In this document: one piece after another, positions 1 through 64,000 of the stretch
Layout: each line of letters opens with the position of its first letter
How positions within the stretch are numbered: the stretch's first letter is position 1
Source of the DNA: a virus
Taxonomy: Duplodnaviria; Heunggongvirae; Uroviricota; Caudoviricetes
Reading direction: 5' to 3' (one strand)
Length of the DNA stretch: 64,000 nucleotides
Virus record (IMG/VR): IMGVR_UViG_3300030019_000001
The notes under the pieces: model-generated
Seen by the model: only the letters and a program-made list of their open reading frames with translations
Databases searched by the model: none
Told to the model about the DNA's origin: nothing
Made by a program: the position numbers and the translations under genes

Positions 1-368
1 GTGTAGATGAAGTTATCAATTTCAATTCTTTGAGTAAAGAAAACATTTGTAGCATTGTTGATGTTGAATGTAAATCTTTAATTTCAAATCTTAAAGAAAA
101 AGGATATGATGTAATTATATCTCAATCACTTAAAGATTATTTATTTGAAAATGGTTATGATGAAAATTATGGTGCAAGACCATTAAAGAGAGTCATTCAG
201 AGTAATATTGAAGATAAACTTACTGATGCTATTATTGATCAAGAAATATCAGTTGGTGATACATTATCATTGATATATGATAAAGAAAGTTCTTCAGTTA
301 AAATCTTTAAAATTTCAAATAACGAAATTAAGAATGGTAACATATTGACAGAAAATACTAAAGTTTAA
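1..368 (+). CDS. Clp/Hsp100 AAA+ chaperone (ClpB/ClpC-like), C-terminal fragment; the gene starts upstream of the window
   Basis: The frame is open from nt 3 (VDEVINFNSLSKENICSIVDVE...YGARPLKRVIQ). This matches the D2 small-domain / C-terminal signature of ClpA/B/C (IDEIVVF.PL..E.L..IV / GARPLRR.IQ). Confidence 0.6.
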   Translation, partial: VDEVINFNSLSKENICSIVDVECKSLISNLKEKGYDVIISQSLKDYLFENGYDENYGARPLKRVIQSNIEDKLTDAIIDQEISVGDTLSLIYDKESSSVKIFKISNNEIKNGNILTENTKV

Positions 369-370
369 TA

Positions 371-676
371 ATGATTACATGGAAAAATTTAAATGTTAAT
401 GATAAAATATTCTATGTTATCTTAAATAAAGATAACATAGAAATATTTCTTAATAGTGAAATGAAAATAGAAGAAATGACAATAATTAACATTATTGACA
501 ATAATAAAAATATTCTATTTAATACTGACATACTTGGTGATGTTGAAATGACATACAATGAATATAATTATGTTAGTTATATTACTTCATATTTAGATGA
601 CTCACTTGTTATAATATCAACAGATCATTCTGGAATAATAACAGAATTAACAAAAATATTAAGAAAATTGAGATAA
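371..676 (+). CDS. hypothetical protein
   Basis: 101 aa ORF immediately after the clp fragment, followed by an intrinsic terminator. Confidence 0.4.
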   Translation: MITWKNLNVNDKIFYVILNKDNIEIFLNSEMKIEEMTIINIIDNNKNILFNTDILGDVEMTYNEYNYVSYITSYLDDSLVIISTDHSGIITELTKILRKLR

Positions 677-691
677 CATATATTTTGATAA

Positions 692-720
692 AAGCCTCTG
701 ATAATCAGAGGCTTTTTTGT
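692..720 (+). terminator. intrinsic terminator
   Basis: Hairpin aagcctctg-ataat-cagaggctt followed by tttttt. Confidence 0.65.
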
Positions 721-796
721 TAAAAAATTAAATGATTTTTTTATATATAATATTTAACATTTATTAAGTAATTATCATAAAAAAATATCAAAAAAT

Positions 797-1900
797 ATGT
801 CAGATGAACATTATAGAATATATTTTCAAAGAAAATTTAAAACCAGTAAAAAATATAATGACTTTTACAATACATTATTAGATTTAGATATCAAAAATTT
901 ATTTGAGGTTTTACATAAGTTAAGATTACCTAATGGTTTTTATAAAGCATCAGTTTCTAACGATTATAGTTATAGTTGGTTGAGAGATAATTTTTTTTGT
1001 TCATTTCCAGAATTGTGGAATGATACAGAAAAATATATTCAAACATATCAAACCTGGTTAGATTATTATAAAAATATTGAAACACAATATGGAAAATTTT
1101 CATCTCTAATCAATAAGAAAAAAATAGATTTTGATTGGGAATTTCCAAATCCAAGAATAAATATAGATTTAACAGAAATTCATTCTGGTTGGAATCATAT
1201 TCAAATTGATCAAATAGGATATTTTCTATATGGAATAGCTATTGGTGAAAAAAATGGGTTAAATATAATTAGAGATAAAACTGACATCGATATTATATCA
1301 ACTGTGATTAAATTATTAGATGCTATTGATTATCATACTGTACCAGAATCTGGTGCATGGGAAGAAGGTAAAGAGGCGCCAAGAGCATCTACTATTGGAG
1401 TGATTGTTGCTGGATTAACATCAATTAAAATGTGTGATAAAATTGACGTCAATATTCCTGAACATTTAATAGAAAATGGTATTGAAACATTGAATGGTAT
1501 ATTACCAAATGAAACACCAACACGAAAATATGATTTAGCTCAATTATTTCTTATCTATCCATTTAATTTATTAACTGTAGAAATGTCAAAAACTATATTA
1601 AAAAATATAGAGGATAATTTATTAGATGAGAATGGAGTATATAGATATTTAGATGATAAATATTATAACACAAATGGCGAAGCAACTTGGTTATTCGGAC
1701 TAAGCTATTTAGGCTTAATATATTGTCAATTAGGGGAAAAAGAGAAAGCAAAATATTTTTATGAAAAAATTGTAAATGAATCTATTGACTATGAAATACC
1801 CGAATTGTATTATCATGGAACAAAAACTCCAAATGATAATAATCCTCTAAGTTGGAGTATAGCAATGACTATTGAATTGGCTCACATGCTTAAAAATTAA
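797..1900 (+). CDS. glycoside hydrolase family 15 (glucoamylase-like) protein
   Basis: SYSWLRDNFF matches the GH15 YTWTRD active-site motif, and ESGAWEEGKE matches the LWEE general-acid region. The length and predicted (alpha/alpha)6 fold are plausible. Confidence 0.5.
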   Translation: MSDEHYRIYFQRKFKTSKKYNDFYNTLLDLDIKNLFEVLHKLRLPNGFYKASVSNDYSYSWLRDNFFCSFPELWNDTEKYIQTYQTWLDYYKNIETQYGKFSSLINKKKIDFDWEFPNPRINIDLTEIHSGWNHIQIDQIGYFLYGIAIGEKNGLNIIRDKTDIDIISTVIKLLDAIDYHTVPESGAWEEGKEAPRASTIGVIVAGLTSIKMCDKIDVNIPEHLIENGIETLNGILPNETPTRKYDLAQLFLIYPFNLLTVEMSKTILKNIEDNLLDENGVYRYLDDKYYNTNGEATWLFGLSYLGLIYCQLGEKEKAKYFYEKIVNESIDYEIPELYYHGTKTPNDNNPLSWSIAMTIELAHMLKN

Positions 1901-1982
1901 ATAAAAAGAAAATATAACCTTATTAGGTTATATTTTCTTTTATAACAAGCCAGTGTTATAAATATTATTTAAGACTAATAGA

Positions 1983-2597
1983 TCATTCTGGTATTATTCT
2001 AATTTTAGGTCTTTCAGTAGTTTTTGTTATTTTATTTTTTAGTATTTCATCATGTTCGTTAAGCTTAATTAATCCGAATATAGCATAATTAATCATATCA
2101 AAATAATTTGCATCTATACCTTCAGAAATTGTAGTTTTTCCATCATTATCTTCAATTTGTTTAGTTCTATAAATCTTCATTAAAATTAAATCTGTGTATG
2201 ATTCCATTCTCATTGTTCTCCAAGCCTCATCATAATCATGATTTTTATTTAGCATCAATTCTTTAGCATTCTGTATATATTTAGTATATAATTCAATACC
2301 TTTATCATATGATAAATCATCTGAATCAGAATATCCAAGTTCTAATTGAATTAGCCCCATTATACCATAATTCACAATTGCTATTAGCTCAGAATTTATT
2401 CCTTCATCAATTTTTTTATCTAATTTAGTTTCTATACTTCTAATTCGTCTCGCTTTTATGAATATTTGATCTGTGACAGATTTTTGTCTTAAAATTCTCC
2501 AAGATGCGCCATAATCTTTCATTTTCTTCATATAAATATTTGAACAAATACTTATTACATTATCAAATTCCTCAATTGTTTTATTTGTATTACTCAT
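1983..2597 (-). CDS. hypothetical protein with internal tandem-duplicated ~90 aa domain
   Basis: Two repeats: DYGASWRILRQKSVTDQIFIKARRIRSIE and HDYDEAWRTMRMESYTDLILMKIYRTKQIE. Confidence 0.5.
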   Translation of the reverse strand: MSNTNKTIEEFDNVISICSNIYMKKMKDYGASWRILRQKSVTDQIFIKARRIRSIETKLDKKIDEGINSELIAIVNYGIMGLIQLELGYSDSDDLSYDKGIELYTKYIQNAKELMLNKNHDYDEAWRTMRMESYTDLILMKIYRTKQIEDNDGKTTISEGIDANYFDMINYAIFGLIKLNEHDEILKNKITKTTERPKIRIIPE

Positions 2598-3315
2598 TGT
2601 TTTTTAATATGTTATTTAGTTTATCTGCTCTTTTTTCTTTTATCGACAGTTTTTCATTTTCATATAATACTTGTTCAAACTTAAAATTAACTTTCAATTT
2701 GCTTAGACTGCAATAACCGTTTTTGAATTTGAAATTGTTTTCAATTTTTGTGAATTGTAAATTTGTATAGTGTAATGTCAATACATCCGAAATTTCTATT
2801 TTAACAGACATTTTAATTTTATCATTTATCAATTCCATTAATTTTTCATATGGCTGAATTCTATTTCCATCCATTTTACAATCAAATATAAAAGAGTTAT
2901 CAGTTATTTCACATAATGATTTAGATAGTGATCCATCATCTAATTCAAAATCAACAATATAACTCATTGATTCCAATTGATTCAATTCTTCTGATGTTTT
3001 CCACATATTAGATGTAAAACTTCCAATATAATTTCCATTATAATTTCCATTATAAATATTTGAATAATATGGATTAGAACTAACACTAGACGTGTCAATT
3101 GATCCATACATATATGAATTAGATAATCCAATTGATGCACTTGATGTAATTAATGAACTTAATTGACATGTCGCTGTTGCTGTAGTTCCATCTATTGGTG
3201 TTTCAAATTCTGAGAAAGACACTTCTTTTTTGCTGTATTTATCTGATGTAGGTGAAGTTGAAGTATGTGAAAGTTCACCTGGTGAGTTATTTAATAATGT
3301 ATTGAATATAGACAT
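2590..3315 (-). CDS. hypothetical protein (S/T-rich N-terminus)
   Basis: 241 aa ORF with a 4-nt overlap to the downstream gene. Confidence 0.45.
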   Translation of the reverse strand: MSIFNTLLNNSPGELSHTSTSPTSDKYSKKEVSFSEFETPIDGTTATATCQLSSLITSSASIGLSNSYMYGSIDTSSVSSNPYYSNIYNGNYNGNYIGSFTSNMWKTSEELNQLESMSYIVDFELDDGSLSKSLCEITDNSFIFDCKMDGNRIQPYEKLMELINDKIKMSVKIEISDVLTLHYTNLQFTKIENNFKFKNGYCSLSKLKVNFKFEQVLYENEKLSIKEKRADKLNNILKNNE

Positions 3316-3395
3316 AAAAATTTTTATTATTTTTATTATTTTTATATTACAAAGTTTATTTTTTTATATATAGAAAAAAATACAATAACGACAAT

Positions 3396-5282
3396 ATGTC
3401 CAGTACTAAGAAAATAATAAAGATTAATCCAAATGTCTTAATGGAATGGACATTTGATAATGAAAATAACGTGACAGAAAATTACAAAGTTATAACAAAT
3501 CTTAATGAAAATAAAAAAAGAAGTTTTATATCTACTTCAAATAATAACAATACAAATAATAACTTATTTTTATTAGATACTGTTTTAAGAAAATATACTC
3601 AGATTGACGTATCAAAGTATAATTTTTTACAATATCAAGATTATAATACTGCTCCTATTCCATATGATAAAGTTAAGTTATATTTACCAACTAATTATAA
3701 TTTTGTTTTAAATGGATATGTTGGATTATATGTTAAAATTTACACATATGATTATTATAATGAAAAAGTGTACGAATTAGCTAACATATTTTTTGATTCA
3801 ACCACAAAATCAACTTCAGGTATGACATTATCTATTCCATTTTTGTATGATGAACAAGAATGGGGTAAATATTATGAATTTCAAATACCGTCAATTGATT
3901 ATGTTTCTAATCAAAGAATAACTTCATTAAAAGAAAATATAGTCTCAAATAATACAATCAATGATAATTTTACTCTTGGTGTAGGATTAAGTCAAACATC
4001 ACCAATTTTTGTGGATTTTAAATATTTAGTTACAAAAGAAACTGTTCTTGGTACAACATATTTTTATTCATCAGAATCTTATAATACATCATTTTCAAAA
4101 AGTGCAGATTACAATACATTAGCTGTAAATATAAATGAATCATTGGAAGGAGATTTCTTTGAAATTAAAGGAACATATGGTAATTCAAGTCAAAATTTGG
4201 ATAATTTCATAAGAGAAATGGAAAATAAAGGTCGTAGAATGCGTATTGAATATGATATTTATCTATTAGAAGAAAATATTCAAACAAATATGCAAACTGT
4301 TGTTGTGTCAGGTAATGGATCAAATGATGATTTCACAAAAACTATATTATATAGACCAATTTTAACTTTCTCAAATACAACTGCTGCAATTAGAGTTGTT
4401 ATGAGAGTTATTGATTTAGTAGATATGAGCACAATTGAAAGAACATCTACATTAGGTTTAGATAACAATATTCAAAAATATGGTAAAAAATTAATCAGTT
4501 TAAATATACAAAATTTAAACAAACTTAAAATATATAATGCAAAACCAGATGAAATTGTTTTGGGAAAAGACTACTTATCTGGTAATATAACAACTGAAAT
4601 TGTGAAGGTTAATTCTCCTCAATTAATAGAAGTTGGAAAATTAATAGTTAATAGTTCATCTAATAGTTCATCAACAGCATTGACTAATAATGATTATAAA
4701 ACTATGGGATTATTAAATATCGTAATCACACCATTTGATAATATTATTCAATTTAGATTAGCATCTCTTCAGTCAACAAATGGTACTACTAACCAATTAG
4801 TTATATATGATTTATCTACTATATTAAATAATTCTGAATTGGTATTGATATTTAAATCTGATTCAGAAACCATAGAAAAATCTATATATAAAGAGGCATC
4901 AAATGATTATGTAAATGGTATAGTGAATTTTAAAATTATAGAAAATGATCTAACAGTATTAAAATCAATTTACAATAAAGGATTTACTAATTTTTATTTG
5001 ACATTGGTATCAAACAATCAATCATCAAATGGCACTAATCAAGTCATTGGAATAGATAAAGTAAGAACATTATTATATTCTGGTACATTTACACTATTTG
5101 AAGATATAACATTTGTTGATAATAATACAAATTATATTTCTGATTCAAGTAGCTCTGTTCCTATATCATCAGGTAGTTCATCTACTAACACTACTACATC
5201 ATCAGAATCTATATGGCCTATGGCAGGCAGAACAGTTATTATTTATACAAAATATAAAGATACATCTTCTACATCAAATTAA
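3396..5282 (+). CDS. large hypothetical protein (possible structural or adhesin)
   Basis: 628 aa N/S/T-rich ORF with no recognisable catalytic motif. Confidence 0.55.
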   Translation: MSSTKKIIKINPNVLMEWTFDNENNVTENYKVITNLNENKKRSFISTSNNNNTNNNLFLLDTVLRKYTQIDVSKYNFLQYQDYNTAPIPYDKVKLYLPTNYNFVLNGYVGLYVKIYTYDYYNEKVYELANIFFDSTTKSTSGMTLSIPFLYDEQEWGKYYEFQIPSIDYVSNQRITSLKENIVSNNTINDNFTLGVGLSQTSPIFVDFKYLVTKETVLGTTYFYSSESYNTSFSKSADYNTLAVNINESLEGDFFEIKGTYGNSSQNLDNFIREMENKGRRMRIEYDIYLLEENIQTNMQTVVVSGNGSNDDFTKTILYRPILTFSNTTAAIRVVMRVIDLVDMSTIERTSTLGLDNNIQKYGKKLISLNIQNLNKLKIYNAKPDEIVLGKDYLSGNITTEIVKVNSPQLIEVGKLIVNSSSNSSSTALTNNDYKTMGLLNIVITPFDNIIQFRLASLQSTNGTTNQLVIYDLSTILNNSELVLIFKSDSETIEKSIYKEASNDYVNGIVNFKIIENDLTVLKSIYNKGFTNFYLTLVSNNQSSNGTNQVIGIDKVRTLLYSGTFTLFEDITFVDNNTNYISDSSSSVPISSGSSSTNTTTSSESIWPMAGRTVIIYTKYKDTSSTSN

Positions 5283-5293
5283 AATAATTAATA

Positions 5294-6568
5294 ATGATAA
5301 CTACAACTACAACTACAACAATATTAAATGGTAAAGTTGATTTACTTAATGTATTAAATATGTCATCTGGTACAACATTAAGTTATAATTCATCAATTGA
5401 GAGTATTATAAATTTACAAGGAGGTACTATTTTATATTCATATGATAATATGATAATAGCATCTGAAATTACAGATTCATTCTATAGTGAATTAATAAAA
5501 AATCCTAATATTGAGTATATAGATTCTTTGCCATTAAAAAAATATGGTGATATAAATTATGACTTAATAAACCAAATTAAAATTGATACAGGTAATAGTT
5601 CTAATTTGAGTTCTAACCCGATTACAAATTCCGGATCAACTATCACTGGCTCAGGTAGTAAATATAATAACGTATTCACAACTGGTATAAATGTAACTGG
5701 TTATACCAATGATATCACGAATTCTATAAATACATTAAATACACTTACCACTACACTACAAGATGGAGTATCAGGAAATTCTAATATTCCAACTAGAACA
5801 ATAATACATCCTATCATCACAAATGAATATTTCGATTTAAGTGTAGAAACAAATAGTAAATTTGATTATCTTATAACTGCAACTGGAACTTCACCTATAA
5901 AATATGAACTCATATCTCCAGGTAATTATACTGGAACAGTAGGAATAAATTTGAACAGAATAAGTGGAGTAACATCATCTGTAAGTGGAGTATATAATTT
6001 TAGATATAGTGCAATAAATTATTACGGATCAGCATCAAAAAATTTAGTTTTAACTGTCATAGATTATGTTAAAATAACTAATACAAATTTAGTAATTAAT
6101 AGCAAATTTGGAACAACTATTACATATCAAATATCATCAAATGGTTATCCTAGTTCATATGATGCAACTCCGTTACCATCAGGATTAAGTATAAATAATT
6201 TAACTGGAGTAATTAATGGAATTTGTTCTGAAACAGGTAGTACGATTGTGAATCTAATAGCATCTGGAATAACAGGGGTTGATTCTAAACAGTTATCTAT
6301 TGGTGTTGGCTACATTCCTATTATTACTAGTTCTGGTTCTGTTTTAGGTAGTTATTATTTTCCTTTTAATTACACAATAGAATCAACAGATATAAATTCA
6401 ACATATAAAATAATAGGTAAATTGCCTAGCGGATTAAATCTTCTGGGTAATATAATAAGTGGTACACCTAATTATCCTGGAATATCAAATATAAAAATAA
6501 AAGCCATTAATGCATTTGGTGATTCAACTAAAGATTTAACAATTACAATTCCGAATTTTAATATATAA
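5294..6568 (+). CDS. surface or structural protein with N-terminal subtilisin-propeptide (I9)-like module and three Ig-like (putative-Ig-domain, He_PIG-type) repeats
   Basis: The N-terminal GGTILYSYDNMIIASEITDSFYSELIKNPNIEYIDSLPLKKY resembles the I9 propeptide fold. Three ~90 aa repeats carry the LPSGLxxxxxTGxIxGTP-like motif. Confidence 0.5.
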   Translation: MITTTTTTTILNGKVDLLNVLNMSSGTTLSYNSSIESIINLQGGTILYSYDNMIIASEITDSFYSELIKNPNIEYIDSLPLKKYGDINYDLINQIKIDTGNSSNLSSNPITNSGSTITGSGSKYNNVFTTGINVTGYTNDITNSINTLNTLTTTLQDGVSGNSNIPTRTIIHPIITNEYFDLSVETNSKFDYLITATGTSPIKYELISPGNYTGTVGINLNRISGVTSSVSGVYNFRYSAINYYGSASKNLVLTVIDYVKITNTNLVINSKFGTTITYQISSNGYPSSYDATPLPSGLSINNLTGVINGICSETGSTIVNLIASGITGVDSKQLSIGVGYIPIITSSGSVLGSYYFPFNYTIESTDINSTYKIIGKLPSGLNLLGNIISGTPNYPGISNIKIKAINAFGDSTKDLTITIPNFNI

Positions 6569-6584
6569 AATAACAACTTAACAA

Positions 6585-6833
6585 ATGGCAACATCAACAC
6601 AAAGTTCACTATTTAAAGGATTAACATATAATGATGACATAACAAATGAAATTATATCAAGTGGAGGTACTATAGTGTTTACTAGGGATAACGTCATAAT
6701 GGCATCTGAAATTTCTGAAGCTGAATATAGATCATTGTTAAATAACCCAAATATATTAAAACTGGAAGTTCTACCATTAAAAAGATATGGAAATGAAGGA
6801 ATTACTTCTACTAGCATAACAACAACTATATAA
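6585..6833 (+). CDS. stand-alone paralog of the I9-like module
   Basis: SSGGTIVFTRDNVIMASEISEAEYRSLLNNPNILKLEVLPLKRYG aligns with the N-terminus of the 5294..6568 product. Confidence 0.4.
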   Translation: MATSTQSSLFKGLTYNDDITNEIISSGGTIVFTRDNVIMASEISEAEYRSLLNNPNILKLEVLPLKRYGNEGITSTSITTTI

Positions 6834-6836
6834 AAT

Positions 6837-7238
6837 ATGAAATATACTATGAATTATTTGAAAACTTTTGAAAAATATGATATATCTGATATAGATGATA
6901 TATTAAATCAAATATCAAATTTTTTAGATTCAAACACAAGAAATCTTTGGATATCTAATGATGAAATAAGTATATATATCAGAAGATCTAAAAGATCATT
7001 TAAAGGTAATGTATATGATTTTTTTGATTTTGCTAGTATAGATGTGACAGAACCAAATAATGGATTATTTACTAAAATACTTAAAAAATTTGAAGAAATA
7101 TATCCAGATAAAAACATTTTTATTGAATCTGTTCTAACTGATAGATTTGCTAATTATATTAAAAATGTTCTGAATTTTGAAGAAGAGTCTCCAAATTATA
7201 GCAACAATTTTTATAAAATAAAACAAATTATAAATTAA
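6837..7238 (+). CDS. hypothetical protein (MKYxxxYLKTFEKY leader family)
   Basis: 133 aa ORF. Confidence 0.45.
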   Translation: MKYTMNYLKTFEKYDISDIDDILNQISNFLDSNTRNLWISNDEISIYIRRSKRSFKGNVYDFFDFASIDVTEPNNGLFTKILKKFEEIYPDKNIFIESVLTDRFANYIKNVLNFEEESPNYSNNFYKIKQIIN

Positions 7239-7494
7239 ATATTTTTTTATTAAATTCAGAATAATCTTTATTTACAATTAAAATGTAAATATATCCCAAT
7301 TTTTTACATTCTTTTTCTTTTTCTATGTTCCTATCTTCATGAAATTTATACCAATATGATGATTTTATTTCAATTATCATATTTAATTTTTCTAAATAAA
7401 AATCTGGAAAATAAATTAAATTATCATTATTTAATTTGTATTTTATAGAAAACCCTCTTTTTATATTTCTTAATATTCCTATTTTTTCACACAA
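7228..7494 (-). CDS. PD-(D/E)XK (Vsr/DUF559-like) nuclease domain fragment; probably the C-terminal part of a split endonuclease gene
   Basis: FPDFYLEKLNMIIEIKSSYW..D..KE..L...GY matches the DFYLPE..LIIE.DG.YWH endonuclease core. The ORF needs a TTG start and lies in a different frame directly after the 7497..8300 ORF. Confidence 0.4.
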   Translation of the reverse strand: MCEKIGILRNIKRGFSIKYKLNNDNLIYFPDFYLEKLNMIIEIKSSYWYKFHEDRNIEKEKECKKLGYIYILIVNKDYSEFNKKIFNL

Positions 7495-7496
7495 TT

Positions 7497-8300
7497 CTAA
7501 AAATTTTTTTCGTATGATCCTTGATAAAATAAATTGGTATCTTTAAATTTTATCATCTTTTTAGAAGTATTTAAAATTTTATTTAAAATTTCTGTACATT
7601 GACTCGAATGATTTACTCCGTATTTAATTAAACATGTAGATTTAGTTTTTTCTTTTTTATCTTCAGATTGTAAATATTTTTCAACATCATATTTTTCTAA
7701 ACATGTTATTTTACTTTTCTCTTTAAATGATTCAGTTTGTACAAAGTACATTCCATTATTATCATTAAATTGTTTTAAAAACATTTTATTTTTTATTTTA
7801 GTATTTTCTAATGCATTTTTGCATCCATATCTTTCAATCATGGTGTTATTAAATTTTGATCTTATTTTTTTCGATTTAGATGGATGATCAACTCCTAAAT
7901 TTTTTAACCATGTAGTTTTAGCTTTATTTTTAAATAATTCACTTTTCATTGCATATTCAACTCCATATTTTTTCTTCATAATTTTTTTAATTTTTTCTGA
8001 AGCGCATTTTTTACAATAATATATATTCTCATGACAATATAAATATGAATTATTAATGCAATATAAATATGTTTTATACATCATACTTTTCTCTTTTCCA
8101 CAAGAATCACATATACCTATTATCATTATTTGATATCCTTTTTGTAAATGTTCAATAGGAATTTCTAATATATCATTAAAATTTACATTATATCCAAGAT
8201 CATTATAAATTTTTATTTTTTTTGTCGATATTTTTATTTTTATGATTTTTTCTTTTATCATTTTTACTATTAGTTTTTTTATATATACAATATACAACAC
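7497..8300 (-). CDS. zinc-ribbon plus repeated KYGV/ERYG motif protein (homing-endonuclease-like DNA-binding module)
   Basis: CDSCGKE...CKKCASE zinc ribbon, then repeats KYGVEYAMKSE / IERYGCKNALEN / LEKYDVEKYLQSE / LIKYGVNHSSQ. Confidence 0.45.
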   Translation of the reverse strand: MLYIVYIKKLIVKMIKEKIIKIKISTKKIKIYNDLGYNVNFNDILEIPIEHLQKGYQIMIIGICDSCGKEKSMMYKTYLYCINNSYLYCHENIYYCKKCASEKIKKIMKKKYGVEYAMKSELFKNKAKTTWLKNLGVDHPSKSKKIRSKFNNTMIERYGCKNALENTKIKNKMFLKQFNDNNGMYFVQTESFKEKSKITCLEKYDVEKYLQSEDKKEKTKSTCLIKYGVNHSSQCTEILNKILNTSKKMIKFKDTNLFYQGSYEKNF

Positions 8301-8362
8301 ATAAAATATATATAATTAAATCATAGTTATATTTAAATTTATATAAAAAATGAAATAAAAAT

Positions 8363-9010
8363 ATGAGAATAAGTTCGCAAAACAATCAGGTACTTTTTCA
8401 ATTGCCAACTGATATTGTGTCCAAAGAAGTTAACGATAGAATGAGTAAATATTTACATAAAAACTGGATACCATATTTAGATCCAATATCATACCTTAAC
8501 TCTACAATAAAAGAAATTGTGTTTCCAAGTATCACATATGAAGGATCTGAACAAGTACTCAAATATGGTAAGAAACTTGAGTATAAGCCATCAACAAATA
8601 TTTATGATACATATAATAATACTTTGGATATTACATTTAGAAGTGTTGATTCACATTCTAATTATTTTATGATGCAACAAATATTCAATGAATATTATAA
8701 CAATACTAGAAAACATTTTTTACCTCATATTAATTTATTTATTTTGGATAAGGATGGAGATTTTCTATATTCTGTAGTATTTAGAACTGCCCTATTTAAA
8801 TCATTATCAGAAGTTAGATTTATGTATCAGGCAATGGATGTATCTGAACAAACTTTCACAGTGCAATTCAAATTTAATTTCATGGATGTTTATTGGGATA
8901 TAACTGAAACACCTGATTATAAACAAGAGAATATATTCACATCTGAAACTTGGGATCACACTAATGAAATTTTACCAATGAAAAGACCTCAGAACAATTA
9001 TAAATTTTAA
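8363..9010 (+). CDS. hypothetical protein
   Basis: 215 aa ORF. Confidence 0.5.
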   Translation: MRISSQNNQVLFQLPTDIVSKEVNDRMSKYLHKNWIPYLDPISYLNSTIKEIVFPSITYEGSEQVLKYGKKLEYKPSTNIYDTYNNTLDITFRSVDSHSNYFMMQQIFNEYYNNTRKHFLPHINLFILDKDGDFLYSVVFRTALFKSLSEVRFMYQAMDVSEQTFTVQFKFNFMDVYWDITETPDYKQENIFTSETWDHTNEILPMKRPQNNYKF

Positions 9011-9062
9011 TATTTTAAACTTTTTATTTTAAATTGATATAATCTATCATAATAATTATATT

Positions 9063-9314
9063 ATGAAAGCTAAAAATAACGGCAAATGGAATATAGAGAA
9101 TTCAACAGAAATTGATAATATATCATATGAATTGTATCTTATTGAATTTAATGAAAAATATTTAAAAGGTTCTCCATATTTAGATCAAAAAACTTTTCGT
9201 ATGTATTATAAAGATGACGATAAATATTATAAAAATGCAAACAGAAAAATTAGGGCAAAAAAAATAAATCAATTAGAAATAAATAAACTTTCTAATAATT
9301 ATATCATACAATAA
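9063..9314 (+). CDS. hypothetical protein
   Basis: 83 aa ORF. Confidence 0.4.
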   Translation: MKAKNNGKWNIENSTEIDNISYELYLIEFNEKYLKGSPYLDQKTFRMYYKDDDKYYKNANRKIRAKKINQLEINKLSNNYIIQ

Positions 9315-9359
9315 AAACAAACAAACAAAATAAATTATTAACTTTTAAAAAAAAATAAA

Positions 9360-10517
9360 ATGAATACAGAATTAATAGTAGGTGTGAATATCGGTAGTTT
9401 ACCTGATCCATTTCCAGAATTGACAAATAATAAAATCAGAAAAGTAAAAAGTTCTGGTGATTTGAATCAAGAATATAGAGATATGTATGAAAAGATGGAA
9501 ATGTCTTTATCAGGTATAAAAGAGATTAAAGAAAATCAAGTTGTTACTGGTACAATATCATCAATCAGTCAAAAAGAAATCTTAATTGATTTTGGATTTA
9601 AAGATTTTATCTACGTAGAAAAACCAAAATTGAATACAGTTATAACAGAATTATTGGTTGGTGATTCAATTGATGTGTTAATTACTTCTGTTTCAGAAAA
9701 ACCTTACCTAATTAAAGGTTCTATCACAGAACTCATTAAGCAAAATGTTCATAATAAAATGAAAGAATATTATGAACAAAGATTACCACTTATCTCAGAA
9801 GTTAAATCAATGATACCAGCAGGTTATATGATGGATATTCTTATGGATAATGTTAGAATTGAAGCATTTATGCCTAATACGTTAGCAGATGTAAATAAAT
9901 TAACAGATTCTGAATCTATATTAGGTATGACATTTGAAGTAATGCTAGAAACATTACAGCAAGAAAAAGGCGTTTATGTAGTATCAAGAAAGAAATATTT
10001 ACAATCATTAATTCCAGATGAAGTACGAAAATTGAAGCATGATATTACATATCAAGGAATTATTACAGGAACAACACCTTTTGGAGTTTTTGTACAATTC
10101 AAAGCTACTGAAAATGGTCCTAATTGTTTAACAGGTATGGTTCACAAAGCTAATATTGGCGAGAAATGGCAAAATAAATGGAATGAAATTTTGCCTGGTA
10201 TGACAATTGAGTTTTATGTCAAAGAAGTTATCAAAAATAATAAAATTATTCTTACTCAAATTTTAAAAGAATCAATGTGGGATAGTATTAAAGTTGGTAA
10301 AATATTAACTGGTAAAATTAGAGATATTAAAAACTTTGGAGCACTTATCACATTAGATGATGAAACGACTGGATTAATCCAGACTGCATATATTAACAGA
10401 AATGAGAAAAAATATAATGTCGGAGATGAAGTTAAAGTTAAAGTCATATCATTAATAAAAGATGATAGAAAAATTTATCTAAACTTTGCTGATGTGAAGA
10501 CAAAAATAGACGAATAA
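9360..10517 (+). CDS. S1 RNA-binding domain protein (3-4 S1 repeats, ribosomal protein S1-like)
   Basis: Repeated G.I.TG.I.....FG.FV.......GL.H.....GD.V.VKV motifs, e.g. GKILTGKIRDIKNFGALITLDDETTGLIQTAY...VGDEVKVKVISL. Confidence 0.6.
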   Translation: MNTELIVGVNIGSLPDPFPELTNNKIRKVKSSGDLNQEYRDMYEKMEMSLSGIKEIKENQVVTGTISSISQKEILIDFGFKDFIYVEKPKLNTVITELLVGDSIDVLITSVSEKPYLIKGSITELIKQNVHNKMKEYYEQRLPLISEVKSMIPAGYMMDILMDNVRIEAFMPNTLADVNKLTDSESILGMTFEVMLETLQQEKGVYVVSRKKYLQSLIPDEVRKLKHDITYQGIITGTTPFGVFVQFKATENGPNCLTGMVHKANIGEKWQNKWNEILPGMTIEFYVKEVIKNNKIILTQILKESMWDSIKVGKILTGKIRDIKNFGALITLDDETTGLIQTAYINRNEKKYNVGDEVKVKVISLIKDDRKIYLNFADVKTKIDE

Positions 10518-10523
10518 TATATT

Positions 10524-10557
10524 AAAAAAAGAGAATCATATGATTCTCTTTTTTTTA
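10524..10557. terminator. bidirectional intrinsic terminator
   Basis: aaaaaaa-agagaatcatatgattctct-ttttttt between convergent genes. Confidence 0.75.
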
Positions 10558-10561
10558 TTAA

Positions 10562-11071
10562 CTATTTTTCAAGAACATAAATTTGTATTTCTTCTTTGAA
10601 TTTATTGTTCCATTTTTCCAAATACTCCTCATATAACGCCTTATATGGTTGAGATGTTTTTATATATGGATAATTATTTCTTAATGTTCTAAATAGTTTT
10701 GTTGATGCTTCAAAATTATAAGGCTTTAATGCTGCAGTCAGCATAGATTTCAATTCTACGATTGATATATAATCTTTCTCTACTGTATAATCGATTTTTT
10801 CAAATGTATTTTCTGGTTCATATAAATCCAATTCTGTTTTAAATTTATCATACCATTTTTTTAAAAACGATGTATATATCTCTTTATATGGTGATTCTGT
10901 TTTTATATAAGGATAATCTGATTTTATACTTCTGAGAAGTTTTATAGAAGCTTCAAAATTGTTTAATTTAATTATAGATTCTAATTGTTCTTCTAATTCA
11001 TCTGTTGATATGTATTCCTTTTGTATGACATTATCAGCAATATTCTCATTGAATGTTTTTAATTTTCTCAT
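10562..11071 (-). CDS. hypothetical protein with internal tandem duplication
   Basis: Two ~80 aa repeats (..NFEASIKLLRSIKSDYPYIKTESPYKEIY.. and ..NFEASTKLFRTLRNNYPYIKTSQPYKALY..). Confidence 0.5.
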   Translation of the reverse strand: MRKLKTFNENIADNVIQKEYISTDELEEQLESIIKLNNFEASIKLLRSIKSDYPYIKTESPYKEIYTSFLKKWYDKFKTELDLYEPENTFEKIDYTVEKDYISIVELKSMLTAALKPYNFEASTKLFRTLRNNYPYIKTSQPYKALYEEYLEKWNNKFKEEIQIYVLEK

Positions 11072-11221
11072 GACTTTTTTCGATGTATATATTTACAATA
11101 TCAATAAAATATATTATCATTTAAACTTAATTAAGATTATTTAACACTTATTATAATAAAAAAACCTTGAAAATTTTTTCAAGGTTTTTTGTTTTAAGCT
11201 TAACATGAATTTAAAAATATA

Positions 11222-11737
11222 TTATTGTTCAATATCTTTTATGAATTGAGAATATGTCAAATCTAAAATTACTTCTCTGTCAAATACATTAACAGATATT
11301 TTAGATTTTTGTTTAGAGTTGTCTAATGTTTTAATGACTCCTTTAAATGTATTAAAAGGTCCATCAATTATTTTTACTCTTTCTTTAATGTAATATGCAT
11401 TTTCATTTACAATAACTTCCTCAGTAGTTTTTTTATCTAATAATCTATCGACTTCAGATTGTCTTAAAGGTTTTTTTAATACACTTTGTACACCACTAAT
11501 ATGTTTAATATATCCTTCAGCATTATCAATTGATTCACATTCAATAAAAATATATCCAGGTATATTTATTTTTTCTACATTAATTTTTTTACCATTTCTT
11601 AACTGTTGTGTTTTTGATGATGGTACTAATATATTAGAAATTATATTTTCAATCGGATTAACTTTCAATTCTGTTTCAATTGATTCTTTAACTTTCTTTT
11701 CTTTGCCATTGGCAACTTTTACAACATAGTATTTCAT
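11222..11737 (-). CDS. NusG-like transcription antitermination factor (NGN + KOW)
   Basis: N-terminal YVVKVANGKEKKV...PGYIFIE matches the NGN domain. C-terminal VKIIDGPFNTFKGVIKTLD...KISVNVFDREV matches the NusG KOW motif. Confidence 0.75.
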   Translation of the reverse strand: MKYYVVKVANGKEKKVKESIETELKVNPIENIISNILVPSSKTQQLRNGKKINVEKINIPGYIFIECESIDNAEGYIKHISGVQSVLKKPLRQSEVDRLLDKKTTEEVIVNENAYYIKERVKIIDGPFNTFKGVIKTLDNSKQKSKISVNVFDREVILDLTYSQFIKDIEQ

Positions 11738-11826
11738 TTTTTAAAATTATTTTTATAATTGTTATATTAACAATTACGTAAAAAGTTCAAATAAAAATTC
11801 CTTATATTTTTATATAAGGAATTTTT

Positions 11827-12297
11827 TTAAAATCTTCTAATGATAGTTTTTCTTTTTTGTGGCTCTATTATTGGTTGTATATAAGGATCAATAGGCTTAT
11901 CATCACTATAATCATCAGTGAATAATTTGTCATTGTCTATATTATGATGTCTTTTTTTAGGTTCAAAAAAAGTGTCATTTGTTTCTACTTTTTCTTCATC
12001 TCTTTTCAACCTTTGATTTATAAATTCTCTAACATAATTATGAGCAGATTTCAAATCATCTTTCTTTTTATTTCTCAATCTTATACTTTCACCATCTTTA
12101 TTTTTCTTGAAAATTTTACAAATAAAAATTCCTCCTTTTTTCTGTATTCTAGCAAAATAATATGGTTCAACGTTTCCTGACTTATATTTAATAATTCCAC
12201 CAAATACAGTTGGATCATATTTAGCTTTACCGCTAGTAAATAATTTATCATCTATTATATTATCTTTCCAGTTTTCAAATGTTTTAATATTTTTCAT
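11827..12297 (-). CDS. hypothetical basic protein
   Basis: 156 aa, K/R-rich. Confidence 0.5.
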   Translation of the reverse strand: MKNIKTFENWKDNIIDDKLFTSGKAKYDPTVFGGIIKYKSGNVEPYYFARIQKKGGIFICKIFKKNKDGESIRLRNKKKDDLKSAHNYVREFINQRLKRDEEKVETNDTFFEPKKRHHNIDNDKLFTDDYSDDKPIDPYIQPIIEPQKRKTIIRRF

Positions 12298-12507
12298 ATA
12301 GTATATATATAAAACTTTTTATATTATTTTTTATATATTATAAAAAATGATTTATATTTAATGGGAAAAACAAGAAAAGTAAAAGTATCAAAAGTCAAGA
12401 GAAATAATCAAAATTATTATAAGAATAAGAAAAGAATGCAATCTAACATTATATTAATTAATGAATTGAAGAAGATTAATGAAATAGAAAAATAATAAAT
12501 TATTAGA

Positions 12508-12783
12508 ATGAAAAATTCTTTCTTAAAATTGAGAATTGATGATGATGAATATCAAAAATTTCAAGATGTGTGCGAAAATAAAGGAAAAACTATGAGTGAA
12601 GTCATGAGAGCATTTATCAAAACATACAATAATGGAAAAAATATCATTCTATTAGATATAGACAATGAAACATTTGACCAAAGTTTAGAAATGTGTAAAA
12701 GTAAAAAAATTAAACTTAATGATGTTGTTAAATATCTATTAAATAAAGCAATTAAAAACAAAGACAAATTAACATTTAAATAA
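12508..12783 (+). CDS. ribbon-helix-helix (CopG/Arc-like) DNA-binding protein
   Basis: LRIDDDEYQKFQDVCENKGKTMSEVMRAFIKTY fits the RHH beta-alpha-alpha pattern. Confidence 0.4.
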   Translation: MKNSFLKLRIDDDEYQKFQDVCENKGKTMSEVMRAFIKTYNNGKNIILLDIDNETFDQSLEMCKSKKIKLNDVVKYLLNKAIKNKDKLTFK

Positions 12784-12817
12784 AAAAGAGTCCTGTAAAA
12801 ACAGGACTCTTTTTTTA
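12782..12817. terminator. bidirectional intrinsic terminator
   Basis: aaaaa-agagtcctgt-aaaa-acaggactct-ttttttt. Confidence 0.8.
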
Positions 12818-13021
12818 TATCCATTCTTCTTCTTCAAGAAGTTCAGGATCATATCTTAAACCAAGTTCATATATTTTATCATAAATATCATTTTTATTTT
12901 TTGTTTCAAAAATCTCATTTACTGTTTCAAACTCACCTTCAATCTGTTTTAATAACAAAACATCTTTTGTTTCAAAATCCCAAACCAATTTCCATACATT
13001 GTCTTTTTCATTTTTTTTCAT
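12815..13021 (-). CDS. hypothetical protein
   Basis: 68 aa ORF. Confidence 0.4.
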   Translation of the reverse strand: MKKNEKDNVWKLVWDFETKDVLLLKQIEGEFETVNEIFETKNKNDIYDKIYELGLRYDPELLEEEEWI

Positions 13022-13233
13022 AGAGAATTTTTTATTTTTTTATTGTTAATTAAGTTAGATATTATCCAACTTTTTAAAATATTTTGATATATAATTATAG
13101 AATTTCTCACTCAAGTATATATTAAATAACATCTATCAGATTTTTTCATTTTACGTATTGTTCTGATAATTAGATGATTATAAGTTGTTGATTAGTAGAG
13201 ATTAAAAAAATAATTAAAAATAATTAAAAATAA

Positions 13234-13830
13234 ATGGCTAAACTTTTTTATAGATATTCAACTATGAATGCTGGAAAATCTATTGATATATTAAGATGTA
13301 ATCATAATTATATTGAAAATGGTAAACGAACAATGTGTTTCACATCAGGTAAAGATGATAGATATGGAGTTGGAAAAATAACATCAAGAATAGGTATTTC
13401 AATTGATGCTACACCAGTTTATGATGATACTGATATATTTGATATAGTAGATAAAGACATCAAAGATAATAATAAGTTAGAAATTTCTTGCATTTTTGTC
13501 GATGAGGTTCAATTTTTAACTAAATCTCATATATTTCAACTATTAGATATAGTAGATGAATTTAATATTCCTGTTATGGCGTATGGTTTGAGGTCAAATT
13601 ATATGTTACAACCCTTTGAAAGTTCAAAATATTTAATGGCGTTATCTGATCAAATTGAAGAGATAAAAACAATTTGTTTCGAATGCAAAACTAAAAAGGC
13701 AATCATTAATACAAAGATAACTGATGGTAAAATTGTTACTGATGGAGAAGAAATTATAATAGGAGGTAATGATAGTTACAAACCGTTATGTAGAAAATGT
13801 TATAAAAAATTATTAAAAGAACAAAAATGA
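13234..13830 (+). CDS. tdk: thymidine kinase
   Basis: P-loop YSTMNAGKS, IFVDEVQF, and C-terminal zinc ribbon CFECKTKKA...CRKCY. Confidence 0.85.
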   Translation: MAKLFYRYSTMNAGKSIDILRCNHNYIENGKRTMCFTSGKDDRYGVGKITSRIGISIDATPVYDDTDIFDIVDKDIKDNNKLEISCIFVDEVQFLTKSHIFQLLDIVDEFNIPVMAYGLRSNYMLQPFESSKYLMALSDQIEEIKTICFECKTKKAIINTKITDGKIVTDGEEIIIGGNDSYKPLCRKCYKKLLKEQK

Positions 13831-14030
13831 AAGATAATTTAGAAAATAAATTAGAAAAAGGACATAAAAGACTTTGTATAGTAAATATGATTTGGTCATC
13901 AATAACTGCTCCATTGGTGTTCTTATTCAGTGAACATGACATTCCAATATTTGTAATTGCGTGGATGATTTGGTGTATTGTTGGAGTATTATCATCACCT
14001 AAAATAACAATGAGAATATGGCGAAAGTAG
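13827..14030 (+). CDS. small hydrophobic membrane protein
   Basis: 67 aa with two hydrophobic segments. ATGA overlap with tdk. Confidence 0.4.
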   Translation: MKDNLENKLEKGHKRLCIVNMIWSSITAPLVFLFSEHDIPIFVIAWMIWCIVGVLSSPKITMRIWRK

Positions 14031-14431
14031 ATTTCATAACACTTGCAAATATTATATTTAAAGATAAAGATAAGTATAAATTTATAACAGATGATGAGAA
14101 AAAAGATGCTTTTTTTGTATTGAATAGAAAGTTTGCTTATAAAGATATAAGAAAGGCTCAATTTTTCAACAATAAAAATATTGACAAATCATCATCTTTG
14201 GATATTTGGTATCAGATTTTTTATGGTACAACAAATGGTACACCTGATTGGTGGTGGAAAACAAAACAACCATCAAAAAATAAAATAAAATCAGAATTTA
14301 ATAATAATGATATAAATTTAATTAAAGATTACTATGAAATAAAAAATAGTGATGTTGAATTTTTAATTAAATATTATAGTAAAGATTTGAAAGATGATAT
14401 TAAAAGACTGAAGAAATTTAAAAATGAATAA
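14018..14431 (+). CDS. hypothetical protein
   Basis: 137 aa ORF. Confidence 0.45.
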   Translation: MAKVDFITLANIIFKDKDKYKFITDDEKKDAFFVLNRKFAYKDIRKAQFFNNKNIDKSSSLDIWYQIFYGTTNGTPDWWWKTKQPSKNKIKSEFNNNDINLIKDYYEIKNSDVEFLIKYYSKDLKDDIKRLKKFKNE

Positions 14432-14463
14432 AAAAGAGTAGATTTAAAAATCTACTCTTTTTC
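14431..14463. terminator. bidirectional intrinsic terminator
   Basis: aaaaa-gagtagattt-aaaa-atctactc-tttttcg. Confidence 0.75.
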
Positions 14464-15303
14464 GTTTACTTGATTTCTTTTATTTGTAATATAATTATTA
14501 CCATCAATTTTTATTTTATCTTTATTATATCCATTTTGTAGTATTATAATATCATATGTGAATTTTTTATTAATACATGTCTCTTTGTATAATACCAGAT
14601 AATGAGTATTAAATGTCATTGATCCATTAGAATTGATTTCAATATTATCACCATTCTCTTTTTTGTGTAAAAATGGTTTTACTTGAACTGTAAATATTTG
14701 ATTATTAAAAGTAAATGATCCATCTATTCCATTAAAATCTTCTTTTGCATTTTTTGGAAAATTAACTTTAATCAAATCTGTTATGTTTTTATTTGGATTT
14801 GTGATGTTGTTTTTTTCATCATCTATATTTTTTAGTTTTTTACATTTGTCATTAATATACAGTTCAAAATTACCTCTTGCATATATTTCAGCTCTTGTTC
14901 CTTTTGTAGAGCACTCTTCAACAGTATGATAATTATTAAAAAACATTTTACCAGAATAATGATATTGATTGAATAATTCTCCATATCTTAAAAATCTAAT
15001 GAATGATTCTTTATCTCTTATATCATTAATCTTCATCATATTCTCATATACTTTTCTATTATTTGTGAATTTATTAATATATTCTGTGTGATAATAAAAA
15101 CCACCAATTTCTAATAATTTATCCTCAATATTATTGCTATATAATGGATTTTTATATCCATGTGTTTGATATACTCTGTAGACATAATGACTAACCATAT
15201 TTTTTATTTTCGTAAATTCATCATACGGAATATTAACCTGTACATATATATTATCATCGTCTTTCCAACAAAATAATATATCACTTTTATCATTTTCAAT
15301 CAT
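14452..15303 (-). CDS. hypothetical protein
   Basis: 283 aa ORF. Confidence 0.55.
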   Translation of the reverse strand: MIENDKSDILFCWKDDDNIYVQVNIPYDEFTKIKNMVSHYVYRVYQTHGYKNPLYSNNIEDKLLEIGGFYYHTEYINKFTNNRKVYENMMKINDIRDKESFIRFLRYGELFNQYHYSGKMFFNNYHTVEECSTKGTRAEIYARGNFELYINDKCKKLKNIDDEKNNITNPNKNITDLIKVNFPKNAKEDFNGIDGSFTFNNQIFTVQVKPFLHKKENGDNIEINSNGSMTFNTHYLVLYKETCINKKFTYDIIILQNGYNKDKIKIDGNNYITNKRNQVNEKE

Positions 15304-15647
15304 CTATTTAAAAATCTTAATTATTATATTTTTTACTATATTTTTTTACTATAACAAATATAATAAAAAAAAGTGAAACAACCTAATGTTTCACCTTCTT
15401 TCTTTGTAAAATTTAAAAAAGAGAGATAGCTCACACACACCTAAGGTAACTTTTATATTACTTAGCCAGGACATTAACCTGGATCTCTCATTTGATATAA
15501 ATACAAAAACCTAGTAAACTTTAAAAAAGTCTCACTAGGTTAGAGCAGTTAATATTTTTTATTATCAGATTTTTAATCATAATTATATGACTTATATATA
15601 AACATTTTTAATTGATTTTTTTCTATTTTAACTCTTAAAATAAAAAA

Positions 15648-16199
15648 TTATTTACACAAACGATCTGATGCAGAACTTGATGCAAAACTATCTGGCTTTC
15701 CCATTACTTTATATTTTTCTCCACATAACCATCCCATAACATCGTTATAAACCTTATTTGATTTGTTATTTGACATTTTTGCACCATTCCTTGTTGTTTT
15801 TTTTTCATTCAAATCCACATGAATTTCTACCAACTTATTTGGAGTTGAGTCATCATAATGATTTTTATTAAATTTATACTTGTAATTATTATCACTTAAT
15901 GTTTCATTAATAGATTCTGCTACATCATGAGCTAACAACGCTTCATTCCACAATTTAGTCACAATATCTTTAACTTTAGGCTCAGTATATGTTGCATAAA
16001 CCACATGAGCACCATTATTTTTTTGATCATTGTAAAAAACAACAGAAATAGCATATTTGGTTCTATGCATATGACTATCTGAATCACAACCAACTATTAC
16101 TTTGGTGTCATTATCAATATTTTTTACATAATTTAATACATAATCATTTATGCTTTCAATTTTTTCACCATTTACTTTTTTCCATGCTAATTTTTTCAT
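15648..16199 (-). CDS. hypothetical protein
   Basis: 183 aa ORF. Confidence 0.55.
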   Translation of the reverse strand: MKKLAWKKVNGEKIESINDYVLNYVKNIDNDTKVIVGCDSDSHMHRTKYAISVVFYNDQKNNGAHVVYATYTEPKVKDIVTKLWNEALLAHDVAESINETLSDNNYKYKFNKNHYDDSTPNKLVEIHVDLNEKKTTRNGAKMSNNKSNKVYNDVMGWLCGEKYKVMGKPDSFASSSASDRLCK

Positions 16200-16297
16200 G
16201 ACTGTTACAATTTTTTATTTTTATATTAAGAACTATGTATTTTTTATTTTCAAATAAGTTTATTATTTATTTTAAATACTATAGTTTTTATGGTTTT

Positions 16298-16328
16298 GCA
16301 TCATTATCATCATCTATGATAATGATGC
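16298..16328. repeat. perfect 13-bp-arm palindrome
   Basis: gcatcattatcat-catct-atgataatgatgc, in the intergenic region upstream of 16447. Confidence 0.7.
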
Positions 16329-16446
16329 AAATTTTTATGATAATAAGGTTCTATAAGCCTTTTATAACGTTATTTAAATTTAATTTCATAAACATTTTAC
16401 TAAAAATAGAGTATGTGTATATATCAATTAAATATACAATAATAAA

Positions 16447-17157
16447 ATGTCTAAGATAAAAATAAATAATGAGTGTGCAATAAGAATAAATCACCCAGAA
16501 TTTGGAATTTTTTATTTTTCATATGGTGGACTCACAGAAAAATATAATACGTTTGTATTCACTAAAGATATATCCAAAGTTCAAACTTGGAAGACAGAAA
16601 AATTCTCAGAAAAACAAATAAATATAATCATATCAAAAATGGAATGCAATAAAGGTAAAATATATTTATCTCTTGGTACAAAAAATGAATATGAATATAC
16701 AGATAATATAATACAATCCAGAAAGAAATATTATTATGTTATTGATTCAATTAAAAATGTTAGATCAAAAATAAATTTAATATCCGCAAACAAAAATATA
16801 GAAACTTTAAATATAACACTAATTGAAGATTCAAAAAATATTCAAAATATATATAATAATATCAAGAACAATTTTTTCATAAATAAAATTTATACCCTTA
16901 ATATTTGTGACGATAATTTTGACGATATATTAAATAAATCAAATGAAACACTAACATCACTAAATACATACAATGAGAAACAAACAGATTTGTTATTTAA
17001 AGTGAACAATTACATAGAAGACATTTCGTTATACAAAAAATATAAAAATATAATAGAAGAATCTAATAATTATTATGGATTATATTTAGATATTATTGAT
17101 GCATCTTATGGATTTAGAAGATTGAAATTAAGTACACTTAAGTCATTAAAAGATTAA
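16447..17157 (+). CDS. hypothetical protein
   Basis: 236 aa ORF. Confidence 0.5.
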   Translation: MSKIKINNECAIRINHPEFGIFYFSYGGLTEKYNTFVFTKDISKVQTWKTEKFSEKQINIIISKMECNKGKIYLSLGTKNEYEYTDNIIQSRKKYYYVIDSIKNVRSKINLISANKNIETLNITLIEDSKNIQNIYNNIKNNFFINKIYTLNICDDNFDDILNKSNETLTSLNTYNEKQTDLLFKVNNYIEDISLYKKYKNIIEESNNYYGLYLDIIDASYGFRRLKLSTLKSLKD

Positions 17158-17291
17158 TAAAATAAGATTAATAAATATTCTTTATATGTTAAATAACTTT
17201 TTTATGATACAATGTAGTTGTTGATTGTGGTAGTTGGAGTCAATGTTGTTGAGTTTGTCATACTATATTTTTAGTTAATTTCAATGTGACA

Positions 17292-17915
17292 TTATATATT
17301 TTTTATTAAATTATTTATTATATCTAATTTACTGATTGGAAAAATCCAACCAGCTCTTTTATCTCCTGTTTTAGGATCAGTTAAAAATTTATTATATCTA
17401 CATCCAATTTCCAACAAATTATCTTTAATATTTCTTGTTTCTTCACCAAAAATTGCATATGCTTTATCAGAATATTTGGTAATTTCTATGCTGCTTACTT
17501 CTTTTTTATCAAATGAAGATATTGATTTTATGTGTTTTAGTTCTGATTTTTCTTTTTCTGATTTTTCTATAATTTCTGGTTTATACATTAATTGAATTTC
17601 AGTTAATAACATTTGATTTCCTTCTTCATCGTTCCAATGTTTAGAAAATTTGTGCTGAGATATTGCATATTTTTTTAATAAAGAATTTACTAAAACCGTA
17701 TCAATTTTAGTGTTCAAATTACCAATATTAACTAATTCCAATTCATTTTTCCACTCACCTTTTCCTAATCCAGATTTTATTTTAATAATAGTCAATTTAA
17801 GATATAAATTATCATCATTCATATCTAATAATATTTTAGCTTCAACAGAATTGTAGTCATATTCCCAAGAATAATACGAAATATTTTTAGCTAGAAATTT
17901 AAGATTTTCCTTCAT
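17292..17915 (-). CDS. hypothetical protein
   Basis: 207 aa ORF. Confidence 0.5.
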   Translation of the reverse strand: MKENLKFLAKNISYYSWEYDYNSVEAKILLDMNDDNLYLKLTIIKIKSGLGKGEWKNELELVNIGNLNTKIDTVLVNSLLKKYAISQHKFSKHWNDEEGNQMLLTEIQLMYKPEIIEKSEKEKSELKHIKSISSFDKKEVSSIEITKYSDKAYAIFGEETRNIKDNLLEIGCRYNKFLTDPKTGDKRAGWIFPISKLDIINNLIKNI

Positions 17916-18003
17916 TTTTTATAAATTATATTTTTCATTGATATATATATATAAATAAAAACTTTTATTATTATTTTAAGTATAATAAATAAATAAAATA
18001 AAT

Positions 18004-18246
18004 ATGATAACATTAGATATAAATATTGGTGTAGGTAATGGAATGAATAAACTTACTATAGATGTAGAATCAATTAAATTATTCAATAGAAAAAAGGTAG
18101 AAATAGAAAATATGATAAGTAGTTATTTTTTTGAATTTGATACAGAAAAAGTCAGAAATGAGATAAGAGAAAATACATATAAAATTCTGAGTACTGATAT
18201 TATAAATATTAGAAGAGATAAACTTAAAAAATTAAATAATATTTAA
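18004..18246 (+). CDS. small protein with RRDKLKKLNNI C-terminal tail
   Basis: Member of the C-terminal-tail family. Confidence 0.4.
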   Translation: MITLDINIGVGNGMNKLTIDVESIKLFNRKKVEIENMISSYFFEFDTEKVRNEIRENTYKILSTDIINIRRDKLKKLNNI

Positions 18247-18264
18247 TTAAATAAATAAATAATT

Positions 18265-18738
18265 ATGCCATTACAACAGTTTCCAGGAAATCATTATCAT
18301 TATCATTATCATTATAATTTTGATGCTATTTATAAAAGTTTATTTGAAGTTAAATTCAATGATGCATATATGCGTGATAATTGTATTTCTATTAAAAATG
18401 ATATCATGATTTTTAATCTTAATCTTTATGAAGAAGATTTGATTCCTTTCAGTTTTATAAATAATATGATTAGTGAAAATGCTGTATTAGATTATTTAGA
18501 AATATCAAATTTTAAAAAGGATGGTACAATTAATTACATTACATTTTTGAAAAAATTCTCATTCGTTGAATTTGTAGGATTTCTTGATTTTGATTTAGAA
18601 ACTTCAATAAAAGGAGAAGAAATTAAGAAGCTATGCGTAAAATTTAAATATGATAAAATGATTGTTGTCACAGCAAAAAATCATAAGAAATTCATAAGAA
18701 AAATTAAACTTTATAATATAAATAAAAAAGATTCATAA
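18265..18738 (+). CDS. hypothetical protein (HYHYHYHY encoded by a (CATTAT)n microsatellite)
   Basis: 157 aa ORF followed by a hairpin+T terminator at 18724-18755. Confidence 0.5.
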   Translation: MPLQQFPGNHYHYHYHYNFDAIYKSLFEVKFNDAYMRDNCISIKNDIMIFNLNLYEEDLIPFSFINNMISENAVLDYLEISNFKKDGTINYITFLKKFSFVEFVGFLDFDLETSIKGEEIKKLCVKFKYDKMIVVTAKNHKKFIRKIKLYNINKKDS

Positions 18739-18758
18739 ATTATGAATCTTTTTTATTA

Positions 18759-19169
18759 TTACTCCTCATCCAAATTTTCAATATCATCTAAAAATTCAAT
18801 CTCATCTTCATCATCAATATTTATCAATTTTATGTCAGCATGATAATCTACGAAACTTTTCAATTCTTCTATCATATCATAAAAATCAGATTCATCTAAA
18901 CTATCAAGAAGATCAGCTAATTCATTTTTTGATGGTTCATAATCATCTTCATCTTTATAACCTTCTAAACTATTGGCACCTTGATTATCTAATATCTCCA
19001 ATACTTGATCAATAGCATCATGCTTATATTCCCAGTATGATTCAGTTTCGTTATTTACCCTTATTTCCCATTTATTTTCAATGTCATCATTATCTGTATT
19101 TTCTATTTCTTCTTCGTCAAATATATTTTCTTTAATATATTCAAACTCATTAAATTTTTTAAGACTCAT
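18759..19169 (-). CDS. highly acidic hypothetical protein
   Basis: 136 aa, D/E-rich. Confidence 0.5.
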   Translation of the reverse strand: MSLKKFNEFEYIKENIFDEEEIENTDNDDIENKWEIRVNNETESYWEYKHDAIDQVLEILDNQGANSLEGYKDEDDYEPSKNELADLLDSLDESDFYDMIEELKSFVDYHADIKLINIDDEDEIEFLDDIENLDEE

Positions 19170-19303
19170 AATATTTTTTATTTGTATATATTAAAATCAA
19201 TATATACAAATAAAATGAAAACTATAAATATTAGATTTTTTTTAAGACCAACTGCTCATTGTTCTAATGGCTGTTAGATATGGGCATATTAATATGCCCT
19301 TTT

Positions 19304-19609
19304 TTAGTCATATTTATTAATTAAAGGCTTAATTAATAAGTAAGTTAAATAACACAAAAAACTACCAATTAATCCATAAATAAATATTATAATAAAACTA
19401 TTTGCTGTTAATTGCTGATAATAAATTAGTAGTAATGTTTTTAATATAGCACCTGAATACATACCGCTGCACTGACAGCACTTTAATAGTTTACCCAATG
19501 ATGGACTCATTTGCTGTGCTTTATCTCTTAAATTCTTAAATATATATGATTGAGTTATTATTAATGTCAATCCAATTGTAGATAATGAGAATATTATAAA
19601 ATCTATCAT
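19304..19609 (-). CDS. small membrane protein
   Basis: 101 aa with hydrophobic helices and CCQCSG. Confidence 0.5.
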   Translation of the reverse strand: MIDFIIFSLSTIGLTLIITQSYIFKNLRDKAQQMSPSLGKLLKCCQCSGMYSGAILKTLLLIYYQQLTANSFIIIFIYGLIGSFLCYLTYLLIKPLINKYD

Positions 19610-19614
19610 TATTT

Positions 19615-20736
19615 TTATTTTTTATTATCAATTTCAGATATTATTTCTTCTAATGTAAATCCTTTTTTCATATATTTATATACATTATATCTCTCATAAC
19701 CAAATGATGAATCATAATGCTTATAAAGTTTGTTTATCATTTTGTTGTAATCTCCTATTTCTTCTAAGTTTTTAAACTCACCAACTTCATAATAAATTGA
19801 TTCGATTGTAATAGTTTCTTTTGGATTGAATATGGCATATGTATTATGCTTTTTTTCTTTTGCAACATAACCAGCAAATCCTAATTTTTCAATTGCGCTA
19901 GAAACAGAATCATTTTCATAATATCTCCATGTGTCATCCAATTTTATTTTTTTTGGTTTTTTGTTCCATGATTTTTTGAGTTTAGACGCATAATCTTTCA
20001 TCATATTTTCTTTTGCTATATCATATAATTCAACTCCTTTTATATACTGTTCATCAGGAATTTCAAATTTTAAATATGTTTTGTGATATTTTTTGTCCAG
20101 AAATATACCAGTCAAATGATCCGATATTCCATAAATTTCCTTTCCTTTAAAAATTTCTTTAATATAATTTCTAAAATCATCAAAGTATTTACGATATTCA
20201 TATCCAAAATGATTATCACCATATCTTATTGAGTCAGCTCCACTTAAATGATAATTAAAATTCTTTTTGTCAATAGTATAAACATTTTCAGAATCAACAT
20301 CAACTACAATTAATTTATCAATTTTATAATATGGGTCATCTACTATATCTCCAACTTTAGCATTTGATATATAATCAATTGGCTCAATTGTATCATCACC
20401 TTTCAATAATTTTAAAATATCCTGTTTTGTATAATCAGCAGGAAAGCAAAAATTACTCATATAGCATGTTATTTTATCTGGTAATATATCATCTAATTTT
20501 TTTAAATGTTCATCTATGTTAGCATCAAATATCTTACCATTTAATTTGCATGTATATATGACTGGTGATTGATCTAATTCATTATCACTAGATTTCTCAC
20601 TAGCATAATCATACGCAAATTGAGAATTATCTGAAAAAAATGTAATTTTATTTTTAAACTCAGAAAATAAGTATGGTGAGCCATGATATAACGTAAAATT
20701 TGACATCATTTTTTCAAAAGTTTTTAAATATTTCAT
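19615..20736 (-). CDS. hypothetical protein (MKYLKTFEKM leader family)
   Basis: 373 aa ORF. Confidence 0.55.
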   Translation of the reverse strand: MKYLKTFEKMMSNFTLYHGSPYLFSEFKNKITFFSDNSQFAYDYASEKSSDNELDQSPVIYTCKLNGKIFDANIDEHLKKLDDILPDKITCYMSNFCFPADYTKQDILKLLKGDDTIEPIDYISNAKVGDIVDDPYYKIDKLIVVDVDSENVYTIDKKNFNYHLSGADSIRYGDNHFGYEYRKYFDDFRNYIKEIFKGKEIYGISDHLTGIFLDKKYHKTYLKFEIPDEQYIKGVELYDIAKENMMKDYASKLKKSWNKKPKKIKLDDTWRYYENDSVSSAIEKLGFAGYVAKEKKHNTYAIFNPKETITIESIYYEVGEFKNLEEIGDYNKMINKLYKHYDSSFGYERYNVYKYMKKGFTLEEIISEIDNKK

Positions 20737-20788
20737 AAATTATTTTTTATTTTATACATTATATATTATTATTCCAAATCTTTTTTGT

Positions 20789-20796
20789 ATCTTTGT
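20789..20796 (+). promoter_or_regulatory. TAnnTTTG -7-like promoter element
   Basis: ttttttgTATCTTTGtaaat, 34 nt upstream of the ATG at 20823. Confidence 0.45.
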
Positions 20797-20822
20797 AAAT
20801 CTAATAATTTAATAAAGTAAAT

Positions 20823-21329
20823 ATGACAACATTTGAAGATACATTTAATGTTTGGATGAACAAAAAAGTAAAACATCAATTAGAAATAATAGACAACATT
20901 TCATCTGAAACTGATATTAATCCTCAAAAATGGTTCACTGAAAATTTCTTACGTAGACAAGTTGATGATTTTACTGGAACTGAATTTGTATCAGTTCTAT
21001 TAGAAAATTATTTATGCTATTTGTCCAATTGTTTTGATAGAATAGTAGGAGATTATTTAGAAAGTACTCATAATAATGTTTATGGTGAGCCAATATTTGA
21101 CATATATATGACATTAGAATATAGCTATGATAAAAATAAACTATTTATCAATGAACAATTTGGAGAAATATCTGATATAGAAAGCGTTATAAAATCAATA
21201 TCTATAGATAATAGATATGAATTAACTAAAAATAAATTATTTTCATATATTATCAATGAAACAAAATTGAATATTTTTTCTAATAAAGAAATAAGAGCAT
21301 TAAAATTGAAATGTTTAAATGAAATATAA
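20823..21329 (+). CDS. hypothetical protein
   Basis: 168 aa ORF. Confidence 0.5.
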   Translation: MTTFEDTFNVWMNKKVKHQLEIIDNISSETDINPQKWFTENFLRRQVDDFTGTEFVSVLLENYLCYLSNCFDRIVGDYLESTHNNVYGEPIFDIYMTLEYSYDKNKLFINEQFGEISDIESVIKSISIDNRYELTKNKLFSYIINETKLNIFSNKEIRALKLKCLNEI

Positions 21330-21543
21330 AGTAGGAGACATTATTTATTTTAAACAAATGTATGATAGTGAATCAATAATATTAGATATTATGATTTATA
21401 CTCACAAAAAACCTCAGTATAAATTTAGATTTCTTGATAATGATGATACACATATCATTACTTATGATTATATAGAAAATCAAACAGAATTGAATATTAA
21501 ATTTATGAGAAAGCAAAAATTGTATAAATTACATGAAATATAA
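21319..21543 (+). CDS. small paralog 1 (MKYKVGDI... / ...RKQKLYKLHEI)
   Basis: Tandem family member with an ATGA stop/start overlap to the next copy. Confidence 0.5.
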   Translation: MKYKVGDIIYFKQMYDSESIILDIMIYTHKKPQYKFRFLDNDDTHIITYDYIENQTELNIKFMRKQKLYKLHEI

Positions 21544-21748
21544 AGCTGGAGATATTGTTATAGGTGATTATTTTAGAATAATGATTTTATCTTATGAATA
21601 TGACGAATATAAATATTGTGTAATAAATTATTTAAATGAAATATCAAAATTTGTACACAACTACAACGCATTAATAATAGACAATGAATCAAAATTAGAT
21701 ATCAAATCTACTAGAAAAGAAAAATTGAAACAATTATATGAAATATAA
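21533..21748 (+). CDS. small paralog 2 (MKYKAGDI... / ...RKEKLKQLYEI)
   Basis: As for paralog 1. Confidence 0.5.
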   Translation: MKYKAGDIVIGDYFRIMILSYEYDEYKYCVINYLNEISKFVHNYNALIIDNESKLDIKSTRKEKLKQLYEI

Positions 21749-21941
21749 AGTTGGTGATATTGTAGACGGAAAGAATAGTAAATTAGTAATATTAAAAATT
21801 TGGGATGGATATTATTATTATGTAGATAATAAAAGTCTGAATTTGTCTAAACGTGTACATTTCGATTATTTAGACTATAATTCTGAATTGGATATTAAAT
21901 CAATGAGAAAACAAAAATTAATAAAATTAAATGAGATATAA
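21738..21941 (+). CDS. small paralog 3 (MKYKVGDI... / ...RKQKLIKLNEI)
   Basis: As for paralog 1. Confidence 0.5.
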   Translation: MKYKVGDIVDGKNSKLVILKIWDGYYYYVDNKSLNLSKRVHFDYLDYNSELDIKSMRKQKLIKLNEI

Positions 21942-22176
21942 AGTTGGAGCTGTTGTTGTTGGTACAAAAGGTATGGTATTTAAAATAGTAATATTAAAAA
22001 TTTTAAATGATAATTATGTATATAGTCATGATATACCAGCAAATAAATCAGTTCATACAGTAAGGAAAAAATCTATTGAATCTAAATATTTAGATGAATA
22101 TTCAGAATTAGATAAACAATATACAAGAAAACAAAAATTAATTCAATTGAATGATACTTCAGCAGTGGTTAAATAA
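21931..22176 (+). CDS. small paralog 4 (MRYKVGAV... / ...RKQKLIQLND...)
   Basis: As for paralog 1. Confidence 0.5.
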   Translation: MRYKVGAVVVGTKGMVFKIVILKILNDNYVYSHDIPANKSVHTVRKKSIESKYLDEYSELDKQYTRKQKLIQLNDTSAVVK

Positions 22177-22729
22177 TCCTGATTTTTTAGAAAAGAATCA
22201 ATTTGATAAAAGAAAAATATTAAAAAGATCCATATTATCTGATAAATATTGCGTAATAGGAAAAACATACATATGTTTTGATAACGAAAACTACTGCTCA
22301 GATATTAGATATTATAATTCATCTAGTCATTGTGATTTAACAATTGGTAAATCATATGAAATATTAGATCATAAAAAAGGCAAAATTAAAATTTTAAATG
22401 ACGGAAATAAAAAAATTTGGAGCACGATAAATAGATTTATGTATTCAATAAAATATGAGAGAAGAGATAAATTAAAAAATATAGTCAAATCATCAGATGA
22501 TATTTTTGTTGATGAGCCAGAAAAAAAATTAATTTGCGTTCTATGTGGACAAGATTGGGGTATTGAGAATAAGTTTACAAATACTTGTGAAAATAATGAA
22601 TGTAATGGATTCTGTACATGGGGCTATTATTCCATGAAACCAGAAAGTTTCACAATTGATGATGACGGCTTTTGGCATTTGATACCTATTCCTAAAGATT
22701 TAAAAGAATTATATAATCCTAAAAAATAA
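22151..22729 (+). CDS. Cys-rich hypothetical protein (putative zinc-binding)
   Basis: CVLCGQDWG...CENNECNGFC. Confidence 0.5.
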   Translation: MILQQWLNNPDFLEKNQFDKRKILKRSILSDKYCVIGKTYICFDNENYCSDIRYYNSSSHCDLTIGKSYEILDHKKGKIKILNDGNKKIWSTINRFMYSIKYERRDKLKNIVKSSDDIFVDEPEKKLICVLCGQDWGIENKFTNTCENNECNGFCTWGYYSMKPESFTIDDDGFWHLIPIPKDLKELYNPKK

Positions 22730-22735
22730 ATAAGT

Positions 22736-23125
22736 ATGTTAGATAAAAAATCAACTCAGTGTATTAAAGAACATATCATTCACACGGCGACAAAAATAAA
22801 CGTTAAAAGTGGTAGATGTAGATATAATTTCAGATGTCAAATGAATGCTGTTAATGACGCACTAAGTAGCAATCAACCAACTGTTGGTATGTGTGTTTGT
22901 ATTAATAGTGATAATTGTATTATACATTTTGTTAACATATCAAAAAACAACACGTTCATTGATAATACTTTAGGACAATGGTCAGTTAAATATGATTACT
23001 ATTTAGTTAAAATTATTGAAAAAAAGGATTTTTTAAATATAAATAATATTTTTATTAAATATAGAAAAGAATTACACCAAAAATTGCCATTATATTTAAG
23101 AATGGTAAATACAGTTGAATTTTAA
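22736..23125 (+). CDS. hypothetical protein
   Basis: 129 aa ORF. Confidence 0.45.
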   Translation: MLDKKSTQCIKEHIIHTATKINVKSGRCRYNFRCQMNAVNDALSSNQPTVGMCVCINSDNCIIHFVNISKNNTFIDNTLGQWSVKYDYYLVKIIEKKDFLNINNIFIKYRKELHQKLPLYLRMVNTVEF

Positions 23126-23389
23126 ATGAAAATAGATAAAGGTTGGGGCTGCTGGGATTTGATAAATCCAACAAGACTTGATGACATTGCATATTATCTT
23201 TTGGTCCAAGATTATGTGAAAGATTATAAAGATTCTATACCATTTCTACCAAATATGGATTATGAGCCACCTAATCAAAGTTGGATTAATTATAAATATT
23301 TTAGTGAACTCAAATATTCTAAATATTATAATAATGCAAATAATATATTAAGAAAAGAAAAACTAGTTAAATTAAAAGAAATACAATAA
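23126..23389 (+). CDS. small protein with RKEKLVKLKEIQ tail
   Basis: C-terminal-tail family member. Confidence 0.45.
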   Translation: MKIDKGWGCWDLINPTRLDDIAYYLLVQDYVKDYKDSIPFLPNMDYEPPNQSWINYKYFSELKYSKYYNNANNILRKEKLVKLKEIQ

Positions 23390-23393
23390 TATT

Positions 23394-24071
23394 ATGAAAA
23401 AGAAAATAGTAGTATTTACTGGTGCTGGAATAAGTGCAGAAAGCGGAATTCAAACTTTCAGGGATTCTGACGGACTTTGGGAGCAATATGATGTTAAAGA
23501 CGTCGCAACGATTGATGGTTGGAGGAAAGATAGAAAATTGGTATTAAAATTTTACAATGAAAGGCATAAACAATTAGATACAGTAGAACCTAATTCTGCA
23601 CATTACTTTCTTGCTGAATTAGAACAGAAATATGATGTTCAGATAGTGACGCAAAATGTGGACGATTTACATGAGAGAGCAGGCAGTACAAATGTGTTAC
23701 ATCTCCATGGACAATTAACAAAGATGAGAGCATTTAACAATAATACTGTTTATGATTGGCCAAAAGACTTTGATATTCAAACAGATAGTGTAGATGAAAA
23801 TGGTGATACATTACGACCACATATTGTTTGGTTCGGTGAAGATGTACCAAATATGGGTAAAGCTGAAAAATTAACAAAAGAAGCAGATATTCTTATTGTA
23901 ATTGGAACATCATTACAAGTTTATCCTGCAGCAAATTTGTTATATAAAGTAAATTTCAGAACACACACATATTATATTGATCCATCTGATTCTGATGTTG
24001 GTATTGATATTCGAAATTTCACTCATATTAAAGAAACAGCAACAAAAGGAGTCAAAAAATTAAAATTATAA
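23394..24071 (+). CDS. Sir2-family NAD-dependent protein deacylase/sirtuin (CobB-like), lacking the zinc-ribbon cysteines
   Basis: GAGISAESGIQTFRDSDGLW, QNVDDLHERAGS and LHLHG motifs are present. There are no Cys residues where the 4-Cys Zn module normally sits. Confidence 0.8.
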   Translation: MKKKIVVFTGAGISAESGIQTFRDSDGLWEQYDVKDVATIDGWRKDRKLVLKFYNERHKQLDTVEPNSAHYFLAELEQKYDVQIVTQNVDDLHERAGSTNVLHLHGQLTKMRAFNNNTVYDWPKDFDIQTDSVDENGDTLRPHIVWFGEDVPNMGKAEKLTKEADILIVIGTSLQVYPAANLLYKVNFRTHTYYIDPSDSDVGIDIRNFTHIKETATKGVKKLKL

Positions 24072-24073
24072 AT

Positions 24074-24394
24074 ATGATAATAGAACATAAAAGTGAAAAA
24101 TATGGAATATATTATGGAGAATTAGTTGAGTTTGACTACACTACACATATGATATATTCAGATTGGAGTGAGAGAGAGACTTCAATTTTTTGTGAACAGC
24201 TTGAAGAATACGGTGTATCAGAAATTGTTTTTGATGTTGAAGATGGAGAAAATGAAAATAAATTCTCGTCAACATTATATATTGAAACAACAGATAACAC
24301 AAATTACAAAAAACTTCTGTTGTTAATTTTATCAAAACATCCTGATGAGTTTTCAGAAGAAACAAATAACCACTTTAGAATGTGGTTTGATTAA
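24074..24394 (+). CDS. hypothetical protein
   Basis: 106 aa ORF. Confidence 0.45.
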   Translation: MIIEHKSEKYGIYYGELVEFDYTTHMIYSDWSERETSIFCEQLEEYGVSEIVFDVEDGENENKFSSTLYIETTDNTNYKKLLLLILSKHPDEFSEETNNHFRMWFD

Positions 24395-24412
24395 CAAATA
24401 AATTATAATATT

Positions 24413-24853
24413 ATGTCAAGTGTTACAGAGAAAATGAGCGAATATTTAGAGTTTTTAAAAACTCCTGAGGGAGAAGAAAGTATTCGTGAATTTAAAGCAA
24501 AATTACAATTAGAAGTAGATATTAAGGATAATAACATTGAAAGAATTAAAAAAATGTTTAATGATCAAGAAACTTTTGATTCTTTAGTTAATAGAATAAT
24601 ATGTAAAAATGGTGATGAATGGAGAGACAAATGCTGGAAAAATGGTTGTATGCCATATCCAACTAATCTATTAAACTCATTATTTGATTTAGCAGAACAA
24701 GAAGGAGTTGAAATTACTGAAACTATTGATGATTTCACAGAACATTTTCAGTCTGATATATGTGAATATAAAGGATGGCAATTTGCTATGACATATGGAC
24801 AAGGAACCTGTGGTAGTATATACTACAATAAAAAATTAATGTATAGAGATTGA
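24413..24853 (+). CDS. hypothetical protein
   Basis: 146 aa ORF. Confidence 0.5.
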   Translation: MSSVTEKMSEYLEFLKTPEGEESIREFKAKLQLEVDIKDNNIERIKKMFNDQETFDSLVNRIICKNGDEWRDKCWKNGCMPYPTNLLNSLFDLAEQEGVEITETIDDFTEHFQSDICEYKGWQFAMTYGQGTCGSIYYNKKLMYRD

Positions 24854-25116
24854 ATTCATTAAAAACAGTAAAATCAAGATATAGTGTATCTAAAATATCA
24901 CCAAATTGTTATAGTAATATTTCAGTAAGTGCGAATACAAATAGTGTTGTTTCTGGTTCAACAGGATCATTAGAACAAGGATATATTTTTGTTCCTTATA
25001 TAATGATGTCTACAACAATATCAGATCTTATAGAATCAAGAGAAAATAAGATCGCAAGATTAAAAGAAGAAAGAATAGAAAAACTCAACAAATTAAAAAA
25101 TATTAAAAATGAATAA
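24850..25116 (+). CDS. hypothetical protein
   Basis: 88 aa ORF with a 4-nt overlap. Confidence 0.4.
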   Translation: MNSLKTVKSRYSVSKISPNCYSNISVSANTNSVVSGSTGSLEQGYIFVPYIMMSTTISDLIESRENKIARLKEERIEKLNKLKNIKNE

Positions 25117-25825
25117 TTTTTTTCAACATCACTTAGATTTTAAAAAAGAATCAGCGGAATTAGAAAGTAAACACAATAAAGAAAATTTAGATTTATCTTT
25201 AAAATTTGAAGATTTGGATTATTCTTTTATAAAGAAATATATTCAACAAAATATTACTCATAGAAATACCAATTTTCTAAGCGATGAAGATAAATTATCT
25301 GCTTCTGAAATAAAGAGTTCTATTATAACATCATATAGAAATAAAGGTTGCTATAATTCACCATCAGATTTGATTTGTGTAGGGTATAATGATTTAAATG
25401 AAGAAGAGAAAAAAGATATTAATGATGGCTATTATGAATATCTAAAATCAAGTAATCATATAAATATAATATTGGATAAAAAATATACATTTGGTACATT
25501 ATGTGATCGTAATGATATTTTTATAGAAAAAATTGATTTTGAAAATGATGTAGTCTATATTATATTGAGAACAATGTTTAAGTCAGGAATGACAAAAGAA
25601 TATTTTAGTGAAGATAATTATTACTTTAAAATGTCATTATCTGAATTAGATTTTTTTCATAAAAATAATTTAGATTTCAATTTAAATAAAGAATTACCGA
25701 TATATTTACAATATCCTGAATTAGATATGTATCTTGGTAGTATAACTACTCCAGGTTCAATAAAAGCGTCAGAATTGCTTATAAATTATTTGAGTGAAGA
25801 TAGAAAAAAATTGGTAGATAAATAA
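25109..25825 (+). CDS. hypothetical protein
   Basis: 238 aa ORF. Confidence 0.5.
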   Translation: MNNFFQHHLDFKKESAELESKHNKENLDLSLKFEDLDYSFIKKYIQQNITHRNTNFLSDEDKLSASEIKSSIITSYRNKGCYNSPSDLICVGYNDLNEEEKKDINDGYYEYLKSSNHINIILDKKYTFGTLCDRNDIFIEKIDFENDVVYIILRTMFKSGMTKEYFSEDNYYFKMSLSELDFFHKNNLDFNLNKELPIYLQYPELDMYLGSITTPGSIKASELLINYLSEDRKKLVDK

Positions 25826-25845
25826 CCTTAAAAAATTAGGTTTGA

Positions 25846-26118
25846 ATGAATAACACAAATTATAAAAAAGGAGATAAAGTTATTTGTATTAGAAATGATG
25901 GAGGATATGAAAATTCATTAACAATTGGAGAATCTTATAAAGTTATGTATATTGATAAAATAGATGGTGCTTATCATGTTCAAGTAAAATCAGATGATTT
26001 TGATGAAGGACGAGTTACTGTTTTTTTAAGTAGATTTATATCAACTACTGAATATAAAAAAATTCAAAGAAAAGAAAAATTAGAAAATATAAATAATTTA
26101 TTATCAAATGAATTTTAA
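25846..26118 (+). CDS. small paralog (KKGDKVICIRNDGGYE... / ...RKEKLENINN...)
   Basis: Family with a shared N-terminal beta-rich domain and the C-terminal tail. Confidence 0.5.
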   Translation: MNNTNYKKGDKVICIRNDGGYENSLTIGESYKVMYIDKIDGAYHVQVKSDDFDEGRVTVFLSRFISTTEYKKIQRKEKLENINNLLSNEF

Positions 26119-26362
26119 AAAAAGAGATGAAGTTGTGTGTATTGATAATACAGGAGGATATGAAAAATATTTAACAATTGGTAAAACATATGAAATTTGT
26201 TGTATTTACAAAGGAAAAATAACTAACTTAGATCATTTTAGAATATTATCTGACGCAAAACATGTATTATTTGTAAATCCATTAGGAACAATGTTTTTGT
26301 CACCCAATGAATTTGAAAGAAAAGAAAGAAAAGACAAACTAAATAGATTAAATTTAGTATAA
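26108..26362 (+). CDS. small paralog (KKRDEVVCIDNTGGYE... / ...RKDKLNRLNLV)
   Basis: As for 25846..26118. Confidence 0.5.
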   Translation: MNFKKRDEVVCIDNTGGYEKYLTIGKTYEICCIYKGKITNLDHFRILSDAKHVLFVNPLGTMFLSPNEFERKERKDKLNRLNLV

Positions 26363-26390
26363 CATATAAATAATAAAAATAAAATAGGAT

Positions 26391-26612
26391 ATGAAAATTT
26401 TAAGAAAAAAAGACACCTTTAAGAAATTACCTGATGCTAGTATAAATGATGTTGTATCAATAAAATCTTACATTGAACAAGGATGGAAATATTGTTCAAA
26501 AAAAGAATATAAGGATTTTTTCAAATCAGAAACATCTGAGAAATTAGAAGAAAAGACGATTGAGAAATCTGAAATTAAAGAAAAGAAGAAAGAAAAGAAG
26601 CACGGTAAATGA
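26391..26612 (+). CDS. K/E-rich small protein
   Basis: 73 aa ORF. Confidence 0.35.
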   Translation: MKILRKKDTFKKLPDASINDVVSIKSYIEQGWKYCSKKEYKDFFKSETSEKLEEKTIEKSEIKEKKKEKKHGK

Positions 26613-27043
26613 TTTTAGATATAATTAAATATGATGATTTAAACTCAGGAAAATTAAGAAAAATAAACGTGAACGTAAAAAAGGAGAATCCATTTCTACT
26701 TTCCTTAATCAAAAACATGTTTGAAACTCTTAATTATCACAAATTTGAATTTGGATTGTCTGCTCCTCAAGTTGGACACAATTTAAATTTATTTATAATT
26801 GATAATCCTGATTTAAAGGAAGTATTTATTAATCCAGAAATATATCTTGATGGACTTTTTATTCAAAATAAGGAGAGATGTCTAAGTTTACCTAATTTGG
26901 AATTTCCTATTAATAGAAGGTCAATTGTTATGATTAAATATTATGATATAAATTGGAATTATAAATTGTTGACATTAAAAGATTTGAACTCAATAGCTGT
27001 TCAACATCAATTTGATCATATCAATGGTAAATTGATAATATGA
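26609..27043 (+). CDS. peptide deformylase-like protein with HQxDH in place of HExxH
   Basis: Motif 1 is GLSAPQVG, motif 2 is ERCLSLP, and motif 3 is QHQFDHINGKL. The catalytic Glu codon reads CAA (Gln). Confidence 0.7.
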   Translation: MILDIIKYDDLNSGKLRKINVNVKKENPFLLSLIKNMFETLNYHKFEFGLSAPQVGHNLNLFIIDNPDLKEVFINPEIYLDGLFIQNKERCLSLPNLEFPINRRSIVMIKYYDINWNYKLLTLKDLNSIAVQHQFDHINGKLII

Positions 27044-27058
27044 AAATAATAGTAAAAA

Positions 27059-27301
27059 ATGTTAGAAGAAATTATAAACAATTATCCAGATGAAGGAATA
27101 TTATCTGCTGATGGTTTGGATGATGCAGTAATTGGTTTAGAAATGAATTCAATGAGATTAATTTACTCAGTATCAAAATGTATAGAAATATTTATTACTG
27201 ATGGTATGACAGAAGAAGAAGCATTAGAATTCTTTGAATTCAATACCGCTGGTGCTTATATGGGAGAACACACACCAATTTGGTGTTATGATGAATTTTA
27301 A
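27059..27301 (+). CDS. hypothetical protein
   Basis: 80 aa ORF. Confidence 0.4.
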   Translation: MLEEIINNYPDEGILSADGLDDAVIGLEMNSMRLIYSVSKCIEIFITDGMTEEEALEFFEFNTAGAYMGEHTPIWCYDEF

Positions 27302-27312
27302 TTTTATAAATT

Positions 27313-27675
27313 ATGAAAAAATGGACAGATTTATTGGTAGGAGAGCCAATATATATTTTAGAATATTATAATGATAATATAAATAGTTTTATTAAAACAA
27401 AATGTATAGGTTTTGATAATATAGGATATGCAGTAGCAATTGGTTATTATGTTGAAAGATTAGCAAATGATAAAGATTTTGAAGGTACTGGATTATGTTT
27501 TCCATTAAATAAAACAGAGTTCAAAAACTCAAAAATAGAACACAACAATAAATATTTCTTCTGCGATATAGATGCTGTTATAGATGAAATGAATGAATAC
27601 GAAAAAGATTTAAATGATTTGAAATCTAAATTTAACAAATTATTTAATACAATAATTGATATAAAAAATAAATAA
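27313..27675 (+). CDS. hypothetical protein
   Basis: 120 aa ORF. Confidence 0.45.
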   Translation: MKKWTDLLVGEPIYILEYYNDNINSFIKTKCIGFDNIGYAVAIGYYVERLANDKDFEGTGLCFPLNKTEFKNSKIEHNNKYFFCDIDAVIDEMNEYEKDLNDLKSKFNKLFNTIIDIKNK

Positions 27676-27693
27676 TTTTTTTATATCAATTTT

Positions 27694-27918
27694 TTGTTGT
27701 ATATTTGTGAAATAATATACTTGAATATGAAAGATAATGAAATATATTCTAACTGGGTTAAAGAATCAAATATAAAAAATTTGACAGGTAATCAATCTAA
27801 GTTAGTTAAAATGATAATTGAGAATAGAAAAGTAATATGTGAAATTGGTAGTTTTTATAAAATATTCGGAAGTATCTATAAATATCTAAAAAATAATAGA
27901 GAAAAACTAGAATATTAA
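27694..27918 (+). CDS. hypothetical protein
   Basis: 74 aa ORF. Confidence 0.35.
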   Translation: MLYICEIIYLNMKDNEIYSNWVKESNIKNLTGNQSKLVKMIIENRKVICEIGSFYKIFGSIYKYLKNNREKLEY

Positions 27919-27920
27919 AT

Positions 27921-28184
27921 ATGAAATCAATTCAATATAAAAAAGGTGAAAAATTTGTTTGCATTGATAATACATCAAAATACACTGGAGCGGAATTAGG
28001 CTACTGCTCTTTAAGATTATTAAAAATTGGTAATATTTATACATTTAATAACATAAATAGTTATGGAGAAATTGCTTTATTTGAAATACCAGGATTTAGT
28101 TTTCGAAAGCAAAGATTTATAAAATATTCTGAATTAAGAAAATTCAAATTGAAAGAATTAAACAATATAAATAAAGAATTATGA
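27921..28184 (+). CDS. small paralog (KKGEKFVCIDN... / ...RKFKLKELNNINKEL)
   Basis: Family member. Confidence 0.45.
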   Translation: MKSIQYKKGEKFVCIDNTSKYTGAELGYCSLRLLKIGNIYTFNNINSYGEIALFEIPGFSFRKQRFIKYSELRKFKLKELNNINKEL

Positions 28185-29026
28185 GTTTAAAAGCATATGA
28201 TGGCATGATGACCAGAAATGGTTTAGCATATATACAAGAAGAAATTTTGAAAAGATTTGATAGATTTGAAGGAGCATCACAAAATGAATTAGCAAAGTGT
28301 TATGCTAGAAATATTATATTACATGTTGATGAAAAATGTAATATTATTCATCAAATGGAATATTCAGCTATCAATGAAATCAATTCAATAAAAAATGAAA
28401 TAAAAAACATCTCAATTGAAGATAACACAACAGTAATTTCTTATTTATTTCAAGCTGGTAACATATTATCAAAAGGACAATACAAAAATGAATTTATGGT
28501 TGATCTTAGTTTATCAATTGATTGTAAAAATGATAAAATATTAGTGTTTCCTAATATTAATGTAGGAGAGCATAGAAAAATTCTTTTAGAATTTCTAACA
28601 GATTGGTATTGTCAAAATCAATGTGATGCAGATGAAAATGTATCAGAAGATGAATGGAACGAAAGAGAAAAAGATTGGTATGCATTTAATAATAATAAAG
28701 GTTTATCAATGAAGATTATGATATTCGATCCAACACATTATTACAATAACTTTAATGAGTATTTCAGAGGAGATATCTTGTATCAAAAGATACTAGAAAA
28801 TATTCCTTCAGACGAAAAAAGAAAAAGAAAAATTGTAACTAACCTTTTAATTTCTGAGAAATCAAAAGGTGATAATGATTATTCGAATGTTTGGAATATA
28901 ATGGGAGAATTAAAAAAAGAAGGTAACACTGAAATTGATGATTATATAAACTCACATGATATTCAATTAGTTAAAATTGATGAAGAATTTATTAAAACAA
29001 AATTATTGAAAAATCCATCTGTTTAA
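28181..29026 (+). CDS. hypothetical protein
   Basis: 281 aa ORF. Confidence 0.5.
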   Translation: MSLKAYDGMMTRNGLAYIQEEILKRFDRFEGASQNELAKCYARNIILHVDEKCNIIHQMEYSAINEINSIKNEIKNISIEDNTTVISYLFQAGNILSKGQYKNEFMVDLSLSIDCKNDKILVFPNINVGEHRKILLEFLTDWYCQNQCDADENVSEDEWNEREKDWYAFNNNKGLSMKIMIFDPTHYYNNFNEYFRGDILYQKILENIPSDEKRKRKIVTNLLISEKSKGDNDYSNVWNIMGELKKEGNTEIDDYINSHDIQLVKIDEEFIKTKLLKNPSV

Positions 29027-29074
29027 GATGGATTTTTATTTTTATATATACATTAAATAAAAATAAATTATTAA

Positions 29075-29401
29075 ATGACAGTATATAGTTTTGGCGAATA
29101 TTATTCAAAGAAAATTCAATTAGATCGATATTATGATAATATGATGAGAGTTGTTGATGATTATGTAAATACAAATGATGAATTTAGAAAAAATCACGGA
29201 TTTCAAAATTCACCTGATTTTATTATAAAATCAGACAGCATATATAAAAGTTCACTTAAACCAGGCGGTTATAAAATATCTTTTGCCTTGAAAAATTATC
29301 AAAAAGGTACAATATCTATAACAGACGAAGAATATAATGATATAGTTGAATATATGAAAGATACAGAATTGTATAAATCTACAAAAAAATTTAATTTATA
29401 A
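29075..29401 (+). CDS. hypothetical protein
   Basis: 108 aa ORF. Confidence 0.45.
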   Translation: MTVYSFGEYYSKKIQLDRYYDNMMRVVDDYVNTNDEFRKNHGFQNSPDFIIKSDSIYKSSLKPGGYKISFALKNYQKGTISITDEEYNDIVEYMKDTELYKSTKKFNL

Positions 29402-30201
29402 TGAGCAAAATAGTCAAAGATTGGAATTCATTTATTTTAGAGCAACAAAGTGTAGGTAATTCACAATATTCTATATTTGATATTGATGATAATTTGCTTA
29501 TCATGAATACTCCTTTACACTTTCAACATTTTGAAAATGACAAATGGATAAATAAAGACATATCAATACAAGATTTTTCTAAAATACGTGAAAAATATCC
29601 AGATAATTATATAGATAATAATGAATGGAAAGCTGATACTAAATATACTTTTTCAGAATTTGTAGACAGCGGAGCAAGAGGAGATAATTCACTACTTGAT
29701 GATATCAAAAAAGCAATAAAAAATAAAGACTTCGGACCATCATGGAAATCATTACTATCAACTTTAAAAGAAGGAAGATTATTTGCGATTATTACAACAA
29801 GAGGACATGAACCAACTACAATTCGTTCTTCAGTTAGATATATAATTGATAATGTACTAGATTCTGATGATAAAAATATAATGTTGACAAATATTCAAAA
29901 ATATAATCAATTATTTAAATTTGAATCAACTGATCAAATAGAAAATTATTTAGATTGCTGTTATTTTATTGGATTAATGTCTCAAGCATTTAAAGATGAG
30001 TTTTATTTTACACCTACAATGAAAACAAGACAATTAGCTATACAGGATGCTACTAATAAATTTTCAAATTACGTTAAAGATATTTCTCCTGGCACGATAG
30101 ATTCATTTGTTAGTATGGAAAAATCATTAGACTTTCCTGAATTTTATAGCATATCTAATGCAATTAATAGGAACACAGAACAGGTAAAAGTTAAAATATA
30201 A
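29401..30201 (+). CDS. hypothetical protein (weak HAD-like DIDDNL / IITTRG motifs)
   Basis: 266 aa. The motifs are degenerate, so the call is low confidence. Confidence 0.45.
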   Translation: MSKIVKDWNSFILEQQSVGNSQYSIFDIDDNLLIMNTPLHFQHFENDKWINKDISIQDFSKIREKYPDNYIDNNEWKADTKYTFSEFVDSGARGDNSLLDDIKKAIKNKDFGPSWKSLLSTLKEGRLFAIITTRGHEPTTIRSSVRYIIDNVLDSDDKNIMLTNIQKYNQLFKFESTDQIENYLDCCYFIGLMSQAFKDEFYFTPTMKTRQLAIQDATNKFSNYVKDISPGTIDSFVSMEKSLDFPEFYSISNAINRNTEQVKVKI

Positions 30202-30261
30202 TAAATTTCATATATTTCATAAATATATCTTGAATAATTTTTTTATTCAAGATATATTTTT

Positions 30262-30269
30262 TATCTTTG
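30262..30269 (+). promoter_or_regulatory. TAnnTTTG -7-like promoter element
   Basis: ttttttTATCTTTGtact, 42 nt upstream of the ligA ATG. Confidence 0.5.
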
Positions 30270-30303
30270 TACTTCATAAACAAAAAATATAAAACAAAAA
30301 AAT

Positions 30304-32187
30304 ATGGAATTATCAGAAATTTATCGATTATTAGAATACGGTATGTTTGAGTCTGCAGCAGTTGAAGTCAAAAAACTAAATAAGAAATATCGTGACGGAG
30401 AACCTGAAATCAGTGATCCTGAATATGATAAAGTAATTTCTACATTTCAAAAATTAGACCCAGATAATGAAATATTTGAATCTGGCGTTATTGAAGATAG
30501 CGAAGATGTCAATCCAGACAGAAAAGAAAATTTAAAATTTCCAATGTATTCATTGGATAAATATCACACAATTGTAGAAATTCACAAATGGTTGAAAAAT
30601 AAAGGGTTACCATTAGAAACAGAATTGGTTTGTACATCAAAATATGATGGTATGTCAATTCTTAAAGATGAATATAAACAACTTGCTTGGTCAAGAGGAA
30701 ATGGCATCACTGGCGAAACTATGCATTTGCACTACAAAAAGTTGAATGATGATAGTAAAAATATTAATTTGTTTACTATTGGAGAAATGATTTTTCCAAA
30801 ACAAGTTTTTAATAGTAGAGTATTTTATAGAGATAATGGTAAGCCATTTAAGAATGCTCGTAATATGATTGCTGGACTTAAAAATTCTGATACTCCATCC
30901 GAAGATTTGAAATTTGCTAAACATATTCGTTATGGTTATGCAAGCGAAGATTTCACTCAAGATAAATCTGAACAATTAGATTTCATCAGTACTAATTTAT
31001 CTAATGTACCATACAAAATATTCAAAGCAAAAGATTTGAATTTTGATGAGCTAAATGATATTTTTATTGAATGGGGTAAAGATTATGATATTGATGGACT
31101 TGTTTTTGATATAAATGACAAAGACATCAGAAAAAAACTTGGTCGTGAAACTAACAATAATCCATCATACGCAAGAGCATATAAGAATCCTGAATGGGCA
31201 GAATCAGCAGAAACAACCATACTTGAAATTGTAAAAGAAGTTTCGAAAAACGGATTACTTAAGCCAGTTGGGCGAATAATTCCAGTGAATATTGATGGTG
31301 CTACAGTATCACGTGTCACCTTAAATAACTATAAATTTGTAAAAAAACATGATTTAGGAGTTGGAAGTATTGTAAAAATAATTCGGTCAGGTTTGGTAAT
31401 ACCAAAGATTGTTCAAATTGTTTCTGCAACTGGATTTGAAATGCCAACTTTTGGTAGTTCAAAAGTTTTCTGGAATGAAAATGAAGTAGAATTAATGGTT
31501 GAAGGAACTGAAGAACAAGAAATTAAGAAATTGATATCTTTCTTTGAAATACTTGAAGCTGATAATGTATCAGAAGGTATTATCAATCAGTTATATAACT
31601 CTGGATATAAGACTGTTAAACAAATATTGGAATTAACACAATCAGAATTAGAATCATTAGATAGATTTGGTGAGAGAAGGGCTGAAATTATATATAATAG
31701 TATTCAATCTTCTATAAAAAATGTCAAATTATCTAAATTAATGCATTCTTCAAATTTCTTTGTGAATCTTGGTAGTAAAAAAATTGAATTACTAATGCAT
31801 TTTGAAGGTAAACCATCACTTGACGAAATTCTATCAATTAAAGGATTCTCAGATAAATCTGCACATGCATATCTTGATGCTTATGATACATTTTATGAAT
31901 GGTTACAAGATAAACCTCAAATAACAATTGAAACAAAAAAAGAAAATATTATTATGGTAACAAACGAATTAGAAAATGTGTCTTTTTGTTTTACTGGAAT
32001 ACGACGAAAAGATTTAGAAGAAATCATAATTTCAAAATCAGGTAAAGTTGCATCTGGTGTATCTAAAAATTTAACATACTTAGTTATGAAAGATAAAAAT
32101 TCTTTATCAAGCAAGGCAGTTAAAGCAGAAGAGATTGGAGTGAAATTGTTAAGTGTTGAAGATTTAGAAAAAATGTTGAACAATTAA
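30304..32187 (+). CDS. ligA: NAD+-dependent DNA ligase
   Basis: Adenylation KxDG motif (TSKYDGMSI), OB fold, HhH region, and a C-terminal BRCT-like segment (FCFTGIRRKDLEEII...TYLVM). Confidence 0.85.
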   Translation: MELSEIYRLLEYGMFESAAVEVKKLNKKYRDGEPEISDPEYDKVISTFQKLDPDNEIFESGVIEDSEDVNPDRKENLKFPMYSLDKYHTIVEIHKWLKNKGLPLETELVCTSKYDGMSILKDEYKQLAWSRGNGITGETMHLHYKKLNDDSKNINLFTIGEMIFPKQVFNSRVFYRDNGKPFKNARNMIAGLKNSDTPSEDLKFAKHIRYGYASEDFTQDKSEQLDFISTNLSNVPYKIFKAKDLNFDELNDIFIEWGKDYDIDGLVFDINDKDIRKKLGRETNNNPSYARAYKNPEWAESAETTILEIVKEVSKNGLLKPVGRIIPVNIDGATVSRVTLNNYKFVKKHDLGVGSIVKIIRSGLVIPKIVQIVSATGFEMPTFGSSKVFWNENEVELMVEGTEEQEIKKLISFFEILEADNVSEGIINQLYNSGYKTVKQILELTQSELESLDRFGERRAEIIYNSIQSSIKNVKLSKLMHSSNFFVNLGSKKIELLMHFEGKPSLDEILSIKGFSDKSAHAYLDAYDTFYEWLQDKPQITIETKKENIIMVTNELENVSFCFTGIRRKDLEEIIISKSGKVASGVSKNLTYLVMKDKNSLSSKAVKAEEIGVKLLSVEDLEKMLNN

Positions 32188-32239
32188 TTTGGTAATTACA
32201 AATAAATATATTATCTTTATAAGATAAGATTAAATATAA

Positions 32240-32950
32240 ATGACATCATTAGAAGTATATAATATTTTAAGAAATTCAGGAAAATTTCCAAATTTGATTT
32301 TTGGGGAAACAAATTCAAATGTTAGATATTCTTCATTTGCAGAAATAAAATATATTATAAATGAATCAGAATATATTATATCTGTCACTGATGATTATAA
32401 GTTCTCCTTTTTTAACTGTCATCCATTTTCAGATATTAAAGAGTTAGAATTTACTATTATTAATGATTTTTGTGTAGAAAAAAAAATCATATCTAGTTTC
32501 AAAACATTTTTAAAAAAGATTATAAAATTAGATATTTATATACAAAAAAGAGAAATTGATAAAATAGGTATAAAAGATACAATAAATAATTATATTAAAA
32601 AAACATATAATCATTATGATGATTTAAAGTATAATGATTTTTCAGTTAGAGGATTTCATTCTGATTATATAACTATTCAATTTTCATCAAAAAATAGTAT
32701 ATTAAGAATAAATAGCAAAAAAACATATAATGATAAATTATTTGACACATCATTAGAACATTATTCAAGATATAATATTTCAGTATTTTTAAATAATAAT
32801 AATTCAAATATATTATTACAGTTATATTATGATGGAGAGTCAAAAAAATTAGCATTAATTTCAAAAATTGAAACAAACAAGACGTTTAGCAATGATATAA
32901 CTAAAATAATAAGAAAAGAAAAACTTATTAAACTGATGACTGATGACTGA
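32240..32950 (+). CDS. hypothetical protein with IRKEKLIKLMTDD tail
   Basis: 236 aa. A TATCTTTA variant motif sits at 32212. Confidence 0.5.
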   Translation: MTSLEVYNILRNSGKFPNLIFGETNSNVRYSSFAEIKYIINESEYIISVTDDYKFSFFNCHPFSDIKELEFTIINDFCVEKKIISSFKTFLKKIIKLDIYIQKREIDKIGIKDTINNYIKKTYNHYDDLKYNDFSVRGFHSDYITIQFSSKNSILRINSKKTYNDKLFDTSLEHYSRYNISVFLNNNNSNILLQLYYDGESKKLALISKIETNKTFSNDITKIIRKEKLIKLMTDD

Positions 32951-33491
32951 CACAGAGACTATAAAAAAAATAGAAGAATATATATTCAAAAAGAATTTTG
33001 ATGTTGAATTTGTAGGTTGTCATGAAAAAAAAATATCATTTTTTTATAATTCAAATAACTTAGATTATATTATTAATATTTTAATTGAAAAAAAAAATAA
33101 TCAATCAGTAGTAAAATATTATTCAAATCGTGATATTCCAAATATCAAAAGATTAAAAACATCAATATCAAGTAAAAATTATTTACGCAGTATTTATAAA
33201 AATTTGAATTATATAAAACACGAACTGAATATTATTTCAACTTTGGAAAAAGAAATATGTGACAACAATAAAAAATATTGTACTGAATTAGAAAGTCATT
33301 ATAAGAGAATTCACAATTATATTAGAATTGACGCTATTTTCACTATTGATGATATTGTTGTAATTGCAATAATTGGATATGATGATAATAAAACAACCAA
33401 TTATAATATAACTTATACAAAAAATAAATATTATATTAATTCAATAGAAGAAAAATATACACCAAATATAATAATAAACGTAGACATATGA
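32943..33491 (+). CDS. hypothetical protein
   Basis: 182 aa ORF. Confidence 0.45.
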   Translation: MTDTETIKKIEEYIFKKNFDVEFVGCHEKKISFFYNSNNLDYIINILIEKKNNQSVVKYYSNRDIPNIKRLKTSISSKNYLRSIYKNLNYIKHELNIISTLEKEICDNNKKYCTELESHYKRIHNYIRIDAIFTIDDIVVIAIIGYDDNKTTNYNITYTKNKYYINSIEEKYTPNIIINVDI

Positions 33492-33736
33492 AAGCATTAC
33501 ACATCACACCAGAAACTAATGGTTACGAAGAAATTGAACTTATTGCAAATAGGGTATCAAGAACAAATGGATTAGCTGTAATTGAGAAAAATGGAGAACA
33601 GTTTATAACTGGTGGATTTTTAATTCAAGATACACCAGAGATTAGAATTATATTGGATAATACACCAAAAAATAAACAATATGATTTAATAAAATCAATA
33701 AAGAATGACCCATTTGCTGCATTCTATTATGAATAA
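33488..33736 (+). CDS. hypothetical protein
   Basis: 82 aa ORF. Confidence 0.4.
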   Translation: MKALHITPETNGYEEIELIANRVSRTNGLAVIEKNGEQFITGGFLIQDTPEIRIILDNTPKNKQYDLIKSIKNDPFAAFYYE

Positions 33737-33741
33737 TAATT

Positions 33742-34056
33742 ATGAAATTTAACGATAAAAAATACTCACATTTAGAAGATGTTGATGGTAATAAAAAATA
33801 TAATATTAATTTTTATCCATATCAATTAGGATTTGATAGTTCTTATGATGATATTTTATTAGAATTAACAATAAATTTTGATAATACAATGGATTTAGAT
33901 TTTGACAATAACACATTGATGGAATTTAATAATACAACAAATAATAATTTTCCAATTTGTAAAACAAAGCAAGATAGTATGTTGAAAATATTCAAAAGAC
34001 AATTATTGAAGCATCCTTACCCAAATGATGAATTAACTCTAATATTCAATAAATAA
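33742..34056 (+). CDS. hypothetical protein
   Basis: 104 aa ORF. Confidence 0.4.
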   Translation: MKFNDKKYSHLEDVDGNKKYNINFYPYQLGFDSSYDDILLELTINFDNTMDLDFDNNTLMEFNNTTNNNFPICKTKQDSMLKIFKRQLLKHPYPNDELTLIFNK

Positions 34057-34103
34057 TATAAACTTATTTATTTTATTATAGTATATAAGAAAAAATTAAA
34101 TCT

Positions 34104-34307
34104 ATGAATTATAATATAATTGTAAATCTTGAAGATAATACAGTAATTACTATACCTGCAGAATATGAGAATGAATATAGTTTAAAACAAAATGTAACAG
34201 CAATAGGAAATAATGGTGTTTGGCAACACATAGGAGAGAATTATACATTCACTCCTTCACATAAGATAAGAAATATTTATGTATTAGAAGATAATAAAAT
34301 AAAATAA
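34104..34307 (+). CDS. hypothetical protein
   Basis: 67 aa ORF. Confidence 0.35.
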   Translation: MNYNIIVNLEDNTVITIPAEYENEYSLKQNVTAIGNNGVWQHIGENYTFTPSHKIRNIYVLEDNKIK

Positions 34308-34322
34308 AAACAAAAACAAAAT

Positions 34323-34565
34323 ATGAAAATAAAAGAATACAAAATTCAATTGACATTATCAATAGAATCAGAAGAAGCTGATTATGAGAGAGTAGAACAA
34401 TTTGCACAAGAACTGGCAGAGAGTCTTATTCAAGATAATCCCGTACCATATGATGATATTGAAATAGTAGAGGTGGTAGCAAATGACATTCAAGATCTTA
34501 ATGATTATGATGATTTTAGAAACTTAGATAAAGATGGAGCAGAAATTGAGGAAGAAGAATATTAA
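34323..34565 (+). CDS. acidic small protein
   Basis: 80 aa, D/E-rich. Confidence 0.4.
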   Translation: MKIKEYKIQLTLSIESEEADYERVEQFAQELAESLIQDNPVPYDDIEIVEVVANDIQDLNDYDDFRNLDKDGAEIEEEEY

Positions 34566-34618
34566 TTAAATTATAATATTAAAATTAAACAACAAACAAA
34601 TTAATTAAATAAAAAATT

Positions 34619-34963
34619 ATGAATATTACAGAAAAATTGTCAGAAATGGTTAATCCATCAACTGAAGAACAGAAAACATTTCTAAATGAGGTTAAAGAAA
34701 TTAAAATCTTTGATCTTAATGAGACTGAAAAGTTAGCTTTACTTGATTTTATTTGCGAAAAAGCTGATCAAGATTTAGCTATTGACTATCTTTATCATGT
34801 ATTAGATAATGAAATTTCATATCCAATTGATGATGAAAAAGTGAAATCACTTTTTGCTGACGAAAGGATGCAAAAAATGAAAGATTTGATGATAGCACAA
34901 CTCAATGATGATGAAGAAAATTCTGATGATTCAATTAGCACAGATGAACCAGTAGAAGATTAA
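34619..34963 (+). CDS. acidic hypothetical protein
   Basis: 114 aa ORF. Confidence 0.45.
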   Translation: MNITEKLSEMVNPSTEEQKTFLNEVKEIKIFDLNETEKLALLDFICEKADQDLAIDYLYHVLDNEISYPIDDEKVKSLFADERMQKMKDLMIAQLNDDEENSDDSISTDEPVED

Positions 34964-34978
34964 ATCTGAATCAACTTT

Positions 34979-35040
34979 ATAATAAACCTATAATCGTACA
35001 ATAAATCATATCAGTTTATTATTCAATTATAGGTTTATTT
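34979..35040. repeat. long inverted repeat (14-15 bp arms, ~30 nt spacer)
   Basis: ataataaacctataat ... attataggtttatt, sited between the end of the 34619..34963 ORF and the clpP promoter motif. Confidence 0.5.
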
Positions 35041-35085
35041 ATATAAATAATAATGATTTTCCTTTGGTAAATCAAAAAATTTCCT

Positions 35086-35093
35086 TATCTTTG
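35086..35093 (+). promoter_or_regulatory. TAnnTTTG -7-like promoter element
   Basis: ttccTTATCTTTGcatt, 45 nt upstream of the clpP ATG. Confidence 0.5.
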
Positions 35094-35130
35094 CATTCAA
35101 TCAATCAATTAATAATTAAAATATTAAATT

Positions 35131-35886
35131 ATGCACAAAAATGAATTTAAAAAGTTTGCTACCAAACATTTAGGAATGAGTTCTACATTAGTAGATGATG
35201 CAACAAAATATCAAGCTGAAAATTATGGCTTATCTCCTCATGTTTTAGAAGAACGACAATTGAATGTAACTCAACTATCTGTGTTTGATAGACTTATGAT
35301 GGATAGAATTTTATGGGTGTCTGGTGACGTTGATGATACAATGTCTGATATTATTCAAGCACAATTATTATATTTAGAAGATTCTGATCCTCAAAAGGAC
35401 ATTACAATGCAAATTAATACAGGAGGCGGTAGTGTGACTCATGGGTTAGGAATCATAGATGTTATGAACTATATTAAACCTAATGTAGCCACAGTCAATT
35501 TAGGAATGTGCGCTTCAATGGGTAGTGTACTTCTATCATCTGGAGCAAAAGGTAAGCGTTCATCATTAATTAATTCAACAGTTATGCTACATCACGTTGC
35601 AGCAGGAACTAGTGGCAAAGTAGATGATACTCGTATTAGTCAAATGGAAACTGAAAAATACAATTTTTTACTATTCAAAATTCTTGCTCTTAATACTGAC
35701 AAGTCATTTGAAGAAATTCATGATTTTTGTCAAAGAGATATGTGGTTAAATTCTGATGAAGCTTTGAATTATGGTTTGATAGATAATGTCATTGGATTAG
35801 CTGATAATAAATCCAATTCAATTACAACTATGATGGATGGTTTTGATGAATATTATATGAAATATGTATTTAAACAAGTAAAATAA
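35131..35886 (+). CDS. clpP: ATP-dependent Clp protease proteolytic subunit
   Basis: DRLMMDRILWVSGDVDD...INTGGGSVTHGLGIIDVMNYIKPNVATVNLGMCASMGSVLL (catalytic Ser), MLHHVAAG (His) and the conserved C-terminal region align across the ClpP core. Confidence 0.85.
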   Translation: MHKNEFKKFATKHLGMSSTLVDDATKYQAENYGLSPHVLEERQLNVTQLSVFDRLMMDRILWVSGDVDDTMSDIIQAQLLYLEDSDPQKDITMQINTGGGSVTHGLGIIDVMNYIKPNVATVNLGMCASMGSVLLSSGAKGKRSSLINSTVMLHHVAAGTSGKVDDTRISQMETEKYNFLLFKILALNTDKSFEEIHDFCQRDMWLNSDEALNYGLIDNVIGLADNKSNSITTMMDGFDEYYMKYVFKQVK

Positions 35887-35887
35887 T

Positions 35888-36406
35888 ATGACTGAAAATT
35901 TAGATAGCTATTTAGTTGAAAAATATCCTAAAATTTTTGTAAATCGGTATGAAAATATGACCAAGACTGCAATGTGTTGGGGGTTTGAACATGGTGATGG
36001 ATGGTTTTGGTTATTAGATCAACTATGCTATTCTATTCAAAGTTATATAGATACTAATAATAAGTTTTTATCTGATGATGAAAAAATTCCGCAAGTTGTA
36101 GCATCACAAGTAAAAGAAAAATTTGGAATTCTTTGTTTCTATTATTATGGAGGCAATTCACAGATTGATGGTATGATAAGTATGACAGAAAATATGTCTG
36201 GTAGTGTTTGTGAGTTTTGTGGTTCTACTGAAGATATTGGTTCAACAAAAGGTTGGATTTCTATTATATGCAAATCATGCTATGACAATTCAGGAGATAA
36301 TATTAAAAATAGAGTTTGGACTGAACGTAAAAACAATCTTTCATATAGTGATACTATAAAAGAAGTCAGAAAAATTAAACTTGATAAATTAAATAGAGAT
36401 TTATAA
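35888..36406 (+). CDS. Cys-rich hypothetical protein with RKIKLDKLNRDL tail
   Basis: CEFCG...CKSCY, plus the C-terminal tail family. Confidence 0.5.
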   Translation: MTENLDSYLVEKYPKIFVNRYENMTKTAMCWGFEHGDGWFWLLDQLCYSIQSYIDTNNKFLSDDEKIPQVVASQVKEKFGILCFYYYGGNSQIDGMISMTENMSGSVCEFCGSTEDIGSTKGWISIICKSCYDNSGDNIKNRVWTERKNNLSYSDTIKEVRKIKLDKLNRDL

Positions 36407-36433
36407 TAAAAAATATATTAAATAGAGATTTAT

Positions 36434-36470
36434 AAAAAAATAGTTAGATTTTTATCTAACTATTTTTTTA
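36434..36470 (+). terminator. intrinsic terminator
   Basis: atagttagattt-tt-atctaactat followed by ttttttt. Confidence 0.7.
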
Positions 36471-36511
36471 TGTGAAATATATTCCTTATATTCGTTATTC
36501 AACAATTAAAT

Positions 36512-37006
36512 ATGGTATATAAAGATTTAATAAATAATATAAAAAGATATGAAGGACAAAAAATAACATTCATAATGGATTCAAATGCTAATAATAAATG
36601 GTTCTTGATGATGATCAAAGAAGATTTATTAAAAATGAAATATAAAATAAAAACTATAAATTATATTAGTAGTTTTGAAAAATTACAAAGTATAACAAAC
36701 CAAATACGTGAAAAAACTGTTATTTTTATTGAGGATATGACAAAATCTATTTTTGATTATTCTTTTGTAGATTCTAATTCAAATTGTACTGTTATTTTTT
36801 TGTGTAAATATTTCAAAAACGATAATTCATTTAATATATTTAACGGCATATCAAACCAAAGATTAATATTTATTTCATCTTTTATAGTTTCAGTAATATC
36901 AGATAAAGTAGCAATAGAAAAATCAAGAGTTGAAAGAATTGATTATGATAATTATTTTTATACCTATACGTCATTAAGAAAATTTAAATTAAAAATTATA
37001 AAATAG
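36512..37006 (+). CDS. hypothetical protein (..LRKFKLKIIK tail)
   Basis: 164 aa ORF. Confidence 0.45.
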   Translation: MVYKDLINNIKRYEGQKITFIMDSNANNKWFLMMIKEDLLKMKYKIKTINYISSFEKLQSITNQIREKTVIFIEDMTKSIFDYSFVDSNSNCTVIFLCKYFKNDNSFNIFNGISNQRLIFISSFIVSVISDKVAIEKSRVERIDYDNYFYTYTSLRKFKLKIIK

Positions 37007-37019
37007 AAAATAATATAAT

Positions 37020-37409
37020 ATGAAAAATGTAAAAGAATTTGTAGAACAATTAGTTAAAATTGAATTAATTGAAAGTGAAGATTGTTATGGACATTATCCA
37101 TTTCAATTATTTGTAGAAACAAATGATGGTAAATTCGAAATGAATTCATTAGCATTGGGAGGTGATGTTGAATCATGCTATAAAATGGCAAAACAATATT
37201 TAGATGACGGAGCTAAGAAAATTTTCATGTCATTGGATTTTCCTGCATCACTAGACATTGAAAATGATTTTGTGTGTATTTATTCAATTGTTGATGAAGT
37301 TTTTGATGTATATGCAATACCATATAACACAGAAACTGGACATATATATGACGAGATTCACAGTGGTGAAATGATAGATAAAATACTGGAAGATTTTAAA
37401 AGTATATAA
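37020..37409 (+). CDS. hypothetical protein
   Basis: 129 aa ORF. Confidence 0.45.
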   Translation: MKNVKEFVEQLVKIELIESEDCYGHYPFQLFVETNDGKFEMNSLALGGDVESCYKMAKQYLDDGAKKIFMSLDFPASLDIENDFVCIYSIVDEVFDVYAIPYNTETGHIYDEIHSGEMIDKILEDFKSI

Positions 37410-37429
37410 TCAAATAAAAATACCTGAAA

Positions 37430-38221
37430 CTATAATATTTCAGGTATTTCTCTTTTTAGTACATTATATATGTGATAATGCTTAATTCTCATCATAGCAA
37501 TTGTTTTTAATTCTTTTTTCCAATTTGTAGTTGATAGAACTTCAATTATTCTGCTTTTTAATTTTTCATTATGTATAAAAATTTTATATTCTCCAGCATA
37601 TCTCTTATCATCTTTTGTTAATATCCTTCCTGCACATCCTGACCCCCAATAAACCATTCTCAAATCAAAATTGTCAATATCATTATATCCTTTGTATGTC
37701 TCTCTAAATATAGTCAAATCTTTCATTTTAAAATCAGGCTTCGAATTTAATCCAATATCAGGTCTTTTATAAATATTTAAAACACAATGAATTTTTCTAT
37801 CTGTATAATATTGTAAACCTAAATCTTCACTATACACCAAATTAAATTCATATAAACTTGCCACATTATCTAATTGAGAAATTGGTAATATGAAAGATAT
37901 ATAATCACCAATCTCAATTGATTTTTTGAAAAATTTAATTACCAAGTGCATCTTAGTACCATACGGAGGATTTCCTATAATCAATCTGCCTTTCTTATAT
38001 GGTATGTTTAATTGTAAATAATCTTGTTTAATGATATTTTCAGATTCTGGTTCAATATCATATGATGTACATATTAATTGATTTGAAAATGACCCGTTAC
38101 CAGCACTTGGCTCAATAATATCTGTAATATTCTGATTATCAATAATTTCTAAAGTTTTGTCTATACAATATTTAGAAATTTCTATTGGTGTGTAATACTT
38201 ATCATTTTCTATTTTAGCCAT
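37430..38221 (-). CDS. N6-adenine DNA methyltransferase (gamma-class motif order)
   Basis: Motif I IIEPSAGNGSF sits upstream of motif IV IIGNPPYG. Confidence 0.7.
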   Translation of the reverse strand: MAKIENDKYYTPIEISKYCIDKTLEIIDNQNITDIIEPSAGNGSFSNQLICTSYDIEPESENIIKQDYLQLNIPYKKGRLIIGNPPYGTKMHLVIKFFKKSIEIGDYISFILPISQLDNVASLYEFNLVYSEDLGLQYYTDRKIHCVLNIYKRPDIGLNSKPDFKMKDLTIFRETYKGYNDIDNFDLRMVYWGSGCAGRILTKDDKRYAGEYKIFIHNEKLKSRIIEVLSTTNWKKELKTIAMMRIKHYHIYNVLKREIPEIL

Positions 38222-38351
38222 TTAATATGTTTATTTTGTTTATTATATAAAATAATCATAAATAAGTTTGGTAAATTCAAATAAACGAAGTATCTTTGTA
38301 TCTCAATTAAAAACAAAATTAATTATTATTAAAAACAAAAACAAAAAAAGT

Positions 38352-39311
38352 ATGAAAAAACAATTGATTTTAGTATGTGTGCTCGTAGTAGCATTGATGT
38401 CATCTTGTATGAAACCTTATCAGGTACAAAAGTACCAAGAGATTAAACCTAATGAATCTGTTTATGTGATCCCATTGGAAAATGGCACACAAGTCAATCA
38501 AACTAAATTGAAATCACAAGCTTATCTTGAACAAAACAAAGTAATTGCAAAACGTATTTACATTCCAACTCAATGGCACAAAACAGGCAGGATGTCAAAT
38601 AGTGGTGAATGGATTCCATCAGTTAGAGTTATTACTGTTGACCGTACTCCTGTTACACGTGAATGGAATGGTTCAGGAAGTGGTTCAAATAAAACATCAA
38701 ATGAAGCAATTGAAGTAGAGTCAAAAGAATCAATTGGATTTTCAGTTTGTATAACAGCAACAGCTTCAATTCCAGATGATTGGACATCACTATTTTTATA
38801 TTCATATAGTGGAAGAACGTTAGCAGATTTGATGGATACTGATGTTAGGGGATACGTCCAAAAATGTTTAACTACCCAATTTGGTGATAGAAATTTAACA
38901 CAAGGACAGAATGATAGAAGTGCTATTTTCTCTCAAATGTCAAAAGACGTAACAGAACATTTTGCATTATATGGTATAAAAATTATGAACATTGGTTCTG
39001 CTGGACAATTTACATATTCTAATCCTAGTATTCAAAGTGCAATAAATGAAAAATATTCGTCTGAAATGAATATTAAAACTGCTGAGAATAAGGTAATTGC
39101 AGCTAATAAATTTGCCAAAGCAAAAGCTTCCATTGAAGCACAGAGTCACCTTGATGCAGATATCGCAATAAAATTAGCATTTGCTGAAGCAGTAAAAAAT
39201 GGTAAGCTTCAAGTACCTGATAATCTTACTATTGCAGGTGGAAATTTTTCAATGCTTGAATTATATGGCTTGAAAAGTATGAACACTAGCACAACAAAAG
39301 CAAAACGATAA
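38352..39311 (+). CDS. lipoprotein, possibly SPFH/band-7-like
   Basis: Signal peptide plus lipobox MKKQLILVCVLVVALMSSC. The C-terminal half carries an alanine/lysine-rich helical region of band-7 type. The annotated upstream extension (38268) is unlikely to be real. Confidence 0.5.
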   Translation: MKKQLILVCVLVVALMSSCMKPYQVQKYQEIKPNESVYVIPLENGTQVNQTKLKSQAYLEQNKVIAKRIYIPTQWHKTGRMSNSGEWIPSVRVITVDRTPVTREWNGSGSGSNKTSNEAIEVESKESIGFSVCITATASIPDDWTSLFLYSYSGRTLADLMDTDVRGYVQKCLTTQFGDRNLTQGQNDRSAIFSQMSKDVTEHFALYGIKIMNIGSAGQFTYSNPSIQSAINEKYSSEMNIKTAENKVIAANKFAKAKASIEAQSHLDADIAIKLAFAEAVKNGKLQVPDNLTIAGGNFSMLELYGLKSMNTSTTKAKR

Positions 39312-39646
39312 TGAAAAGTAAAATATTAAAATCATTATTAGTTTTCATTCTTTTGATTTGCCTTGGAGCATCATACAAATTGGTAATCAATAAGAATACA
39401 CAAGACTATTCAAAAATAGCAGCACAGCAATTCACTGATGACAACGCAATTTATGAATTAAAAACTCAAAATTCAGCAGTTGATATTATTAATGTGATAT
39501 ATTTCTTTTCTGTTATTGCAGCTTCAAGTCTCTTCTATTTTATTTGGAAACCAAAAAAACTAGTTAAACTAGATAATATCATGGAAGATGGTTCAACTGA
39601 AACAAAAGAAACTGACATAAAAGAAGATGACACAAAAGAAGTCTAA
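39311..39646 (+). CDS. small membrane protein (2 TM)
   Basis: 111 aa with an ATGA overlap to the lipoprotein gene. Confidence 0.45.
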   Translation: MKSKILKSLLVFILLICLGASYKLVINKNTQDYSKIAAQQFTDDNAIYELKTQNSAVDIINVIYFFSVIAASSLFYFIWKPKKLVKLDNIMEDGSTETKETDIKEDDTKEV

Positions 39647-39664
39647 TAATAATATATAAATAAA

Positions 39665-39699
39665 TTAAAAATCCTTGCTTATGTGAGGATTTTTTTTTA
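39665..39699 (+). terminator. intrinsic terminator
   Basis: aaaa-atccttgcttatgtgaggat-ttttttttt. Confidence 0.65.
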
Positions 39700-39705
39700 T
39701 CTTTG
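39698..39705 (+). promoter_or_regulatory. TAnnTTTG -7-like promoter element
   Basis: tttttttTATCTTTGtattt, 44 nt upstream of the small ORF at 39742. Confidence 0.5.
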
Positions 39706-39741
39706 TATTTAATATAAACAATCAATTAAAATAAACAAATC

Positions 39742-39918
39742 ATGGAAGGACCAAATTATGTGTATATCGGATTTTTTGTTATTTTTATCATTGTGTTATT
39801 AATAGCTCAAATATTAAAAATTTCAAATGATGGCAAAAAGGATATGCTTAATGAAATTTTCAACAACGGAGACATTTCAACAGAAGCATATAAAAAATAC
39901 AAAAAGAAACTTGATTAA
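39742..39918 (+). CDS. 58 aa small membrane protein (below the ORF-track length cutoff)
   Basis: MEGPNYVYIGFFVIFIIVLLIAQIL...; ATG at 39742 and TAA at 39916. Preceded by a promoter motif. Confidence 0.35.
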   Translation: MEGPNYVYIGFFVIFIIVLLIAQILKISNDGKKDMLNEIFNNGDISTEAYKKYKKKLD

Positions 39919-40056
39919 ACATGAAAATACTATTTAGATTTCTGTTTGTAATTGGAATTACTACTATACTACCAGCAGTAATTTGGTGAATAATCACTGG
40001 TTTAGATTTTTATGAAACATTAGATTTTTATAAATAAATATTAAAAATTAAAAAAA

Positions 40057-40281
40057 ATGAGCAAATATAATATAACACCTGAATTATTAGATAAAGTAAA
40101 ATTACTTTACCCTGATTGTGATGTTTTTAAATCTAGAATTAAATCTAATTATATCGGTATTCGTAGATATCTTGGTAAATCAAAATACTACGGAGATGAT
40201 AAAAAATCATTTGAATGTGATATGACATCTGTTGAATATCTACATGTAGCAGAAGCTATATTAGAAACTAATACCTTGTAA
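40057..40281 (+). CDS. hypothetical protein
   Basis: 74 aa ORF. Confidence 0.4.
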   Translation: MSKYNITPELLDKVKLLYPDCDVFKSRIKSNYIGIRRYLGKSKYYGDDKKSFECDMTSVEYLHVAEAILETNTL

Positions 40282-40282
40282 C

Positions 40283-40624
40283 ATGATAGTCAAAAAACTC
40301 AACAATAAAACCTTTATCTTCAAAGAATATAAAGAGCCAAATTATAAAGAAATTGTATATGATGGTAAAACATATAAATATAATCAAATAGAAGATGAAT
40401 ATGGCTATAAAACACTATTTTACTACGGTACTGAATATTTTACTCATCGTAAATATTTACTATTTGGAGATGTTATTATAACAACCATTCCTAAATTACT
40501 ATTTAAACTAACTGGACATATTGAATCAGAAATATTCACTAAGAATAAAGTAAGAATGGCTATTAAAGAAAAAGTAGATTTGATAAATAGACGAGCAGAA
40601 ATCAAAAGAGGAGAAATAATTTGA
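40283..40624 (+). CDS. hypothetical protein
   Basis: 113 aa ORF. Confidence 0.45.
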   Translation: MIVKKLNNKTFIFKEYKEPNYKEIVYDGKTYKYNQIEDEYGYKTLFYYGTEYFTHRKYLLFGDVIITTIPKLLFKLTGHIESEIFTKNKVRMAIKEKVDLINRRAEIKRGEII

Positions 40625-40653
40625 CATGAATAAATTAAATAAACTCAGATAAC

Positions 40654-40899
40654 ATGACATCAAAAGATATTTACAATAGAATATTATTTATAGAAAATAG
40701 AATATTTGGTTTGAAGTTAAAGGTAAATAGAATATTTGGTTTGGAGTTAAAGGTAAATAGCCACTACATAAGTAACTCTGAATATATAGACACTATAAAT
40801 AGTAGAGCTGAGTTGAACAAGGAATTAACTATTTTAAAAAAAAAATTAAAATTGAATAATATAAGAAAAGAAAAATTACAAAATTTAAATAATATATGA
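40654..40899 (+). CDS. small protein with internal 30-bp tandem duplication and RKEKLQNLNNI tail
   Basis: NRIFGLKLKVNRIFGLELKV is encoded by the direct repeat at 40696-40760. Confidence 0.45.
   Translation: MTSKDIYNRILFIENRIFGLKLKVNRIFGLELKVNSHYISNSEYIDTINSRAELNKELTILKKKLKLNNIRKEKLQNLNNI
40696..40760 (+). repeat. 30-bp direct tandem repeat (2 copies) within a CDS
   Basis: aatagaatatttggtttg(a/g)agttaaaggta x2. Confidence 0.8.
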
Positions 40900-41252
40900 T
40901 TGATTATACCAAAGATGTAATATCATCTAGCAAAATAAAAACAGTACACGAACAACAGCACGAAAAATTATATGAAAATATAAGATTACTTTGTAACGTA
41001 GAAACAAGACAAAAACAAATATATGTCACATTATTTAATTCTAATTATTTTAGTTATGAATTTCCATATTTTGATGATCATGATGTTATATACAAAGTTG
41101 ATAATGATGATTTCTATAAAAATTTCAAAAAAACAAGAAAAATAAAAGGAGATTATAATAACTCTTATAAACCAATAAAATTTAAAACTGAATTCGAATG
41201 CTTAAGTTATTTGAAAACAATTGGAATTGAAGAAGTTGGCCCAAATAATTAA
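40896..41252 (+). CDS. hypothetical protein
   Basis: 118 aa ORF with a 4-nt overlap. Confidence 0.45.
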   Translation: MIDYTKDVISSSKIKTVHEQQHEKLYENIRLLCNVETRQKQIYVTLFNSNYFSYEFPYFDDHDVIYKVDNDDFYKNFKKTRKIKGDYNNSYKPIKFKTEFECLSYLKTIGIEEVGPNN

Positions 41253-41520
41253 AAAAATGAGCATAGAGAAAAAAATATTAAATGCATTGTGTGATATACC
41301 TCTCATTAAAGATGGTAAATTAGGAATTGTTGAATTACAAAGTTTTCATTCAGATGTTAAAATGCTACATAAAATGAAAAATATGATGAATTTGTTTCCT
41401 GAGAATAATAAGTTATATTTAAAGGAATGGAAAAATTATATAAAACTTAGAAATGATGAAAATTTTATTTCTCATAGTGAAAGTAAAAACGATTATAATT
41501 CATTTTTTGAAAACAATTAA
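41221..41520 (+). CDS. hypothetical protein
   Basis: 99 aa ORF. Confidence 0.4.
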   Translation: MELKKLAQIIKKMSIEKKILNALCDIPLIKDGKLGIVELQSFHSDVKMLHKMKNMMNLFPENNKLYLKEWKNYIKLRNDENFISHSESKNDYNSFFENN

Positions 41521-41524
41521 AAAT

Positions 41525-41743
41525 ATGAAAGAAAAAATTTTAGAAATACTAGGTAACAATCATACAACACCTTGTGTGTTCACAAGTAAACAAGATGTTG
41601 AAGCTATTTATACATATAAAAATGATATATATTGTATAGACTTGGGCTTAGATTTTCCATTTGATGCTCTTTATGAAAATGAACAAAAAAATATACTTGA
41701 TGCTATTATAAATAAAGAATATAAAAAAGATGAAACTTTTTAA
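41525..41743 (+). CDS. hypothetical protein (start trimmed to MKEKILEILG)
   Basis: The ATG at 41525 avoids overlap with the preceding ORF. Confidence 0.4.
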   Translation: MKEKILEILGNNHTTPCVFTSKQDVEAIYTYKNDIYCIDLGLDFPFDALYENEQKNILDAIINKEYKKDETF

Positions 41744-41953
41744 TAAAAAGTTTGGTAGATTGAAAACTTTTTTGTACTTTTGTACTACATAATAAAAATA
41801 GAAAAAAATCACATTTTTAAGATAATATATACTGATATGAAAAACTACAATAACATAATGAACTTGCTACTCTTAAACCTATTATTACAGAATAATCGGA
41901 CTGAGAATATTATGTCATATCTATTGTAACAAATAATATAAGCATATTAAAAA

Positions 41954-41990
41954 TACCTCAGTCATTTATTTGACTGAGGTTTTTTCTTTT
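41954..41990 (+). terminator. intrinsic terminator
   Basis: acctcagtca-tttatt-tgactgaggt followed by tttttcttt. Confidence 0.75.
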
Positions 41991-42000
41991 ATAATAAAAT

Positions 42001-42080
42001 GCTCCTATGGTGGAATTGGTATACACGCATCACTTAAGATGATGTCCATTTGGATGAGGTTTCGAATACCTCTAGGAGTA
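42001..42080 (+). tRNA. tRNA-Leu (anticodon UAA), class II
   Basis: Acceptor GCTCCTA/TAGGAGT, 3-bp D stem GTG/CAC, anticodon stem CATCA/TGATG, loop CTTAAGA, variable hairpin TCCATTTGGA, T arm GAGGT-TTCGAAT-ACCTC. Confidence 0.7.
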
Positions 42081-42088
42081 CAAAATAT

Positions 42089-42175
42089 GCCGATGTGATG
42101 GAATCTTGGTAGACATTCAAAACTTAAAATTTTGCAAGCTATATGCTTATACGGGTTCAAGTCCCGTCATCGGTA
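42089..42175 (+). tRNA. tRNA-Leu (anticodon UAA), class II with long variable arm
   Basis: Acceptor GCCGATG/CATCGGT, anticodon stem CAAAA/TTTTG, loop CTTAAAA, T arm ACGGG-TTCAAGT-CCCGT. Confidence 0.6.
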
Positions 42176-42184
42176 CAAAAAATC

Positions 42185-42272
42185 GCTCCTGTGATGGAAT
42201 GGTAGACATCCATGTTTTAGAAACATGTGCTGAACAATAGTAGGCGTGTCGGTTCAAGTCCGACCAGGAGTA
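42185..42272 (+). tRNA. tRNA-Leu (anticodon UAG), class II
   Basis: Acceptor GCTCCTG/CAGGAGT, anticodon stem CATGT/ACATG, loop TTTAGAA, T arm GTCGG-TTCAAGT-CCGAC. Confidence 0.65.
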
Positions 42273-42376
42273 CAATATATTCAATGATTAATCATTATGA
42301 TACAATTTATTTAAAAATATGTTCAATTTTTATTCTTTTTGTCATAGAATTTTTTATATATAAAATAAAAAATAAT

Positions 42377-43474
42377 ATGACATATAGAGTATATGAAGTT
42401 AGTGAAATCATAAAAATAATAGAAGAATATAATAATGGATCAAAACAGTCAGAATTAAGTAAAAAATATAATATACCAAGAAGTAATATTAGATATTGGT
42501 TAAATAACAATGAAAAATTCAATCAATATAATAAATTAGAAAATCAAAAAAAATTAAAAAATAATTGTGATATTAATAATTATTTATCTGATAAAAAATT
42601 AGAATATAATTATATATTAGGATTATATTTAGGAGATGGTCATATAATAAAAACAAAAAGATCATCATATCAAATTCGAATATTTTTAGATAGTAAGTAT
42701 TATAATATAGTAACTGAATGTGAAAATAATTTAAAAATATTATTTCCATTTAATAAAATAAATATTCATAAAACTAAATATAATATGTTTATTGTTTCAG
42801 TATATTCCAACTCTTTAAAATATTTATTTCCTCAAATAGGAAAAGGAGTAAAGCACAAAAGAAAAATAATACTAGAAGATTTTCAAATAAAAAATATAAA
42901 TCACAAAAACATAATACGTGGATTGTTTCATTCAGATGGTTGCTTATATAAAAATACAATAATTAAAAAAGAAGGAAAAAAATATTTCGGTTATTATTAT
43001 AATTTTTCTAATATGTCTAAAGATATAGTAGATATTTATTGTAACTCACTTGATATTATAAATATTCATTATACTATACAAATAAGTAAAGATAACTGTT
43101 ATAGAATAAACGTAAATAGAAGAGTAGATTTCAAAAAAATGTATGAGTTTCTTGGTGTTAAAAATTTAAATATCAAAAGTGAAGTTGATGAATATTATTA
43201 TAATATAATTAGAAATGATAGAATAAAAAAATTAAAATCAGGTAAAAAAGAAATTAAAATAAACAATAATTTAATAAAAAATTATTGTGCATGTGGAAAA
43301 GAAATTAAACACAATTCTAAACAATGTTATGACTGCTACAGATTATCTGAAAGAAAAGTAAAGAACAGACCAACAAAAGATGAGTTAAGATTAATGATAT
43401 CTGATACAAGTTTAGAAGCTGTTGGTAGAGTTTATGGAGTAACTGGTAAAGCAGTTAAGAAGTGGTTAAAATAA
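42377..43474 (+). mobile_element. LAGLIDADG homing endonuclease (two-motif) with C-terminal Cys4 zinc ribbon and HTH DNA-binding module
   Basis: Motif 1 is YILGLYLGDGHI, and motif 2 is IRGLFHSDGCLY. CACGKE...CYDCY and RPTKDELRLMISDTSLEAVGRVYGVTGKAVKKWL form the HTH. The ORF-track start (42227) lies inside tRNA-Leu(UAG), so the likely start is the ATG at 42377 (or 42284). Confidence 0.6.
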
Positions 43475-43475
43475 T

Positions 43476-43548
43476 GGCTTGGTATCCCAACGGCAGAGGA
43501 CGGCGTTTCAAATGCGTTTCAGTGAGGGTTCGAATCCCTCTCAAGCTA
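43476..43548 (+). tRNA. tRNA, class I, anticodon uncertain (best fold gives CAA)
   Basis: Acceptor GGCTTGG/TCAAGCT and a clear T arm GAGGG-TTCGAAT-CCCTC. The anticodon stem is weak (GGCGT/GCGTT with G-U pairs). Confidence 0.5.
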
Positions 43549-44091
43549 CACATTAAATTTCTTTGATGCTATAATTGATTTCATATCATTTATATCGCTT
43601 GACCAATATTTCATTGAATCATCATCAGTTTGAACAATTCCTGTGCCATCGTGAGGACCAGGATTCATTTTTTTAACCTTATAATCAATTGAAGCCCATC
43701 TAAAATTTTCAACTCTTTCTTTCTTTATTACTTTACACAATTCCGTATTATCCCAACCAAGCAGACAATAATCTCCAACAGATGGCAGATTTTCCAGATC
43801 TTCAATTTTTTTAGAATAGCTTTTTATTTGTTCACGTTTAACTAAAAAATTATTATTCCACAATTCATATTTATCAAATTTAACGTTATAGTGTTCTGTA
43901 TGTTCATTATATCCAATTATTTTACCTATTCTATATTTATAGTCTGTGTCATTTTCTCTAGGTATAAAATATTCAGGTATTTTAGATTCATAGAAATCTT
44001 CATCAAGTCTAACGTAATCATTTATTTCTGGTTCTGAATCACGTGTAAATTCTTTGGTATCGTAGAATTCGAATTTTTTAATATGTATCAT
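43546..44091 (-). CDS. array A member (MIHIKKFEF... / ...ASKKFNV)
   Basis: 181 aa ORF with a 4-nt overlap to the upstream member. Confidence 0.5.
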   Translation of the reverse strand: MIHIKKFEFYDTKEFTRDSEPEINDYVRLDEDFYESKIPEYFIPRENDTDYKYRIGKIIGYNEHTEHYNVKFDKYELWNNNFLVKREQIKSYSKKIEDLENLPSVGDYCLLGWDNTELCKVIKKERVENFRWASIDYKVKKMNPGPHDGTGIVQTDDDSMKYWSSDINDMKSIIASKKFNV

Positions 44092-44462
44092 ATGTTAAAT
44101 TTTTTTGCGTATATTCTATATTGAATATTATCATATATATCATCAAATGGTATAACTAAAAAATTATCTATTGATAGCATATTTTGCATATAATCAATAT
44201 TATTACCCCATCCTCGTGTGGAAACAGCAATTATAAATATATGTGTATTATTTGGATAATTTGACACATCAACAATTATTGAATAAAAACCTTGTATTTT
44301 TACATCATTTCTTATAGTGTGTTCATCACTTTGACTTAGATTATATTTTTTGAGTTTATCAATAACTTGATCTGTTTGTTCATCTGTTATGCCTTTAATA
44401 TTTATTGCAAACCTGAATTTAGTTTTAGAACTTTCATTAATGAATTGATTATATTTTTTCAT
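44088..44462 (-). CDS. array A member (MKKYNQFINE... / ...YAKKFNI)
   Basis: Bounded by the conserved junction repeats. Confidence 0.5.
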   Translation of the reverse strand: MKKYNQFINESSKTKFRFAINIKGITDEQTDQVIDKLKKYNLSQSDEHTIRNDVKIQGFYSIIVDVSNYPNNTHIFIIAVSTRGWGNNIDYMQNMLSIDNFLVIPFDDIYDNIQYRIYAKKFNI

Positions 44463-44875
44463 ATGTTAAATTTTTTTGCATGTATTTTATATTGATAATC
44501 TTTCATTTCTTCGTCTGTTAGGTGTCTAACATATCCTGTTGGTACCCATCCTAAGAAATCATTATCTTCTATATCAGATAGTGAATTTCTTAATACATAC
44601 CCATAATACCATACATAATCAACTAGAACATATTCTTTACTATAATCATTATCAGTAAATTTGTCAGTCGTCTTTTTTTCATTATGTCTATTATATAATA
44701 CAGAGTCTAATTTTTCAATATATTCTTTATCTAATTTAACTATATCTCCATCATACACTCCAGTCTTAAATCCTGGTCTTTTTATGTAAAAAATAGGACC
44801 ATATGTTTCATCTTTTGTTGATTCTCTTTGCCATATATCTTTTGATTCATTAATGAATTGATTATATTTTTTCAT
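44459..44875 (-). CDS. array A member (MKKYNQFINE... / ...HAKKFNI)
   Basis: Bounded by the conserved junction repeats. Confidence 0.5.
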   Translation of the reverse strand: MKKYNQFINESKDIWQRESTKDETYGPIFYIKRPGFKTGVYDGDIVKLDKEYIEKLDSVLYNRHNEKKTTDKFTDNDYSKEYVLVDYVWYYGYVLRNSLSDIEDNDFLGWVPTGYVRHLTDEEMKDYQYKIHAKKFNI

Positions 44876-45237
44876 ATATTAAATTTATTTGTATTATTTC
44901 TTGCTTCAAGATATTCTACAATATCTTTAATTCCATTTGATCTAGCATTTAACAATTCTTCAGGTTTAATAATATTTATAATATAATCTTCATCATAACC
45001 CCAATCAGGTGTTGTAATACACCAAGTAGTTATTTTATTGTTACTTATATCTAAAACCAATGTATGAGGTTTATTACTATATGACGCATATTGACTTATA
45101 ATATCATAAATGTCAAAATATTTTTTGAATATTTCATTGAGCTTATATAAATCGTCATCTGTGATATTTTTAATATCTATTGAAACTTTAAATACATCAG
45201 AATTTTTTTCATTAATGAATTGGTTATATTTTTTCAT
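44872..45237 (-). CDS. array A member (MKKYNQFINE... / ...NTNKFNI)
   Basis: Bounded by the conserved junction repeats. Confidence 0.5.
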   Translation of the reverse strand: MKKYNQFINEKNSDVFKVSIDIKNITDDDLYKLNEIFKKYFDIYDIISQYASYSNKPHTLVLDISNNKITTWCITTPDWGYDEDYIINIIKPEELLNARSNGIKDIVEYLEARNNTNKFNI

Positions 45238-45665
45238 ATATTAAATTTATTTGCATCTTTTTTTACTTTATAAAGAGTTTCAACTCCTTTCAATCCAATT
45301 TTAATAAATTCATCTAATGAAATAATTAAATTATCACTACTACGAAGATCAGTAGATCTCATTTTAAAGAAATCAATTGTATCTCTTGGTATTCGTACAT
45401 TACCCCAACTCTCATATACATTAATATACCAAAGCCATTCAATTTCTGTATTTTTAAAATCATCAATATTTGATTTAGTTATTAATAAATTTTTTATATT
45501 ATGTGATTCTAAATTTACATATTTATTAAATTCTTCAAATGCTTTACTTTGGTTTTCTTCTGTCGCATTTTCTAATAATATAAAAAAATTAAAATTAAAA
45601 TCATTGGTTTTATTATCTTTACCGTATGCTCTATTTTCATTAATGAATTGATTATATTTTTTCAT
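45234..45665 (-). CDS. array A member (MKKYNQFINE... / ...DANKFNI)
   Basis: Bounded by the conserved junction repeats. Confidence 0.5.
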   Translation of the reverse strand: MKKYNQFINENRAYGKDNKTNDFNFNFFILLENATEENQSKAFEEFNKYVNLESHNIKNLLITKSNIDDFKNTEIEWLWYINVYESWGNVRIPRDTIDFFKMRSTDLRSSDNLIISLDEFIKIGLKGVETLYKVKKDANKFNI

Positions 45666-46129
45666 AAATTAAATTTTTCGGATTTTTTTATAGTTAGATA
45701 TTTTTGATATTGTTCTGGATATTCTTCAATTATATTAATCTTATTAATTGGTAGTAAATACGTCAAAAAATCATTACCCAAATTATCTTTTAAGTTCCAA
45801 TTAGCATTAGCTTCTATTAAAAATCTTACTATATCATTGTTTTCTCTTAATGTAGCATAATTTAATGCTGTTCTATTATAGATATCTTGATAGTTTATAT
45901 CAGCTCCTTTTCCTATTAAATACTTCACCACATCTATCCTATTGTTATCTGCTGCTAGTATTAATAGTGTATATCCATATTTATCTATATTATTCACATC
46001 ACCTTTTTCAACTTCTATATATTCTTGTACAACTTCTAAATCTCCTCTTCTACAAGCTTCAAATACACTATCATCACTATTAAAAAAGATATCAGAATAT
46101 CTATCTTCAAATTTTTTTATAAATTTCAT
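45662..46129 (-). CDS. ankyrin-repeat protein (MKFIKKFED... / ...KSEKFNL)
   Basis: GYTLLILAADNNRIDVVKYLIGKGADINYQD...TALNYA...NDIVRFLIEANAN. Confidence 0.6.
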   Translation of the reverse strand: MKFIKKFEDRYSDIFFNSDDSVFEACRRGDLEVVQEYIEVEKGDVNNIDKYGYTLLILAADNNRIDVVKYLIGKGADINYQDIYNRTALNYATLRENNDIVRFLIEANANWNLKDNLGNDFLTYLLPINKINIIEEYPEQYQKYLTIKKSEKFNL

Positions 46130-46743
46130 ACAGTAGTTTTATTTTTAAGTTTAGATATAGCTTTCTGAATTATATCAATTGTTAGATTATTAATTTCAAG
46201 AATATTAAAATCTCCTTCAATTTCTGTATTATGAGGGTGTTCAATTTTAATTGATACTTTACTTAATGGTTTACTTCCAATAACTTTTTGAGAATCATCT
46301 ATTAATATATCAGCATATTTCCATTTATCCATTGATGAATTAGCAAAAATGATGTCATCGTATTTAAATCCATAATGGTCTAACCATTTCTTAGCAGATT
46401 CTTTAGATTCTTCAGTAGGTTGTTTAGTTACTATGTTTAATTTGAAACCATGAGTTTTTATAAAATCATATATATTGTTTATAGTATCAACAGCACCTTT
46501 ATATGGTTGAGCAATATCAAAAACTTCAGATTTTTTATTATTAAACCATGTTTTTGATGATTCACCATTATAGTCCATTGTTTCATACCAATGCCAATTT
46601 TGATCCTGATTTATTTCTTTATCAGGAAAGTATCTTTTATATAGTGTATTGTATGCATTAACGAAATCACATATCGTACCATCAATATCTATTCCTATTG
46701 TAATTTTATTTGTAAATGTTTCAAACATTTTTATGTGTTTCAT
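46126..46743 (-). CDS. HAD-superfamily 5'(3')-deoxyribonucleotidase-like hydrolase
   Basis: N-terminal ITIGIDIDGTICDF is a DxDGT motif I. Embedded in array A with an MKHIKMFETF leader. Confidence 0.5.
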   Translation of the reverse strand: MKHIKMFETFTNKITIGIDIDGTICDFVNAYNTLYKRYFPDKEINQDQNWHWYETMDYNGESSKTWFNNKKSEVFDIAQPYKGAVDTINNIYDFIKTHGFKLNIVTKQPTEESKESAKKWLDHYGFKYDDIIFANSSMDKWKYADILIDDSQKVIGSKPLSKVSIKIEHPHNTEIEGDFNILEINNLTIDIIQKAISKLKNKTTV

Positions 46744-47009
46744 ATATTAAATTTATCTGTATTTTTTTTTAGTTTAACATATTGTTGTAATTTTCTTTTG
46801 TTATCTGAAAAATCTAATAGATAAGATTTATTTATATTAAGTCCTAGATTTGTTTCATATGAATCCCAATATATATTTATAATTTTATGAACTGTATAAT
46901 TGTATAGATTATTCATTTTTACATCATATGACATAGGACAGTCAAAAATTACATAATCACCTACTTTTGGTTCATCTTTTTTATTTTCAAATTTTTTTAT
47001 ATATTTCAA
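46740..47009 (-). CDS. array A member (MKYIKKFEN... / ...NTDKFNI)
   Basis: First gene of the minus-strand array. Confidence 0.5.
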   Translation of the reverse strand: MKYIKKFENKKDEPKVGDYVIFDCPMSYDVKMNNLYNYTVHKIINIYWDSYETNLGLNINKSYLLDFSDNKRKLQQYVKLKKNTDKFNI

Positions 47010-47117
47010 GATTTTAAATTATTTTATATATTATATATAAATTATTGAGATATTATTTATAAAAAAAGTAAATTATATTTTTTTTATATATAAACAATAA
47101 AAAACAATTTAAAAATA

Positions 47118-47312
47118 ATGAAAACAAAACTAGAAAACTTATTAAGTTTTACTGACTTCACTGGTAATTATAACCCACAGCAAGCAAATAAGACAAAAAG
47201 AACAGACACAGGAATTGATGTCATTAAAGAAAATCTTGAAGATAAAGAACCAGAAGAAGAACCAGAAAAAGATTATTCTCATGAATTTGACTCAGAAGTT
47301 GATAAAGATTAA
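47118..47312 (+). CDS. acidic small protein
   Basis: 64 aa, followed by a hairpin+T terminator at 47323-47349. Confidence 0.4.
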   Translation: MKTKLENLLSFTDFTGNYNPQQANKTKRTDTGIDVIKENLEDKEPEEEPEKDYSHEFDSEVDKD

Positions 47313-47491
47313 AATAAAAAATAGAATCAATATTGATTCTATTTTTTATATAATTCACAGATAGATATACCAGTTATCTCATCATAATATATTATTTCAC
47401 CTATAATATTAGACGATTCATCTTCTGATACAAGTGTACCTACAACATCTTCGACTATCAAGTCTTTTTCTAACTGGATTCTTATGTCCAT

Positions 47492-47686
47492 TTATTTATT
47501 GCTTTCTAATTTTTTCAATTTAATTTTTCTCAATTCAGATTTATCATAATAAAAAAATGTAATAGTTATATATTCGTTATGTTGAGTTTGTACAAAATTA
47601 AATATTTCAACTGTTTCTGTACTCAACCAATCATTTATTTTCTCTTCTAATGTATTTTTATTTGAATTTATAACTTTACATTTCAT
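47492..47686 (-). CDS. small protein with LRKIKLKKLESNK tail
   Basis: C-terminal-tail family member on the minus strand. Confidence 0.4.
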   Translation of the reverse strand: MKCKVINSNKNTLEEKINDWLSTETVEIFNFVQTQHNEYITITFFYYDKSELRKIKLKKLESNK

Positions 47687-47809
47687 AAATAAAACATTTT
47701 TTATAATCTATATATTATATATTATTGAGTCAAACAAAAAATTTATAAATAATAATATTTTATCGTAATAAAAAATTATATATAATAAAAAATCATACAA
47801 AGTTTTATA

Positions 47810-48028
47810 ATGGCTAAAAATAAAATAGTGTTAAAATCTAAATCTAATAATACTAGTAAATATTATATCAATTTCTCAAAAACATCTGGCAAATTAGAGT
47901 TAGAATTAAATGTAACTGAAAATCATATGCTATCAGAAAATGGAAACTTTTTAATGATGGAAAATGGTAGTTATGAGTATAGAGAAAATATAATAAATAC
48001 AACAACAACAACATTGAATATAGCATAA
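47810..48028 (+). CDS. hypothetical protein
   Basis: 72 aa ORF. Confidence 0.4.
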   Translation: MAKNKIVLKSKSNNTSKYYINFSKTSGKLELELNVTENHMLSENGNFLMMENGSYEYRENIINTTTTTLNIA

Positions 48029-48099
48029 ATTGTTATTGAATAAGATGTGTTGATATTTTATTTATTTATTTTTATATATAATAAAAAACAATTTAGAAT

Positions 48100-48531
48100 A
48101 TGAATAATGTTGAAAAACAAGCTAAGGTTTGGATAAATAATAATTGGATAAATTTTAAAATTAAAACTGGTTCTCACACTAATATTATAACATTTTTAGA
48201 TAATAGCAAATTATCTTTTATTAAAGAATTTCCTATAGATTTTAATAAAATTCCAATTCCAATAAGAGGAAATGGTAAAAGTCAAAATTTGTTGGAATAT
48301 TTATCGAATAATAGCAGCAATATGAATTTGATACAATCATTTTTGCTATATTTCATATATTTGTTAGATTTTAGATATATTGATGATGCTAAAATTAAAA
48401 TTAAAATTAAAAACAATTTAAATTGGAAAATATCCAATATAATAGTAGAAACTAAGTCTAGAGCATCAATAACGGTAGATACTACATTAATAACAGCAGA
48501 TACTACATTAATAACAGCAGATACCTTTTAA
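48100..48531 (+). CDS. hypothetical protein with C-terminal 7-aa tandem repeat
   Basis: VDTTLITADTTLITADTF, encoded by the 21-bp tandem repeat at 48475-48527. Confidence 0.45.
   Translation: MNNVEKQAKVWINNNWINFKIKTGSHTNIITFLDNSKLSFIKEFPIDFNKIPIPIRGNGKSQNLLEYLSNNSSNMNLIQSFLLYFIYLLDFRYIDDAKIKIKIKNNLNWKISNIIVETKSRASITVDTTLITADTTLITADTF
48475..48527 (+). repeat. 21-bp tandem repeat (~2.5 copies) at the 3' end of a CDS
   Basis: gcagatactacattaataaca repeated. Confidence 0.8.
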
Positions 48532-48565
48532 TTTATATTAACATAAAAAAATAAATCAAATAAAT

Positions 48566-50377
48566 ATGAGCAAACAATTAATTAATATTGGCTCATCTCC
48601 AAACGATGGAACTGGAGATAATTTAAGAGAATCATTCATTAAAATAAATTCCAATTTTAATGATGTTTATTCTTTTACAGGATATACAGGTACTTCTGGA
48701 ACATCAGGAATAAACGGAACTAATGGCACATCAGGAATAAACGGAACTACAGGTACTTCTGGAACTTCAGGTTTAAATGGATCTTCAGGAGGAGCATCAG
48801 TAACTAATGTTACATATAGTGAATTATTAGATTTGATAAATACTTTATCATTAACTATTGGTACACAATATTTAATTACTGATTATAGTACAGTACATAT
48901 AATTCCATATACTAGTGATTTAAATTCAGGTATAACTGAACCATTATTAGTTACCGCAATTGGATTAGATAAATTGAAACCAGAAGCTCATTCTTATTTA
49001 TATTCACAAGATGTAATTTATTATAATTTTAATAATAATCAAACAGTTGTACCAGGATGCACAACTGGCTATATTTACAGAAGAATTGATACAATACAAA
49101 ATAACGATTTTCCTTTTGATTTTAGAAATGTTAAATTTAGAAGATGGCAAATTAATGTTACAAATATATGGAATTCAGGAACAACATACAATTCCAAAGA
49201 TGTTGTATTATTTTCTGAAACCAATCAAATTTATATTTGCATAAAAAATAATACAACAAATATAAATCCAAATAATAATGATGATTCAAATGGTATTTGG
49301 CAGTTATTTGAGTATTATAATCTATCTTATATAAGTTGTACTGAATATAATCTAATTTTTGGTGATATAACCATGCCATGTTCAACAGGATATACTGATA
49401 GTTATATGTGGAGTGATTTTGACTACTATTATTCAACATCATATTCAAATATAATTAATATATCTGAATTAAACTCAAATATAATAAATGGATCAAATAA
49501 TGTTATATTAGGTGTCAATTTCAGAGATAATAATATAAATGTGAATTTCTATAACAATACTATTGGTAATGATTTTAATAACAATACTATTGGTCGTAAT
49601 TTTATTGGTAATAGTATTAGTGATAATTTTAAAAACAATTTAATTGATGATAATTTTAAAAACAATTCTATTGGAGATACATTTCAGGCTAATTCTATTG
49701 GATATGAGTTTAAATATAACTCTATTGGTTCTGCTGGCTCATATAATAAAATTGGTAGAATATGTAATAATAACATTATTAGTACAGAATTCACTGGAAA
49801 TAATATAGGTGATAGATTCTATAATAATATGATTTGTAAATCTTTTTCTAGTAATACACTTGGTGATGACTGTTATAATAACGTTATCGATAGCAATTTT
49901 AATGCTAATGTCATTGGAAACAATTTCAACATTAATATTATAAATACAGAATTTACCCGTAATTCTATTGGAAATACGTTTCAGATTAATTCTATTGGAA
50001 TACAATTTTTATATAATAATATAGGAGATTTTTTTACAAATAATATAATTGCTGATCATTTCACGTCAAATAGTATAAATTCATCTTTCTCTAGTAATAA
50101 CATTTCCAATTTATTTACTTCAAATAACATAGGTAGTACATTTGATTCAAATATAGTAGGTATTGGATTTACAAATAATAGTATTGGAAATTCTTTTAGA
50201 ATAAATACAATTTCTGATTATTTTCAAATGAATAGTGTTTGTGATAATTTTGGAGGATTAGATTTTACATTAGCAAGTTACGTATATTTACCTTATACAA
50301 AAGAATTGTATGTTGATGATACAAATACTAAAAAATTACAATATAATAGAATGATAATTGTAGATGCAAATGCATAA
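48566..50377 (+). CDS. collagen-like (G-X-Y) plus nonapeptide beta-helix repeat protein; tail-fibre-like
   Basis: GTSGTSGINGTNGTSGINGTTGTSGTSGLNGSSGG triple-helix repeats, then ~25 copies of an xxNxIGxxF 9-residue repeat. Confidence 0.55.
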   Translation: MSKQLINIGSSPNDGTGDNLRESFIKINSNFNDVYSFTGYTGTSGTSGINGTNGTSGINGTTGTSGTSGLNGSSGGASVTNVTYSELLDLINTLSLTIGTQYLITDYSTVHIIPYTSDLNSGITEPLLVTAIGLDKLKPEAHSYLYSQDVIYYNFNNNQTVVPGCTTGYIYRRIDTIQNNDFPFDFRNVKFRRWQINVTNIWNSGTTYNSKDVVLFSETNQIYICIKNNTTNINPNNNDDSNGIWQLFEYYNLSYISCTEYNLIFGDITMPCSTGYTDSYMWSDFDYYYSTSYSNIINISELNSNIINGSNNVILGVNFRDNNINVNFYNNTIGNDFNNNTIGRNFIGNSISDNFKNNLIDDNFKNNSIGDTFQANSIGYEFKYNSIGSAGSYNKIGRICNNNIISTEFTGNNIGDRFYNNMICKSFSSNTLGDDCYNNVIDSNFNANVIGNNFNINIINTEFTRNSIGNTFQINSIGIQFLYNNIGDFFTNNIIADHFTSNSINSSFSSNNISNLFTSNNIGSTFDSNIVGIGFTNNSIGNSFRINTISDYFQMNSVCDNFGGLDFTLASYVYLPYTKELYVDDTNTKKLQYNRMIIVDANA

Positions 50378-50412
50378 AAAAATAGCAGATTAACAATCTG
50401 CTATTTTTTTAT
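50376..50412. terminator. bidirectional intrinsic terminator
   Basis: aaaaaa-atagcagatt-aaca-atctgctat-ttttttt. Confidence 0.8.
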
Positions 50413-50999
50413 AAATTAAATTTTTTAGAATCTCTATACAACGGGTCATATTCAGTTCTAATTTTATCATACTCACTTAAAGTTGTTTGCCATATATATT
50501 CAAAATTTTCAACATATTCAAATGTCATAGCCATGTTAATAAATACATCATGATCGTTTATACATTTTTTTATAAATAGTTTTCCTTTGCCAATAACTGA
50601 GCTTATCAAATCTGAATAACCGTCATCTGATGGCATAAAAATATTATATTTCTCATCTAGCCAAATTGGTTTAAAATAATTAAAAAGTTCTTTATACAAT
50701 TTTTCATATTCATCATAAAAACTCATAATAGTATCATATTCAAAATTTTTAAATACTCTTATTTTCAACTTGAAATTTTCTGTTTTATTCTTCTGTCCAA
50801 TATTATTTCTACTCTTAATAATTTTATTCCAATCAGAAATTTTTATAAATTTCCAAAAAACTTCACTATAATTATTAACATCAGGTTTAATAAATCTAAT
50901 ATATTCGCCATTATCATTCATTGATATCAGAGAATTGTTTTTATCATAATAATATGAGTTATTATCTGAGCCTTCAAAAATTTTAAAATTTGTTATCAT
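50409..50999 (-). CDS. array B member (MITNFKIFEG... / ...DSKKFNL)
   Basis: 196 aa ORF. Confidence 0.5.
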   Translation of the reverse strand: MITNFKIFEGSDNNSYYYDKNNSLISMNDNGEYIRFIKPDVNNYSEVFWKFIKISDWNKIIKSRNNIGQKNKTENFKLKIRVFKNFEYDTIMSFYDEYEKLYKELFNYFKPIWLDEKYNIFMPSDDGYSDLISSVIGKGKLFIKKCINDHDVFINMAMTFEYVENFEYIWQTTLSEYDKIRTEYDPLYRDSKKFNL

Positions 51000-51001
51000 G
51001 T

Positions 51002-52159
51002 TTACATATTAAATTTATCAGAATCTACAATAAACATATATTTATTGAATTCTTCTTTTATTTGTGAATCTAACCTAAAATTAGAGTTTAAGATATTTAA
51101 AGATTCAGCTATCAAATCACCTTTTTCATCTTCTGTGTCATCTTCATATCCATTTTCCTTTATATATTCTTCTATATATCTTTTTTGAAAATCATATTCA
51201 TCTGAAATATCATCATTGTGAGTTCTTTTTTCTTCAAATAGTTCAAATAATAACAACGTTAGATTATCGGAGTCACCTGAATTATCCATTAGGTAATGTT
51301 GTATTTCTATACTATTTCCAATTTGTGATTCTACCCAACCATATTTTGAAACAGTATCTGTATTTCTTTTATAATATTCAACAAGTTTATTCTCATCTAT
51401 ATATACACTATAATTGTTATAAAAACCATTTGGTGTAAAATTATCAATCAATTCAACATAACTATCTACTCCTGTTTTTTCTGACATAACCTCAATGAAA
51501 GTGAGATATTCATATCTTTTGGTAATAGTTTCTTCTATAAATTCACCTTCTTCTGATTCATCTGTTATAATCTCTTGTAATTGATCTGAATCTAAATCAT
51601 CTAACATATCAGAATCATATTTCAATTCATCATTTTTTGCAATAATAGAGTTGGAACTAATTTCATCTCCATCTTCAACTACAACTGTAAAGTTATCAGG
51701 AATAATATATTCCTCCTTAGAATTATCCTCAGCTATTATAATTTTTTTGATGTTATCTTCCTCAATAATTGATACAATACCGTCATATTCAGATTTTATA
51801 ATCATATCATCATCATCATTATTATCATAATAAGATTCTATTATCTTATTTTCTTTAACTGATGTTAAATGATTATTAATATATTCTTTATATTCATAAT
51901 CATAAAAATCTCCAATATTTAGTTCTTTGACAGTTGAGTTAATGATATCTTGTATGTATTTATTATTATCAAAAACACTAGAAATTAAATTTGGATCATA
52001 AGTTAATATTTCTACAATATCAGATTCTGTTGGATTATCTAAATAATGTTCATCATAATAAGCTGATATATATTCGTCATCTAAAAAGTCATGTGACAAA
52101 TCATGTTTTGCGCTATCTGAACTTTCAAACATTTTAAATTTTTTGAAATTTGTTATCAT
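51002..52159 (-). CDS. array B member, acidic (MITNFKKFKMFESSD... / ...DSDKFNM)
   Basis: 385 aa, D/E-rich. Confidence 0.5.
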   Translation of the reverse strand: MITNFKKFKMFESSDSAKHDLSHDFLDDEYISAYYDEHYLDNPTESDIVEILTYDPNLISSVFDNNKYIQDIINSTVKELNIGDFYDYEYKEYINNHLTSVKENKIIESYYDNNDDDDMIIKSEYDGIVSIIEEDNIKKIIIAEDNSKEEYIIPDNFTVVVEDGDEISSNSIIAKNDELKYDSDMLDDLDSDQLQEIITDESEEGEFIEETITKRYEYLTFIEVMSEKTGVDSYVELIDNFTPNGFYNNYSVYIDENKLVEYYKRNTDTVSKYGWVESQIGNSIEIQHYLMDNSGDSDNLTLLLFELFEEKRTHNDDISDEYDFQKRYIEEYIKENGYEDDTEDEKGDLIAESLNILNSNFRLDSQIKEEFNKYMFIVDSDKFNM

Positions 52160-52267
52160 ACTATTTGTTTTATTTTGCTATTTTTTGCTGTTTTAATGAC
52201 ATCTAATGTCATAAATTATATCATTCAATTGATTTATCAGTTATATTATTAAATCTATAAAAACTCA

Positions 52268-53089
52268 TTACAAATTGAATTTATTGGTGTCATTAATAAT
52301 TTTCCAATTATTATAATAATCATCACTTAATACATTTGAATATTTATCTAATATTTCATAAATACCGTCTATATCTATTTGACTACTTTCACCTAAATTA
52401 TTAATAGTAGAATTTCTATCATATAAAAAATCTAAATTTTTATCTTTATCAATATTTGGAGTATAATAAGCATCAAAAATGTCAGTATCAAAATGAATAG
52501 AATATGTCAATTTTTTAGTTTTTAAATTGTAATATTGATGTATCTTTAATATCCAAGCTAATTTATCATTGTTAATATTGAATTTATTAAAATTATATAC
52601 AATAGTATCAATGTGAAAATTTCTATCTAGTTCATAATATAAATTACCTGGATTTTTTAATAATTTATCAAAATCATTATTATATTTCATTTTTACTACA
52701 ATATCATTAAAATATTTTGATATATTTTCATCTTTATTGATGTGTGAATTTATATCATACAATTTAGAAAAATAAAGAATTTTTTCTATTTCAGATATTT
52801 CTGATTCGAATTTTTTTAATATTCTAATATTCTCTTCTTTTTTGAATTTTTCACGACCTATTTTTTTGATATGTCTTTTTAGTTCTTTTTCTTTTTCTTC
52901 TAATCTTTTTCTATTTTCAGGATCATAATCTTGATATTTTTCTTTTGCAACATCAAGTCCTTTATTACCAATCAAATTCAAAAATTTAGTATATAAATCT
53001 GAATTCTCTTTTTTTACGTTATCTAAAAACTTGGCATTTTCTTTGTCTTGTAATATATCAAACACTTTAAATTCAAATATCTTTCTCAT
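52268..53089 (-). CDS. array B member (MRKIFEFKVFD... / ...DTNKFNL)
   Basis: 273 aa ORF. Confidence 0.5.
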   Translation of the reverse strand: MRKIFEFKVFDILQDKENAKFLDNVKKENSDLYTKFLNLIGNKGLDVAKEKYQDYDPENRKRLEEKEKELKRHIKKIGREKFKKEENIRILKKFESEISEIEKILYFSKLYDINSHINKDENISKYFNDIVVKMKYNNDFDKLLKNPGNLYYELDRNFHIDTIVYNFNKFNINNDKLAWILKIHQYYNLKTKKLTYSIHFDTDIFDAYYTPNIDKDKNLDFLYDRNSTINNLGESSQIDIDGIYEILDKYSNVLSDDYYNNWKIINDTNKFNL

Positions 53090-53092
53090 TCA

Positions 53093-53443
53093 TTATATAT
53101 TATATTTGTGTGTGTCATTTGTAAATTCTGGAACATAAAAATAATCTAGAAAATTTGGCAACTCATTGTAATTATTATTAATGTCAAATTCTTGCATTTT
53201 TTTAGTATCATCAAAAAACATAATAACTTTATTCATACATTCAATAGGCAAATAATTATTTATATTATATTTTTCAATTGATTTTTCAGCATCACCATAA
53301 AATCCAGCTACCTTATAACTATTTCCTTTTTTAAAAATTACATTTCTATCTTTATATTTCTTGTGATAATTTTTTATACACATCACATAATCATCAATCA
53401 TTCTTAAATCTGGATTTTTATATGCTTCAAATATTGTTATCAT
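53093..53443 (-). CDS. array B member (MITIFEAYKNPD... / ...DTHKYNI)
   Basis: 116 aa ORF. Confidence 0.5.
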   Translation of the reverse strand: MITIFEAYKNPDLRMIDDYVMCIKNYHKKYKDRNVIFKKGNSYKVAGFYGDAEKSIEKYNINNYLPIECMNKVIMFFDDTKKMQEFDINNNYNELPNFLDYFYVPEFTNDTHKYNI

Positions 53444-53445
53444 AA

Positions 53446-53811
53446 TTAATTGTCTTTATTATTTATAGTTTCTATTTTATTAATAGTGTAATTGATTAAT
53501 TCTTCATTTGATTTAAATTCAATAAATGCCATTGGCTCATCTTTTATGTTGAAATTTTTAATTTTTATTATCCATTCATCATAATTCAATCCTATAAAAT
53601 TATAAATATTTTTTATACTTACAATTATATCATTAGATATTAAATTAAAGCAAACATAAAATATTGCTTGCCTATCTTGATATTCATATTCTATTACTAT
53701 ACTATCAAATTCATCATTCTCAGTAAAAAACATTTCTACTAAATAATTACTTAATATTTTAGCTCTAGATTGAAGTTTAGAAATATTACAATTAAATTCA
53801 TCAATATTCAT
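53446..53811 (-). CDS. array B member (MNIDEFNCNIS...)
   Basis: 121 aa ORF with a TAATG overlap to the upstream gene. Confidence 0.45.
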   Translation of the reverse strand: MNIDEFNCNISKLQSRAKILSNYLVEMFFTENDEFDSIVIEYEYQDRQAIFYVCFNLISNDIIVSIKNIYNFIGLNYDEWIIKIKNFNIKDEPMAFIEFKSNEELINYTINKIETINNKDN

Positions 53812-54152
53812 TACACATTAAATTTATTTGTATCTAAATATAAACTATATGCATTTTTTGCAGCTTCAATAGTATCATAAGATGATATAACATAAACCTC
53901 ATTAATAGTTAATATATCAGTAGATTTAATATCGAAATGAAATTCTTTTACATCCCATATATAAAAATCAAGATCAACACGATTAAGATCATTTATATTA
54001 TTAAATTTTGCAAGATAAAAATCTTTTTGATATCTAAATATTACAAATTTACCATAATATTTTTTATAATCTAATTTTTTATCAATCATATTTTTGTTGA
54101 TTTTTTTTATAGAATCTTCAATAGCATTTTCAAAATTTTTAATGTATTTCAT
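53811..54152 (-). CDS. array B member (MKYIKNFENAIED... / ...DTNKFNV)
   Basis: 113 aa ORF. Confidence 0.5.
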   Translation of the reverse strand: MKYIKNFENAIEDSIKKINKNMIDKKLDYKKYYGKFVIFRYQKDFYLAKFNNINDLNRVDLDFYIWDVKEFHFDIKSTDILTINEVYVISSYDTIEAAKNAYSLYLDTNKFNV

Positions 54153-54230
54153 TTAATATAGATATTTTCAATATATATAAAATAATAATTATAAAAACTT
54201 TTCTTGCTATTTTTTATATAAAAATAAAAA

Positions 54231-54485
54231 ATGCAAACATTAGTATTCAACACAACAGATAAAACCACAAATTTATATGATGGAATATCAATAGAAGACG
54301 GAATTATAATATCAGAATATTCTTTTGATGATGTTAGTACAGTCTCTGTAAGAGAAGGCTATTATGAGATTATGAAAATGTATGAAATTAACACTAGAAC
54401 CAAAGGTAAAATTGTTACCATTCCTGTTGCAAGATTTCCTATTTCTCAAACTAATATGATAATTATAAACAAAAAAAATATATAA
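54231..54485 (+). CDS. hypothetical protein
   Basis: 84 aa ORF. Confidence 0.4.
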   Translation: MQTLVFNTTDKTTNLYDGISIEDGIIISEYSFDDVSTVSVREGYYEIMKMYEINTRTKGKIVTIPVARFPISQTNMIIINKKNI

Positions 54486-54624
54486 TATTGTTATATGTTG
54501 AATTTTTCTGTTGAATTAAGAATATCTATATCTTTTTTATTTTTACTTTTCTAACTATCATAAACTAATATAGTATCTTATCTGCTTATATTATTTGATT
54601 CAAAATATTTAAAATATATCATAA

Positions 54625-55209
54625 TTAAACATTAAATTTACTTATATCAATTCTCAAGTCTGAATTTTCCTTATATTTTGGAAATTTGTTAGTTACATAT
54701 TTTTCTATCTCATCTATATAATCATCTTTGTGACTATTAAATTTCTTAAAATCTAATAAACAATCATAGAAATTTTCACCATCACTATTTTTAATATCAA
54801 GATCTAATCCAGCTTTTAAAAATTTTTCTAATAACATAATAAATGTACCAGCATCATAGAAATAAGATAGATATTTTATTATAGCTGTTTCTCCGTTTAT
54901 ATCTTGAATATTCACATCAGCCTTTGCATTTAACAATTTGTTAATTACTATTGGAGTTGAAGCCATCATCAATGCTGTATTTTTATTCTTGTCTGTTTCA
55001 TTAACATCAGCGTCGCCTTCTATTAAAGCATCGACAACAAATGGAAATTTAATAGCGTGCATCAATGCTGTTTTACCATCAGAGTCTTTCATATTAACAT
55101 CAACTCCTTCTTTTATCGCTTGTTTTACTACACTAGTACTTCCTCTTTTTGCAGATGATATAAATGGTGGTTCCTTTACTGATCTTTCAAATAATCTTAA
55201 ATATTTCAT
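54625..55209 (-). CDS. ankyrin-repeat protein (MKYLRLFERSVKE... / ...DISKFNV)
   Basis: GKTALMHAIKF...VVDALIEGDADVNETDKNKNTALMMA...LLNAKADVNIQDINGETAI. Confidence 0.6.
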   Translation of the reverse strand: MKYLRLFERSVKEPPFISSAKRGSTSVVKQAIKEGVDVNMKDSDGKTALMHAIKFPFVVDALIEGDADVNETDKNKNTALMMASTPIVINKLLNAKADVNIQDINGETAIIKYLSYFYDAGTFIMLLEKFLKAGLDLDIKNSDGENFYDCLLDFKKFNSHKDDYIDEIEKYVTNKFPKYKENSDLRIDISKFNV

Positions 55210-55279
55210 ATTAAACTGTTAAATTTTTATTATAAGTGTATATATAAATTTTCACAATTATAAAATAATATATACTATC

Positions 55280-55816
55280 ATGAAATATTTAAAGCAATAC
55301 GAAGCATACATTGAGATGTATTTAGATGATGATGATCAATTAACATTAATGAAAGAATATCTTGATAATGAAGATTTATCAAAAATAAATAAAATATTAA
55401 ATAGTGGATTTGATCCTAATACAAAATATGGAATTCATCCTGTAATATACGATCTTCAAGATAAAAATAAGGACAAATCAAATTCTAATATATTAAAATC
55501 ATTTATTGAACATGGACTAGATAATAAAATCATTACAATTTTTTTATATAATGAATTAAATTGGACTAGATATGCAGTAGATAAATTAAATCTATTAGAA
55601 ATATCTAAAATTTGTATTAAGTCTGGAGCAGATTTATTTTATGATTATGGTTTGTATAGTGATTTTTTTGATATGATCGAAAAAAAGAAAACAACATTTA
55701 AATCATTATTCACAGAAAAATTTGTGAATGATTTAATGAGTATCATTAAAGAAGAAGCTTCAGAGCAATATGACAAATATATAATACAAAAAAACTCAAA
55801 AAAATTTAACATATGA
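55280..55816 (+). CDS. ankyrin-like protein (MKYLKQYEAYIEMY... / ...NSKKFNI)
   Basis: Paralog of 55813..56361. Confidence 0.5.
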   Translation: MKYLKQYEAYIEMYLDDDDQLTLMKEYLDNEDLSKINKILNSGFDPNTKYGIHPVIYDLQDKNKDKSNSNILKSFIEHGLDNKIITIFLYNELNWTRYAVDKLNLLEISKICIKSGADLFYDYGLYSDFFDMIEKKKTTFKSLFTEKFVNDLMSIIKEEASEQYDKYIIQKNSKKFNI

Positions 55817-56361
55817 AATATTTAAAAACCTATGAAAAAATGATGACATTAGAGTTAGATATTGATGATCAAGAAGAATTGATGACAAAAGCATTAGAAT
55901 ATAATAAAATTAATCTAGTAAAAGGACTTCTTGATAATGGATTTGACCCAAATTATATTGTAACACACTATGGTGTACCTCTATTACTTTATCAATTATC
56001 TGATAACACAACAAAATTGGATATTGATATATTAAAATTATTAATAGACAAAGGAGCCGATGTTAATCTTATGATAAATGGATCACCTTTAATCTCTGGT
56101 GCAATAACTTTATATCACAGAAAAAGTACAGATAAAGAATATAGAGATAAATATTTAGAAGCTATCAGATTATTTATTAAATCTGGCGCAGATTTAACAG
56201 CAAGAGACGATGAAAAAGAAAATTCATTTGATACAATTCAAAATATGATAGATTATGGATATTTTAAACCTATTTTTACAAAAAGATTATTGAAGATTAT
56301 TGAAGAAGAAGCACCAGAACAATATGGAATTTACATAACATCTAAAAAGTATAATATATAA
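55813..56361 (+). CDS. ankyrin-repeat protein (MKYLKTYEKMMTLE... / ...TSKKYNI)
   Basis: LVKGLLDNGFDPNY...LLIDKGADVNLMINGSPLISGAI. ATATGA overlap with the previous gene. Confidence 0.55.
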   Translation: MKYLKTYEKMMTLELDIDDQEELMTKALEYNKINLVKGLLDNGFDPNYIVTHYGVPLLLYQLSDNTTKLDIDILKLLIDKGADVNLMINGSPLISGAITLYHRKSTDKEYRDKYLEAIRLFIKSGADLTARDDEKENSFDTIQNMIDYGYFKPIFTKRLLKIIEEEAPEQYGIYITSKKYNI

Positions 56362-56395
56362 AAAAAAATCCTGATTTCTCAGGATTTTTTTTATT
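56360..56395. terminator. bidirectional intrinsic terminator
   Basis: aaaaaaaa-atcctga-tttc-tcaggat-tttttttt. Confidence 0.8.
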
Positions 56396-57857
56396 TATCG
56401 ATAAATAACTTATTATCAGGGGGCCAATGTATATGTGGCGCTTCCATTGTGTCAGTAATTACCCACAATATTTTTTCAAAGTATTTAGGAATACCATATT
56501 TAAATTTGTCTGGTACTGTACCTGCTGCATCTGTAAAATATATTACAAACGAAGGAATAGTTCCTTTTTGTATTAGATTCTTTTCAATCCATTGGAAAGG
56601 TGGAACAAAACTTGTACCTCCACCACCTTTTGCTTTGAAGTGTCTACCAAGAATTTCCTTAAATTTACCTTCATTCATTGAATCTCCGCTCTTTGTTCTA
56701 AGATTAATTCTTTCTATTCCTTTCACTTCATCATCACACCATATAATTATAGCTTCTTCAATTTTCTTTGAACCAAAAATACCATAAATTTCAGATGCAA
56801 ATCTACCAAGTGTTTCATCTCCAATTGATCCTGATGTATCAATACACAAAACTATTGTTCTGAATCCACTATCTTTAGGATATTTCAATCCTGGTAAATA
56901 CAATGGATCATCTTGTCCAATAAATCTTTTATTAAAATAACCATATTTAGGATTACTTGAAAAACATTTATTCATAAATTTAACTAATGATGCTTTCCAA
57001 TTGACTTTTGGTTTTCCAATTTTGTTAAACCATCTATTCAATGATTGAGATCCAGTTCCTTGATTATTACTTTTTGCATTATTTAATATTTCTCCCCATT
57101 TTTTTGCTAAATCTTCTGGACTTTCCATTTTGCTTAATTCATCACTACCATCGAATAATGTTGCACCTTTTTTATCATTTAAACTACCTGGAGCACACAA
57201 ATCACCTGCACCTGGAATTGAACTACCTGGCTTTCCTTGACCCTGCCCTGGTTTACCTTGTCCTGGTTTACCCTGACCTTCACCTTCTCCATCACCTTCT
57301 CCATCACCTTCTCCTTTTTTCTTTGGTTTCGCTTGCTCTTCTTTTTCAAGAATTACATAGATTTGCTCTGCACTCATATCACGATATTTTTCATCTAATA
57401 GAATATTTGTTGGTACTCTTAATATATCAGGTTTACTTGTTGCACCGTCAGGAGTTTCTTTACTCATATCAGATATTTGAAGATTAATTGCATAATCTGC
57501 TGCTTGATTCCATAAATCATGATTTCTGTTACCTTGTCTCATAAAGTGAAGATTTGCATTGTGCATAACTTCGTGTATCAAAACAAATGCTACTTCCTCT
57601 GTGTTTTTTAATACATTGTTAACAAATTCAGGATTATATAAAATATTTTGCCCATCAGTAGCCATAGTATTTATACCACTTCCTGGTGATGCTTCTGCAA
57701 TATTTAATTGAAAGAACAAATCTGCAAAGAAATTATAGTAAGCCATAACAGATGTTAAAGCTGCTCTTACTTTACCTTTAGCCATTTTGTTTAATTTTGG
57801 ATCAGTAAAATCTTCATTTATACCCAAAAAACTAAATGTATTGAATTTTTTTATCAT
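56391..57857 (-). CDS. VWA-domain protein with N-terminal HExxH metallopeptidase-like domain (MoxR-associated, DUF2201-like)
   Basis: FVLIHEVMHNANLHF carries HExxH. MIDAS motif IVLCIDTSGSIGDE. A low-complexity GEGDGEGDGEGEGQGKPGQGKPG linker separates the two. Confidence 0.65.
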   Translation of the reverse strand: MIKKFNTFSFLGINEDFTDPKLNKMAKGKVRAALTSVMAYYNFFADLFFQLNIAEASPGSGINTMATDGQNILYNPEFVNNVLKNTEEVAFVLIHEVMHNANLHFMRQGNRNHDLWNQAADYAINLQISDMSKETPDGATSKPDILRVPTNILLDEKYRDMSAEQIYVILEKEEQAKPKKKGEGDGEGDGEGEGQGKPGQGKPGQGQGKPGSSIPGAGDLCAPGSLNDKKGATLFDGSDELSKMESPEDLAKKWGEILNNAKSNNQGTGSQSLNRWFNKIGKPKVNWKASLVKFMNKCFSSNPKYGYFNKRFIGQDDPLYLPGLKYPKDSGFRTIVLCIDTSGSIGDETLGRFASEIYGIFGSKKIEEAIIIWCDDEVKGIERINLRTKSGDSMNEGKFKEILGRHFKAKGGGGTSFVPPFQWIEKNLIQKGTIPSFVIYFTDAAGTVPDKFKYGIPKYFEKILWVITDTMEAPHIHWPPDNKLFIDK

Positions 57858-57879
57858 TTTTATTTTTTATTTTTATTAA

Positions 57880-59415
57880 TTATTCTCCTGCCATAGTTTT
57901 TTGTAATACTACATGCCATTTTTTAGCAAAATCTAACCATACATCTTGATATTCAGTTTTAATATATGGATGTGCTTTTACAAAATAAGATGCAATAGCA
58001 ACAATTGCTTCATTTTCTTTACCTCTTGTAGCAAAATCATATACATTTTTAACTTCTTCCTTAGAAATATGTTTACCTTGTTTAAAAGTAGCAATAGCAA
58101 TTGAGCAAGCTCTAATTTGATCTTGTCTAGTTGGCCATTTTACATTTTTAGATTTTTCATTACCATCATAAATATCTTGTATATCTTGTTCACTAAAGAA
58201 CTCCTGTAATTTCATATAATTAACAAAATCCATAGCTGATTCTAATCCTACATATTTAGTGTATATTCTTTGAATTTCTGGATATGTTAATTTATTTGTC
58301 CAATCTTCATCTCTCTCATTGAATTCATCCTGTGATGCCATTTCCCATGTTCTTGGTGATGCCCAACCTGGACTTTTAGATTCTTTATCCAATCTATGAA
58401 AGTAATTAGGATGATACTGTAAATATGAAATAAGAAATGGATCAATGTCTTTTCTTGTTAATGCATATTTAACCCAATCTTCAACTGATGGTGAATAATT
58501 CACATGAGCAAAACGATTCCACAAAATAGGATCATCTGTCAAATCAGTAGTATCAATATCTTCTTTTCTATTGCCTGCTGCAATAATAATCCATCTTGGA
58601 GGTAAATCATAATCACCATGTTTACCACTTAATGCTAATGCCAATGATGCACTAAGAACCATTTGTGGTGCTCTGTTCATTTCATCAAAAAACATAATAC
58701 CACCTTTACCATTTCCATCACTAGTTGGAAATATCGCTGGTAATTTAGAAACAGTTTTATCATTTTCAATTTTAGGTACTCCTCTAAAGTCTGTAGGCTC
58801 AATTTGAGATAAATGCCATTCTTGAACAACAATATCTAAATCCTTTGCTACTTGATGTAATATTTCTGTTTTACCAATACCAGGAGCACCCCAAATAAAT
58901 AATGCATGTGTTTTTTTTCTAGCAAATTCTGAACCTTTATCATAGTTCTCTTGTTCATGTTGACCTGCTCTATGTAAATTCATATTATAAACTCTCTTTA
59001 TTCTTTCTTTAAGTTTCTCTACATTAACATTTCTCATTACTTCTTCATCTCCACTTGGATAATTCAACGTTACCATTGCTTCATCTACACTAGTTTCATT
59101 TTCAATTCTATCACCTTTTTCATTAAATCTTGAACGTATTTCAGATTCAATTTCTTCTGCTGTAGGCGTTTTAGCACCTTTCATATTATCAAGATAACCA
59201 TCAGGAATAATTACTTCTACAACATCCCTAGTTTTGCCATTCTCATCTACATAAGTTGGTATTTCTCCTTTATCTTTTAAATATTTTGAATAATATAGCC
59301 ATGCATTTTTACCAAATTTTGTTTTGAAAAAACCATATAACTTATTCCACGCATTTTTTAATAGATTTTCATTTAATTTATATTCTTCAGAATAACTATC
59401 ATATTTCTTTATCAT
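57880..59415 (-). CDS. MoxR-like AAA+ ATPase, paralog 1
   Basis: Walker A IWGAPGIGKTEI, Walker B GIMFFDEMNRA, sensor IIAAGNR. Confidence 0.7.
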   Translation of the reverse strand: MIKKYDSYSEEYKLNENLLKNAWNKLYGFFKTKFGKNAWLYYSKYLKDKGEIPTYVDENGKTRDVVEVIIPDGYLDNMKGAKTPTAEEIESEIRSRFNEKGDRIENETSVDEAMVTLNYPSGDEEVMRNVNVEKLKERIKRVYNMNLHRAGQHEQENYDKGSEFARKKTHALFIWGAPGIGKTEILHQVAKDLDIVVQEWHLSQIEPTDFRGVPKIENDKTVSKLPAIFPTSDGNGKGGIMFFDEMNRAPQMVLSASLALALSGKHGDYDLPPRWIIIAAGNRKEDIDTTDLTDDPILWNRFAHVNYSPSVEDWVKYALTRKDIDPFLISYLQYHPNYFHRLDKESKSPGWASPRTWEMASQDEFNERDEDWTNKLTYPEIQRIYTKYVGLESAMDFVNYMKLQEFFSEQDIQDIYDGNEKSKNVKWPTRQDQIRACSIAIATFKQGKHISKEEVKNVYDFATRGKENEAIVAIASYFVKAHPYIKTEYQDVWLDFAKKWHVVLQKTMAGE

Positions 59416-59447
59416 CTTATTATATTTTATTTTTATTATATATATTT

Positions 59448-60872
59448 TTAAATATTATCACCTCTTCTAAGTTTACCATCTTTACCTTCTTTCTTTCTTT
59501 CTTCTTCACGTTCCTTTTCGTCTAATTTCATAAGAAAGTTTACAAATGCAGTTGCACTAGCATATCCAACAAAATCTTCATATATATCTTTTACTTCATT
59601 ATATGACAATTTGTTTTTCCAATCAAATCCTCTTTCAAAATAATCTTCTTCTGATGCCATTTCCCATGTTCTTGGTGATGTCCAATTTGGTGCTTGATTA
59701 ACAGTTTTTAATCTATGATAATATTCTGGATTTTCTTTAATAAATTGTATAAGTTTAGGATTAATTGATTTTATATTTTTTGCATATCCAATCCAATCAG
59801 ATGGTTTTGGGGCAAAATTGATATGTTGAAATCTATTCCACAAAATCTTATCTTCTGTTAAATCTCCTGTACTTAAATCTGAACCTCTATTACCTGCTGC
59901 AATAACTATCCAATATTGAGGCAATTCATAACTACCATGTTTACCACTTAATGCTAATGATAATGATGCATCAAGAACCATTTGTGGTGCTCTATTCATT
60001 TCATCAAAAAACATTATACCACCTTTTCCGTTTTTACCATTGCTGGTAGGAAATATTGATGGTAATTTCCAAACAGTTCTTTCATCTTTTGAATCATCAG
60101 AGCCCATAATATTTTCAATTCTAGGAATACCTCTAAAGTCAGTAGGCTCAATTTGTGATAAATGCCATTCAATTACAGCAATTTCCAATTCTCTAGCTAC
60201 TTGATGCAAGATTTCTGTTTTTCCAATTCCAGGAGCACCCCAAATAAATATTGCATTTGTTTTTCTTCTAGAATATTCTCTACCATTTTCTCCTTCTTCT
60301 TGATGCCTACCTGCTCTAAGTGCATTCATTTTGTAAAGCTTAATTACTTCTTTTTTTAATTCTGCAACATCATCATTAAGAACTGTTGGATCTGGATGCT
60401 CTAAACTTACAAATTCATCATTATCATCTAAAACGCTTTCATTCAAAAATAAATTCATCAAACTTTCTTTAACTTTCTCCAATTCTTCTATTTCATCATT
60501 TACTACTTTTTCTTCTTCATCATTATCACCAACAGTTTCATCTGATCCGTCGATGCCAGGAATTTCTTTTTCCTTTTCATCTTCTACTGTTTCATCATCT
60601 GGTTGAATTTCAGATGCTTCTATTTCTTCATCAGAAGGCAAGTCAGACGTTTTAGCATATCCTGGAGGACATATAAAATCTATACCTCTTGGTAATTTAC
60701 CCTTTTTCTGTAAATACAATGCATAATATACCCATGCATGTTTTCCAAAATGTTGTTTAAAGAAACCAATAATCTTGTTTAAAATATCAGAAAATACATT
60801 TTCATTTATTTTTACACTTTCATTTTCTCTATACTCTTTAGAAAAATGATCATAATTTTTTAATGTTTTCAT
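59448..60872 (-). CDS. MoxR-like AAA+ ATPase, paralog 2 (with acidic N-terminal insert)
   Basis: Same motifs as paralog 1 (IWGAPGIGKTEI, GIMFFDEMNRA, VIAAGNR), plus a D/E-rich insert. Confidence 0.7.
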   Translation of the reverse strand: MKTLKNYDHFSKEYRENESVKINENVFSDILNKIIGFFKQHFGKHAWVYYALYLQKKGKLPRGIDFICPPGYAKTSDLPSDEEIEASEIQPDDETVEDEKEKEIPGIDGSDETVGDNDEEEKVVNDEIEELEKVKESLMNLFLNESVLDDNDEFVSLEHPDPTVLNDDVAELKKEVIKLYKMNALRAGRHQEEGENGREYSRRKTNAIFIWGAPGIGKTEILHQVARELEIAVIEWHLSQIEPTDFRGIPRIENIMGSDDSKDERTVWKLPSIFPTSNGKNGKGGIMFFDEMNRAPQMVLDASLSLALSGKHGSYELPQYWIVIAAGNRGSDLSTGDLTEDKILWNRFQHINFAPKPSDWIGYAKNIKSINPKLIQFIKENPEYYHRLKTVNQAPNWTSPRTWEMASEEDYFERGFDWKNKLSYNEVKDIYEDFVGYASATAFVNFLMKLDEKEREEERKKEGKDGKLRRGDNI

Positions 60873-60945
60873 TCTACGAAATTATTTTTGTTTTTATATA
60901 TAAAAATTTATATTTCCTTTTTTAATAAAAATGAATAAATTTTAA

Positions 60946-61605
60946 TTATCTATTATAATGCTTACACTCAGATGAATATTTTGCTTGTCTCCATCTAATA
61001 TCATTCATTGTACCCCATGCTGTTTTACTCGATCCACCTTGAATTTGTGGACGACTACCTGAAGATATTTTTTCTGCTTTTTCTTTTGCATTCATTAAAT
61101 GCCATAATTTTTCTCTATCTGATACATTTTCAGATCCTGAATATTGTTCAATAGGAATTAACTCTTCTAAATCAAAATCAATATCAGAATTATAATAATT
61201 ATCAACATCCTCACTATATTCAGTTTTCATTATTTCTCCATTTTTTCTAACAACTTCTATTTTCCAGCCATTATTAAAAATTTTAATATTTAATTCATTC
61301 TCAATTTTTTTAATAATAGATTTAAATAATAATATGTTAGGATATGTCCAAAATGATATTATCTTATTATTAGTCCATAATCTACCAGGATAACATGGAT
61401 TATCTATTTCATGCCCAGCATTATAATGAGAATCAGTAAAATCTCCAAAATATACATTTATAACATTTGTGTGATTATCATTCACATCACAATAAAAAGG
61501 TTTAGAATCAGAATCATCCATATCACACAACTTATCACCATTCTTATCTCGTACATAACTTGGATTTTCTTTTAATAGTTTAAAATTTTCAAATTTTTTA
61601 ATCAT
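60946..61605 (-). CDS. hypothetical protein (MIKKFENFKLLKE leader)
   Basis: 219 aa, directly upstream of the MoxR pair. Confidence 0.5.
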   Translation of the reverse strand: MIKKFENFKLLKENPSYVRDKNGDKLCDMDDSDSKPFYCDVNDNHTNVINVYFGDFTDSHYNAGHEIDNPCYPGRLWTNNKIISFWTYPNILLFKSIIKKIENELNIKIFNNGWKIEVVRKNGEIMKTEYSEDVDNYYNSDIDFDLEELIPIEQYSGSENVSDREKLWHLMNAKEKAEKISSGSRPQIQGGSSKTAWGTMNDIRWRQAKYSSECKHYNR

Positions 61606-61621
61606 AATAGTTTTTTATTTA

Positions 61622-61837
61622 TTATACTTTAGTAGGCTTATTATATTTAACTGTTCTTGGATCAAAACTTGTATAAACACCACATGGATAATACTCCTGA
61701 ACAAAAAATGTTAACGCCTGTAATAGAGCATACTTACTTTTTACATAAGTATATAAAACTGGCGCAACGCCTTTTTCACCATGTTTAGAATCAACTGGAT
61801 TTGAATAAATAAAATTTACATTAGTATATTTCCACAT
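61622..61837 (-). CDS. hypothetical protein
   Basis: 71 aa ORF. Confidence 0.4.
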   Translation of the reverse strand: MWKYTNVNFIYSNPVDSKHGEKGVAPVLYTYVKSKYALLQALTFFVQEYYPCGVYTSFDPRTVKYNKPTKV

Positions 61838-61934
61838 GATAAAATAGAATTGTTTTTTCTATATATAATTTTATGAAATATTTTTTTATTTCAAATATTA
61901 TAATTATCTTTATAATAATAAACAAATAAGTATT

Positions 61935-62132
61935 ATGAAAATTTTAAAGCAAGAACTACTCAACAAAAATAATAATTTTTCGGAAGAAATTAAAATAGAA
62001 GAATATGATGATATGATAGAATATTATAATAATGAAGATTTCATTGATGAATATTTTACAGAAGAAGATTTCATTGAAGATTATATACCTGATGAATTTA
62101 AAACTGACGATACAACATTTTTGAAAATTTAA
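61935..62132 (+). CDS. acidic small protein
   Basis: 65 aa ORF. Confidence 0.35.
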   Translation: MKILKQELLNKNNNFSEEIKIEEYDDMIEYYNNEDFIDEYFTEEDFIEDYIPDEFKTDDTTFLKI

Positions 62133-62252
62133 CATTATTGTAACATAAAAATCCTTTTAAAAATATTTTAACAGAAGTTTTTTTAATATATAAAGTCTCA
62201 ATATATTTTAAACTATTAAAATAGTTTTTAATACAAAAAATAAAAAAACAAT

Positions 62253-62588
62253 ATGATAGAACATTTGACATTAGAAACATTCAAGGAAAAAATTATGGAC
62301 TTTGACACAAAAACATTTAAAAACGATAAAGCTATTGCCTTGAAATTCAGTGCATTGTGGTGTGGACCGTGCAAATCTTACACTCCAATATTTGAAAATG
62401 TTTCAAATGAAATTAAAGATATGACATTTTATTCAGTAGATGTAGAAGATGAAATTGAAATTTCAGAATTTTTTTCAATAAAAAGTATACCAACTACTGT
62501 CATTATAAATACAAAAGGAGAAAAAGTATCTTTTTCTGGTATGACACAAAAAAGCAAATTAATTGAGCAAATAAACAACAATTTGTAA
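62253..62588 (+). CDS. trx: thioredoxin
   Basis: WCGPCK active site within a thioredoxin-fold-length ORF. Confidence 0.8.
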   Translation: MIEHLTLETFKEKIMDFDTKTFKNDKAIALKFSALWCGPCKSYTPIFENVSNEIKDMTFYSVDVEDEIEISEFFSIKSIPTTVIINTKGEKVSFSGMTQKSKLIEQINNNL

Positions 62589-62604
62589 TATTTATTTTAA
62601 AAAT

Positions 62605-62648
62605 CAAAAAAAAGTTAAAAGATTGTATTATTACAATCTTTTTTTTTA
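62605..62648 (+). terminator. intrinsic terminator
   Basis: aaaaaaaa-gttaaaagattgta-ttat-tacaatctt-ttttttttt. Confidence 0.75.
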
Positions 62649-62654
62649 TCTTTG
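62647..62654 (+). promoter_or_regulatory. TAnnTTTG -7-like promoter element
   Basis: ttttttTATCTTTGtactc, 32 nt upstream of the ATG at 62679. Confidence 0.5.
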
Positions 62655-62678
62655 TACTCTAATTAAAACATAAACAAT

Positions 62679-63299
62679 ATGACTAATATTATTTCATGTA
62701 AAAAAGATGTTGATTATAAAATTGATATCTTTACTATTAAAGAATCAAGTGATTTTTATAGAAATTTTATTAAGAAAAATGACTATTATGAATATGAAGA
62801 TGGTTATGAAAGATATAACTTAAAGAAAAAAATTCATTATTTTGATTATAATGATATTCAGTCTTCTTATGGATCTTCAGATGTTTATAATAAAACATGT
62901 AGATTAATTATAGCTCATAATGAAAAAGAAATACTAGGAATATGTAAATTTGCATATTGGGGTTCAAGTGAGTCATATGCTATAAGTTATTTATCAACCA
63001 ATAACGAATTTTTTGGAATTGGAATATCAAAAAAATTACTAGAAAAAATGTTTGAATACTTTTCAAATACTTATCCAAATGACATTTTATCATTTTCTGG
63101 TTATTCTGTAGAAGGCTGGAAATATTTAAGAAAAAACATTTTATCATTTTCCAATAAATACAAAGTTAAGATAACGGAAAAAAGCATACAATATCCAGGT
63201 ATCAGTGGTATCTTCTCAGATGAAGATAGAGAACTAATGTATAAAAGTATGGATGAAATTAAAAATTTATACGGGATTAAAGATTATTGTGATTATTAA
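62679..63299 (+). CDS. GNAT-like N-acetyltransferase (tentative)
   Basis: FFGIGISKKLLEKMFEYF resembles GNAT motif A (Q/RxxGxG/A). Confidence 0.4.
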   Translation: MTNIISCKKDVDYKIDIFTIKESSDFYRNFIKKNDYYEYEDGYERYNLKKKIHYFDYNDIQSSYGSSDVYNKTCRLIIAHNEKEILGICKFAYWGSSESYAISYLSTNNEFFGIGISKKLLEKMFEYFSNTYPNDILSFSGYSVEGWKYLRKNILSFSNKYKVKITEKSIQYPGISGIFSDEDRELMYKSMDEIKNLYGIKDYCDY

Positions 63300-63394
63300 T
63301 ATTTATTATAAAGTATTATATCATGATCTTGCATCATTTTAAATCATTTATTGAAAAATAAGTGATTTTTTTTGTTTATATCAAAAATTAATAT

Positions 63395-63402
63395 TATCTT
63401 TG
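63395..63402 (+). promoter_or_regulatory. TAnnTTTG -7-like promoter element
   Basis: taatatTATCTTTGataaa, 31 nt upstream of the ATG at 63426. Confidence 0.45.
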
Positions 63403-63425
63403 ATAAAATTATTTATAATATACAT

Positions 63426-64000
63426 ATGAGAATAAAAGATTTTATATCAATAAGAATTCAAAAGTATCCAAGTCTATATAAATGTGACAATTACTACGAT
63501 TCAAAACTTAAAGTATTATGTCAAATTTTTTTTACAATTGGTAATGGATATGAAATTGCAGAAACTGAAATACCTGAAGAAGGTGGTTATGTAGTTGAGC
63601 CAAAATATAAGCACATAAAAAAAGATGATGAGTGGATCAGAATTAAAGATAAGCCATATGGTAAGGGTAAATATAAAGAACTACCAGCAGATTATTTTGA
63701 ATCCTTTATATATGAAGTTTCTGGTTCTCCTATTGAAACAATACTACACAATGATGGTACTACATATTATAGATATAATAAAAAACTTGAAGATATCGTG
63801 TATTATAATAGGCCAACTCTACGTGAAATTCGTAGTCAATCTCCATTTAGCCCATATCCATTTAGTGAAAATTTTTCACTCATTTGTGATATGTACTATA
63901 AAAATGAATTCATGCAACCAGATTGGGTAGAAGAATCAATTATATTATGTAAAGAAACATTGAAATATTTTTACAATGAAGATTTATATAAAAAAGATTC
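63426..64000 (+). CDS. hypothetical protein, 5' part; runs off the window end
   Basis: A continuous open frame of >190 codons from ATG 63426 (MRIKDFISIRIQKYPSLYKCDNYYD...). It is absent from the ORF track because no stop codon falls inside the window. Confidence 0.5.
   Translation, partial: MRIKDFISIRIQKYPSLYKCDNYYDSKLKVLCQIFFTIGNGYEIAETEIPEEGGYVVEPKYKHIKKDDEWIRIKDKPYGKGKYKELPADYFESFIYEVSGSPIETILHNDGTTYYRYNKKLEDIVYYNRPTLREIRSQSPFSPYPFSENFSLICDMYYKNEFMQPDWVEESIILCKETLKYFYNEDLYKKD

What the first reader, a model, noticed from the sequence alone, without database searches (positions are those of the whole stretch)
6837..61605. Conserved N-terminal leader M-K-(Y/K)-(L/I)-K-x-F-E on more than 20 unrelated proteins, including enzymes
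The following proteins all begin with this leader, most with F-E or I-N-E at residues 7-10. They are 6837 (MKYTMNYLKTFEKY), 10562 (MRKLKTFNEN), 11827 (MKNIKTFENW), 19615 (MKYLKTFEKM), array A, 45662 ankyrin (MKFIKKFED), 46126 HAD nucleotidase (MKHIKMFETF), array B, 54625 ankyrin (MKYLRLFER), 55280 (MKYLKQYEAY), 55813 (MKYLKTYEKM), the VWA protein (MIKKFNTF), both MoxR ATPases (MIKKYDSYSEEY, MKTLKNYDHFSKEY) and 60946 (MIKKFENFKL). Because functionally different proteins share it, it is not a domain. It looks like a signal peptide-like tag. One reading is a capsid- or virion-targeting / prohead-protease propeptide like the T4 CTS, which is cleaved after (L/I)xE. Another is an injection signal. 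A third is a nucleotide-level translation-initiation module adapted to SD-less initiation. Any of these would mark a defined set of co-regulated or co-packaged accessory proteins.
Basis: partly seen in the sequence, partly recalled or inferred. Interest (0 to 1): 0.75.

Follow-up and report, generated by a model that had tools for sequence, protein, structure and literature searches.

The report
T4-like capsid-targeting leader on huge-phage proteins
About two dozen unrelated proteins in this AT-rich huge-phage fragment start with the same short peptide, which closely matches the tag phage T4 uses to load proteins into its capsid for injection; many also share a previously undescribed C-terminal tail, so the phage probably delivers a large, fast-changing set of effector proteins with its DNA.

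Summary
21 strong and 5 weak carriers (20 BLAST-distinct families) begin with M-K-x-Φ-K-x-[FY]-[EDN] or M-K-x-Y-x-x-F-I-x-E. A Bacteroides phage of identical GC has 0 of 135.

Array A's MKKYNQFINE matches the T4 capsid-targeting sequence MKTYQEFIAE at 6 of 10 positions, including the four shown experimentally to matter (4 and 7 for targeting, 8 and 10 for cleavage).

- The leader is a 13-residue add-on to an NT5C nucleotidase.
- It is separated from protein cores by indel-rich linkers.
- Synonymous-codon patterns point to peptide-level, not RNA-level, selection.
- It covers about 9% of ORFs in a complete 642 kb relative that has a T4-type portal, S77 protease and gp23 capsid module.

It sits on 16 window ORFs, co-occurs with the leader, and is confined to the low-GC sub-lineage.

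Best reading is a T4-type capsid-targeting propeptide marking packaged and injected cargo (confidence about 0.6). Packaging and cleavage are inferred. No protease gene was found in the window or linked to its genome. The tail's function is unknown. This is a new variant of a known kind.

The parts
6849..7238 (+). Leader-only carrier, MNYLKTFEKY (start revised from 6837 to the second ATG); ORFan
   Evidence: PWM 8.5; no Pfam or PHROG hit
10562..11071 (-). Weak leader variant MRKLKTFNEN (F7-N8-E9); ORFan
   Evidence: PWM 1.5
11827..12297 (-). Leader-only carrier MKNIKTFENW; ORFan
   Evidence: PWM 9.8
18759..19169 (-). Weak leader variant MSLKKFNEFE; ORFan
   Evidence: PWM 2.5
19615..20736 (-). 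Leader-only carrier MKYLKTFEKM, 373 aa ORFan
   Evidence: PWM 15.9; no Pfam or PHROG hit
29075..29401 (+). Tail-only ORF (...STKKFNL), N-terminus MTVYSFGEYY is not a leader
37020..37409 (+). Doubtful leader variant MKNVKEFVEQ (F7-V8-E9)
   Evidence: PWM -10.7; fits only the Phi-x-E reading
43546..44091 (-). Array A end member, leader MIHIKKFEFY plus tail ...SKKFNV
   Evidence: PWM 17.4, tail
44088..45665 (-). Array A: four ATGA-overlapping genes (44088-44462, 44459-44875, 44872-45237, 45234-45665). Each has the long T4-like leader MKKYNQFINE and a tail ...[KN]KFNI
   Evidence: 6 of 10 identical to T4 MKTYQEFIAE; family P0001-P0008; AF2
45662..46129 (-). Ankyrin-repeat protein with leader MKFIKKFED plus tail ...EKFNL
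   Evidence: Pfam Ank_2/4
46126..46743 (-). NT5C/HAD 5'-nucleotidase with the 13-aa leader add-on MKHIKMFETFTNK, no tail
   Evidence: Pfam NT5C from residue 13; DxDxT at residue 19 against mode 6 in 98 homologues
46740..47009 (-). Small ORF with a TTG start, leader (M)KYIKKFENK plus tail ...TDKFNI
   Evidence: PWM 18.7
50409..53443 (-). Array B part 1: 50409-50999 (MITNFKIFE), 51002-52159 (MITNFKKFKMFE), 52268-53089 (MRKIFEFKVF), 53093-53443 (MITIFEAY). All carry tails ...K[FY]N[LMI]
   Evidence: orthologues in L004, L005 and L013 keep both ends
53811..54152 (-). Array B part 2: leader MKYIKNFENA plus tail ...TNKFNV. The intervening 53446-53811 has neither signature
   Evidence: PWM 19.2
54625..55209 (-). 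Ankyrin-repeat protein, leader MKYLRLFER plus tail ...SKFNV
   Evidence: Pfam
55280..56361 (+). Two overlapping paralogues (55280-55816 MKYLKQYEAY; 55813-56361 MKYLKTYEKM, weakly ankyrin-like), both with tails ...KK[FY]NI
56391..57857 (-). DUF2201 metallopeptidase/VWA-like protein with weak leader variant MIKKFNTF
   Evidence: Pfam; PWM -0.8
57880..60872 (-). Two paralogous AAA+ (MoxR-like) ATPases: 57880-59415 MIKKYDSY (weak) and 59448-60872 MKTLKNYD (PWM 5.7). Homologues in L008 and LR756502 lack a leader
60946..61605 (-). Leader carrier MIKKFENFKL; ends ...KHYNR (degenerate tail)
   Evidence: PWM 6.5

Best explanation
The leader is a T4-type capsid-targeting sequence (CTS). It is a short N-terminal amphipathic propeptide with hydrophobic or aromatic residues at positions 4 and 7 (and often 10-11), Lys at 2 and 5, and the first Glu at 8-10. 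It can be attached to any protein.

Proposed mechanism:
- During prohead assembly the leader binds the scaffolding core. In this clade the scaffold is probably the long C-terminal extension fused to the S77/S80 prohead protease.
- The carrier is thereby trapped inside the shell.
- The gp21-family protease then probably removes the leader C-terminal to a Glu.
- The cargo stays in the head and is ejected with the DNA, so it can act at the very start of infection in anti-defence or host-takeover roles.

Shown: the signature itself, its portability across unrelated folds, its add-on nature, peptide-level selection, its match to the experimentally defined T4 CTS, and its co-occurrence with T4-type head genes in the clade.

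Inferred: binding to the core, cleavage, packaging and injection.

The C-terminal tail ([YLW]-E-Phi-Phi-x-[DN]-[ST]-[KN]-K-[FY]-N-[LIVM]-COOH) is a second signal specific to this sub-lineage, carried by a subset of leader proteins. Its role is unknown.
For: (1) T4 CTS = MKTYQEFIAE. Targeting depends on residues 4 and 7, processing on 8 and 10. Array A MKKYNQFINE is identical at 1, 2, 4, 7, 8 and 10. Relatives have MKSFLEFITE, MKNYNEFLFE and MKTFKEFINE.

[quoted passage not shown] The same pattern holds here: 26 carriers in 20 families. In LR756502, 102 carriers fall into 89 families, with no family shared between the two genomes.

(3) A PWM trained only on proteins chosen by their C-terminal tail finds a leader on 52 of 60. 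It ranks T4 IPII #4, IPIII #5 and IPI #13 of 260 ORFs.

(4) Within one orthologous family the long and short leader forms interchange while M1, K2 and F7 stay invariant. Indel-rich linkers separate leader and tail from the core. AF2 gives pLDDT<50 for residues 1-8.

(5) NT5C: the catalytic DxDx[TV] is at residue 19 here, against a mode of 6 in 98 homologues.

(6) Codon tests: synonymous usage at conserved positions equals background, and hydrophobic positions use up to 8 different codons. One carrier has a TTG start.

(7) Relatives have S77 protease, T4 portal and gp23 MCP on the same contigs as leader genes. The complete 642 kb relative has the head module and 88 of 937 leader ORFs, two of them directly upstream of the portal.

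(8) Carriers there are accessory types: lysozyme, SET, GNAT, HNH and 67 ORFans. Proteins of >=700 aa lack the leader, apart from one weak match (797 aa, MRYLKQREEF, PWM 8.2).

(9) Controls: 0 of 135 in SJC03, 0 of 30 in L008.
Against: - There is no direct evidence of packaging, cleavage or injection.
- No S77 protease, portal or MCP is in the window or could be physically linked to its contigs. The window's only direct T4 homologue is thymidine kinase.
- The canonical [LI]-x-E site is present in only 35% of leader proteins. In the short form Glu directly follows Phe, which is a different register from T4.
- Carriers are not basic (median pI 5.8), unlike T4 IPs.
- 9% of a proteome (about 60-90 species) is far more cargo than in any characterised phage.
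- The PWM is permissive: three of its top five T4 hits (nrdC.3, gp61.1, nrdC.5) are not known head proteins.
- A TATATA[ACT] promoter-like motif shared with head genes is not specific to leader genes (p=0.18).
- The tail has no counterpart in T4.
Confidence: 0.6

Rival explanations
1. The leader (and tail) is a sorting or recognition tag for a destination other than the capsid. Examples are a phage-built compartment, the membrane, a phage chaperone or secretion route, or a hub protein that binds short terminal peptides.
For: - It is portable, sits at the terminus, is under peptide-level selection and is detached from the folds. All of this is equally expected for any sorting tag.
- The number of carriers (88 of 937) is high for capsid cargo.
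- Carriers are acidic to neutral, not DNA-binding basic proteins.
- The tail ends Phi-x-Phi-COOH, like ligands of peptide-binding domains (the comparison is from my own knowledge).
Against: - The leader matches a tag whose destination is known experimentally (the T4 capsid) at exactly the functional residues.
- It is restricted to a clade with T4-type head genes and is absent from other AT-rich phages.
- Leader genes are inserted inside head modules.
- The leader has no hydrophobic h-region, so it is not a Sec, Tat or lipoprotein signal (direct reading).
Confidence: 0.15
2. There is no signal. The conserved ends are what remains of one hugely expanded paralogous family, or of repeated 5' and 3' gene-end capture by recombination. 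In that case the conserved gene boundaries act as homology arms for cassette shuffling in hyperplastic arrays.
For: - Many carriers are small ORFans in tandem, ATGA-overlapping arrays.
- Both gene ends are conserved, so tail-stop-start-leader junctions repeat along the arrays.
- Leader and tail co-occur, with OR about 32, not corrected for phylogeny.
- Leader/tail genes occupy variable insertion sites in head modules.
Against: - The leader sits on Pfam-distinct folds: ankyrin, HAD, AAA+, C39, ExoX-like, lysozyme, SET, GNAT and HNH.
- The conserved positions are amino-acid classes spread over different codons, and stop codons vary.
- Only 18 of 60 tails overlap a downstream ATG.
- The leader is more conserved (77%) than the cores (61%) in diverged orthologues.
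- Recombination may well spread the tag, but it does not explain its maintenance.
Confidence: 0.1
3. The termini are degrons. The N-terminal and/or C-terminal motifs are recognised by a Clp-type unfoldase and protease (the phage encodes ClpP), which times the destruction of a set of accessory proteins.
For: - The window encodes a bona fide ClpP (35131-35886, E=2e-54).
- ClpX recognises both N- and C-terminal short motifs, and the MuA C-terminal tag RRKKAI resembles ...KKFNI in being basic then hydrophobic (my own knowledge, not tested).
Against: - ClpP homologues are also present in the tail-less 642 kb genome, so ClpP does not track the tail.
- A degron does not explain the identity to the T4 CTS.
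- No ClpX-like gene was seen in the window.
Confidence: 0.06
4. It is a nucleotide-level translation-initiation module for SD-less, AT-rich mRNAs, or simply AT-rich codon bias at N-termini.
For: - There is no SD upstream of the genes.
- All genes show a mild preference for A/T-ending codons in codons 2-8.
- Lys at codon 2 is common genome-wide (36% of ORFs).
Against: - The control phage SJC03, with identical GC and an SD-less host, has 0 of 135.
- Leader synonymous usage is the same as in other genes' 5' ends (AAA 0.74 vs 0.75). Position-5 Lys is 41% AAG, His3 is 61% CAC, and position 4 uses 8 codons.
- One carrier has a TTG start.
- The leader is absent from MCP, portal and all but one (a weak match) of the proteins of >=700 aa.
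- The leader adds 13 residues to an enzyme.
- The internal Met-anchored rate is 0.2% against 9.4% at N-termini.
Confidence: 0.03

Closest known systems
Phage T4 capsid targeting sequence (CTS) of internal proteins IPI/IPII/IPIII and Alt (Mullaney & Black 1996; reviewed in PMC9026906, PMC3012670, PMC12373910)
   Same: - An N-terminal leader of about 10 residues is shared by otherwise unrelated proteins.
- The consensus is M-K-x-[YF]-x-x-F-[IL]-x-E, and array A is identical to T4 at the four experimentally important positions.
- Genes cluster in hyperplastic loci with rapid cargo turnover.
- Cargo includes host-modifying enzymes (compare Alt).
- The clade has gp20, gp21-family and gp23 homologues.
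   Different: - The scale differs: 21-26 carriers in 64 kb, and about 60-90 (9% of ORFs) in a complete 642 kb relative. T4 has about 5, and about 10 Ip types are known across the T-evens.
- The dominant form is a shorter variant (M-K-[YH]-[LI]-K-x-[FY]-E) without the [LI]-x-E register.
- Cargo is not basic.
- The protease is fused to a long scaffold-like region.
- An additional C-terminal tail exists that T4 lacks.
- Nothing here has been tested experimentally.
Propeptides of ejection/inner-head proteins in phiKZ-like giant phages (SPN3US, phiKZ, 201phi2-1; PMC5694885)
   Same: - Many inner-head proteins are processed by a T4-gp21-related protease C-terminal to Glu.
- Paralogues have conserved N-termini, which are thought to target them to the prohead.
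- Dozens of head proteins are involved.
   Different: - Those propeptides are mostly long (>100 aa) and are not a shared short consensus.
- Their cleavage motif is A/S/G-x-E.
- No portable 8-13-aa tag has been described on unrelated enzymes.
Terminal cargo-loading/scaffold-tail peptides of HK97-fold shells (encapsulin cargo-loading peptides; C-terminal coat-binding tails of P22 and herpesvirus scaffolds). Comparison from my own knowledge
   Same: A short terminal peptide is enough to load a protein into an HK97-fold shell. It can sit at the C-terminus, like the tail found here.
   Different: There is no sequence similarity, and nothing was tested here. It is offered only as an analogy for what the tail might do.

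Membership tests
T4-type CTS / internal-protein system | N-terminal leader of about 10-19 aa with consensus M-K-x-[YF]-x-x-F-[IL]-x-E (targeting residues 4 and 7) | tested here: met
   Array A MKKYNQFINE is 6 of 10 identical to MKTYQEFIAE, including positions 4, 7, 8 and 10. The short form keeps Phi4 and F7. The tail-trained PWM ranks T4 IPII #4, IPIII #5 and IPI #13 of 260.
T4-type CTS / internal-protein system | The leader is the only similarity among otherwise unrelated carriers | tested here: met
   26 carriers fall into 20 families, and 102 carriers in LR756502 fall into 89 families, with none shared. The Pfam folds are distinct.
T4-type CTS / internal-protein system | The leader is a separable propeptide, not part of the mature fold | tested here: met
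   It is a 13-aa extension relative to 98 NT5C homologues. Indel-rich linkers follow the leader. AF2 pLDDT is <50 for residues 1-8.
T4-type CTS / internal-protein system | gp21-family (S77) prohead protease with T4-type portal, scaffold and MCP in the same genome | tested here: inconclusive
   These genes are not in the window, and no physical link to its contigs was found. They are present on the same contigs as leader/tail genes in relatives L015, L028, L030 and L035, and in the complete relative LR756502.
T4-type CTS / internal-protein system | Cleavage site (L/I)-x-E at the end of the leader | tested here: inconclusive
   I-N-E at 8-10 is present in the long form. [LI]xE in residues 6-13 occurs in 35% of leader proteins against 13% of others. 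The first Glu is at position 8 in 41 of 91, directly after F7, which is a different register.
T4-type CTS / internal-protein system | Carriers are packaged in the head, N-terminally processed and injected | not testable with these tools
   This needs virion proteomics or a reporter assay.
T4 internal proteins (IPI-III) in the narrow sense | Small, highly basic proteins | tested here: not met
   Carriers have a median pI of 5.75 and include enzymes of 205-511 aa. Alt shows that this is not required for CTS use.
Sec/Tat/lipoprotein signal peptides | Hydrophobic h-region after a basic n-region | tested here: not met
   The leader alternates charged and aromatic residues (K2, K5, E8) and has no hydrophobic stretch (direct reading).
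Single paralogous protein family / shared N-terminal domain | Detectable homology beyond the termini | tested here: not met
   BLASTP of leader-trimmed proteins links only a few pairs.
RNA-level translation-initiation element | Nucleotide conservation beyond what the peptide requires, and presence in other SD-less AT-rich phages | tested here: not met
   Synonymous usage equals background. SJC03 has 0 of 135.

The most novel reading that the evidence does not exclude
Huge phages of this clade use a two-part virion-loading code. A T4-derived N-terminal CTS marks up to about 9% of the proteome as capsid cargo. In the low-GC sub-lineage, a second C-terminal K-[FY]-N-Phi tail defines a subclass of that cargo. 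It could bind a different site such as the capsid floor, control retention after the leader is cut, or set the order of ejection. If so, the complete 'injectome' of uncultivated huge phages could be read directly from sequence.
Probability: 0.2. Interest if true: 0.8.

Novelty: new variant of a known kind. Interest (0 to 1): 0.6.

Why it matters
If the leader works as in T4, it gives a purely sequence-based way to list the proteins that uncultivated huge phages (up to 735 kb) pack into their heads and inject. That amounts to dozens per genome, mostly ORFans, plus nucleotidases, ankyrins, AAA+/VWA systems, peptidases, lysozyme, SET and GNAT enzymes.

These would be prime candidates for anti-defence and host-takeover functions. 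It would also extend a classic T4 mechanism across a deep, environmentally abundant clade.

The cargo sets turn over completely between relatives while the tag is kept, which is the signature of an arms-race toolkit. The C-terminal tail has no described counterpart that I could find.

Tried and rejected
- **PHROGs and Pfam on array proteins:** no hits.
- **Megablast of the array region against phages:** nothing.
- **Promoter idea:** TATATA[ACT] occurs upstream of leader genes and of head genes in relatives. It is not specific, at 9 of 20 against 25 of 90, p=0.18.
- **"Conserved upstream DNA AAATTTAAYAT":** this turned out to be the tail codons of the upstream gene, not a regulatory motif.
- **Foldseek of the array A model against PDB:** no significant match, weakly SH3-like.
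- **Linking an S77 protease or MCP to the window's own genome:** a single-sequence probe, a profile probe, a big-database search looking for the 711,471 bp contig, a degenerate MCP DNA probe and local hmmsearch/phmmer all failed to give a physical link.
- **ClpP as the tail's partner:** ClpP is also present in the tail-less genome.
- **The 256-aa leader protein upstream of the LR756502 portal:** it is not the orthologue of the conserved pre-portal protein; it is an insertion.
- **Scaffold-fusion C-terminus (QLDRFKSVFDKLNS):** it resembles the leader only loosely, with different spacing. I kept it as a lead, not as evidence.
- **crAssphage as a control:** the accession was not in the collection, so Bacteroides phage SJC03 was used instead.

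Full report
**What the window is.** The window has 23-24% GC, is densely coded and has no Shine-Dalgarno sequences.
- Its NAD-ligase is closest (42%) to the 635-642 kb uncultured "huge phages" LR745206 and LR756502.
- It has a weak T4 gp9/10-like baseplate domain at 48566-50377, LAGLIDADG and other homing endonucleases, a true ClpP and a thymidine kinase.
- An array A protein is found unchanged on contigs up to 711,471 bp.
- Close relatives (83-93% identity) are in IMG/VR contigs up to 235 kb.

- A loose regex hits 17 of 109 ORF starts against 2.1% of internal windows (p=2e-10).
- The aromatic-plus-acid/Asn pair peaks at residues 7-8, with 13 observed against about 3.2 expected at any offset.
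- With the first 14 residues removed, the carriers share almost nothing. Twenty-six carriers form 20 BLAST-distinct families, and Pfam confirms ankyrin, NT5C/HAD, DUF2201/VWA-like and AAA+ folds.

Three corrections apply. ORF 6837 probably starts at 6849, which puts F at position 7. ORF 46740-47009 carries a perfect leader on a TTG start. The VWA, one MoxR, 10562, 18759 and 37020 leaders are weak variants.

Sixteen to seventeen ORFs end in [KH][FY]N[ILVM]-stop, against about 0.6 expected.
- The "conserved upstream DNA" before several start codons is simply these tail codons in ATGA-overlapping genes.
- The tail is really a module of about 13 residues: [YLW]-E-Phi-Phi-x-[DN]-[ST]-[KN]-K-[FY]-N-[LIVM].
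- Only 18 of 60 unique tails overlap a downstream start, so the tail is not a coupling signal.
- Leader and tail co-occur (30/29/33/1036 over 1128 unique ORFs; OR about 32; not corrected for phylogeny).
- Almost every tail protein has a leader. Many leader proteins, including the NT5C and the AAA+ ATPases, have no tail.
- The tail is confined to loci below 28% GC: 63 of 741 ORFs against 1 of 605.

**Match to the T4 capsid-targeting sequence.** The T4 CTS is MKTYQEFIAE. Amber-suppressor work places targeting at residues 4 and 7 and processing at 8 and 10.
- Array A reads MKKYNQFINE, which is identical at positions 1, 2, 4, 7, 8 and 10.
- Relatives have MKSFLEFITE, MKNYNEFLFE (on a C39 peptidase), MKNYIQFLNE, MKTFKEFINE and MKRYLEFIKE.
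- To avoid circularity I trained an N-terminal PWM only on proteins selected by their C-terminal tail. 52 of the 60 turned out to have a leader.
- Among 260 T4 ORFs that PWM ranks IPII #4, IPIII #5 and IPI #13.
- It also ranks nrdC.3, gp61.1 (MKTFKEFIKE) and nrdC.5 highly, so it is permissive.
- The literature states that T-even Ips share nothing but this leader, and that at least 10 Ip types were found through it.

**The leader is a portable peptide, not a domain and not an RNA element.**
- *Orthologue family.* In P0001-P0008 (42-100% identity) the long form MKKYNQFINE and the short form MKYIKTFE replace each other. M1, K2, F7 and the K-x-N tail stay invariant. Both ends are separated from the conserved core by indel-rich linkers.
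- *Structure.* AF2 (pLDDT 74) gives residues 1-8 pLDDT<50 as a detached short helix, a low-confidence linker to about residue 30, a confident beta-rich core and a C-terminal helix bearing the tail.
- *Add-on.* In 98 NT5C homologues the catalytic DxDx[TV] starts at residue 6-10 (mode 6). In the window enzyme and its close relatives it starts at 19. Different leader forms (MKHIKMFETF, MIKTFEKFSH) sit on the same enzyme.
- *Conservation.* In 32 diverged orthologue pairs the leader is 77% identical against 61% for the cores.
- *Codons.* Synonymous usage at conserved positions equals the genomic background. The last tail residue uses ATA, TTA, ATG, GTT, GTG, TTG, GTA and ATT, and the stop codons vary. 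In the 31.5% GC relative, leader codons 2-8 use AAA 0.74 against 0.75 in other genes, position-5 Lys is 41% AAG, His3 is 61% CAC and position 4 uses eight codons.
- *Negative control.* Bacteroides phage SJC03 (23.2% GC, SD-less host) has 0 of 135 ORFs with PWM>=6. L008 has 0 of 30 and T4 has 4 of 245.

**Link to T4-type head assembly.** The window itself has no S77, portal or MCP, and thymidine kinase is its only direct T4 homologue. I could not physically link such genes to its contigs. Relatives that carry the same signatures do have them.
- L015 has a Peptidase_S77 about 4.5 kb from its NT5C-plus-array locus, and L014 has a UvsW-like helicase.
- L023, L028, L030 and L035 have Portal_T4 (7e-63), an S77/S80 protease fused to a scaffold-sized region, and Gp23 (5e-24). 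Small leader-plus-tail genes are inserted at variable places among them.
- That protease-fusion family has 3,982 members, including contigs of 735,411, 678,337 and 639,979 bp.

The complete 642 kb genome LR756502 shares ligase, g3396 and g9360 homologues with the window and has the full head module.
- 88 of its 937 ORFs (9.4%) score PWM>=6, against 0.2% of internal Met windows, and 59 match the strict short form.
- Two leader genes sit directly upstream of the portal as insertions.
- Of 71 carriers of at least 100 aa, only four have a Pfam domain (lysozyme, SET, GNAT, HNH). Among proteins of 700 aa or more, only one (797 aa, PWM 8.2, a weak match) scores as a carrier.
- No cargo family is shared with the window.

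**Mechanism.** I commit to the T4-type reading, with confidence of about 0.6.
- The leader is an amphipathic helix that docks the carrier onto the scaffolding core during prohead assembly.
- The gp21-family protease probably removes it after a Glu.
- The cargo is ejected with the DNA.

The signature, portability, peptide-level selection, homology to the T4 tag and clade-level co-occurrence with the head genes are shown. Binding, cleavage, packaging and injection are inferred.

Weak points:
- Only 35% of leader proteins have [LI]-x-E in residues 6-13, and the first Glu usually follows F7 directly.
- Carriers are not basic.
- The number of carriers is unprecedented.
- The tail has no T4 counterpart.

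**Rivals.**
- Another sorting destination: confidence about 0.15.
- Paralogy or cassette-boundary recombination with no signal function: about 0.10.
- Clp degrons: about 0.06. ClpP does not track the tail.
- An RNA-level or compositional origin: about 0.03, contradicted by several independent tests.

**Novelty.** The kind of element, a CTS on unrelated internal proteins, is known from T-even phages. New here are:
- its presence in a distant clade of environmental huge phages;
- its scale (dozens of carriers, about 9% of ORFs);
- enzyme cargo;
- a dominant shorter variant;
- a co-occurring C-terminal tail for which I found no description. Literature searches returned nothing on CTS in huge phages.

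I rate it a new variant of a known kind, with interest 0.6.

Noticed in passing
window 43546-46129, 46740-47009, 50409-53443, 53811-56361, 29075-29401: A conserved C-terminal tail of about 13 residues ending K-[FY]-N-[LIVM]-stop sits on 16-17 ORFs. It co-occurs with the leader, is restricted to relatives below 28% GC and is absent from the 642 kb relative and from T4. Its function is unknown.
   Followed up: yes
window 46740-47009 (-): This ORF starts at TTG and then reads KYIKKFENK, a perfect leader. An ATG-only gene call truncates it and hides the leader.
   Followed up: yes
window 21319-22176 (+); also 25846, 26108, 27921: A separate tandem array of four small overlapping genes (67-81 aa) all start MKYKVGDIV/MRYKVGAVV, each preceded by AAAAATTGA/AAAAATTAA. 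Further small genes with K(K)GD/E.V motifs lie nearby. They have no leader or tail and are possibly SH3-like.
   Followed up: no
window 35131-35886 (+) and 38352-39311 (+): A bona fide ClpP protease (Pfam E=2e-54) and a weak Band_7-like membrane protein. ClpP homologues (two copies) are also in LR756502.
   Followed up: partly
window 42284-43474 (+) and 7497-8261 (-): A LAGLIDADG/HTH homing endonuclease lies directly beside array A, and there is a second homing-endonuclease-like ORF. The relatives' head modules are also littered with endonuclease-like ORFs starting MI(L/I)(T/S)K.IE(I/V)K.
   Followed up: no
L015 4701-5249: A stand-alone 182-aa Peptidase_S77 paralogue sits among non-structural genes (bactofilin, nucleotidyltransferase, epimerase). 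It is 44-47% identical to the N-terminal protease domain of the about 790-aa protease-scaffold fusion found in head modules.
   Followed up: partly
L023 9908-12280 and 120 homologues (P0022-P0141): The protease-scaffold fusion has a strongly conserved amphipathic C-terminus (QLDRFKSVFDKLNS) that loosely resembles the leader. It could be the coat-binding end of the scaffold. This is a lead only.
   Followed up: partly
T4 (L074) 18966-19130, gene 61.1: T4 gp61.1 begins MKTFKEFIKE, which is as CTS-like as IPI (MKTFKEFTST...). The record annotates it only as a hypothetical protein.
   Followed up: no
LR756502 219909-220433 and 221232-222002: A conserved head-module protein ends ...LKKFNL in this genome, while its orthologues elsewhere end ...LKDKGLIP. 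The inserted leader protein next to the portal ends ...IKFNI. These are tail-like endings in an otherwise tail-less genome and may be chance (3 matches against about 1.3 expected).
   Followed up: partly
LR756502 91808-94084: A 758-aa ORF begins MLRKYGQFINEE, which is the long T4-like leader shifted by one residue.
   Followed up: no
window 51002-52159 upstream (about 52160-52220): A perfect hairpin, ATGACATTAGATGTCAT, lies just upstream of the array B gene 51002. It may be a terminator or a regulatory stem.
   Followed up: no

Follow-up and report, generated by a model that had tools for sequence, protein, structure and literature searches.

Probable promoter boxes of the Bacteroidota sigma-A type in a 64,000-nucleotide fragment of a large T4-like phage

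Introduction

The sigma-A promoters of the Bacteroidota have the consensus TTTG at -33 and TAnnTTTG at -7 (PMC7366714, PMC9723704, PMC6847099). In T4-type phages, intergenic PeSL cassettes join a stem-loop terminator to a strong host-sigma promoter and are located among small ORFan genes, insulating the transcription of each (PMC2839356, PMC4122927), while T4 late promoters have TATAAATA from -13 to -6 and are recognised by gp55 together with gp33 and gp45 (PMC1524935). For one clade of huge phages and for the Lak megaphages, Bacteroidetes or Prevotella hosts have been predicted by other means (PMC7162821). The Lak group is without an RNA polymerase of its own but has genes for sigma factors and for gp33 (PMC7824862).

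The window, meaning the whole stretch of 64,000 nucleotides analysed here, represents part of the genome of a large T4-like phage. It is AT-rich (24% GC), has a coding density of 90% and uses the standard code, in contrast to Lak genomes, which are translated with codes 11 and 15 (PMC7824862). Among named phages it is closest to huge phages of 635–642 kb and to the Prevotella Lak megaphages, the best protein matches (ClpP, ligase) being to LR745206, LR756502, LR756504 and Prevotella Lak phages. With this Mahaphage/Lak lineage (PMC7162821; MK2500xx) the window has in common a low GC content, clusters of tRNA genes and T4-like structural genes, although protein identity is only 40–53%. The longest related contigs seen were 235–380 kb.

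Results

Position and form of the -7 box

The window contains nine copies of TATCTTTG. The seven on the plus strand (20788, 30262, 35086, 38291, 39698, 62647 and 63395) are all intergenic and lie 31–61 nt 5' of a plus-strand ATG, and the two on the minus strand (13461 and 13712) are both inside coding sequence. An earlier note on this DNA had listed six boxes 31–45 nt upstream of starts. All six are present and upstream, but the first begins at 20788 rather than 20789, and the copy at 38291 had been missed. The (T/C)A it placed after the box occurs at five of those six sites and not at the other, and the variant TATCTTTA it reported at 32212 is present, 28 nt before ATG 32240. Further sites of the same class were found at 27700, 36487, 61905, 15362 (minus strand) and 41775.

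The signal is one of position, not of abundance in the whole window, where neither TATCTTTG (9 observed, 6.5 expected) nor TANNTTTG (124 observed, 133.5 expected) is enriched. The upstream intergenic regions contain six copies of TATCTTTG, whereas 1000 shuffles of these regions themselves that preserved dinucleotides gave an expectation of 0.10, with a maximum of two in any shuffle. Both TATCTTTG and TCTTTGTA were recovered by an unbiased 8-mer enrichment scan. When both strands (128 kb) were scanned with a weight matrix (PWM) built from relatives only, the 12 top matches were all intergenic, 25–61 nt before an ATG on the same strand. In tandem intergenic regions of approximately 50 non-redundant relatives TAnnTTTG was counted 146 times in sense and 50 times in antisense orientation, the excess being supplied by TATCTTTG and TATATTTG, and the full pattern TTG-N19-21-TAHHTTTG gave 66 sense and 17 antisense matches in relatives. 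The box has the form TAHHTTTG, with G absent from both variable positions, and a T follows TAT(C/A)TTTG in 73% of family sites.

The -33 box and the sigma factor

Alignment of 138 family sites on the -7 box alone, with the -33 box unselected, revealed T, T and G at -23 to -21 relative to the -7 box (G in 68 of 138), which is exactly -33 in TSS coordinates. The combined family pattern, TTTG-N20-TAT(C/A)TTTG-T, is that of the published Bacteroidota sigma-A consensus, and the sites have a T-rich patch near -18 (compare PMC6847099). The identification of TAnnTTTG as the Bacteroidetes sigma-A -7 box, made in the earlier note, is backed by several likenesses to sigma-ABfr/sigma-A promoters: the -7 sequence without G at the variable positions, TTG or TTTG 19–21 nt upstream, the T/AT-rich patch near -18, the sense orientation before genes, and leaders without Shine-Dalgarno sequences that are rich in A around -14 to -11 and at -3. 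The differences are that the window form is narrow, lineage-specific and strong (TAT(C/A)TTTG, then T), that its copies lie on a phage rather than a bacterial genome, and that a terminator T-run replaces the -33 TTTG at about half of the window sites. TTG stands at -33 in only 7 of the 13 window sites, the rest having TTTT or nothing.

We propose, with a probability of approximately 0.85, that the window derives from a large T4-like phage of Bacteroidota and that TATCTTTG is the -7 box of the host primary sigma factor. It would represent TAnnTTTG at -12 to -5, read by host RNA polymerase carrying that factor. The window would hold at least 12 such promoters (class A), or 13 counting one ahead of a tRNA cluster, about half of them with a TTG/TTTG -33 box at the spacing given above. 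The predicted start of transcription is approximately 5 nt 3' of the final G of the box, giving leaders of 13–49 nt.

It is unlikely that the boxes are instead read by a phage-encoded RpoD-like sigma factor, the uniform TAT(C/A)TTTGT then being phage-specific. Group 2 jumbo phages including Lak do encode sigma factors, some near cellular RpoD (PMC7824862), and the window box (TATCTTTG at 7 of 13 sites) is much narrower than the general TAnnTTTG consensus. However, architecture and spacing match the host consensus exactly, the first-transcribed phage genes cannot rely on a factor still unmade, and no sigma-like gene was found among approximately 30 of the roughly 110 window ORFs scanned, most being without a family match. 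A factor derived from Bacteroidota RpoD would imply the same host phylum.

Sites without a hairpin

Six of the 13 sites, all on the plus strand, have no hairpin. The box TATCTTTG(TA) at 20788–20795 (PWM 21.2) lies in a divergent intergenic region without TTG at -33, with a predicted TSS at ~20800 and a 23-nt leader to ATG 20823. It is kept before the orthologues in the related contigs L006 and L004, and its counterpart in L008 (40% protein identity) is TTTG-N20-TATATTTG. The variant site at 32188–32219 (PWM 16.3), conserved in L010, consists of TTTG (32188–32191), N20 and TATCTTTA (32212–32219), with a predicted TSS at ~32224. Before the ClpP gene (35063–35093; PWM 23.9), a -33 TTTG at 35063–35066, inside TTTGGTAA, is separated by N19 from TATCTTTG at 35086–35093; the predicted TSS at ~35098 gives a 33-nt leader to ATG 35131. 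This site is conserved before ClpP in L010, L005 and L013 and is also present in L046 and L065.

The site at 38267–38298 (PWM 24.0) comprises TTTG (38267–38270), N20 and TATCTTTG (38291–38298), with a predicted TSS at ~38303 and a 49-nt leader to ATG 38352 of an SPFH/Band 7 lipoprotein, and is conserved in L010 and L005. A program-called TTG start at 38268 is part of its -33 box. At 41751–41782 (PWM 13.0) a -33 TTTG, N20 and TACTTTTG (41775–41782), with a predicted TSS at ~41787, head a unit of approximately 200 nt without an ORF of at least 40 aa, which ends in a terminator (~41964–41995) directly 5' of a tRNA-Leu cluster (42001–42273). The variant TATCTTTA at 61905–61912 (PWM 15.8), with a predicted TSS at ~61917, precedes ATG 61935 of a 65-aa ORF, and the closest relative contig lacks a homologue of this gene.

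Terminators and composite cassettes

A hairpin and T-run terminator directly precedes the other seven sites, including the three (30262, 39698 and 62647) for which this had already been claimed. Before the gene for NAD-dependent DNA ligase (30221–30269, plus strand) the hairpin at 30221–30259 (-17.3 kcal/mol, z -9.7) and T5 are followed by TATCTTTG at 30262–30269, the top PWM match (25.9), with a predicted TSS at ~30274 and a 30-nt leader to ATG 30304. The site is conserved before the ligase orthologues of L001–L009, and in L007 the box is retained though the left hairpin arm has decayed. At 39667–39705 (plus) a hairpin (39667–39694; -12.5 kcal/mol), with a CTTG at -33 falling within its stem, and T8 precede TATCTTTG at 39698–39705 (PWM 23.7), with a predicted TSS at ~39710 and ATG 39742 of a 58-aa ORF; in L010 the box is retained, and the two hairpin arms have both changed but still pair. 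At 62617–62654 (plus) the hairpin at 62617–62642 (-10.4 kcal/mol) and T8 precede TATCTTTG at 62647–62654 (PWM 19.3; predicted TSS ~62659; ATG 62679). Its counterparts are TATCTTTA behind the same hairpin in L096 and TATCTTTG without a hairpin in L100.

The plus-strand unit at 27649–27707 contains a hairpin and T-run (27649–27697; -14.6 kcal/mol, z -5.3) and TATATTTG at 27700–27707 (PWM 21.0; predicted TSS ~27712; ATG 27727), hairpin and box both being conserved in L010 and L005. At 36431–36494 (plus) a hairpin between A- and T-runs (36431–36472; -18.7 kcal/mol, z -7.3) precedes the weakened box TATATTCG at 36487–36494 (PWM 16.7; ATG 36512), which in L010 is the canonical TATATTTG. At 63341–63402 (plus) the hairpin (63341–63368) is followed by a T-run containing the -33 TTTG (63371–63374), a 20-nt spacer and TATCTTTG at 63395–63402 (PWM 19.8; predicted TSS ~63407). 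The ORF from ATG 63426 runs past the window end, and the site is conserved in L100 and L096. The sole minus-strand member (15355–15402) has a hairpin at 15402–15365 (-17.7 kcal/mol, z -6.4), T8 and TATATTTG at 15362–15355 (PWM 20.0; predicted TSS ~15350; ATG 15303).

The T-run directly before the box, described earlier as part of the motif, is found in pure form at only three of the six sites then listed (30262, 39698 and 62647), and 20788 has T6 and then G. The T-run is not a core promoter element, and is mostly the U-tract of the upstream terminator, since 7 of 13 sites lie directly behind a hairpin and T-run. These seven would be composite cassettes, a terminator for the upstream unit followed by a promoter for the next gene, in which the terminator tail would occupy the AT-rich stretch of the promoter from -18 to -33. 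They resemble PeSLs in composition and in their setting between short ORFans in a phage of T4-like type, and like them would insulate the transcription of each gene. They differ in that the PeSL promoter is of the sigma-70 -35/-10 rather than the Bacteroidota -33/-7 type, that PeSL stems are GGGG...CCCC whereas the window stems are AT-rich and mutually unrelated, and that the window cassettes have no Shine-Dalgarno sequence and share only approximately 17 nt (T-run and TATCTTTGTA).

The hairpin-plus-box units could primarily be PeSL-like recombination or protein-binding cassettes that shuffle ORFans, with promoter activity secondary, which we consider very improbable. Besides the composite structure itself, comparison with the closest contig shows approximately 10 gene indels, 4 of them next to class A sites, and at one of these (61905) the gene that follows is without a homologue in that contig, and the gene upstream of the box is a different one in L100 and L008. 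Four adjacent indels are, however, near the chance estimate of 2–3, six sites have no hairpin, and because the stems are unrelated the cassettes lack the ~100-bp homology of PeSLs (PMC2839356). Recombination would also be compatible with promoter function, PeSLs being promoters themselves. Across relatives with 40–90% protein identity the boxes are kept in orthologous places, although the flanks, the hairpins and the genes next to them differ.

Leaders and translation signals

Of 109 window genes, one has a Shine-Dalgarno core (GGAG/GAGG/AGGA at -20 to -4), compared to 5.2% of random 17-mers, 2–6% of genes in the tested Bacteroides, Flavobacterium, Lak and huge-phage pieces, and 59–68% in Listeria and Staphylococcus (Firmicutes) phage controls. 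A accounts for 55–72% of bases at positions -17 to -10 and for 61% at -3, and AUG is depleted around gene starts. The lack of Shine-Dalgarno sequences and the A-rich tracts noted earlier are thus both confirmed, and such leaders would be of the type used by Bacteroidota ribosomes.

The motif is always in sense orientation and a short way ahead of a start codon, as might be expected of a leader or translation element acting in RNA rather than DNA. Such a role is highly doubtful: the ATG may be anywhere from 25 to 61 nt away, but the spacing to the upstream TTG is fixed at 19–21 nt, at seven sites the motif follows a terminator and would be outside the upstream transcript, and the copy at 41775 heads a unit without an ORF of at least 40 aa. 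That a T-rich 8-mer merely recurs by chance in intergenic DNA rich in AT, with which the whole-window counts would agree, is refuted by the shuffles (6 copies against 0.10), the strand bias, the fixed -33 spacing, the PWM scan and the conservation at orthologous sites.

A second promoter-like class

Two promoter-like classes can be distinguished in the window. Besides class A there is a second, more numerous one, a T-run and TATATATA(A) without a -35 element. A single such box stands at most other gene starts, is conserved before orthologues and lies most often 27–34 nt before the ATG; one precedes the gene at 48100, directly 5' of a gp9/gp10-like tail-fibre/baseplate gene. Like the T4 late promoters it is a single AT-only 8-mer without a -35 element, but its core is TATATA(T/A)A instead of TATAAATA, a T-run and an A-run lie on either side of it, and it frequently stands in a divergent region, from which it could serve both directions.

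Class A sites cluster in a one-directional, ORFan-rich block at 20.8–43.5 kb, which includes ligase and ClpP, and at 61.9–63.4 kb. Because of this clustering, and because TATATATA(A) stands at most other starts, class A is most likely used by the host holoenzyme, without modification, to transcribe early or middle genes, and the TATA class by a phage factor to transcribe late genes. The early timing of class A is suggested by gene content and layout only, most of the products being ORFans.

Host phylum

TATCTTTG is almost certainly the -7 box for the main sigma factor of a member of the Bacteroidota, and from this the host can be assigned to that phylum. Bacteroidota-type promoters in this phage are a sound but expected result and imply no new mechanism. 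The same type of box was found in the Mahaphage/Lak lineage, with TATCTTTGTAT five times in a Lak-A1 piece and TTTG-N20-TATATTTGTAT approximately nine times in an LR745206 piece, and the same search of Firmicutes phage controls gave zero such boxes. In 40-kb pieces of two cultured Bacteroidota phages, Bacteroides phage DAC22 and Flavobacterium phage MaF61, the relatives' matrix, which describes the lineage-specific strong form TAT[CA]TTTGT and not the general consensus, gave zero matches, and no clear strand bias was seen. One of the relative contigs is catalogued as part of a Prochlorococcus single-cell genome, and the Bacteroidota signature is present on that contig too.

Probable Bacteroidota-type promoters upstream of phage genes

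The 8-mer TATCTTTG, described in the earlier note as a recurrent element upstream of start codons, occurs nine times in the window, seven times on the plus strand and twice on the minus strand. The plus-strand copies (20788, 30262, 35086, 38291, 39698, 62647 and 63395) are all intergenic with an ATG on the same strand 31-61 nt downstream, and both minus-strand copies lie within genes. Six of the seven plus-strand copies had been listed before, one of them displaced by one base, and one copy had been missed; the variant reported at 32212 was confirmed and is TATCTTTA. Whole-window counts of TATCTTTG and TANNTTTG were no higher than chance, so positional and strand-controlled tests were used instead. 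The upstream intergenic DNA contained six copies of TATCTTTG compared to 0.10 expected from 1000 dinucleotide-preserving shuffles of the identical regions, none of which reached six, giving the enrichment over shuffled sequence that had been proposed as a check. An unbiased 8-mer scan of the upstream regions recovered both TATCTTTG and TCTTTGTA, while a literature search for the exact 8-mer returned only unrelated primer matches.

The strand preference was examined in the co-directional intergenic regions of approximately 50 non-redundant related loci (~785 kb). The general box TAnnTTTG was found 146 times in the sense and 50 times in the antisense orientation, the excess coming almost wholly from TATATTTG (60 sense, 7 antisense) and TATCTTTG, which had 34 sense copies and lay outside the six commonest antisense 8-mers. 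The full pattern TTG-N19-21-TAHHTTTG gave 66 sense and 17 antisense matches. A position weight matrix (PWM) was trained on the sites of the relatives only, and its 12 top-ranked matches in the window (in order 30262, 38291, 35086, 39698, 20788, 27700, 15362 on the minus strand, 63395, 62647, 36487, 32212 and 61905) were all intergenic with a same-strand ATG 25-61 nt downstream. A further match at 41775 has a full -33/-7 pair and lies ahead of the tRNA cluster. Start sites for these 13 sites, hereafter class A, are predicted at 20800, 27712, 30274, 32224, 35098, 36499, 38303, 39710, 41787, 61917, 62659, 63407 and, on the minus strand, 15350. One other match (TTG-N20-TATATTTG, PWM score 15.3) was observed on the minus strand at 49446-49453, antisense within the tail-fibre/baseplate gene at 48566-50377, and is either a chance occurrence or an internal antisense promoter.

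Ten of the 13 sites are exact matches to TAHHTTTG, in which neither variable position is G, and the remaining three are one-mismatch variants (TATCTTTA twice, TATATTCG once). The variable dinucleotide of the -7 box is TC, TA or CT and never contains G, and a TTG with a spacer of 19-21 nt precedes the box at seven of the 13 sites. When 138 distinct sites from the family were aligned on the 8-mer alone, only three columns outside the box were informative, T at -23, T at -22 and G at -21 counted from the TA, and 68 of the 138 sites had the G; in addition, T followed the box in 101 sites and positions -6 to -3 were rich in T. Counted from the start site, the -7 box spans -12 to -5 (PMC9723704, PMC6847099); the aligned G then falls at -33 and the T-rich patch at approximately -18. 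Promoters of Bacteroides and Flavobacterium are known to have both features (PMC7366714, PMC6847099), the published -33 element being weak in Flavobacterium (PMC6847099). The nearest other group, the Chlorobi, use a different -7 box, TA[ATC][ATC][AT]T (bioRxiv 10.1101/172254), so the invariant TTTG points to Bacteroidota. The box itself, the TTTG at -33 and the placement upstream of genes on the sense strand were all found, and at the level of sequence they support the proposal that the element is a -7 box of the Bacteroidetes sigma-A type.

Conservation in related and control phages

Among the relatives compared, the -7 box is retained before orthologues while the flanks have diverged. The box upstream of the ligase gene persists in the related locus L007 despite the decay of the left arm of the preceding hairpin, and in L008 the orthologue of the gene at 20823 (40% identity) is preceded by TTTG-N20-TATATTTG among different neighbouring genes. 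The weak box at 36487, TATATTCG, is TATATTTG in the close relative L010. In a 40-kb piece of the Prevotella megaphage Lak-A1 the PWM identified five TATCTTTGTAT sites, all on the coding strand and four of them with an ORF start 26-48 nt downstream, and approximately nine TTTG-N20-TATATTTGTAT sites were identified in the huge phage genome LR745206. The Listeria and Staphylococcus phage pieces gave zero PWM matches. The 40-kb pieces of Bacteroides phage DAC22 and Flavobacterium phage MaF61 also gave zero matches, so the matrix represents a lineage-specific strong form and these pieces are uninformative as a positive control; the 8-mer strand test has little statistical power on control pieces of 40 kb.

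A related contig of 83,794 bp (QCKH01000004.1; L075/L106), which has 52% ClpP identity, was deposited within a Prochlorococcus single-cell genome. It contains five Bacteroidota-type promoter boxes in the sense and none in the antisense orientation, with Shine-Dalgarno (SD) cores at 3%, and from these signals neither Prochlorococcus DNA nor a cyanophage is likely; the contig probably belongs to a phage that infects Bacteroidota and was co-sorted with the cell.

Predicted terminator-promoter cassettes

The 55 nt preceding each class A site were folded, which revealed a strong hairpin followed by a T-run before seven of the 13 sites (27700, 30262, 36487, 39698, 62647, 63395 and 15362 on the minus strand). 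The hairpins have energies of -10 to -19 kcal/mol, with z-scores between -3.4 and -9.7, and lie directly upstream of the -33 region or overlap it, so these units are arranged as putative terminator-then-promoter cassettes. Three cases of a box directly following an intrinsic terminator had been noted earlier; folding agreed with each and added four more. At 27700, 30262, 36487 and 15362 the -33 position is occupied by hairpin or T-run sequence without a TTG, at 39698 and 62647 a TTG within the stem coincides with -33, and at 63395 the TTTG at -33 is the end of the T-run itself.

This arrangement resembles, in sequence organization, the promoter-early stem-loop (PeSL) cassettes of T4-type phages (PMC2839356, PMC4122927), which likewise are intergenic and combine a stem-loop terminator with an early promoter for the host sigma factor. 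Unlike PeSLs, the cassettes in the window lack the ~100 bp of conservation between cassettes that is sufficient for homologous recombination; only the T-run and TATCTTTGTA, approximately 17 nt, are common to them, the stems and flanks being unrelated. Four of approximately ten gene insertions or deletions relative to the closest contig adjoin a class A site, where an estimated 2-3 would do so by chance. PeSLs are associated with indel or replacement breakpoints in hyperplastic regions rich in ORFans; any such association of the cassettes in the window is weak and not significant.

Translation signals and gene starts

An SD core (GGAG, GAGG or AGGA) was present at -20 to -4 in one of 109 window genes, compared to 5.2% of random 17-mers. 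The identical test gave 2-6% in Bacteroides, Flavobacterium, Lak and huge-phage pieces and 59-68% in Firmicutes phages. Upstream of the window genes G is reduced to 1-8% between -16 and -7, and A makes up 61-72% between -17 and -11 and 61% at -3, bearing out the absent SD sequences and A-rich start context of the earlier note. AUG is depleted near the starts, with a ratio of 0.67 at +3 to +20 and of 0.46 at -20 to -3, the latter partly inflated by first-ATG gene calling. Starts that are SD-less, A-rich and AUG-depleted have been reported for Flavobacterium johnsoniae (PMC6847099). In the SPFH/Band 7 lipoprotein gene the earliest start given by the ORF scan, TTG 38268, is the -33 box of the promoter that precedes this gene; from the sequence, the true start is ATG 38352, which opens a predicted lipoprotein-type signal peptide, MKKQLILVCVLVVALMSSC.

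The phage and its relatives

The window has a GC content of 24% and contains approximately 110 ORFs, mostly small. Stop-codon recoding is known in Lak phages; it was rejected for the window because the standard code gives a coding density of 90% and normal stops (TAA 83, TGA 18, TAG 9). The products that could be identified are an NAD-dependent DNA ligase, ClpP (35131-35886), the C-terminal domain of a Clp ATPase (30-368; motif YGARPLKRVIQ) in an ORF cut by the left edge of the window, two AAA ATPases adjoining a DUF2201/VWA protein, the SPFH/Band 7 lipoprotein, a homing endonuclease and a T4 gp9/gp10-like tail-fibre or baseplate protein (48566-50377). With both a Clp ATPase domain and ClpP, the phage may bring along its own Clp protease system. 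Cellular ClpP homologues, at ~42% identity, were spread over many phyla and gave no clue to the host. Four overlapping genes of 67-81 aa at 21319-22176 match overlapping targets in the relative contig, and the adjacent ORF pairs 25846/26108 (to 26362) and 55280/55813 (to 56361) each match a single gene there; the sequences of these tandem arrays of small paralogous ORFs (21319-22176, 25846-26362 and 55280-56361) suggest local gene duplication.

A nucleotide search of phage records with the window gave only one match, of 124 bp. At the protein level the best matches were the "uncultured phage" genomes LR745206, LR756502 and LR756504 (635-642 kb), followed by the Prevotella Lak megaphages, and dozens of IMG/VR contigs, the longest of 380 kb, carry orthologues at 47-90% identity. 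The Mahaphage clade, comprising huge phages of >634 kb and the Lak phages, has Bacteroidetes as its predicted hosts (PMC7162821). Lak phages have been placed among the T4-like "group 2.2" jumbo phages, which lack their own RNA polymerase but have genes for sigma factors and an orthologue of gp33; sigma factors and gp33 were reported for all group 2 jumbo phages, Lak included (PMC7824862).

A second promoter-like class

Among upstream motifs, the most frequent in the window is not TATCTTTG but a T-run followed by TATATA(T/A)A and an A-run, hereafter class B. Upstream regions contain 30 copies of TATATATA compared to 4.3 in shuffles, nearly all of them outside the block at 20.8-43.5 kb. Examples are at 742-749, 3365-3372, 8280-8287, 12302-12311, 17942-17953, 29043-29050, 47085-47092, 47777-47784, 48073-48080, 54172-54179, 55239-55246, 59437-59444, 60895-60902 and 61860-61867. 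The box lies most often 27-34 nt ahead of the ATG and is conserved before orthologues. Its palindromic core is frequent in divergent regions and, judged by its symmetry, could be used in both directions. An alignment of 56 non-identical sites had a T-rich 5' flank, an A-rich 3' flank and zero information upstream of -12; with no -35-like signal, a sigma-70 -10 box was rejected. The late promoters of T4 consist of TATAAATA at -13 to -6, read by gp55 (PMC1524935); they precede late (virion) genes and depend on gp55 together with gp33. Class B is likewise a single AT-only 8-mer box without a -35 element. PHROGs and Pfam annotation assigned no family to most of the window products, so early or late timing is not assignable from gene function, the tail-fibre/baseplate gene being the sole window gene that can be classed as late (virion). 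By analogy, the two classes fit a T4-like programme in which early and middle promoters would be read by the host sigma factor and late promoters by a phage factor.

Proposed transcription and its uses

In the proposed mechanism, host RNA polymerase carrying the Bacteroidota primary sigma factor would bind TTG at -33 and TAT(C/A)TTTG at -7 and start transcription approximately 5 nt past the G of the box, giving SD-less leaders of 13-49 nt. A preceding hairpin would halt transcription arriving from upstream, so that each small gene or gene group would be expressed from its own promoter. That a phage uses the promoter grammar of its host is no surprise, and for the relatives a host phylum had been predicted before. 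Current understanding is unchanged, and the value is practical: a host can be assigned, gene starts corrected and a transcription map drawn. A literature search found no papers on promoters in Lak phages, Mahaphages or the large aquatic phages related to them. The promoter signature offers a cheap call of host phylum from sequence alone for uncultured large phages, and the -33/-7 grammar combined with SD-less leaders cleanly separates Bacteroidota phages from AT-rich Firmicutes phages. It can also expose doubtful labels, such as that of the Prochlorococcus single-cell contig, and improves the accuracy of gene starts, as where TTG 38268 of the SPFH gene proved to be a -33 box. Two promoter classes and units bounded by terminators provide a working transcription map, and the strong compact cassettes are possible expression parts for Bacteroides or Flavobacterium.

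Candidate leader unit and tRNA-Leu cluster

The predicted promoter at 41775 belongs to a promoter-leader-terminator unit on the plus strand (41751-42000), in which the promoter is followed by approximately 200 nt without an ORF of at least 40 aa and then by a strong predicted terminator (CCTCAGTCA...TGACTGAGG and T6). The first tRNA-Leu gene starts approximately 5 nt past the T-run of this terminator. Compared to the L010 clade, identity is 97.7% for the unit and only ~80% for the proteins, and the same promoter-leader-terminator-tRNA layout is present in LR745206 and the related locus L078 (L090:36626-36895, L078:~16900-17315). A search of the unit against Rfam gave no family, only sub-threshold matches driven by the terminator. 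The unit could serve as an attenuator leading into the tRNA cluster, or it could encode a small RNA. A broader reading, in which the accessory genome of these huge-phage relatives is built of self-contained cassettes that are a Bacteroidota counterpart of PeSLs and promote ORFan exchange, and in which one of their promoters drives a conserved ~200-nt attenuator or sRNA leader controlling phage tRNA supply, appears rather unlikely.

All four tRNA genes in the window, at 42001-42273 and 43476-43549, are tRNA-Leu (anticodons taa twice, tag and caa), and L010, the closest relative, has five consecutive tRNA-Leu genes (taa twice, aag, caa and tag). A tRNA set for a single amino acid is unusual in a phage of 24% GC. 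In more distant relatives (~47-51% ClpP identity), phage-encoded tmRNA genes were observed at L077:11269-11638 and L078:7930-8300.

Follow-up and report, generated by a model that had tools for sequence, protein, structure and literature searches.

A predicted basic C-terminal helix on many unrelated small proteins of an AT-rich megaphage clade

Huge phages carry hundreds of genes without known function. The described systems closest to the one reported here are built on short peptides or terminal helices. Encapsulin cargo-loading peptides, with a Gly/Ser/Leu-rich, extended consensus, dock inside the HK97-fold shell, while some of the C-terminal peptides of the Clp systems are basic-hydrophobic and are read by one machine. 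In ESCRT-III, the MIM1 helix binds the MIT domain of Vps4. In phage T4, the capsid targeting sequence (CTS, MKTYQEFIAE), which acts as an address, is the sole feature common to the diverse internal proteins IPI-III and Alt (PMC3012670, PMC8442874).

The window, by which we mean the whole analyzed stretch of 64,000 nt, has a GC content of 24% and is part of a huge phage, the proteins of which recur on a 711 kb contig and the nearest sequenced relatives of which are the Maha- and Lak-type megaphages. About one in five of the genes (21 of ~112, the window's own count and thus the unbiased frequency) ends in the same basic tail of 15 residues, predicted to be helical, with the pattern I-K-x-I-R-K-x-K-L-x-K-L-N-x-I (SELDIKSMRKQKLIKLNEI is an example), and the bearers are many unrelated small proteins. 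The consensus of the module, ~15 residues long, is [IL]-K-x-[ILY]-R-K-x-K-L-x-K-[LI]-N-x-[IL]. Searched with the regular expression R-[KRA]-x-K-[LI]-x-x-[LI], 111 window genes gave 20 matches versus a mean of 0.30 and a maximum of 3 in 2000 residue shuffles, that is, an approximately 70-fold enrichment over chance. The last 22 residues hold 19 of these 20 matches (P = 1.6e-16), and in 20 of the 21 ORFs the tail lies 0-11 residues from the stop. A position-specific scoring matrix (PSSM) built solely from the tails of other contigs and applied with a cut-off of 14 bits to all six frames of the window found 17 matches at or above 14 bits, every one in a real ORF (16 C-terminal and one internal), and a mid-protein control gave 0 matches. 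Equally frequent internal copies, which would have spoken against a terminal module, were not observed: only 1 of 21 copies in the window and 16 of 224 overall are internal, and the C-terminal motif ends 1-14 residues (mode 3-5) before variable stops.

The four tandem genes at 21319-22176, from which the original prediction started, are real paralogs with pairwise identities of 29-49% and E-values of 1e-6 to 4e-14. All of them lie on the plus strand: copy 1 (21319-21543, 74 aa, beginning with MKYKVGDII, tail IKFMRKQKLYKLHEI, Arg codon at 21508), copy 2 (21533-21748, 71 aa, tail IKSTRKEKLKQLYEI, Arg codon at 21713), copy 3 (21738-21941, 67 aa, tail IKSMRKQKLIKLNEI, Arg codon at 21906) and copy 4 (21931-22176, 81 aa, Arg codon at 22126). 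The N- and C-termini proposed to be common to the four are not shared by the last copy, which starts with MRYKVGAVV and has the tail TRKQKLIQLNDTSAVVK instead of ending in EI. The genes do overlap, as was stated, though by 11 nt (ATGAAATATAA) and not by a 4-nt ATGA. Because of this overlap, the residues x-E-I at the tail end are dual-coded with M-K-Y-K of the next gene, and the dual coding in turn explains the DNA-level identity at the junctions, which was correctly noticed and is confined to those 11 nt; the R-K-x-K-L-x-x-L core sits upstream of them. Directly upstream of the array, the first gene of the operon (20823-21329, plus strand, with TATCTTTG at 20788, 5' of its start) encodes a 168-aa protein with an unrelated body and the tail EIRALKLKCLNEI (Arg codon at 21294). 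The gene at 22151-22729 (plus strand) encodes a 192-aa fusion of an SH3-like body, an internal tail, YERRDKLKNIV (Arg codon at 22460), and a Cys-rich domain, and this architecture is kept in orthologs.

Ten ORFs elsewhere in the window, listed originally as having the same ending, do carry the tail (plus strand unless stated otherwise). Three encode family B proteins: 25846-26118 (90 aa, SH3-like, tail IQRKEKLENINNLLSNEF, Arg codon at 26068), 26108-26362 (84 aa, tail ERKDKLNRLNLV, Arg codon at 26327) and 27921-28184 (87 aa, tail LRKFKLKELNNINKEL, Arg codon at 28137). The others are 18004-18246 (80 aa, tail NIRRDKLKKLNNI, Arg codon at 18211), 23126-23389 (87 aa, family C, tail ILRKEKLVKLKEIQ, Arg codon at 23351), 32240-32950 (236 aa, tail IIRKEKLIKLMTDD, Arg codon at 32912), 35888-36406 (172 aa, tail VRKIKLDKLNRDL, Arg codon at 36368), 36512-37006 (164 aa, tail LRKFKLKIIK, Arg codon at 36977, matched by the regular expression and below the PSSM cut-off), 40654-40899 (81 aa, tail NIRKEKLQNLNNI, Arg codon at 40864) and, on the minus strand, 47492-47686 (64 aa, tail LRKIKLKKLESNK, Arg codon at 47530). 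The product of 35888, a zinc-ribbon protein of the form GDGW...KEKFG...CxxCG, is encoded directly 3' of ClpP; its by-eye likeness to the zinc finger of ClpX has no Pfam support and is not claimed. The phenomenon turned out to be more extensive than had been stated, including, besides the internal copy, six further tailed ORFs. These are 20823-21329, described above; 9063-9314 (83 aa, family C, a paralog of 23126, with the degenerate tail IRAKKINQLEINKL..., Arg codon at 9252); 18265-18738 (157 aa, tail FIRKIKLYNINKKDS, Arg codon at 18697), the last gene of its operon, followed by a hairpin and a convergent gene; 24850-25116 (88 aa, TTG start, Arg codon at 25072), the variant tail of which, LKEERIEKLNKLKNIKNE (RIEKLNKLKNI), was detected by the PSSM alone with 23.3 bits; and two ORFs matched by the regular expression and scoring below the PSSM cut-off, namely 16447-17157 (236 aa, weak tail FRRLKLSTLKSLKD, Arg codon at 17116), followed by a convergent gene, and 2590-3315 on the minus strand (241 aa, tail KEKRADKLNNILKNNE, Arg codon at 2631). 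Searches of Pfam and PHROGs with 20 tailed proteins of the window and the 10 longest tailed proteins from related loci gave nothing above threshold; the weak profile matches, Phage_ProQ_C_like (E 0.063) and phrog_4927 (6e-5), were both to the barrel only. Likewise, tblastn of 32240, 20823 and a consensus-like SH3-plus-tail protein against 50,697 GenBank phages returned no useful match.

The identity of the last 11 nt of the array genes as DNA, dual-coded with the next start, raises the question of whether the tail could be a nucleic-acid signal (a promoter, an initiation or coupling element, a recombination site or a product of gene conversion) with the peptide as its by-product. In related arrays, moreover, the ending ...LCSNQEIK is, as read from the sequence, the out-of-frame reading of MFKPGDKV of the next gene. 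This dual coding, however, is limited to residues beyond the core. In the tail, the amino acids are conserved and the codons left free, and selection acts at the protein level: the main Leu is encoded in the window by TTA 7, TTG 5, CTT 4 and CTA 3 times, roughly in background proportions, and the 196 of 208 tails with Leu at this position on related contigs use all six Leu codons, CTN and TTR, in near-background proportions. Conservation of synonymous sites, the finding that would have pointed to a DNA-level origin of the similarity, was not detected, and the x positions vary with a 3-nt period. Promoters, ribosome-binding sites and coupling elements are conserved at the nucleotide level and fixed in their downstream spacing, whereas the distance from the tail to the next start varies from a 26-nt overlap to a 105-nt gap, and tails are retained at operon ends (18738, 17157 and 36406), some of them before terminators or convergent genes. 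The five other frames of the window yielded only 4 matches to the regular expression, all in tiny ORFs. With these data, the nucleic-acid reading is largely refuted and retains scarcely any probability. A role in nascent-peptide pausing or in termination-reinitiation was also rejected, since operons too end in tails.

The same tail ends 208 distinct proteins encoded on related viral contigs of 20-27% GC, and these fall into 110 clusters of bodies unrelated by BLAST, which bears out the proposal that the tail sits on diverse bodies. Single-protein word-index searches returned almost only the same phage, and a profile was required. The corresponding frequency, 208 of 960, is biased upwards because the sampled loci were picked for containing the motif; in some stretches of the related contigs more than half of the genes are tailed. 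A comparison of tail and body identity between orthologs (66% vs 51%) was discarded as evidence, being circular since both members had been selected for the motif. Orthologs in a syntenic phage with ~60% protein identity keep the tail. SH3/Tudor-like beta-barrels encoded in fast-changing tandem arrays account for roughly a quarter of the carriers; an N-terminal K-x-G-D-x-V strand and the barrel are common to families A and B and several others. Phage ORFans diverge past BLAST detection, and one could suppose that all carriers are a single fast-diverging SH3-plus-helix superfamily in which the helix is merely the best-conserved structural element. We regard this as very improbable, given that the SH3-like N-terminus is missing in 153 of the 208 carriers, the lengths of which range from 44 to 277 aa, that 35888 has a body of a separate, zinc-ribbon family, and that the barrel also occurs in tandem repeats without the helix. 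Of 170 small SH3-like matches, 164 have the tail, versus 3 of the 48 proteins that contain this barrel in a longer chain or in several repeats, and the homologs of 35888 in other huge phages (LR756500, LR756508 and LR756511) end without it. Since both the SH3-like barrel and the zinc-ribbon family thus exist tail-less elsewhere, the tail is an add-on, and as one clade of AT-rich megaphages evolved, well over 100 small proteins unrelated to each other acquired the module.

The tail is specific to this clade, and an effect of base composition is ruled out by equally AT-rich relatives that lack it entirely or nearly so: it was found in 0 of 90 genes of LR756500 (23.5% GC), 0 of 153 of Mahaphage LR756502, 2 of 147 of Mahaphage LR745206 and 0 of 80 of Lak-C1. 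Bacterial and archaeal genomes gave 106 pattern matches, none of them in a cluster. A full-text literature search with the tail strings found no published description.

According to the structure predictions, the tail folds as an alpha-helix, which is protein-terminal or, rarely, placed between two domains. The AF2 model of 25846 (pLDDT 86.8) consists of a barrel at residues 11-66 and a helix at 67-89, with pLDDT of 92, 93 and 80 for the ten-residue blocks covering residues 61-90; in the model of 21738 (copy 3) the tail lies within a helix at 50-66, the overall value of 62.7 being so low that the tail helix alone is usable. The best Foldseek matches of the 25846 model were the chromo-barrels of MRG15/MSL3, the Tudor domain of 53BP1 and SH3 domains, with probability 1.0 but E of only 0.014 and TM of 0.55, that is, evidence at the level of fold. 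A five-stranded SH3/Tudor/chromo-barrel fold is accordingly modeled for the bodies of both family A and family B, the four array genes among them, the family A model being of low confidence. These bodies share the fold with small phage proteins of the families DUF6501, Phage_ProQ_C_like and SH3_15, to which weak Pfam matches were obtained; those families are defined by the barrel, and the tail is no part of them and is absent in multi-repeat versions. Chromo-barrel domains have a C-terminal helix, and the helix of the SH3-like carriers could be partly structural. On non-SH3 bodies, positions of the tail outside the regular expression are enriched as well: of 153 such tails, 83 have K at +6, 79 have N at +8, 79 have I or L at -1 and 57 have K at -3.

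Conservation along the tail shows a 100-degree periodicity, with five or six positions near-invariant over the 110 body clusters. One face of the predicted helix is conserved, the invariant Arg and Lys and the Asn standing among four or five aliphatics, while the opposite face varies; the aliphatic positions (-4, -1, 4, 7 and 10) recur roughly every third residue, and the invariant Arg (0 degrees) and Lys (300 degrees) fall inside the apolar arc of 260-40 degrees. The net charge is approximately +3.6 per 15-residue tail vs +0.7 for the C-terminal 18 residues of other proteins. The portable, basic, amphipathic peptide described originally is supported in each of these attributes. An amphipathic helix with such a spacing of aliphatics might act in self-association, the tails pairing as a short coiled coil or bundle and the carriers forming dimers, tetramers, mixed complexes or a condensate. 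Oligomeric action is common among small phage proteins, and some proteins have two tail-like helices (e.g., L053 13676-14287 and L085 3465-3977). Leucine zippers, however, have hydrophobic a/d positions over at least 3-4 heptads, whereas in this module of only ~15 residues the best heptad register reaches an a/d hydrophobic occupancy of 0.48 and the hydropathy periodicity peaks at 130 degrees vs ~103 degrees for a heptad repeat, so the suggested oligomerization zipper was not upheld. The invariant Arg and Lys lie within the apolar stripe, and the positive charge would repel in a homomer. Besides, homodimer motifs working independently of each other could drift apart from family to family, yet all the body clusters retain identical residues, and we consider self-association rather unlikely.

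The excess of positive charge would also suit a basic helix that non-specifically holds DNA, RNA or acidic lipids, as an anchor to the nucleoid, ribosome or membrane, the more so as SH3, Tudor and chromo-barrel folds often bind nucleic acids. Electrostatics, on the other hand, has no need of Arg, Lys, two Leu and Asn being invariant at fixed spacing, and the equally AT-rich relatives manage without a tail. Membrane helices of the MinD or FtsA type have an uninterrupted apolar face and little sequence-specific conservation, unlike the tail with its apolar stripe interrupted by charged residues. Such polyanion binding thus appears fairly improbable.

The tail was also proposed to be a degron or adaptor tag for a co-encoded ClpP and Clp ATPase. 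The window does encode ClpP (35131-35886, Pfam 1.7e-54), which is preceded by a TAnnTTTG site (TATCTTTG at 35086) and belongs to a block that holds many of the tailed genes, and the gene directly after it, 35888, is itself tailed; on a related 248-kb contig, ClpS and an 827-aa ClpA/B-like ATPase are encoded near four tailed genes. Adaptors, as in the case of SspB and ClpX, combine a variable binder with a constant tail, and it is conceivable that the tail serves as a degron that sets the time at which the phage ClpP system clears early proteins, or as an adaptor-like tether that docks binder proteins with their bound host targets on a Clp unfoldase. Against this, ClpP is 40-53% identical in Mahaphage and Lak phages, the sampled regions of which have no or almost no tails, and the two AAA+ genes of the window match generic AAA and AAA_5/AAA_3 models, neither having a Clp-family Pfam match, so that no Clp ATPase is found in the window. 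Degrons of the ssrA or MuA type occupy the extreme C-terminus with its free carboxylate, whereas the motif stops 3-14 residues short of a variable C-terminus and is sometimes internal. The proposed link is weakened by these facts, and we hold it to be unlikely.

The tailed genes are mainly found in operons with host-type promoters, i.e., of the early type. The TAnnTTTG site, a host-type, Bacteroides-like promoter, was assigned to the operons of 11 of 20 tailed genes vs 0 of 16 K-F-N genes by heuristic promoter classification. The latter represent a second label in the window, consisting of the N-terminal MKKYNQFINE, comparable to the T4 CTS, and a C-terminal K-F-N-[IL], and it marks arrays adjoining baseplate and other structural genes; the CTS-like pattern is found on 44088-45665, among others. 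None of the 67 proteins with the CTS-like N-terminus has the tail, the two labels being mutually exclusive. These data bear on the suggestion that the tail is a packaging signal directing proteins into the prohead, like the T4 CTS or the encapsulin cargo peptides. Late-type promoters do precede a few tailed genes (2590, 18004 and 40654), and the diverse T4 internal proteins with only a targeting peptide in common are a precedent (PMC3012670). However, most tailed genes share their host-promoter operons with ligase, sirtuin, deformylase and ClpP, the arrays next to the baseplate genes are already marked by the T4-like label, and one gene in five would make a very large cargo list. Peptides of the T4 CTS type, moreover, occupy the extreme N-terminus, read M-K-x-Y-x-x-F-I-x-E and contain an L/I-x-E site for the prohead protease, none of which applies to the tail. 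Packaging is thus quite improbable. Two other candidates were rejected. Assignment of a tailed family from a related locus to Gp23, the major capsid protein, relied on the N-terminal part of the T4 model at 19.9 bits vs a cut-off of 24.4, and PDB sequences gave no confirmation. A nuclear localization signal (K-K/R-x-K/R) was dismissed because this is a phage genome, with a T4 gp9/10-like baseplate, peptide deformylase, overlapping operons and bacterial-type promoters.

Considering these facts, we suggest, at about even odds, that the tail serves as a helix for docking or addressing, read by a single partner that the carriers have in common and that is specific to the clade. Of the original interpretation, the portable tail thus stands, with docking as the best reading of its function, whereas neither the link to ClpP nor the zipper nor the packaging signal is supported. 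The conserved helix face would insert into an acidic-hydrophobic site on the partner, and a large and varied set of small proteins, most of them expressed early, would in this way be gathered at one machine or location. Given that the motif is confined to the clade, the most likely partner is one encoded by the phage or peculiar to the host lineage. A more far-reaching and doubtful proposal is that the megaphage sorts its accessory proteome by two exclusive labels. Late proteins would bear the T4-like N-terminal capsid-targeting peptide with the K-F-N-[IL] C-terminus, and the fast-evolving, mostly early small binders would bear the R-K-x-K-L-x-K-L-N helix, by which more than 100 of them could be plugged into one phage-encoded hub, possibly an unfoldase/protease or a replication compartment, and deliver host targets to it. 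If so, the phage would have built a modular adaptor system that remodels the host via variable bodies.

In any case, one short peptide unites about a fifth of the window genes and reduces them to a single question, namely what the helix binds. The motif offers a handle for pull-downs, reporter fusions and structure-prediction screens, as well as a simple metagenome marker for an uncultivated megaphage clade, and its receptor, once found, would lead to a key step in the course of infection. Considered along with the second label, the tail suggests that peptide-based protein sorting, as in the T4 internal proteins, may be wider in giant phages.

Compared with the known systems, the tail resembles the T4 CTS in being a short conserved peptide that alone is common to diverse, fast-evolving phage accessory proteins. 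The CTS, however, is N-terminal, ~10 residues long and acidic or neutral; the prohead protease cleaves it, and late virion proteins bear it, whereas the tail is C-terminal, basic, predicted to be helical, of another sequence and encoded mostly in early-type operons. Encapsulin cargo-loading peptides are likewise short, C-terminal and found on unrelated proteins, but the tail is a basic helix and nothing ties its carriers to a capsid. The same three features are common to the tail and the Clp peptides (SspB XB, ssrA and the MuA C-terminus), from which it differs in having no sequence likeness to them and a variable distance from the free C-terminus. The closest analogy for the way in which the tail may act is MIM1 of ESCRT-III, a terminal amphipathic helix with a dedicated reader domain; both have a few invariant Leu and Arg/Lys on one helix face, although the sequences and the organisms are unrelated and the likeness is one of analogy only.

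The four tandem genes at 21319-22176 are paralogous (29-49% identity), and each closes with R-K-(Q/E)-K-L-x-x-L, the core of a basic C-terminal helix of about 15 residues (hereafter the tail). Paralogy and shared core were thus predicted correctly, but the fourth protein ends ...LNDTSAVVK, and the genes are coupled not by a 4-nt ATGA but by an 11-nt overlap (ATGAAATATAA), in which the same bases encode x-E-I of one protein and M-K-Y-K of the next. Because this overlap is dual-coded, the junctions are identical at the DNA level, which explains those 11 bases only. All ten ORFs listed in the original prediction as carrying the tail outside the array proved correct; six further terminal tails and one internal copy, in 22151-22729 and its orthologs, where the helix links a barrel to a Cys-rich domain, bring the total to 21 ORFs in the window. 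The motif is far beyond chance here: a regular expression for the tail matched 20 times, compared with 0.30 in shuffled residues, and 19 of the 20 matches fall within the last 22 residues (P = 1.6e-16), and a position matrix trained solely on other contigs found 17 sites in the six-frame translation, all 17 in real ORFs.

The similarity is not confined to the DNA junctions; as codon use and spacing demonstrate, the tail is selected as protein. Its most conserved Leu is encoded in the window by TTA (7), TTG (5), CTT (4) and CTA (3), all six Leu codons occur among 208 tails from related contigs, and codon use for the conserved Arg, Lys, Leu and Asn in these tails matches the genomic background. 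The x positions vary with a three-base period. Tails overlap the next start codon by as much as 26 nt or precede it by as much as 105 nt, and three stand at operon ends, ahead of a hairpin or a convergent gene. An apparent extension in related arrays, ...L-C-S-N-Q-E-I-K, was rejected as an out-of-frame reading of M-F-K-P-G-D-K-V of the next gene; the autonomous part of the tail is the core module only.

In a syntenic phage (~60% protein identity) every ortholog retains the tail, and additional tailed genes are present. A DNA pattern encoding R-K-E-K-L-x-x-L-N matched 88 IMG/VR stretches; among the first 80, which were analysed, 51 carry at least two C-terminal tails, all at 20-27% G+C, the densest with 27 tails in 15 kb. 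In a more distant 65-kb contig, 34 of 63 genes are tailed. Overall, 208 distinct tailed proteins (median 85 aa) were gathered, with the tail consensus [IL]-K-x-[ILY]-R-K-x-K-L-x-K-[LI]-N-x-[IL]. Their bodies, i.e., the proteins minus the tail, fall into 110 clusters mutually without BLAST similarity, which bears out the predicted portable C-terminal peptide on diverse small proteins; on non-SH3 bodies enrichment extends to positions outside the search pattern (-4, -3, -1, +6, +8 and +10 relative to the core Arg). The tail occurred in 0/90 genes from the equally AT-rich LR756500 and, in sampled regions, in 0/80 from Lak-C1 and in 0/153 and 2/147 from two Mahaphage genomes. The same DNA pattern matched 106 times across 185,579 genomes of bacteria and archaea, never with two or more terminal copies together. 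Considering these controls, the tail is a feature of one viral clade and not an effect of base composition. Searching 50,697 GenBank phages with a consensus-like SH3-plus-tail protein (tblastn) revealed no homolog, and full-text search with tail strings found no description of the motif in the searchable literature. The window has four MKYKVGD-type array genes, the GROS21 phage a single one and an IMG/VR contig three (L007 7472-7696 and L089 3357-3991 compared), and SH3-like arrays reach ~10 copies in a row at another related locus (L059); these differing copy numbers indicate rapid birth and death.

In the AlphaFold2 model of the SH3-like protein 25846-26118 (profile of 86 sequences, pLDDT 86.8), a helix of 23 residues containing the tail comes after a small beta-barrel (residues 11-66); by Foldseek the barrel resembles chromo-barrel, Tudor and SH3 domains, a fold-level likeness only. 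For the array protein 21738-21941 the model was poor overall, the tail again being helical. Conservation along the tail has a 100-degree periodicity, and a helical-wheel projection puts the invariant Arg and Lys, the two Leu and Asn, together with aliphatic positions -4, -1 and +10, on a single face, opposite the variable positions; net charge is about +3.6. The proposed leucine zipper failed the heptad test, as no heptad register fits the tail. Tail and carrier are separable: in an exhaustive profile search, which recovered 7186 cluster representatives of the barrel family, the tail was present on 164 of 170 small single-domain matches and on 3 of 48 longer or multi-repeat proteins, all three short two-domain ones; homologs of the zinc-ribbon protein 35888-36406 in three other huge phages end without it; and the copy in 22151-22729 is internal. 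No recognisable enzymatic or structural domain was found with Pfam/PHROGs in tailed proteins of the window or the longest ones from related loci. In a 190-206-aa tailed family (L053 13676-14287; L041 3750-4328; L097 1933-2553), a further tail-like helix, RQKLKQDRLNKLRKL, lies internally, and the T4 Gp23 capsid model is matched below threshold over its N-terminal part (VQPLSSPSPQLFY), a match unconfirmed against PDB sequences.

The window (64 kb, 24% G+C, ~111 closely packed genes) is a fragment of a huge phage, since identical proteins are present on a 711,471-bp contig and the closest deposited relatives of its NAD-dependent DNA ligase (30304-32187) and ClpP (35131-35886; bona fide, Pfam 1.7e-54) are 630-640-kb uncultured 'Mahaphage' genomes and Prevotella Lak megaphages (40-53% identity). 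It also encodes an S1-domain protein and, as named via annotated orthologs, a SIR2 protein (sirtuin, 23394-24071) and a peptide deformylase (26609-27043). At 42001-42273 and 43476-43549, four tRNA-Leu genes (two with anticodon UAA, the others with UAG and CAA) flank a 396-aa ORF (42284-43474) with HTH and LAGLIDADG_3 domains, a homing-endonuclease-like gene within the tRNA cluster. In the 367-aa protein 797-1900, TPR repeats accompany a partial match to glycosyl hydrolase family 15 (5e-15), an unusual combination in a phage gene.

A role of the tail as degron or adaptor for ClpP and a Clp ATPase is possible, and ClpP itself is real. The window, however, has no Clp ATPase; the one originally predicted is probably represented by the AAA+ genes of a MoxR-VWA-like trio at 56391-60872(-), a DUF2201 metallopeptidase/VWA-like protein followed by two AAA+ proteins (AAA_5/AAA_3-type). 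Moreover, Mahaphage and Lak phages, whose sampled regions are tail-less or nearly so, also have ClpP, and the motif is not fixed to a free C-terminus; specific support for a Clp role is thus lacking. The tailed zinc-ribbon protein (35888-36406, GDGW...KEKFG...CxxCG family) starts two bases after ClpP, and a 248-kb related contig (GCA_043956695.1, L101 1-3763) has genes for ClpS and for a ClpA/B-like ATPase of 827 aa.

Tailed genes cluster on the plus strand at 20.8-41 kb, in operons that begin with TAnnTTTG sites and also hold the sirtuin, deformylase, ligase and ClpP genes. TAnnTTTG, the Bacteroides -7 promoter consensus (PMC4747536), lies in seven intergenic regions ~30-60 nt upstream of a same-strand gene, as TATCTTTG at 20788, 30262, 35086, 38291, 39698 and 62647 (+) and as TATATTTG upstream of 27727; the plus-strand genes so preceded include ligase, ClpP and the first gene of the array. 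Its total is not above chance (9 versus 6.5), but six of the nine are intergenic and correctly oriented. With promoter assignment heuristic, these sites suggest a Bacteroidota host and early transcription by its RNA polymerase. Hairpins with T-runs, recognised by eye at 18739-18760, 29027-29060 and 36420-36460 directly 3' of the operon-final genes 18265-18738, 28181-29026 and 35888-36406, are probable intrinsic terminators between transcription units. Another motif, TTATATATA, is enriched (30 versus 12.6 expected; 0/100 shuffles reach 30), mostly intergenic and upstream of baseplate-region, K-F-N-family (see below) and AAA+ genes, for example at 741, 3364, 8279, 29042, 47031, 47084, 47776, 48072, 54172, 55239, 59436, 60894 and 61860; it is a candidate late promoter, similar to the one of T4, TATAAATA.

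A second label, K-F-N, closes 16 window ORFs exactly as [NK]-K-[FY]-N-[ILVM]-stop (29075-29401(+), 43546-46129(-), 46740-46934(-), 50409-53443(-), 53811-54152(-), 54625-55209(-) and 55280-56361(+)) and 83 of 960 ORFs at related loci. Most of the 16 start MK[YHK][IL]KxFE (e.g., MKYLKTFE) or MKKYNQFINE, both close to MKTYQEFIAE, the capsid targeting sequence of T4, with which the latter shares 6 of 10 residues, and they lie mostly in minus-strand arrays near the T4 gp9/10-like baseplate gene (48566-50377). By heuristic promoter assignment, seven belong to operons with TATATATA-type upstream motifs and 0/16 stand behind a TAnnTTTG site. Proteins of this family are likely to be late or to reside inside the capsid. 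Tail and K-F-N label exclude each other, and this separate capsid-targeting-like label, together with the early-type context of tailed genes, disfavours the tail as a packaging signal.

Taken together, the tail is a genuine and striking, to our knowledge undescribed, clade-specific helical module attached to many unrelated small proteins. As for mechanism, we infer a docking helix for a single shared partner, which would read the tail and gather its carriers, because the same residues are kept on one face across unrelated carriers; neither independent dimerisation motifs nor plain electrostatic anchors would require this. The partner is probably phage-encoded or host-lineage-specific, since close relatives lack the motif. 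Conceptually closest is the T4 capsid targeting sequence, likewise a shared address on diverse accessory proteins, from which the tail differs in position, sequence, charge and class of carrier genes.
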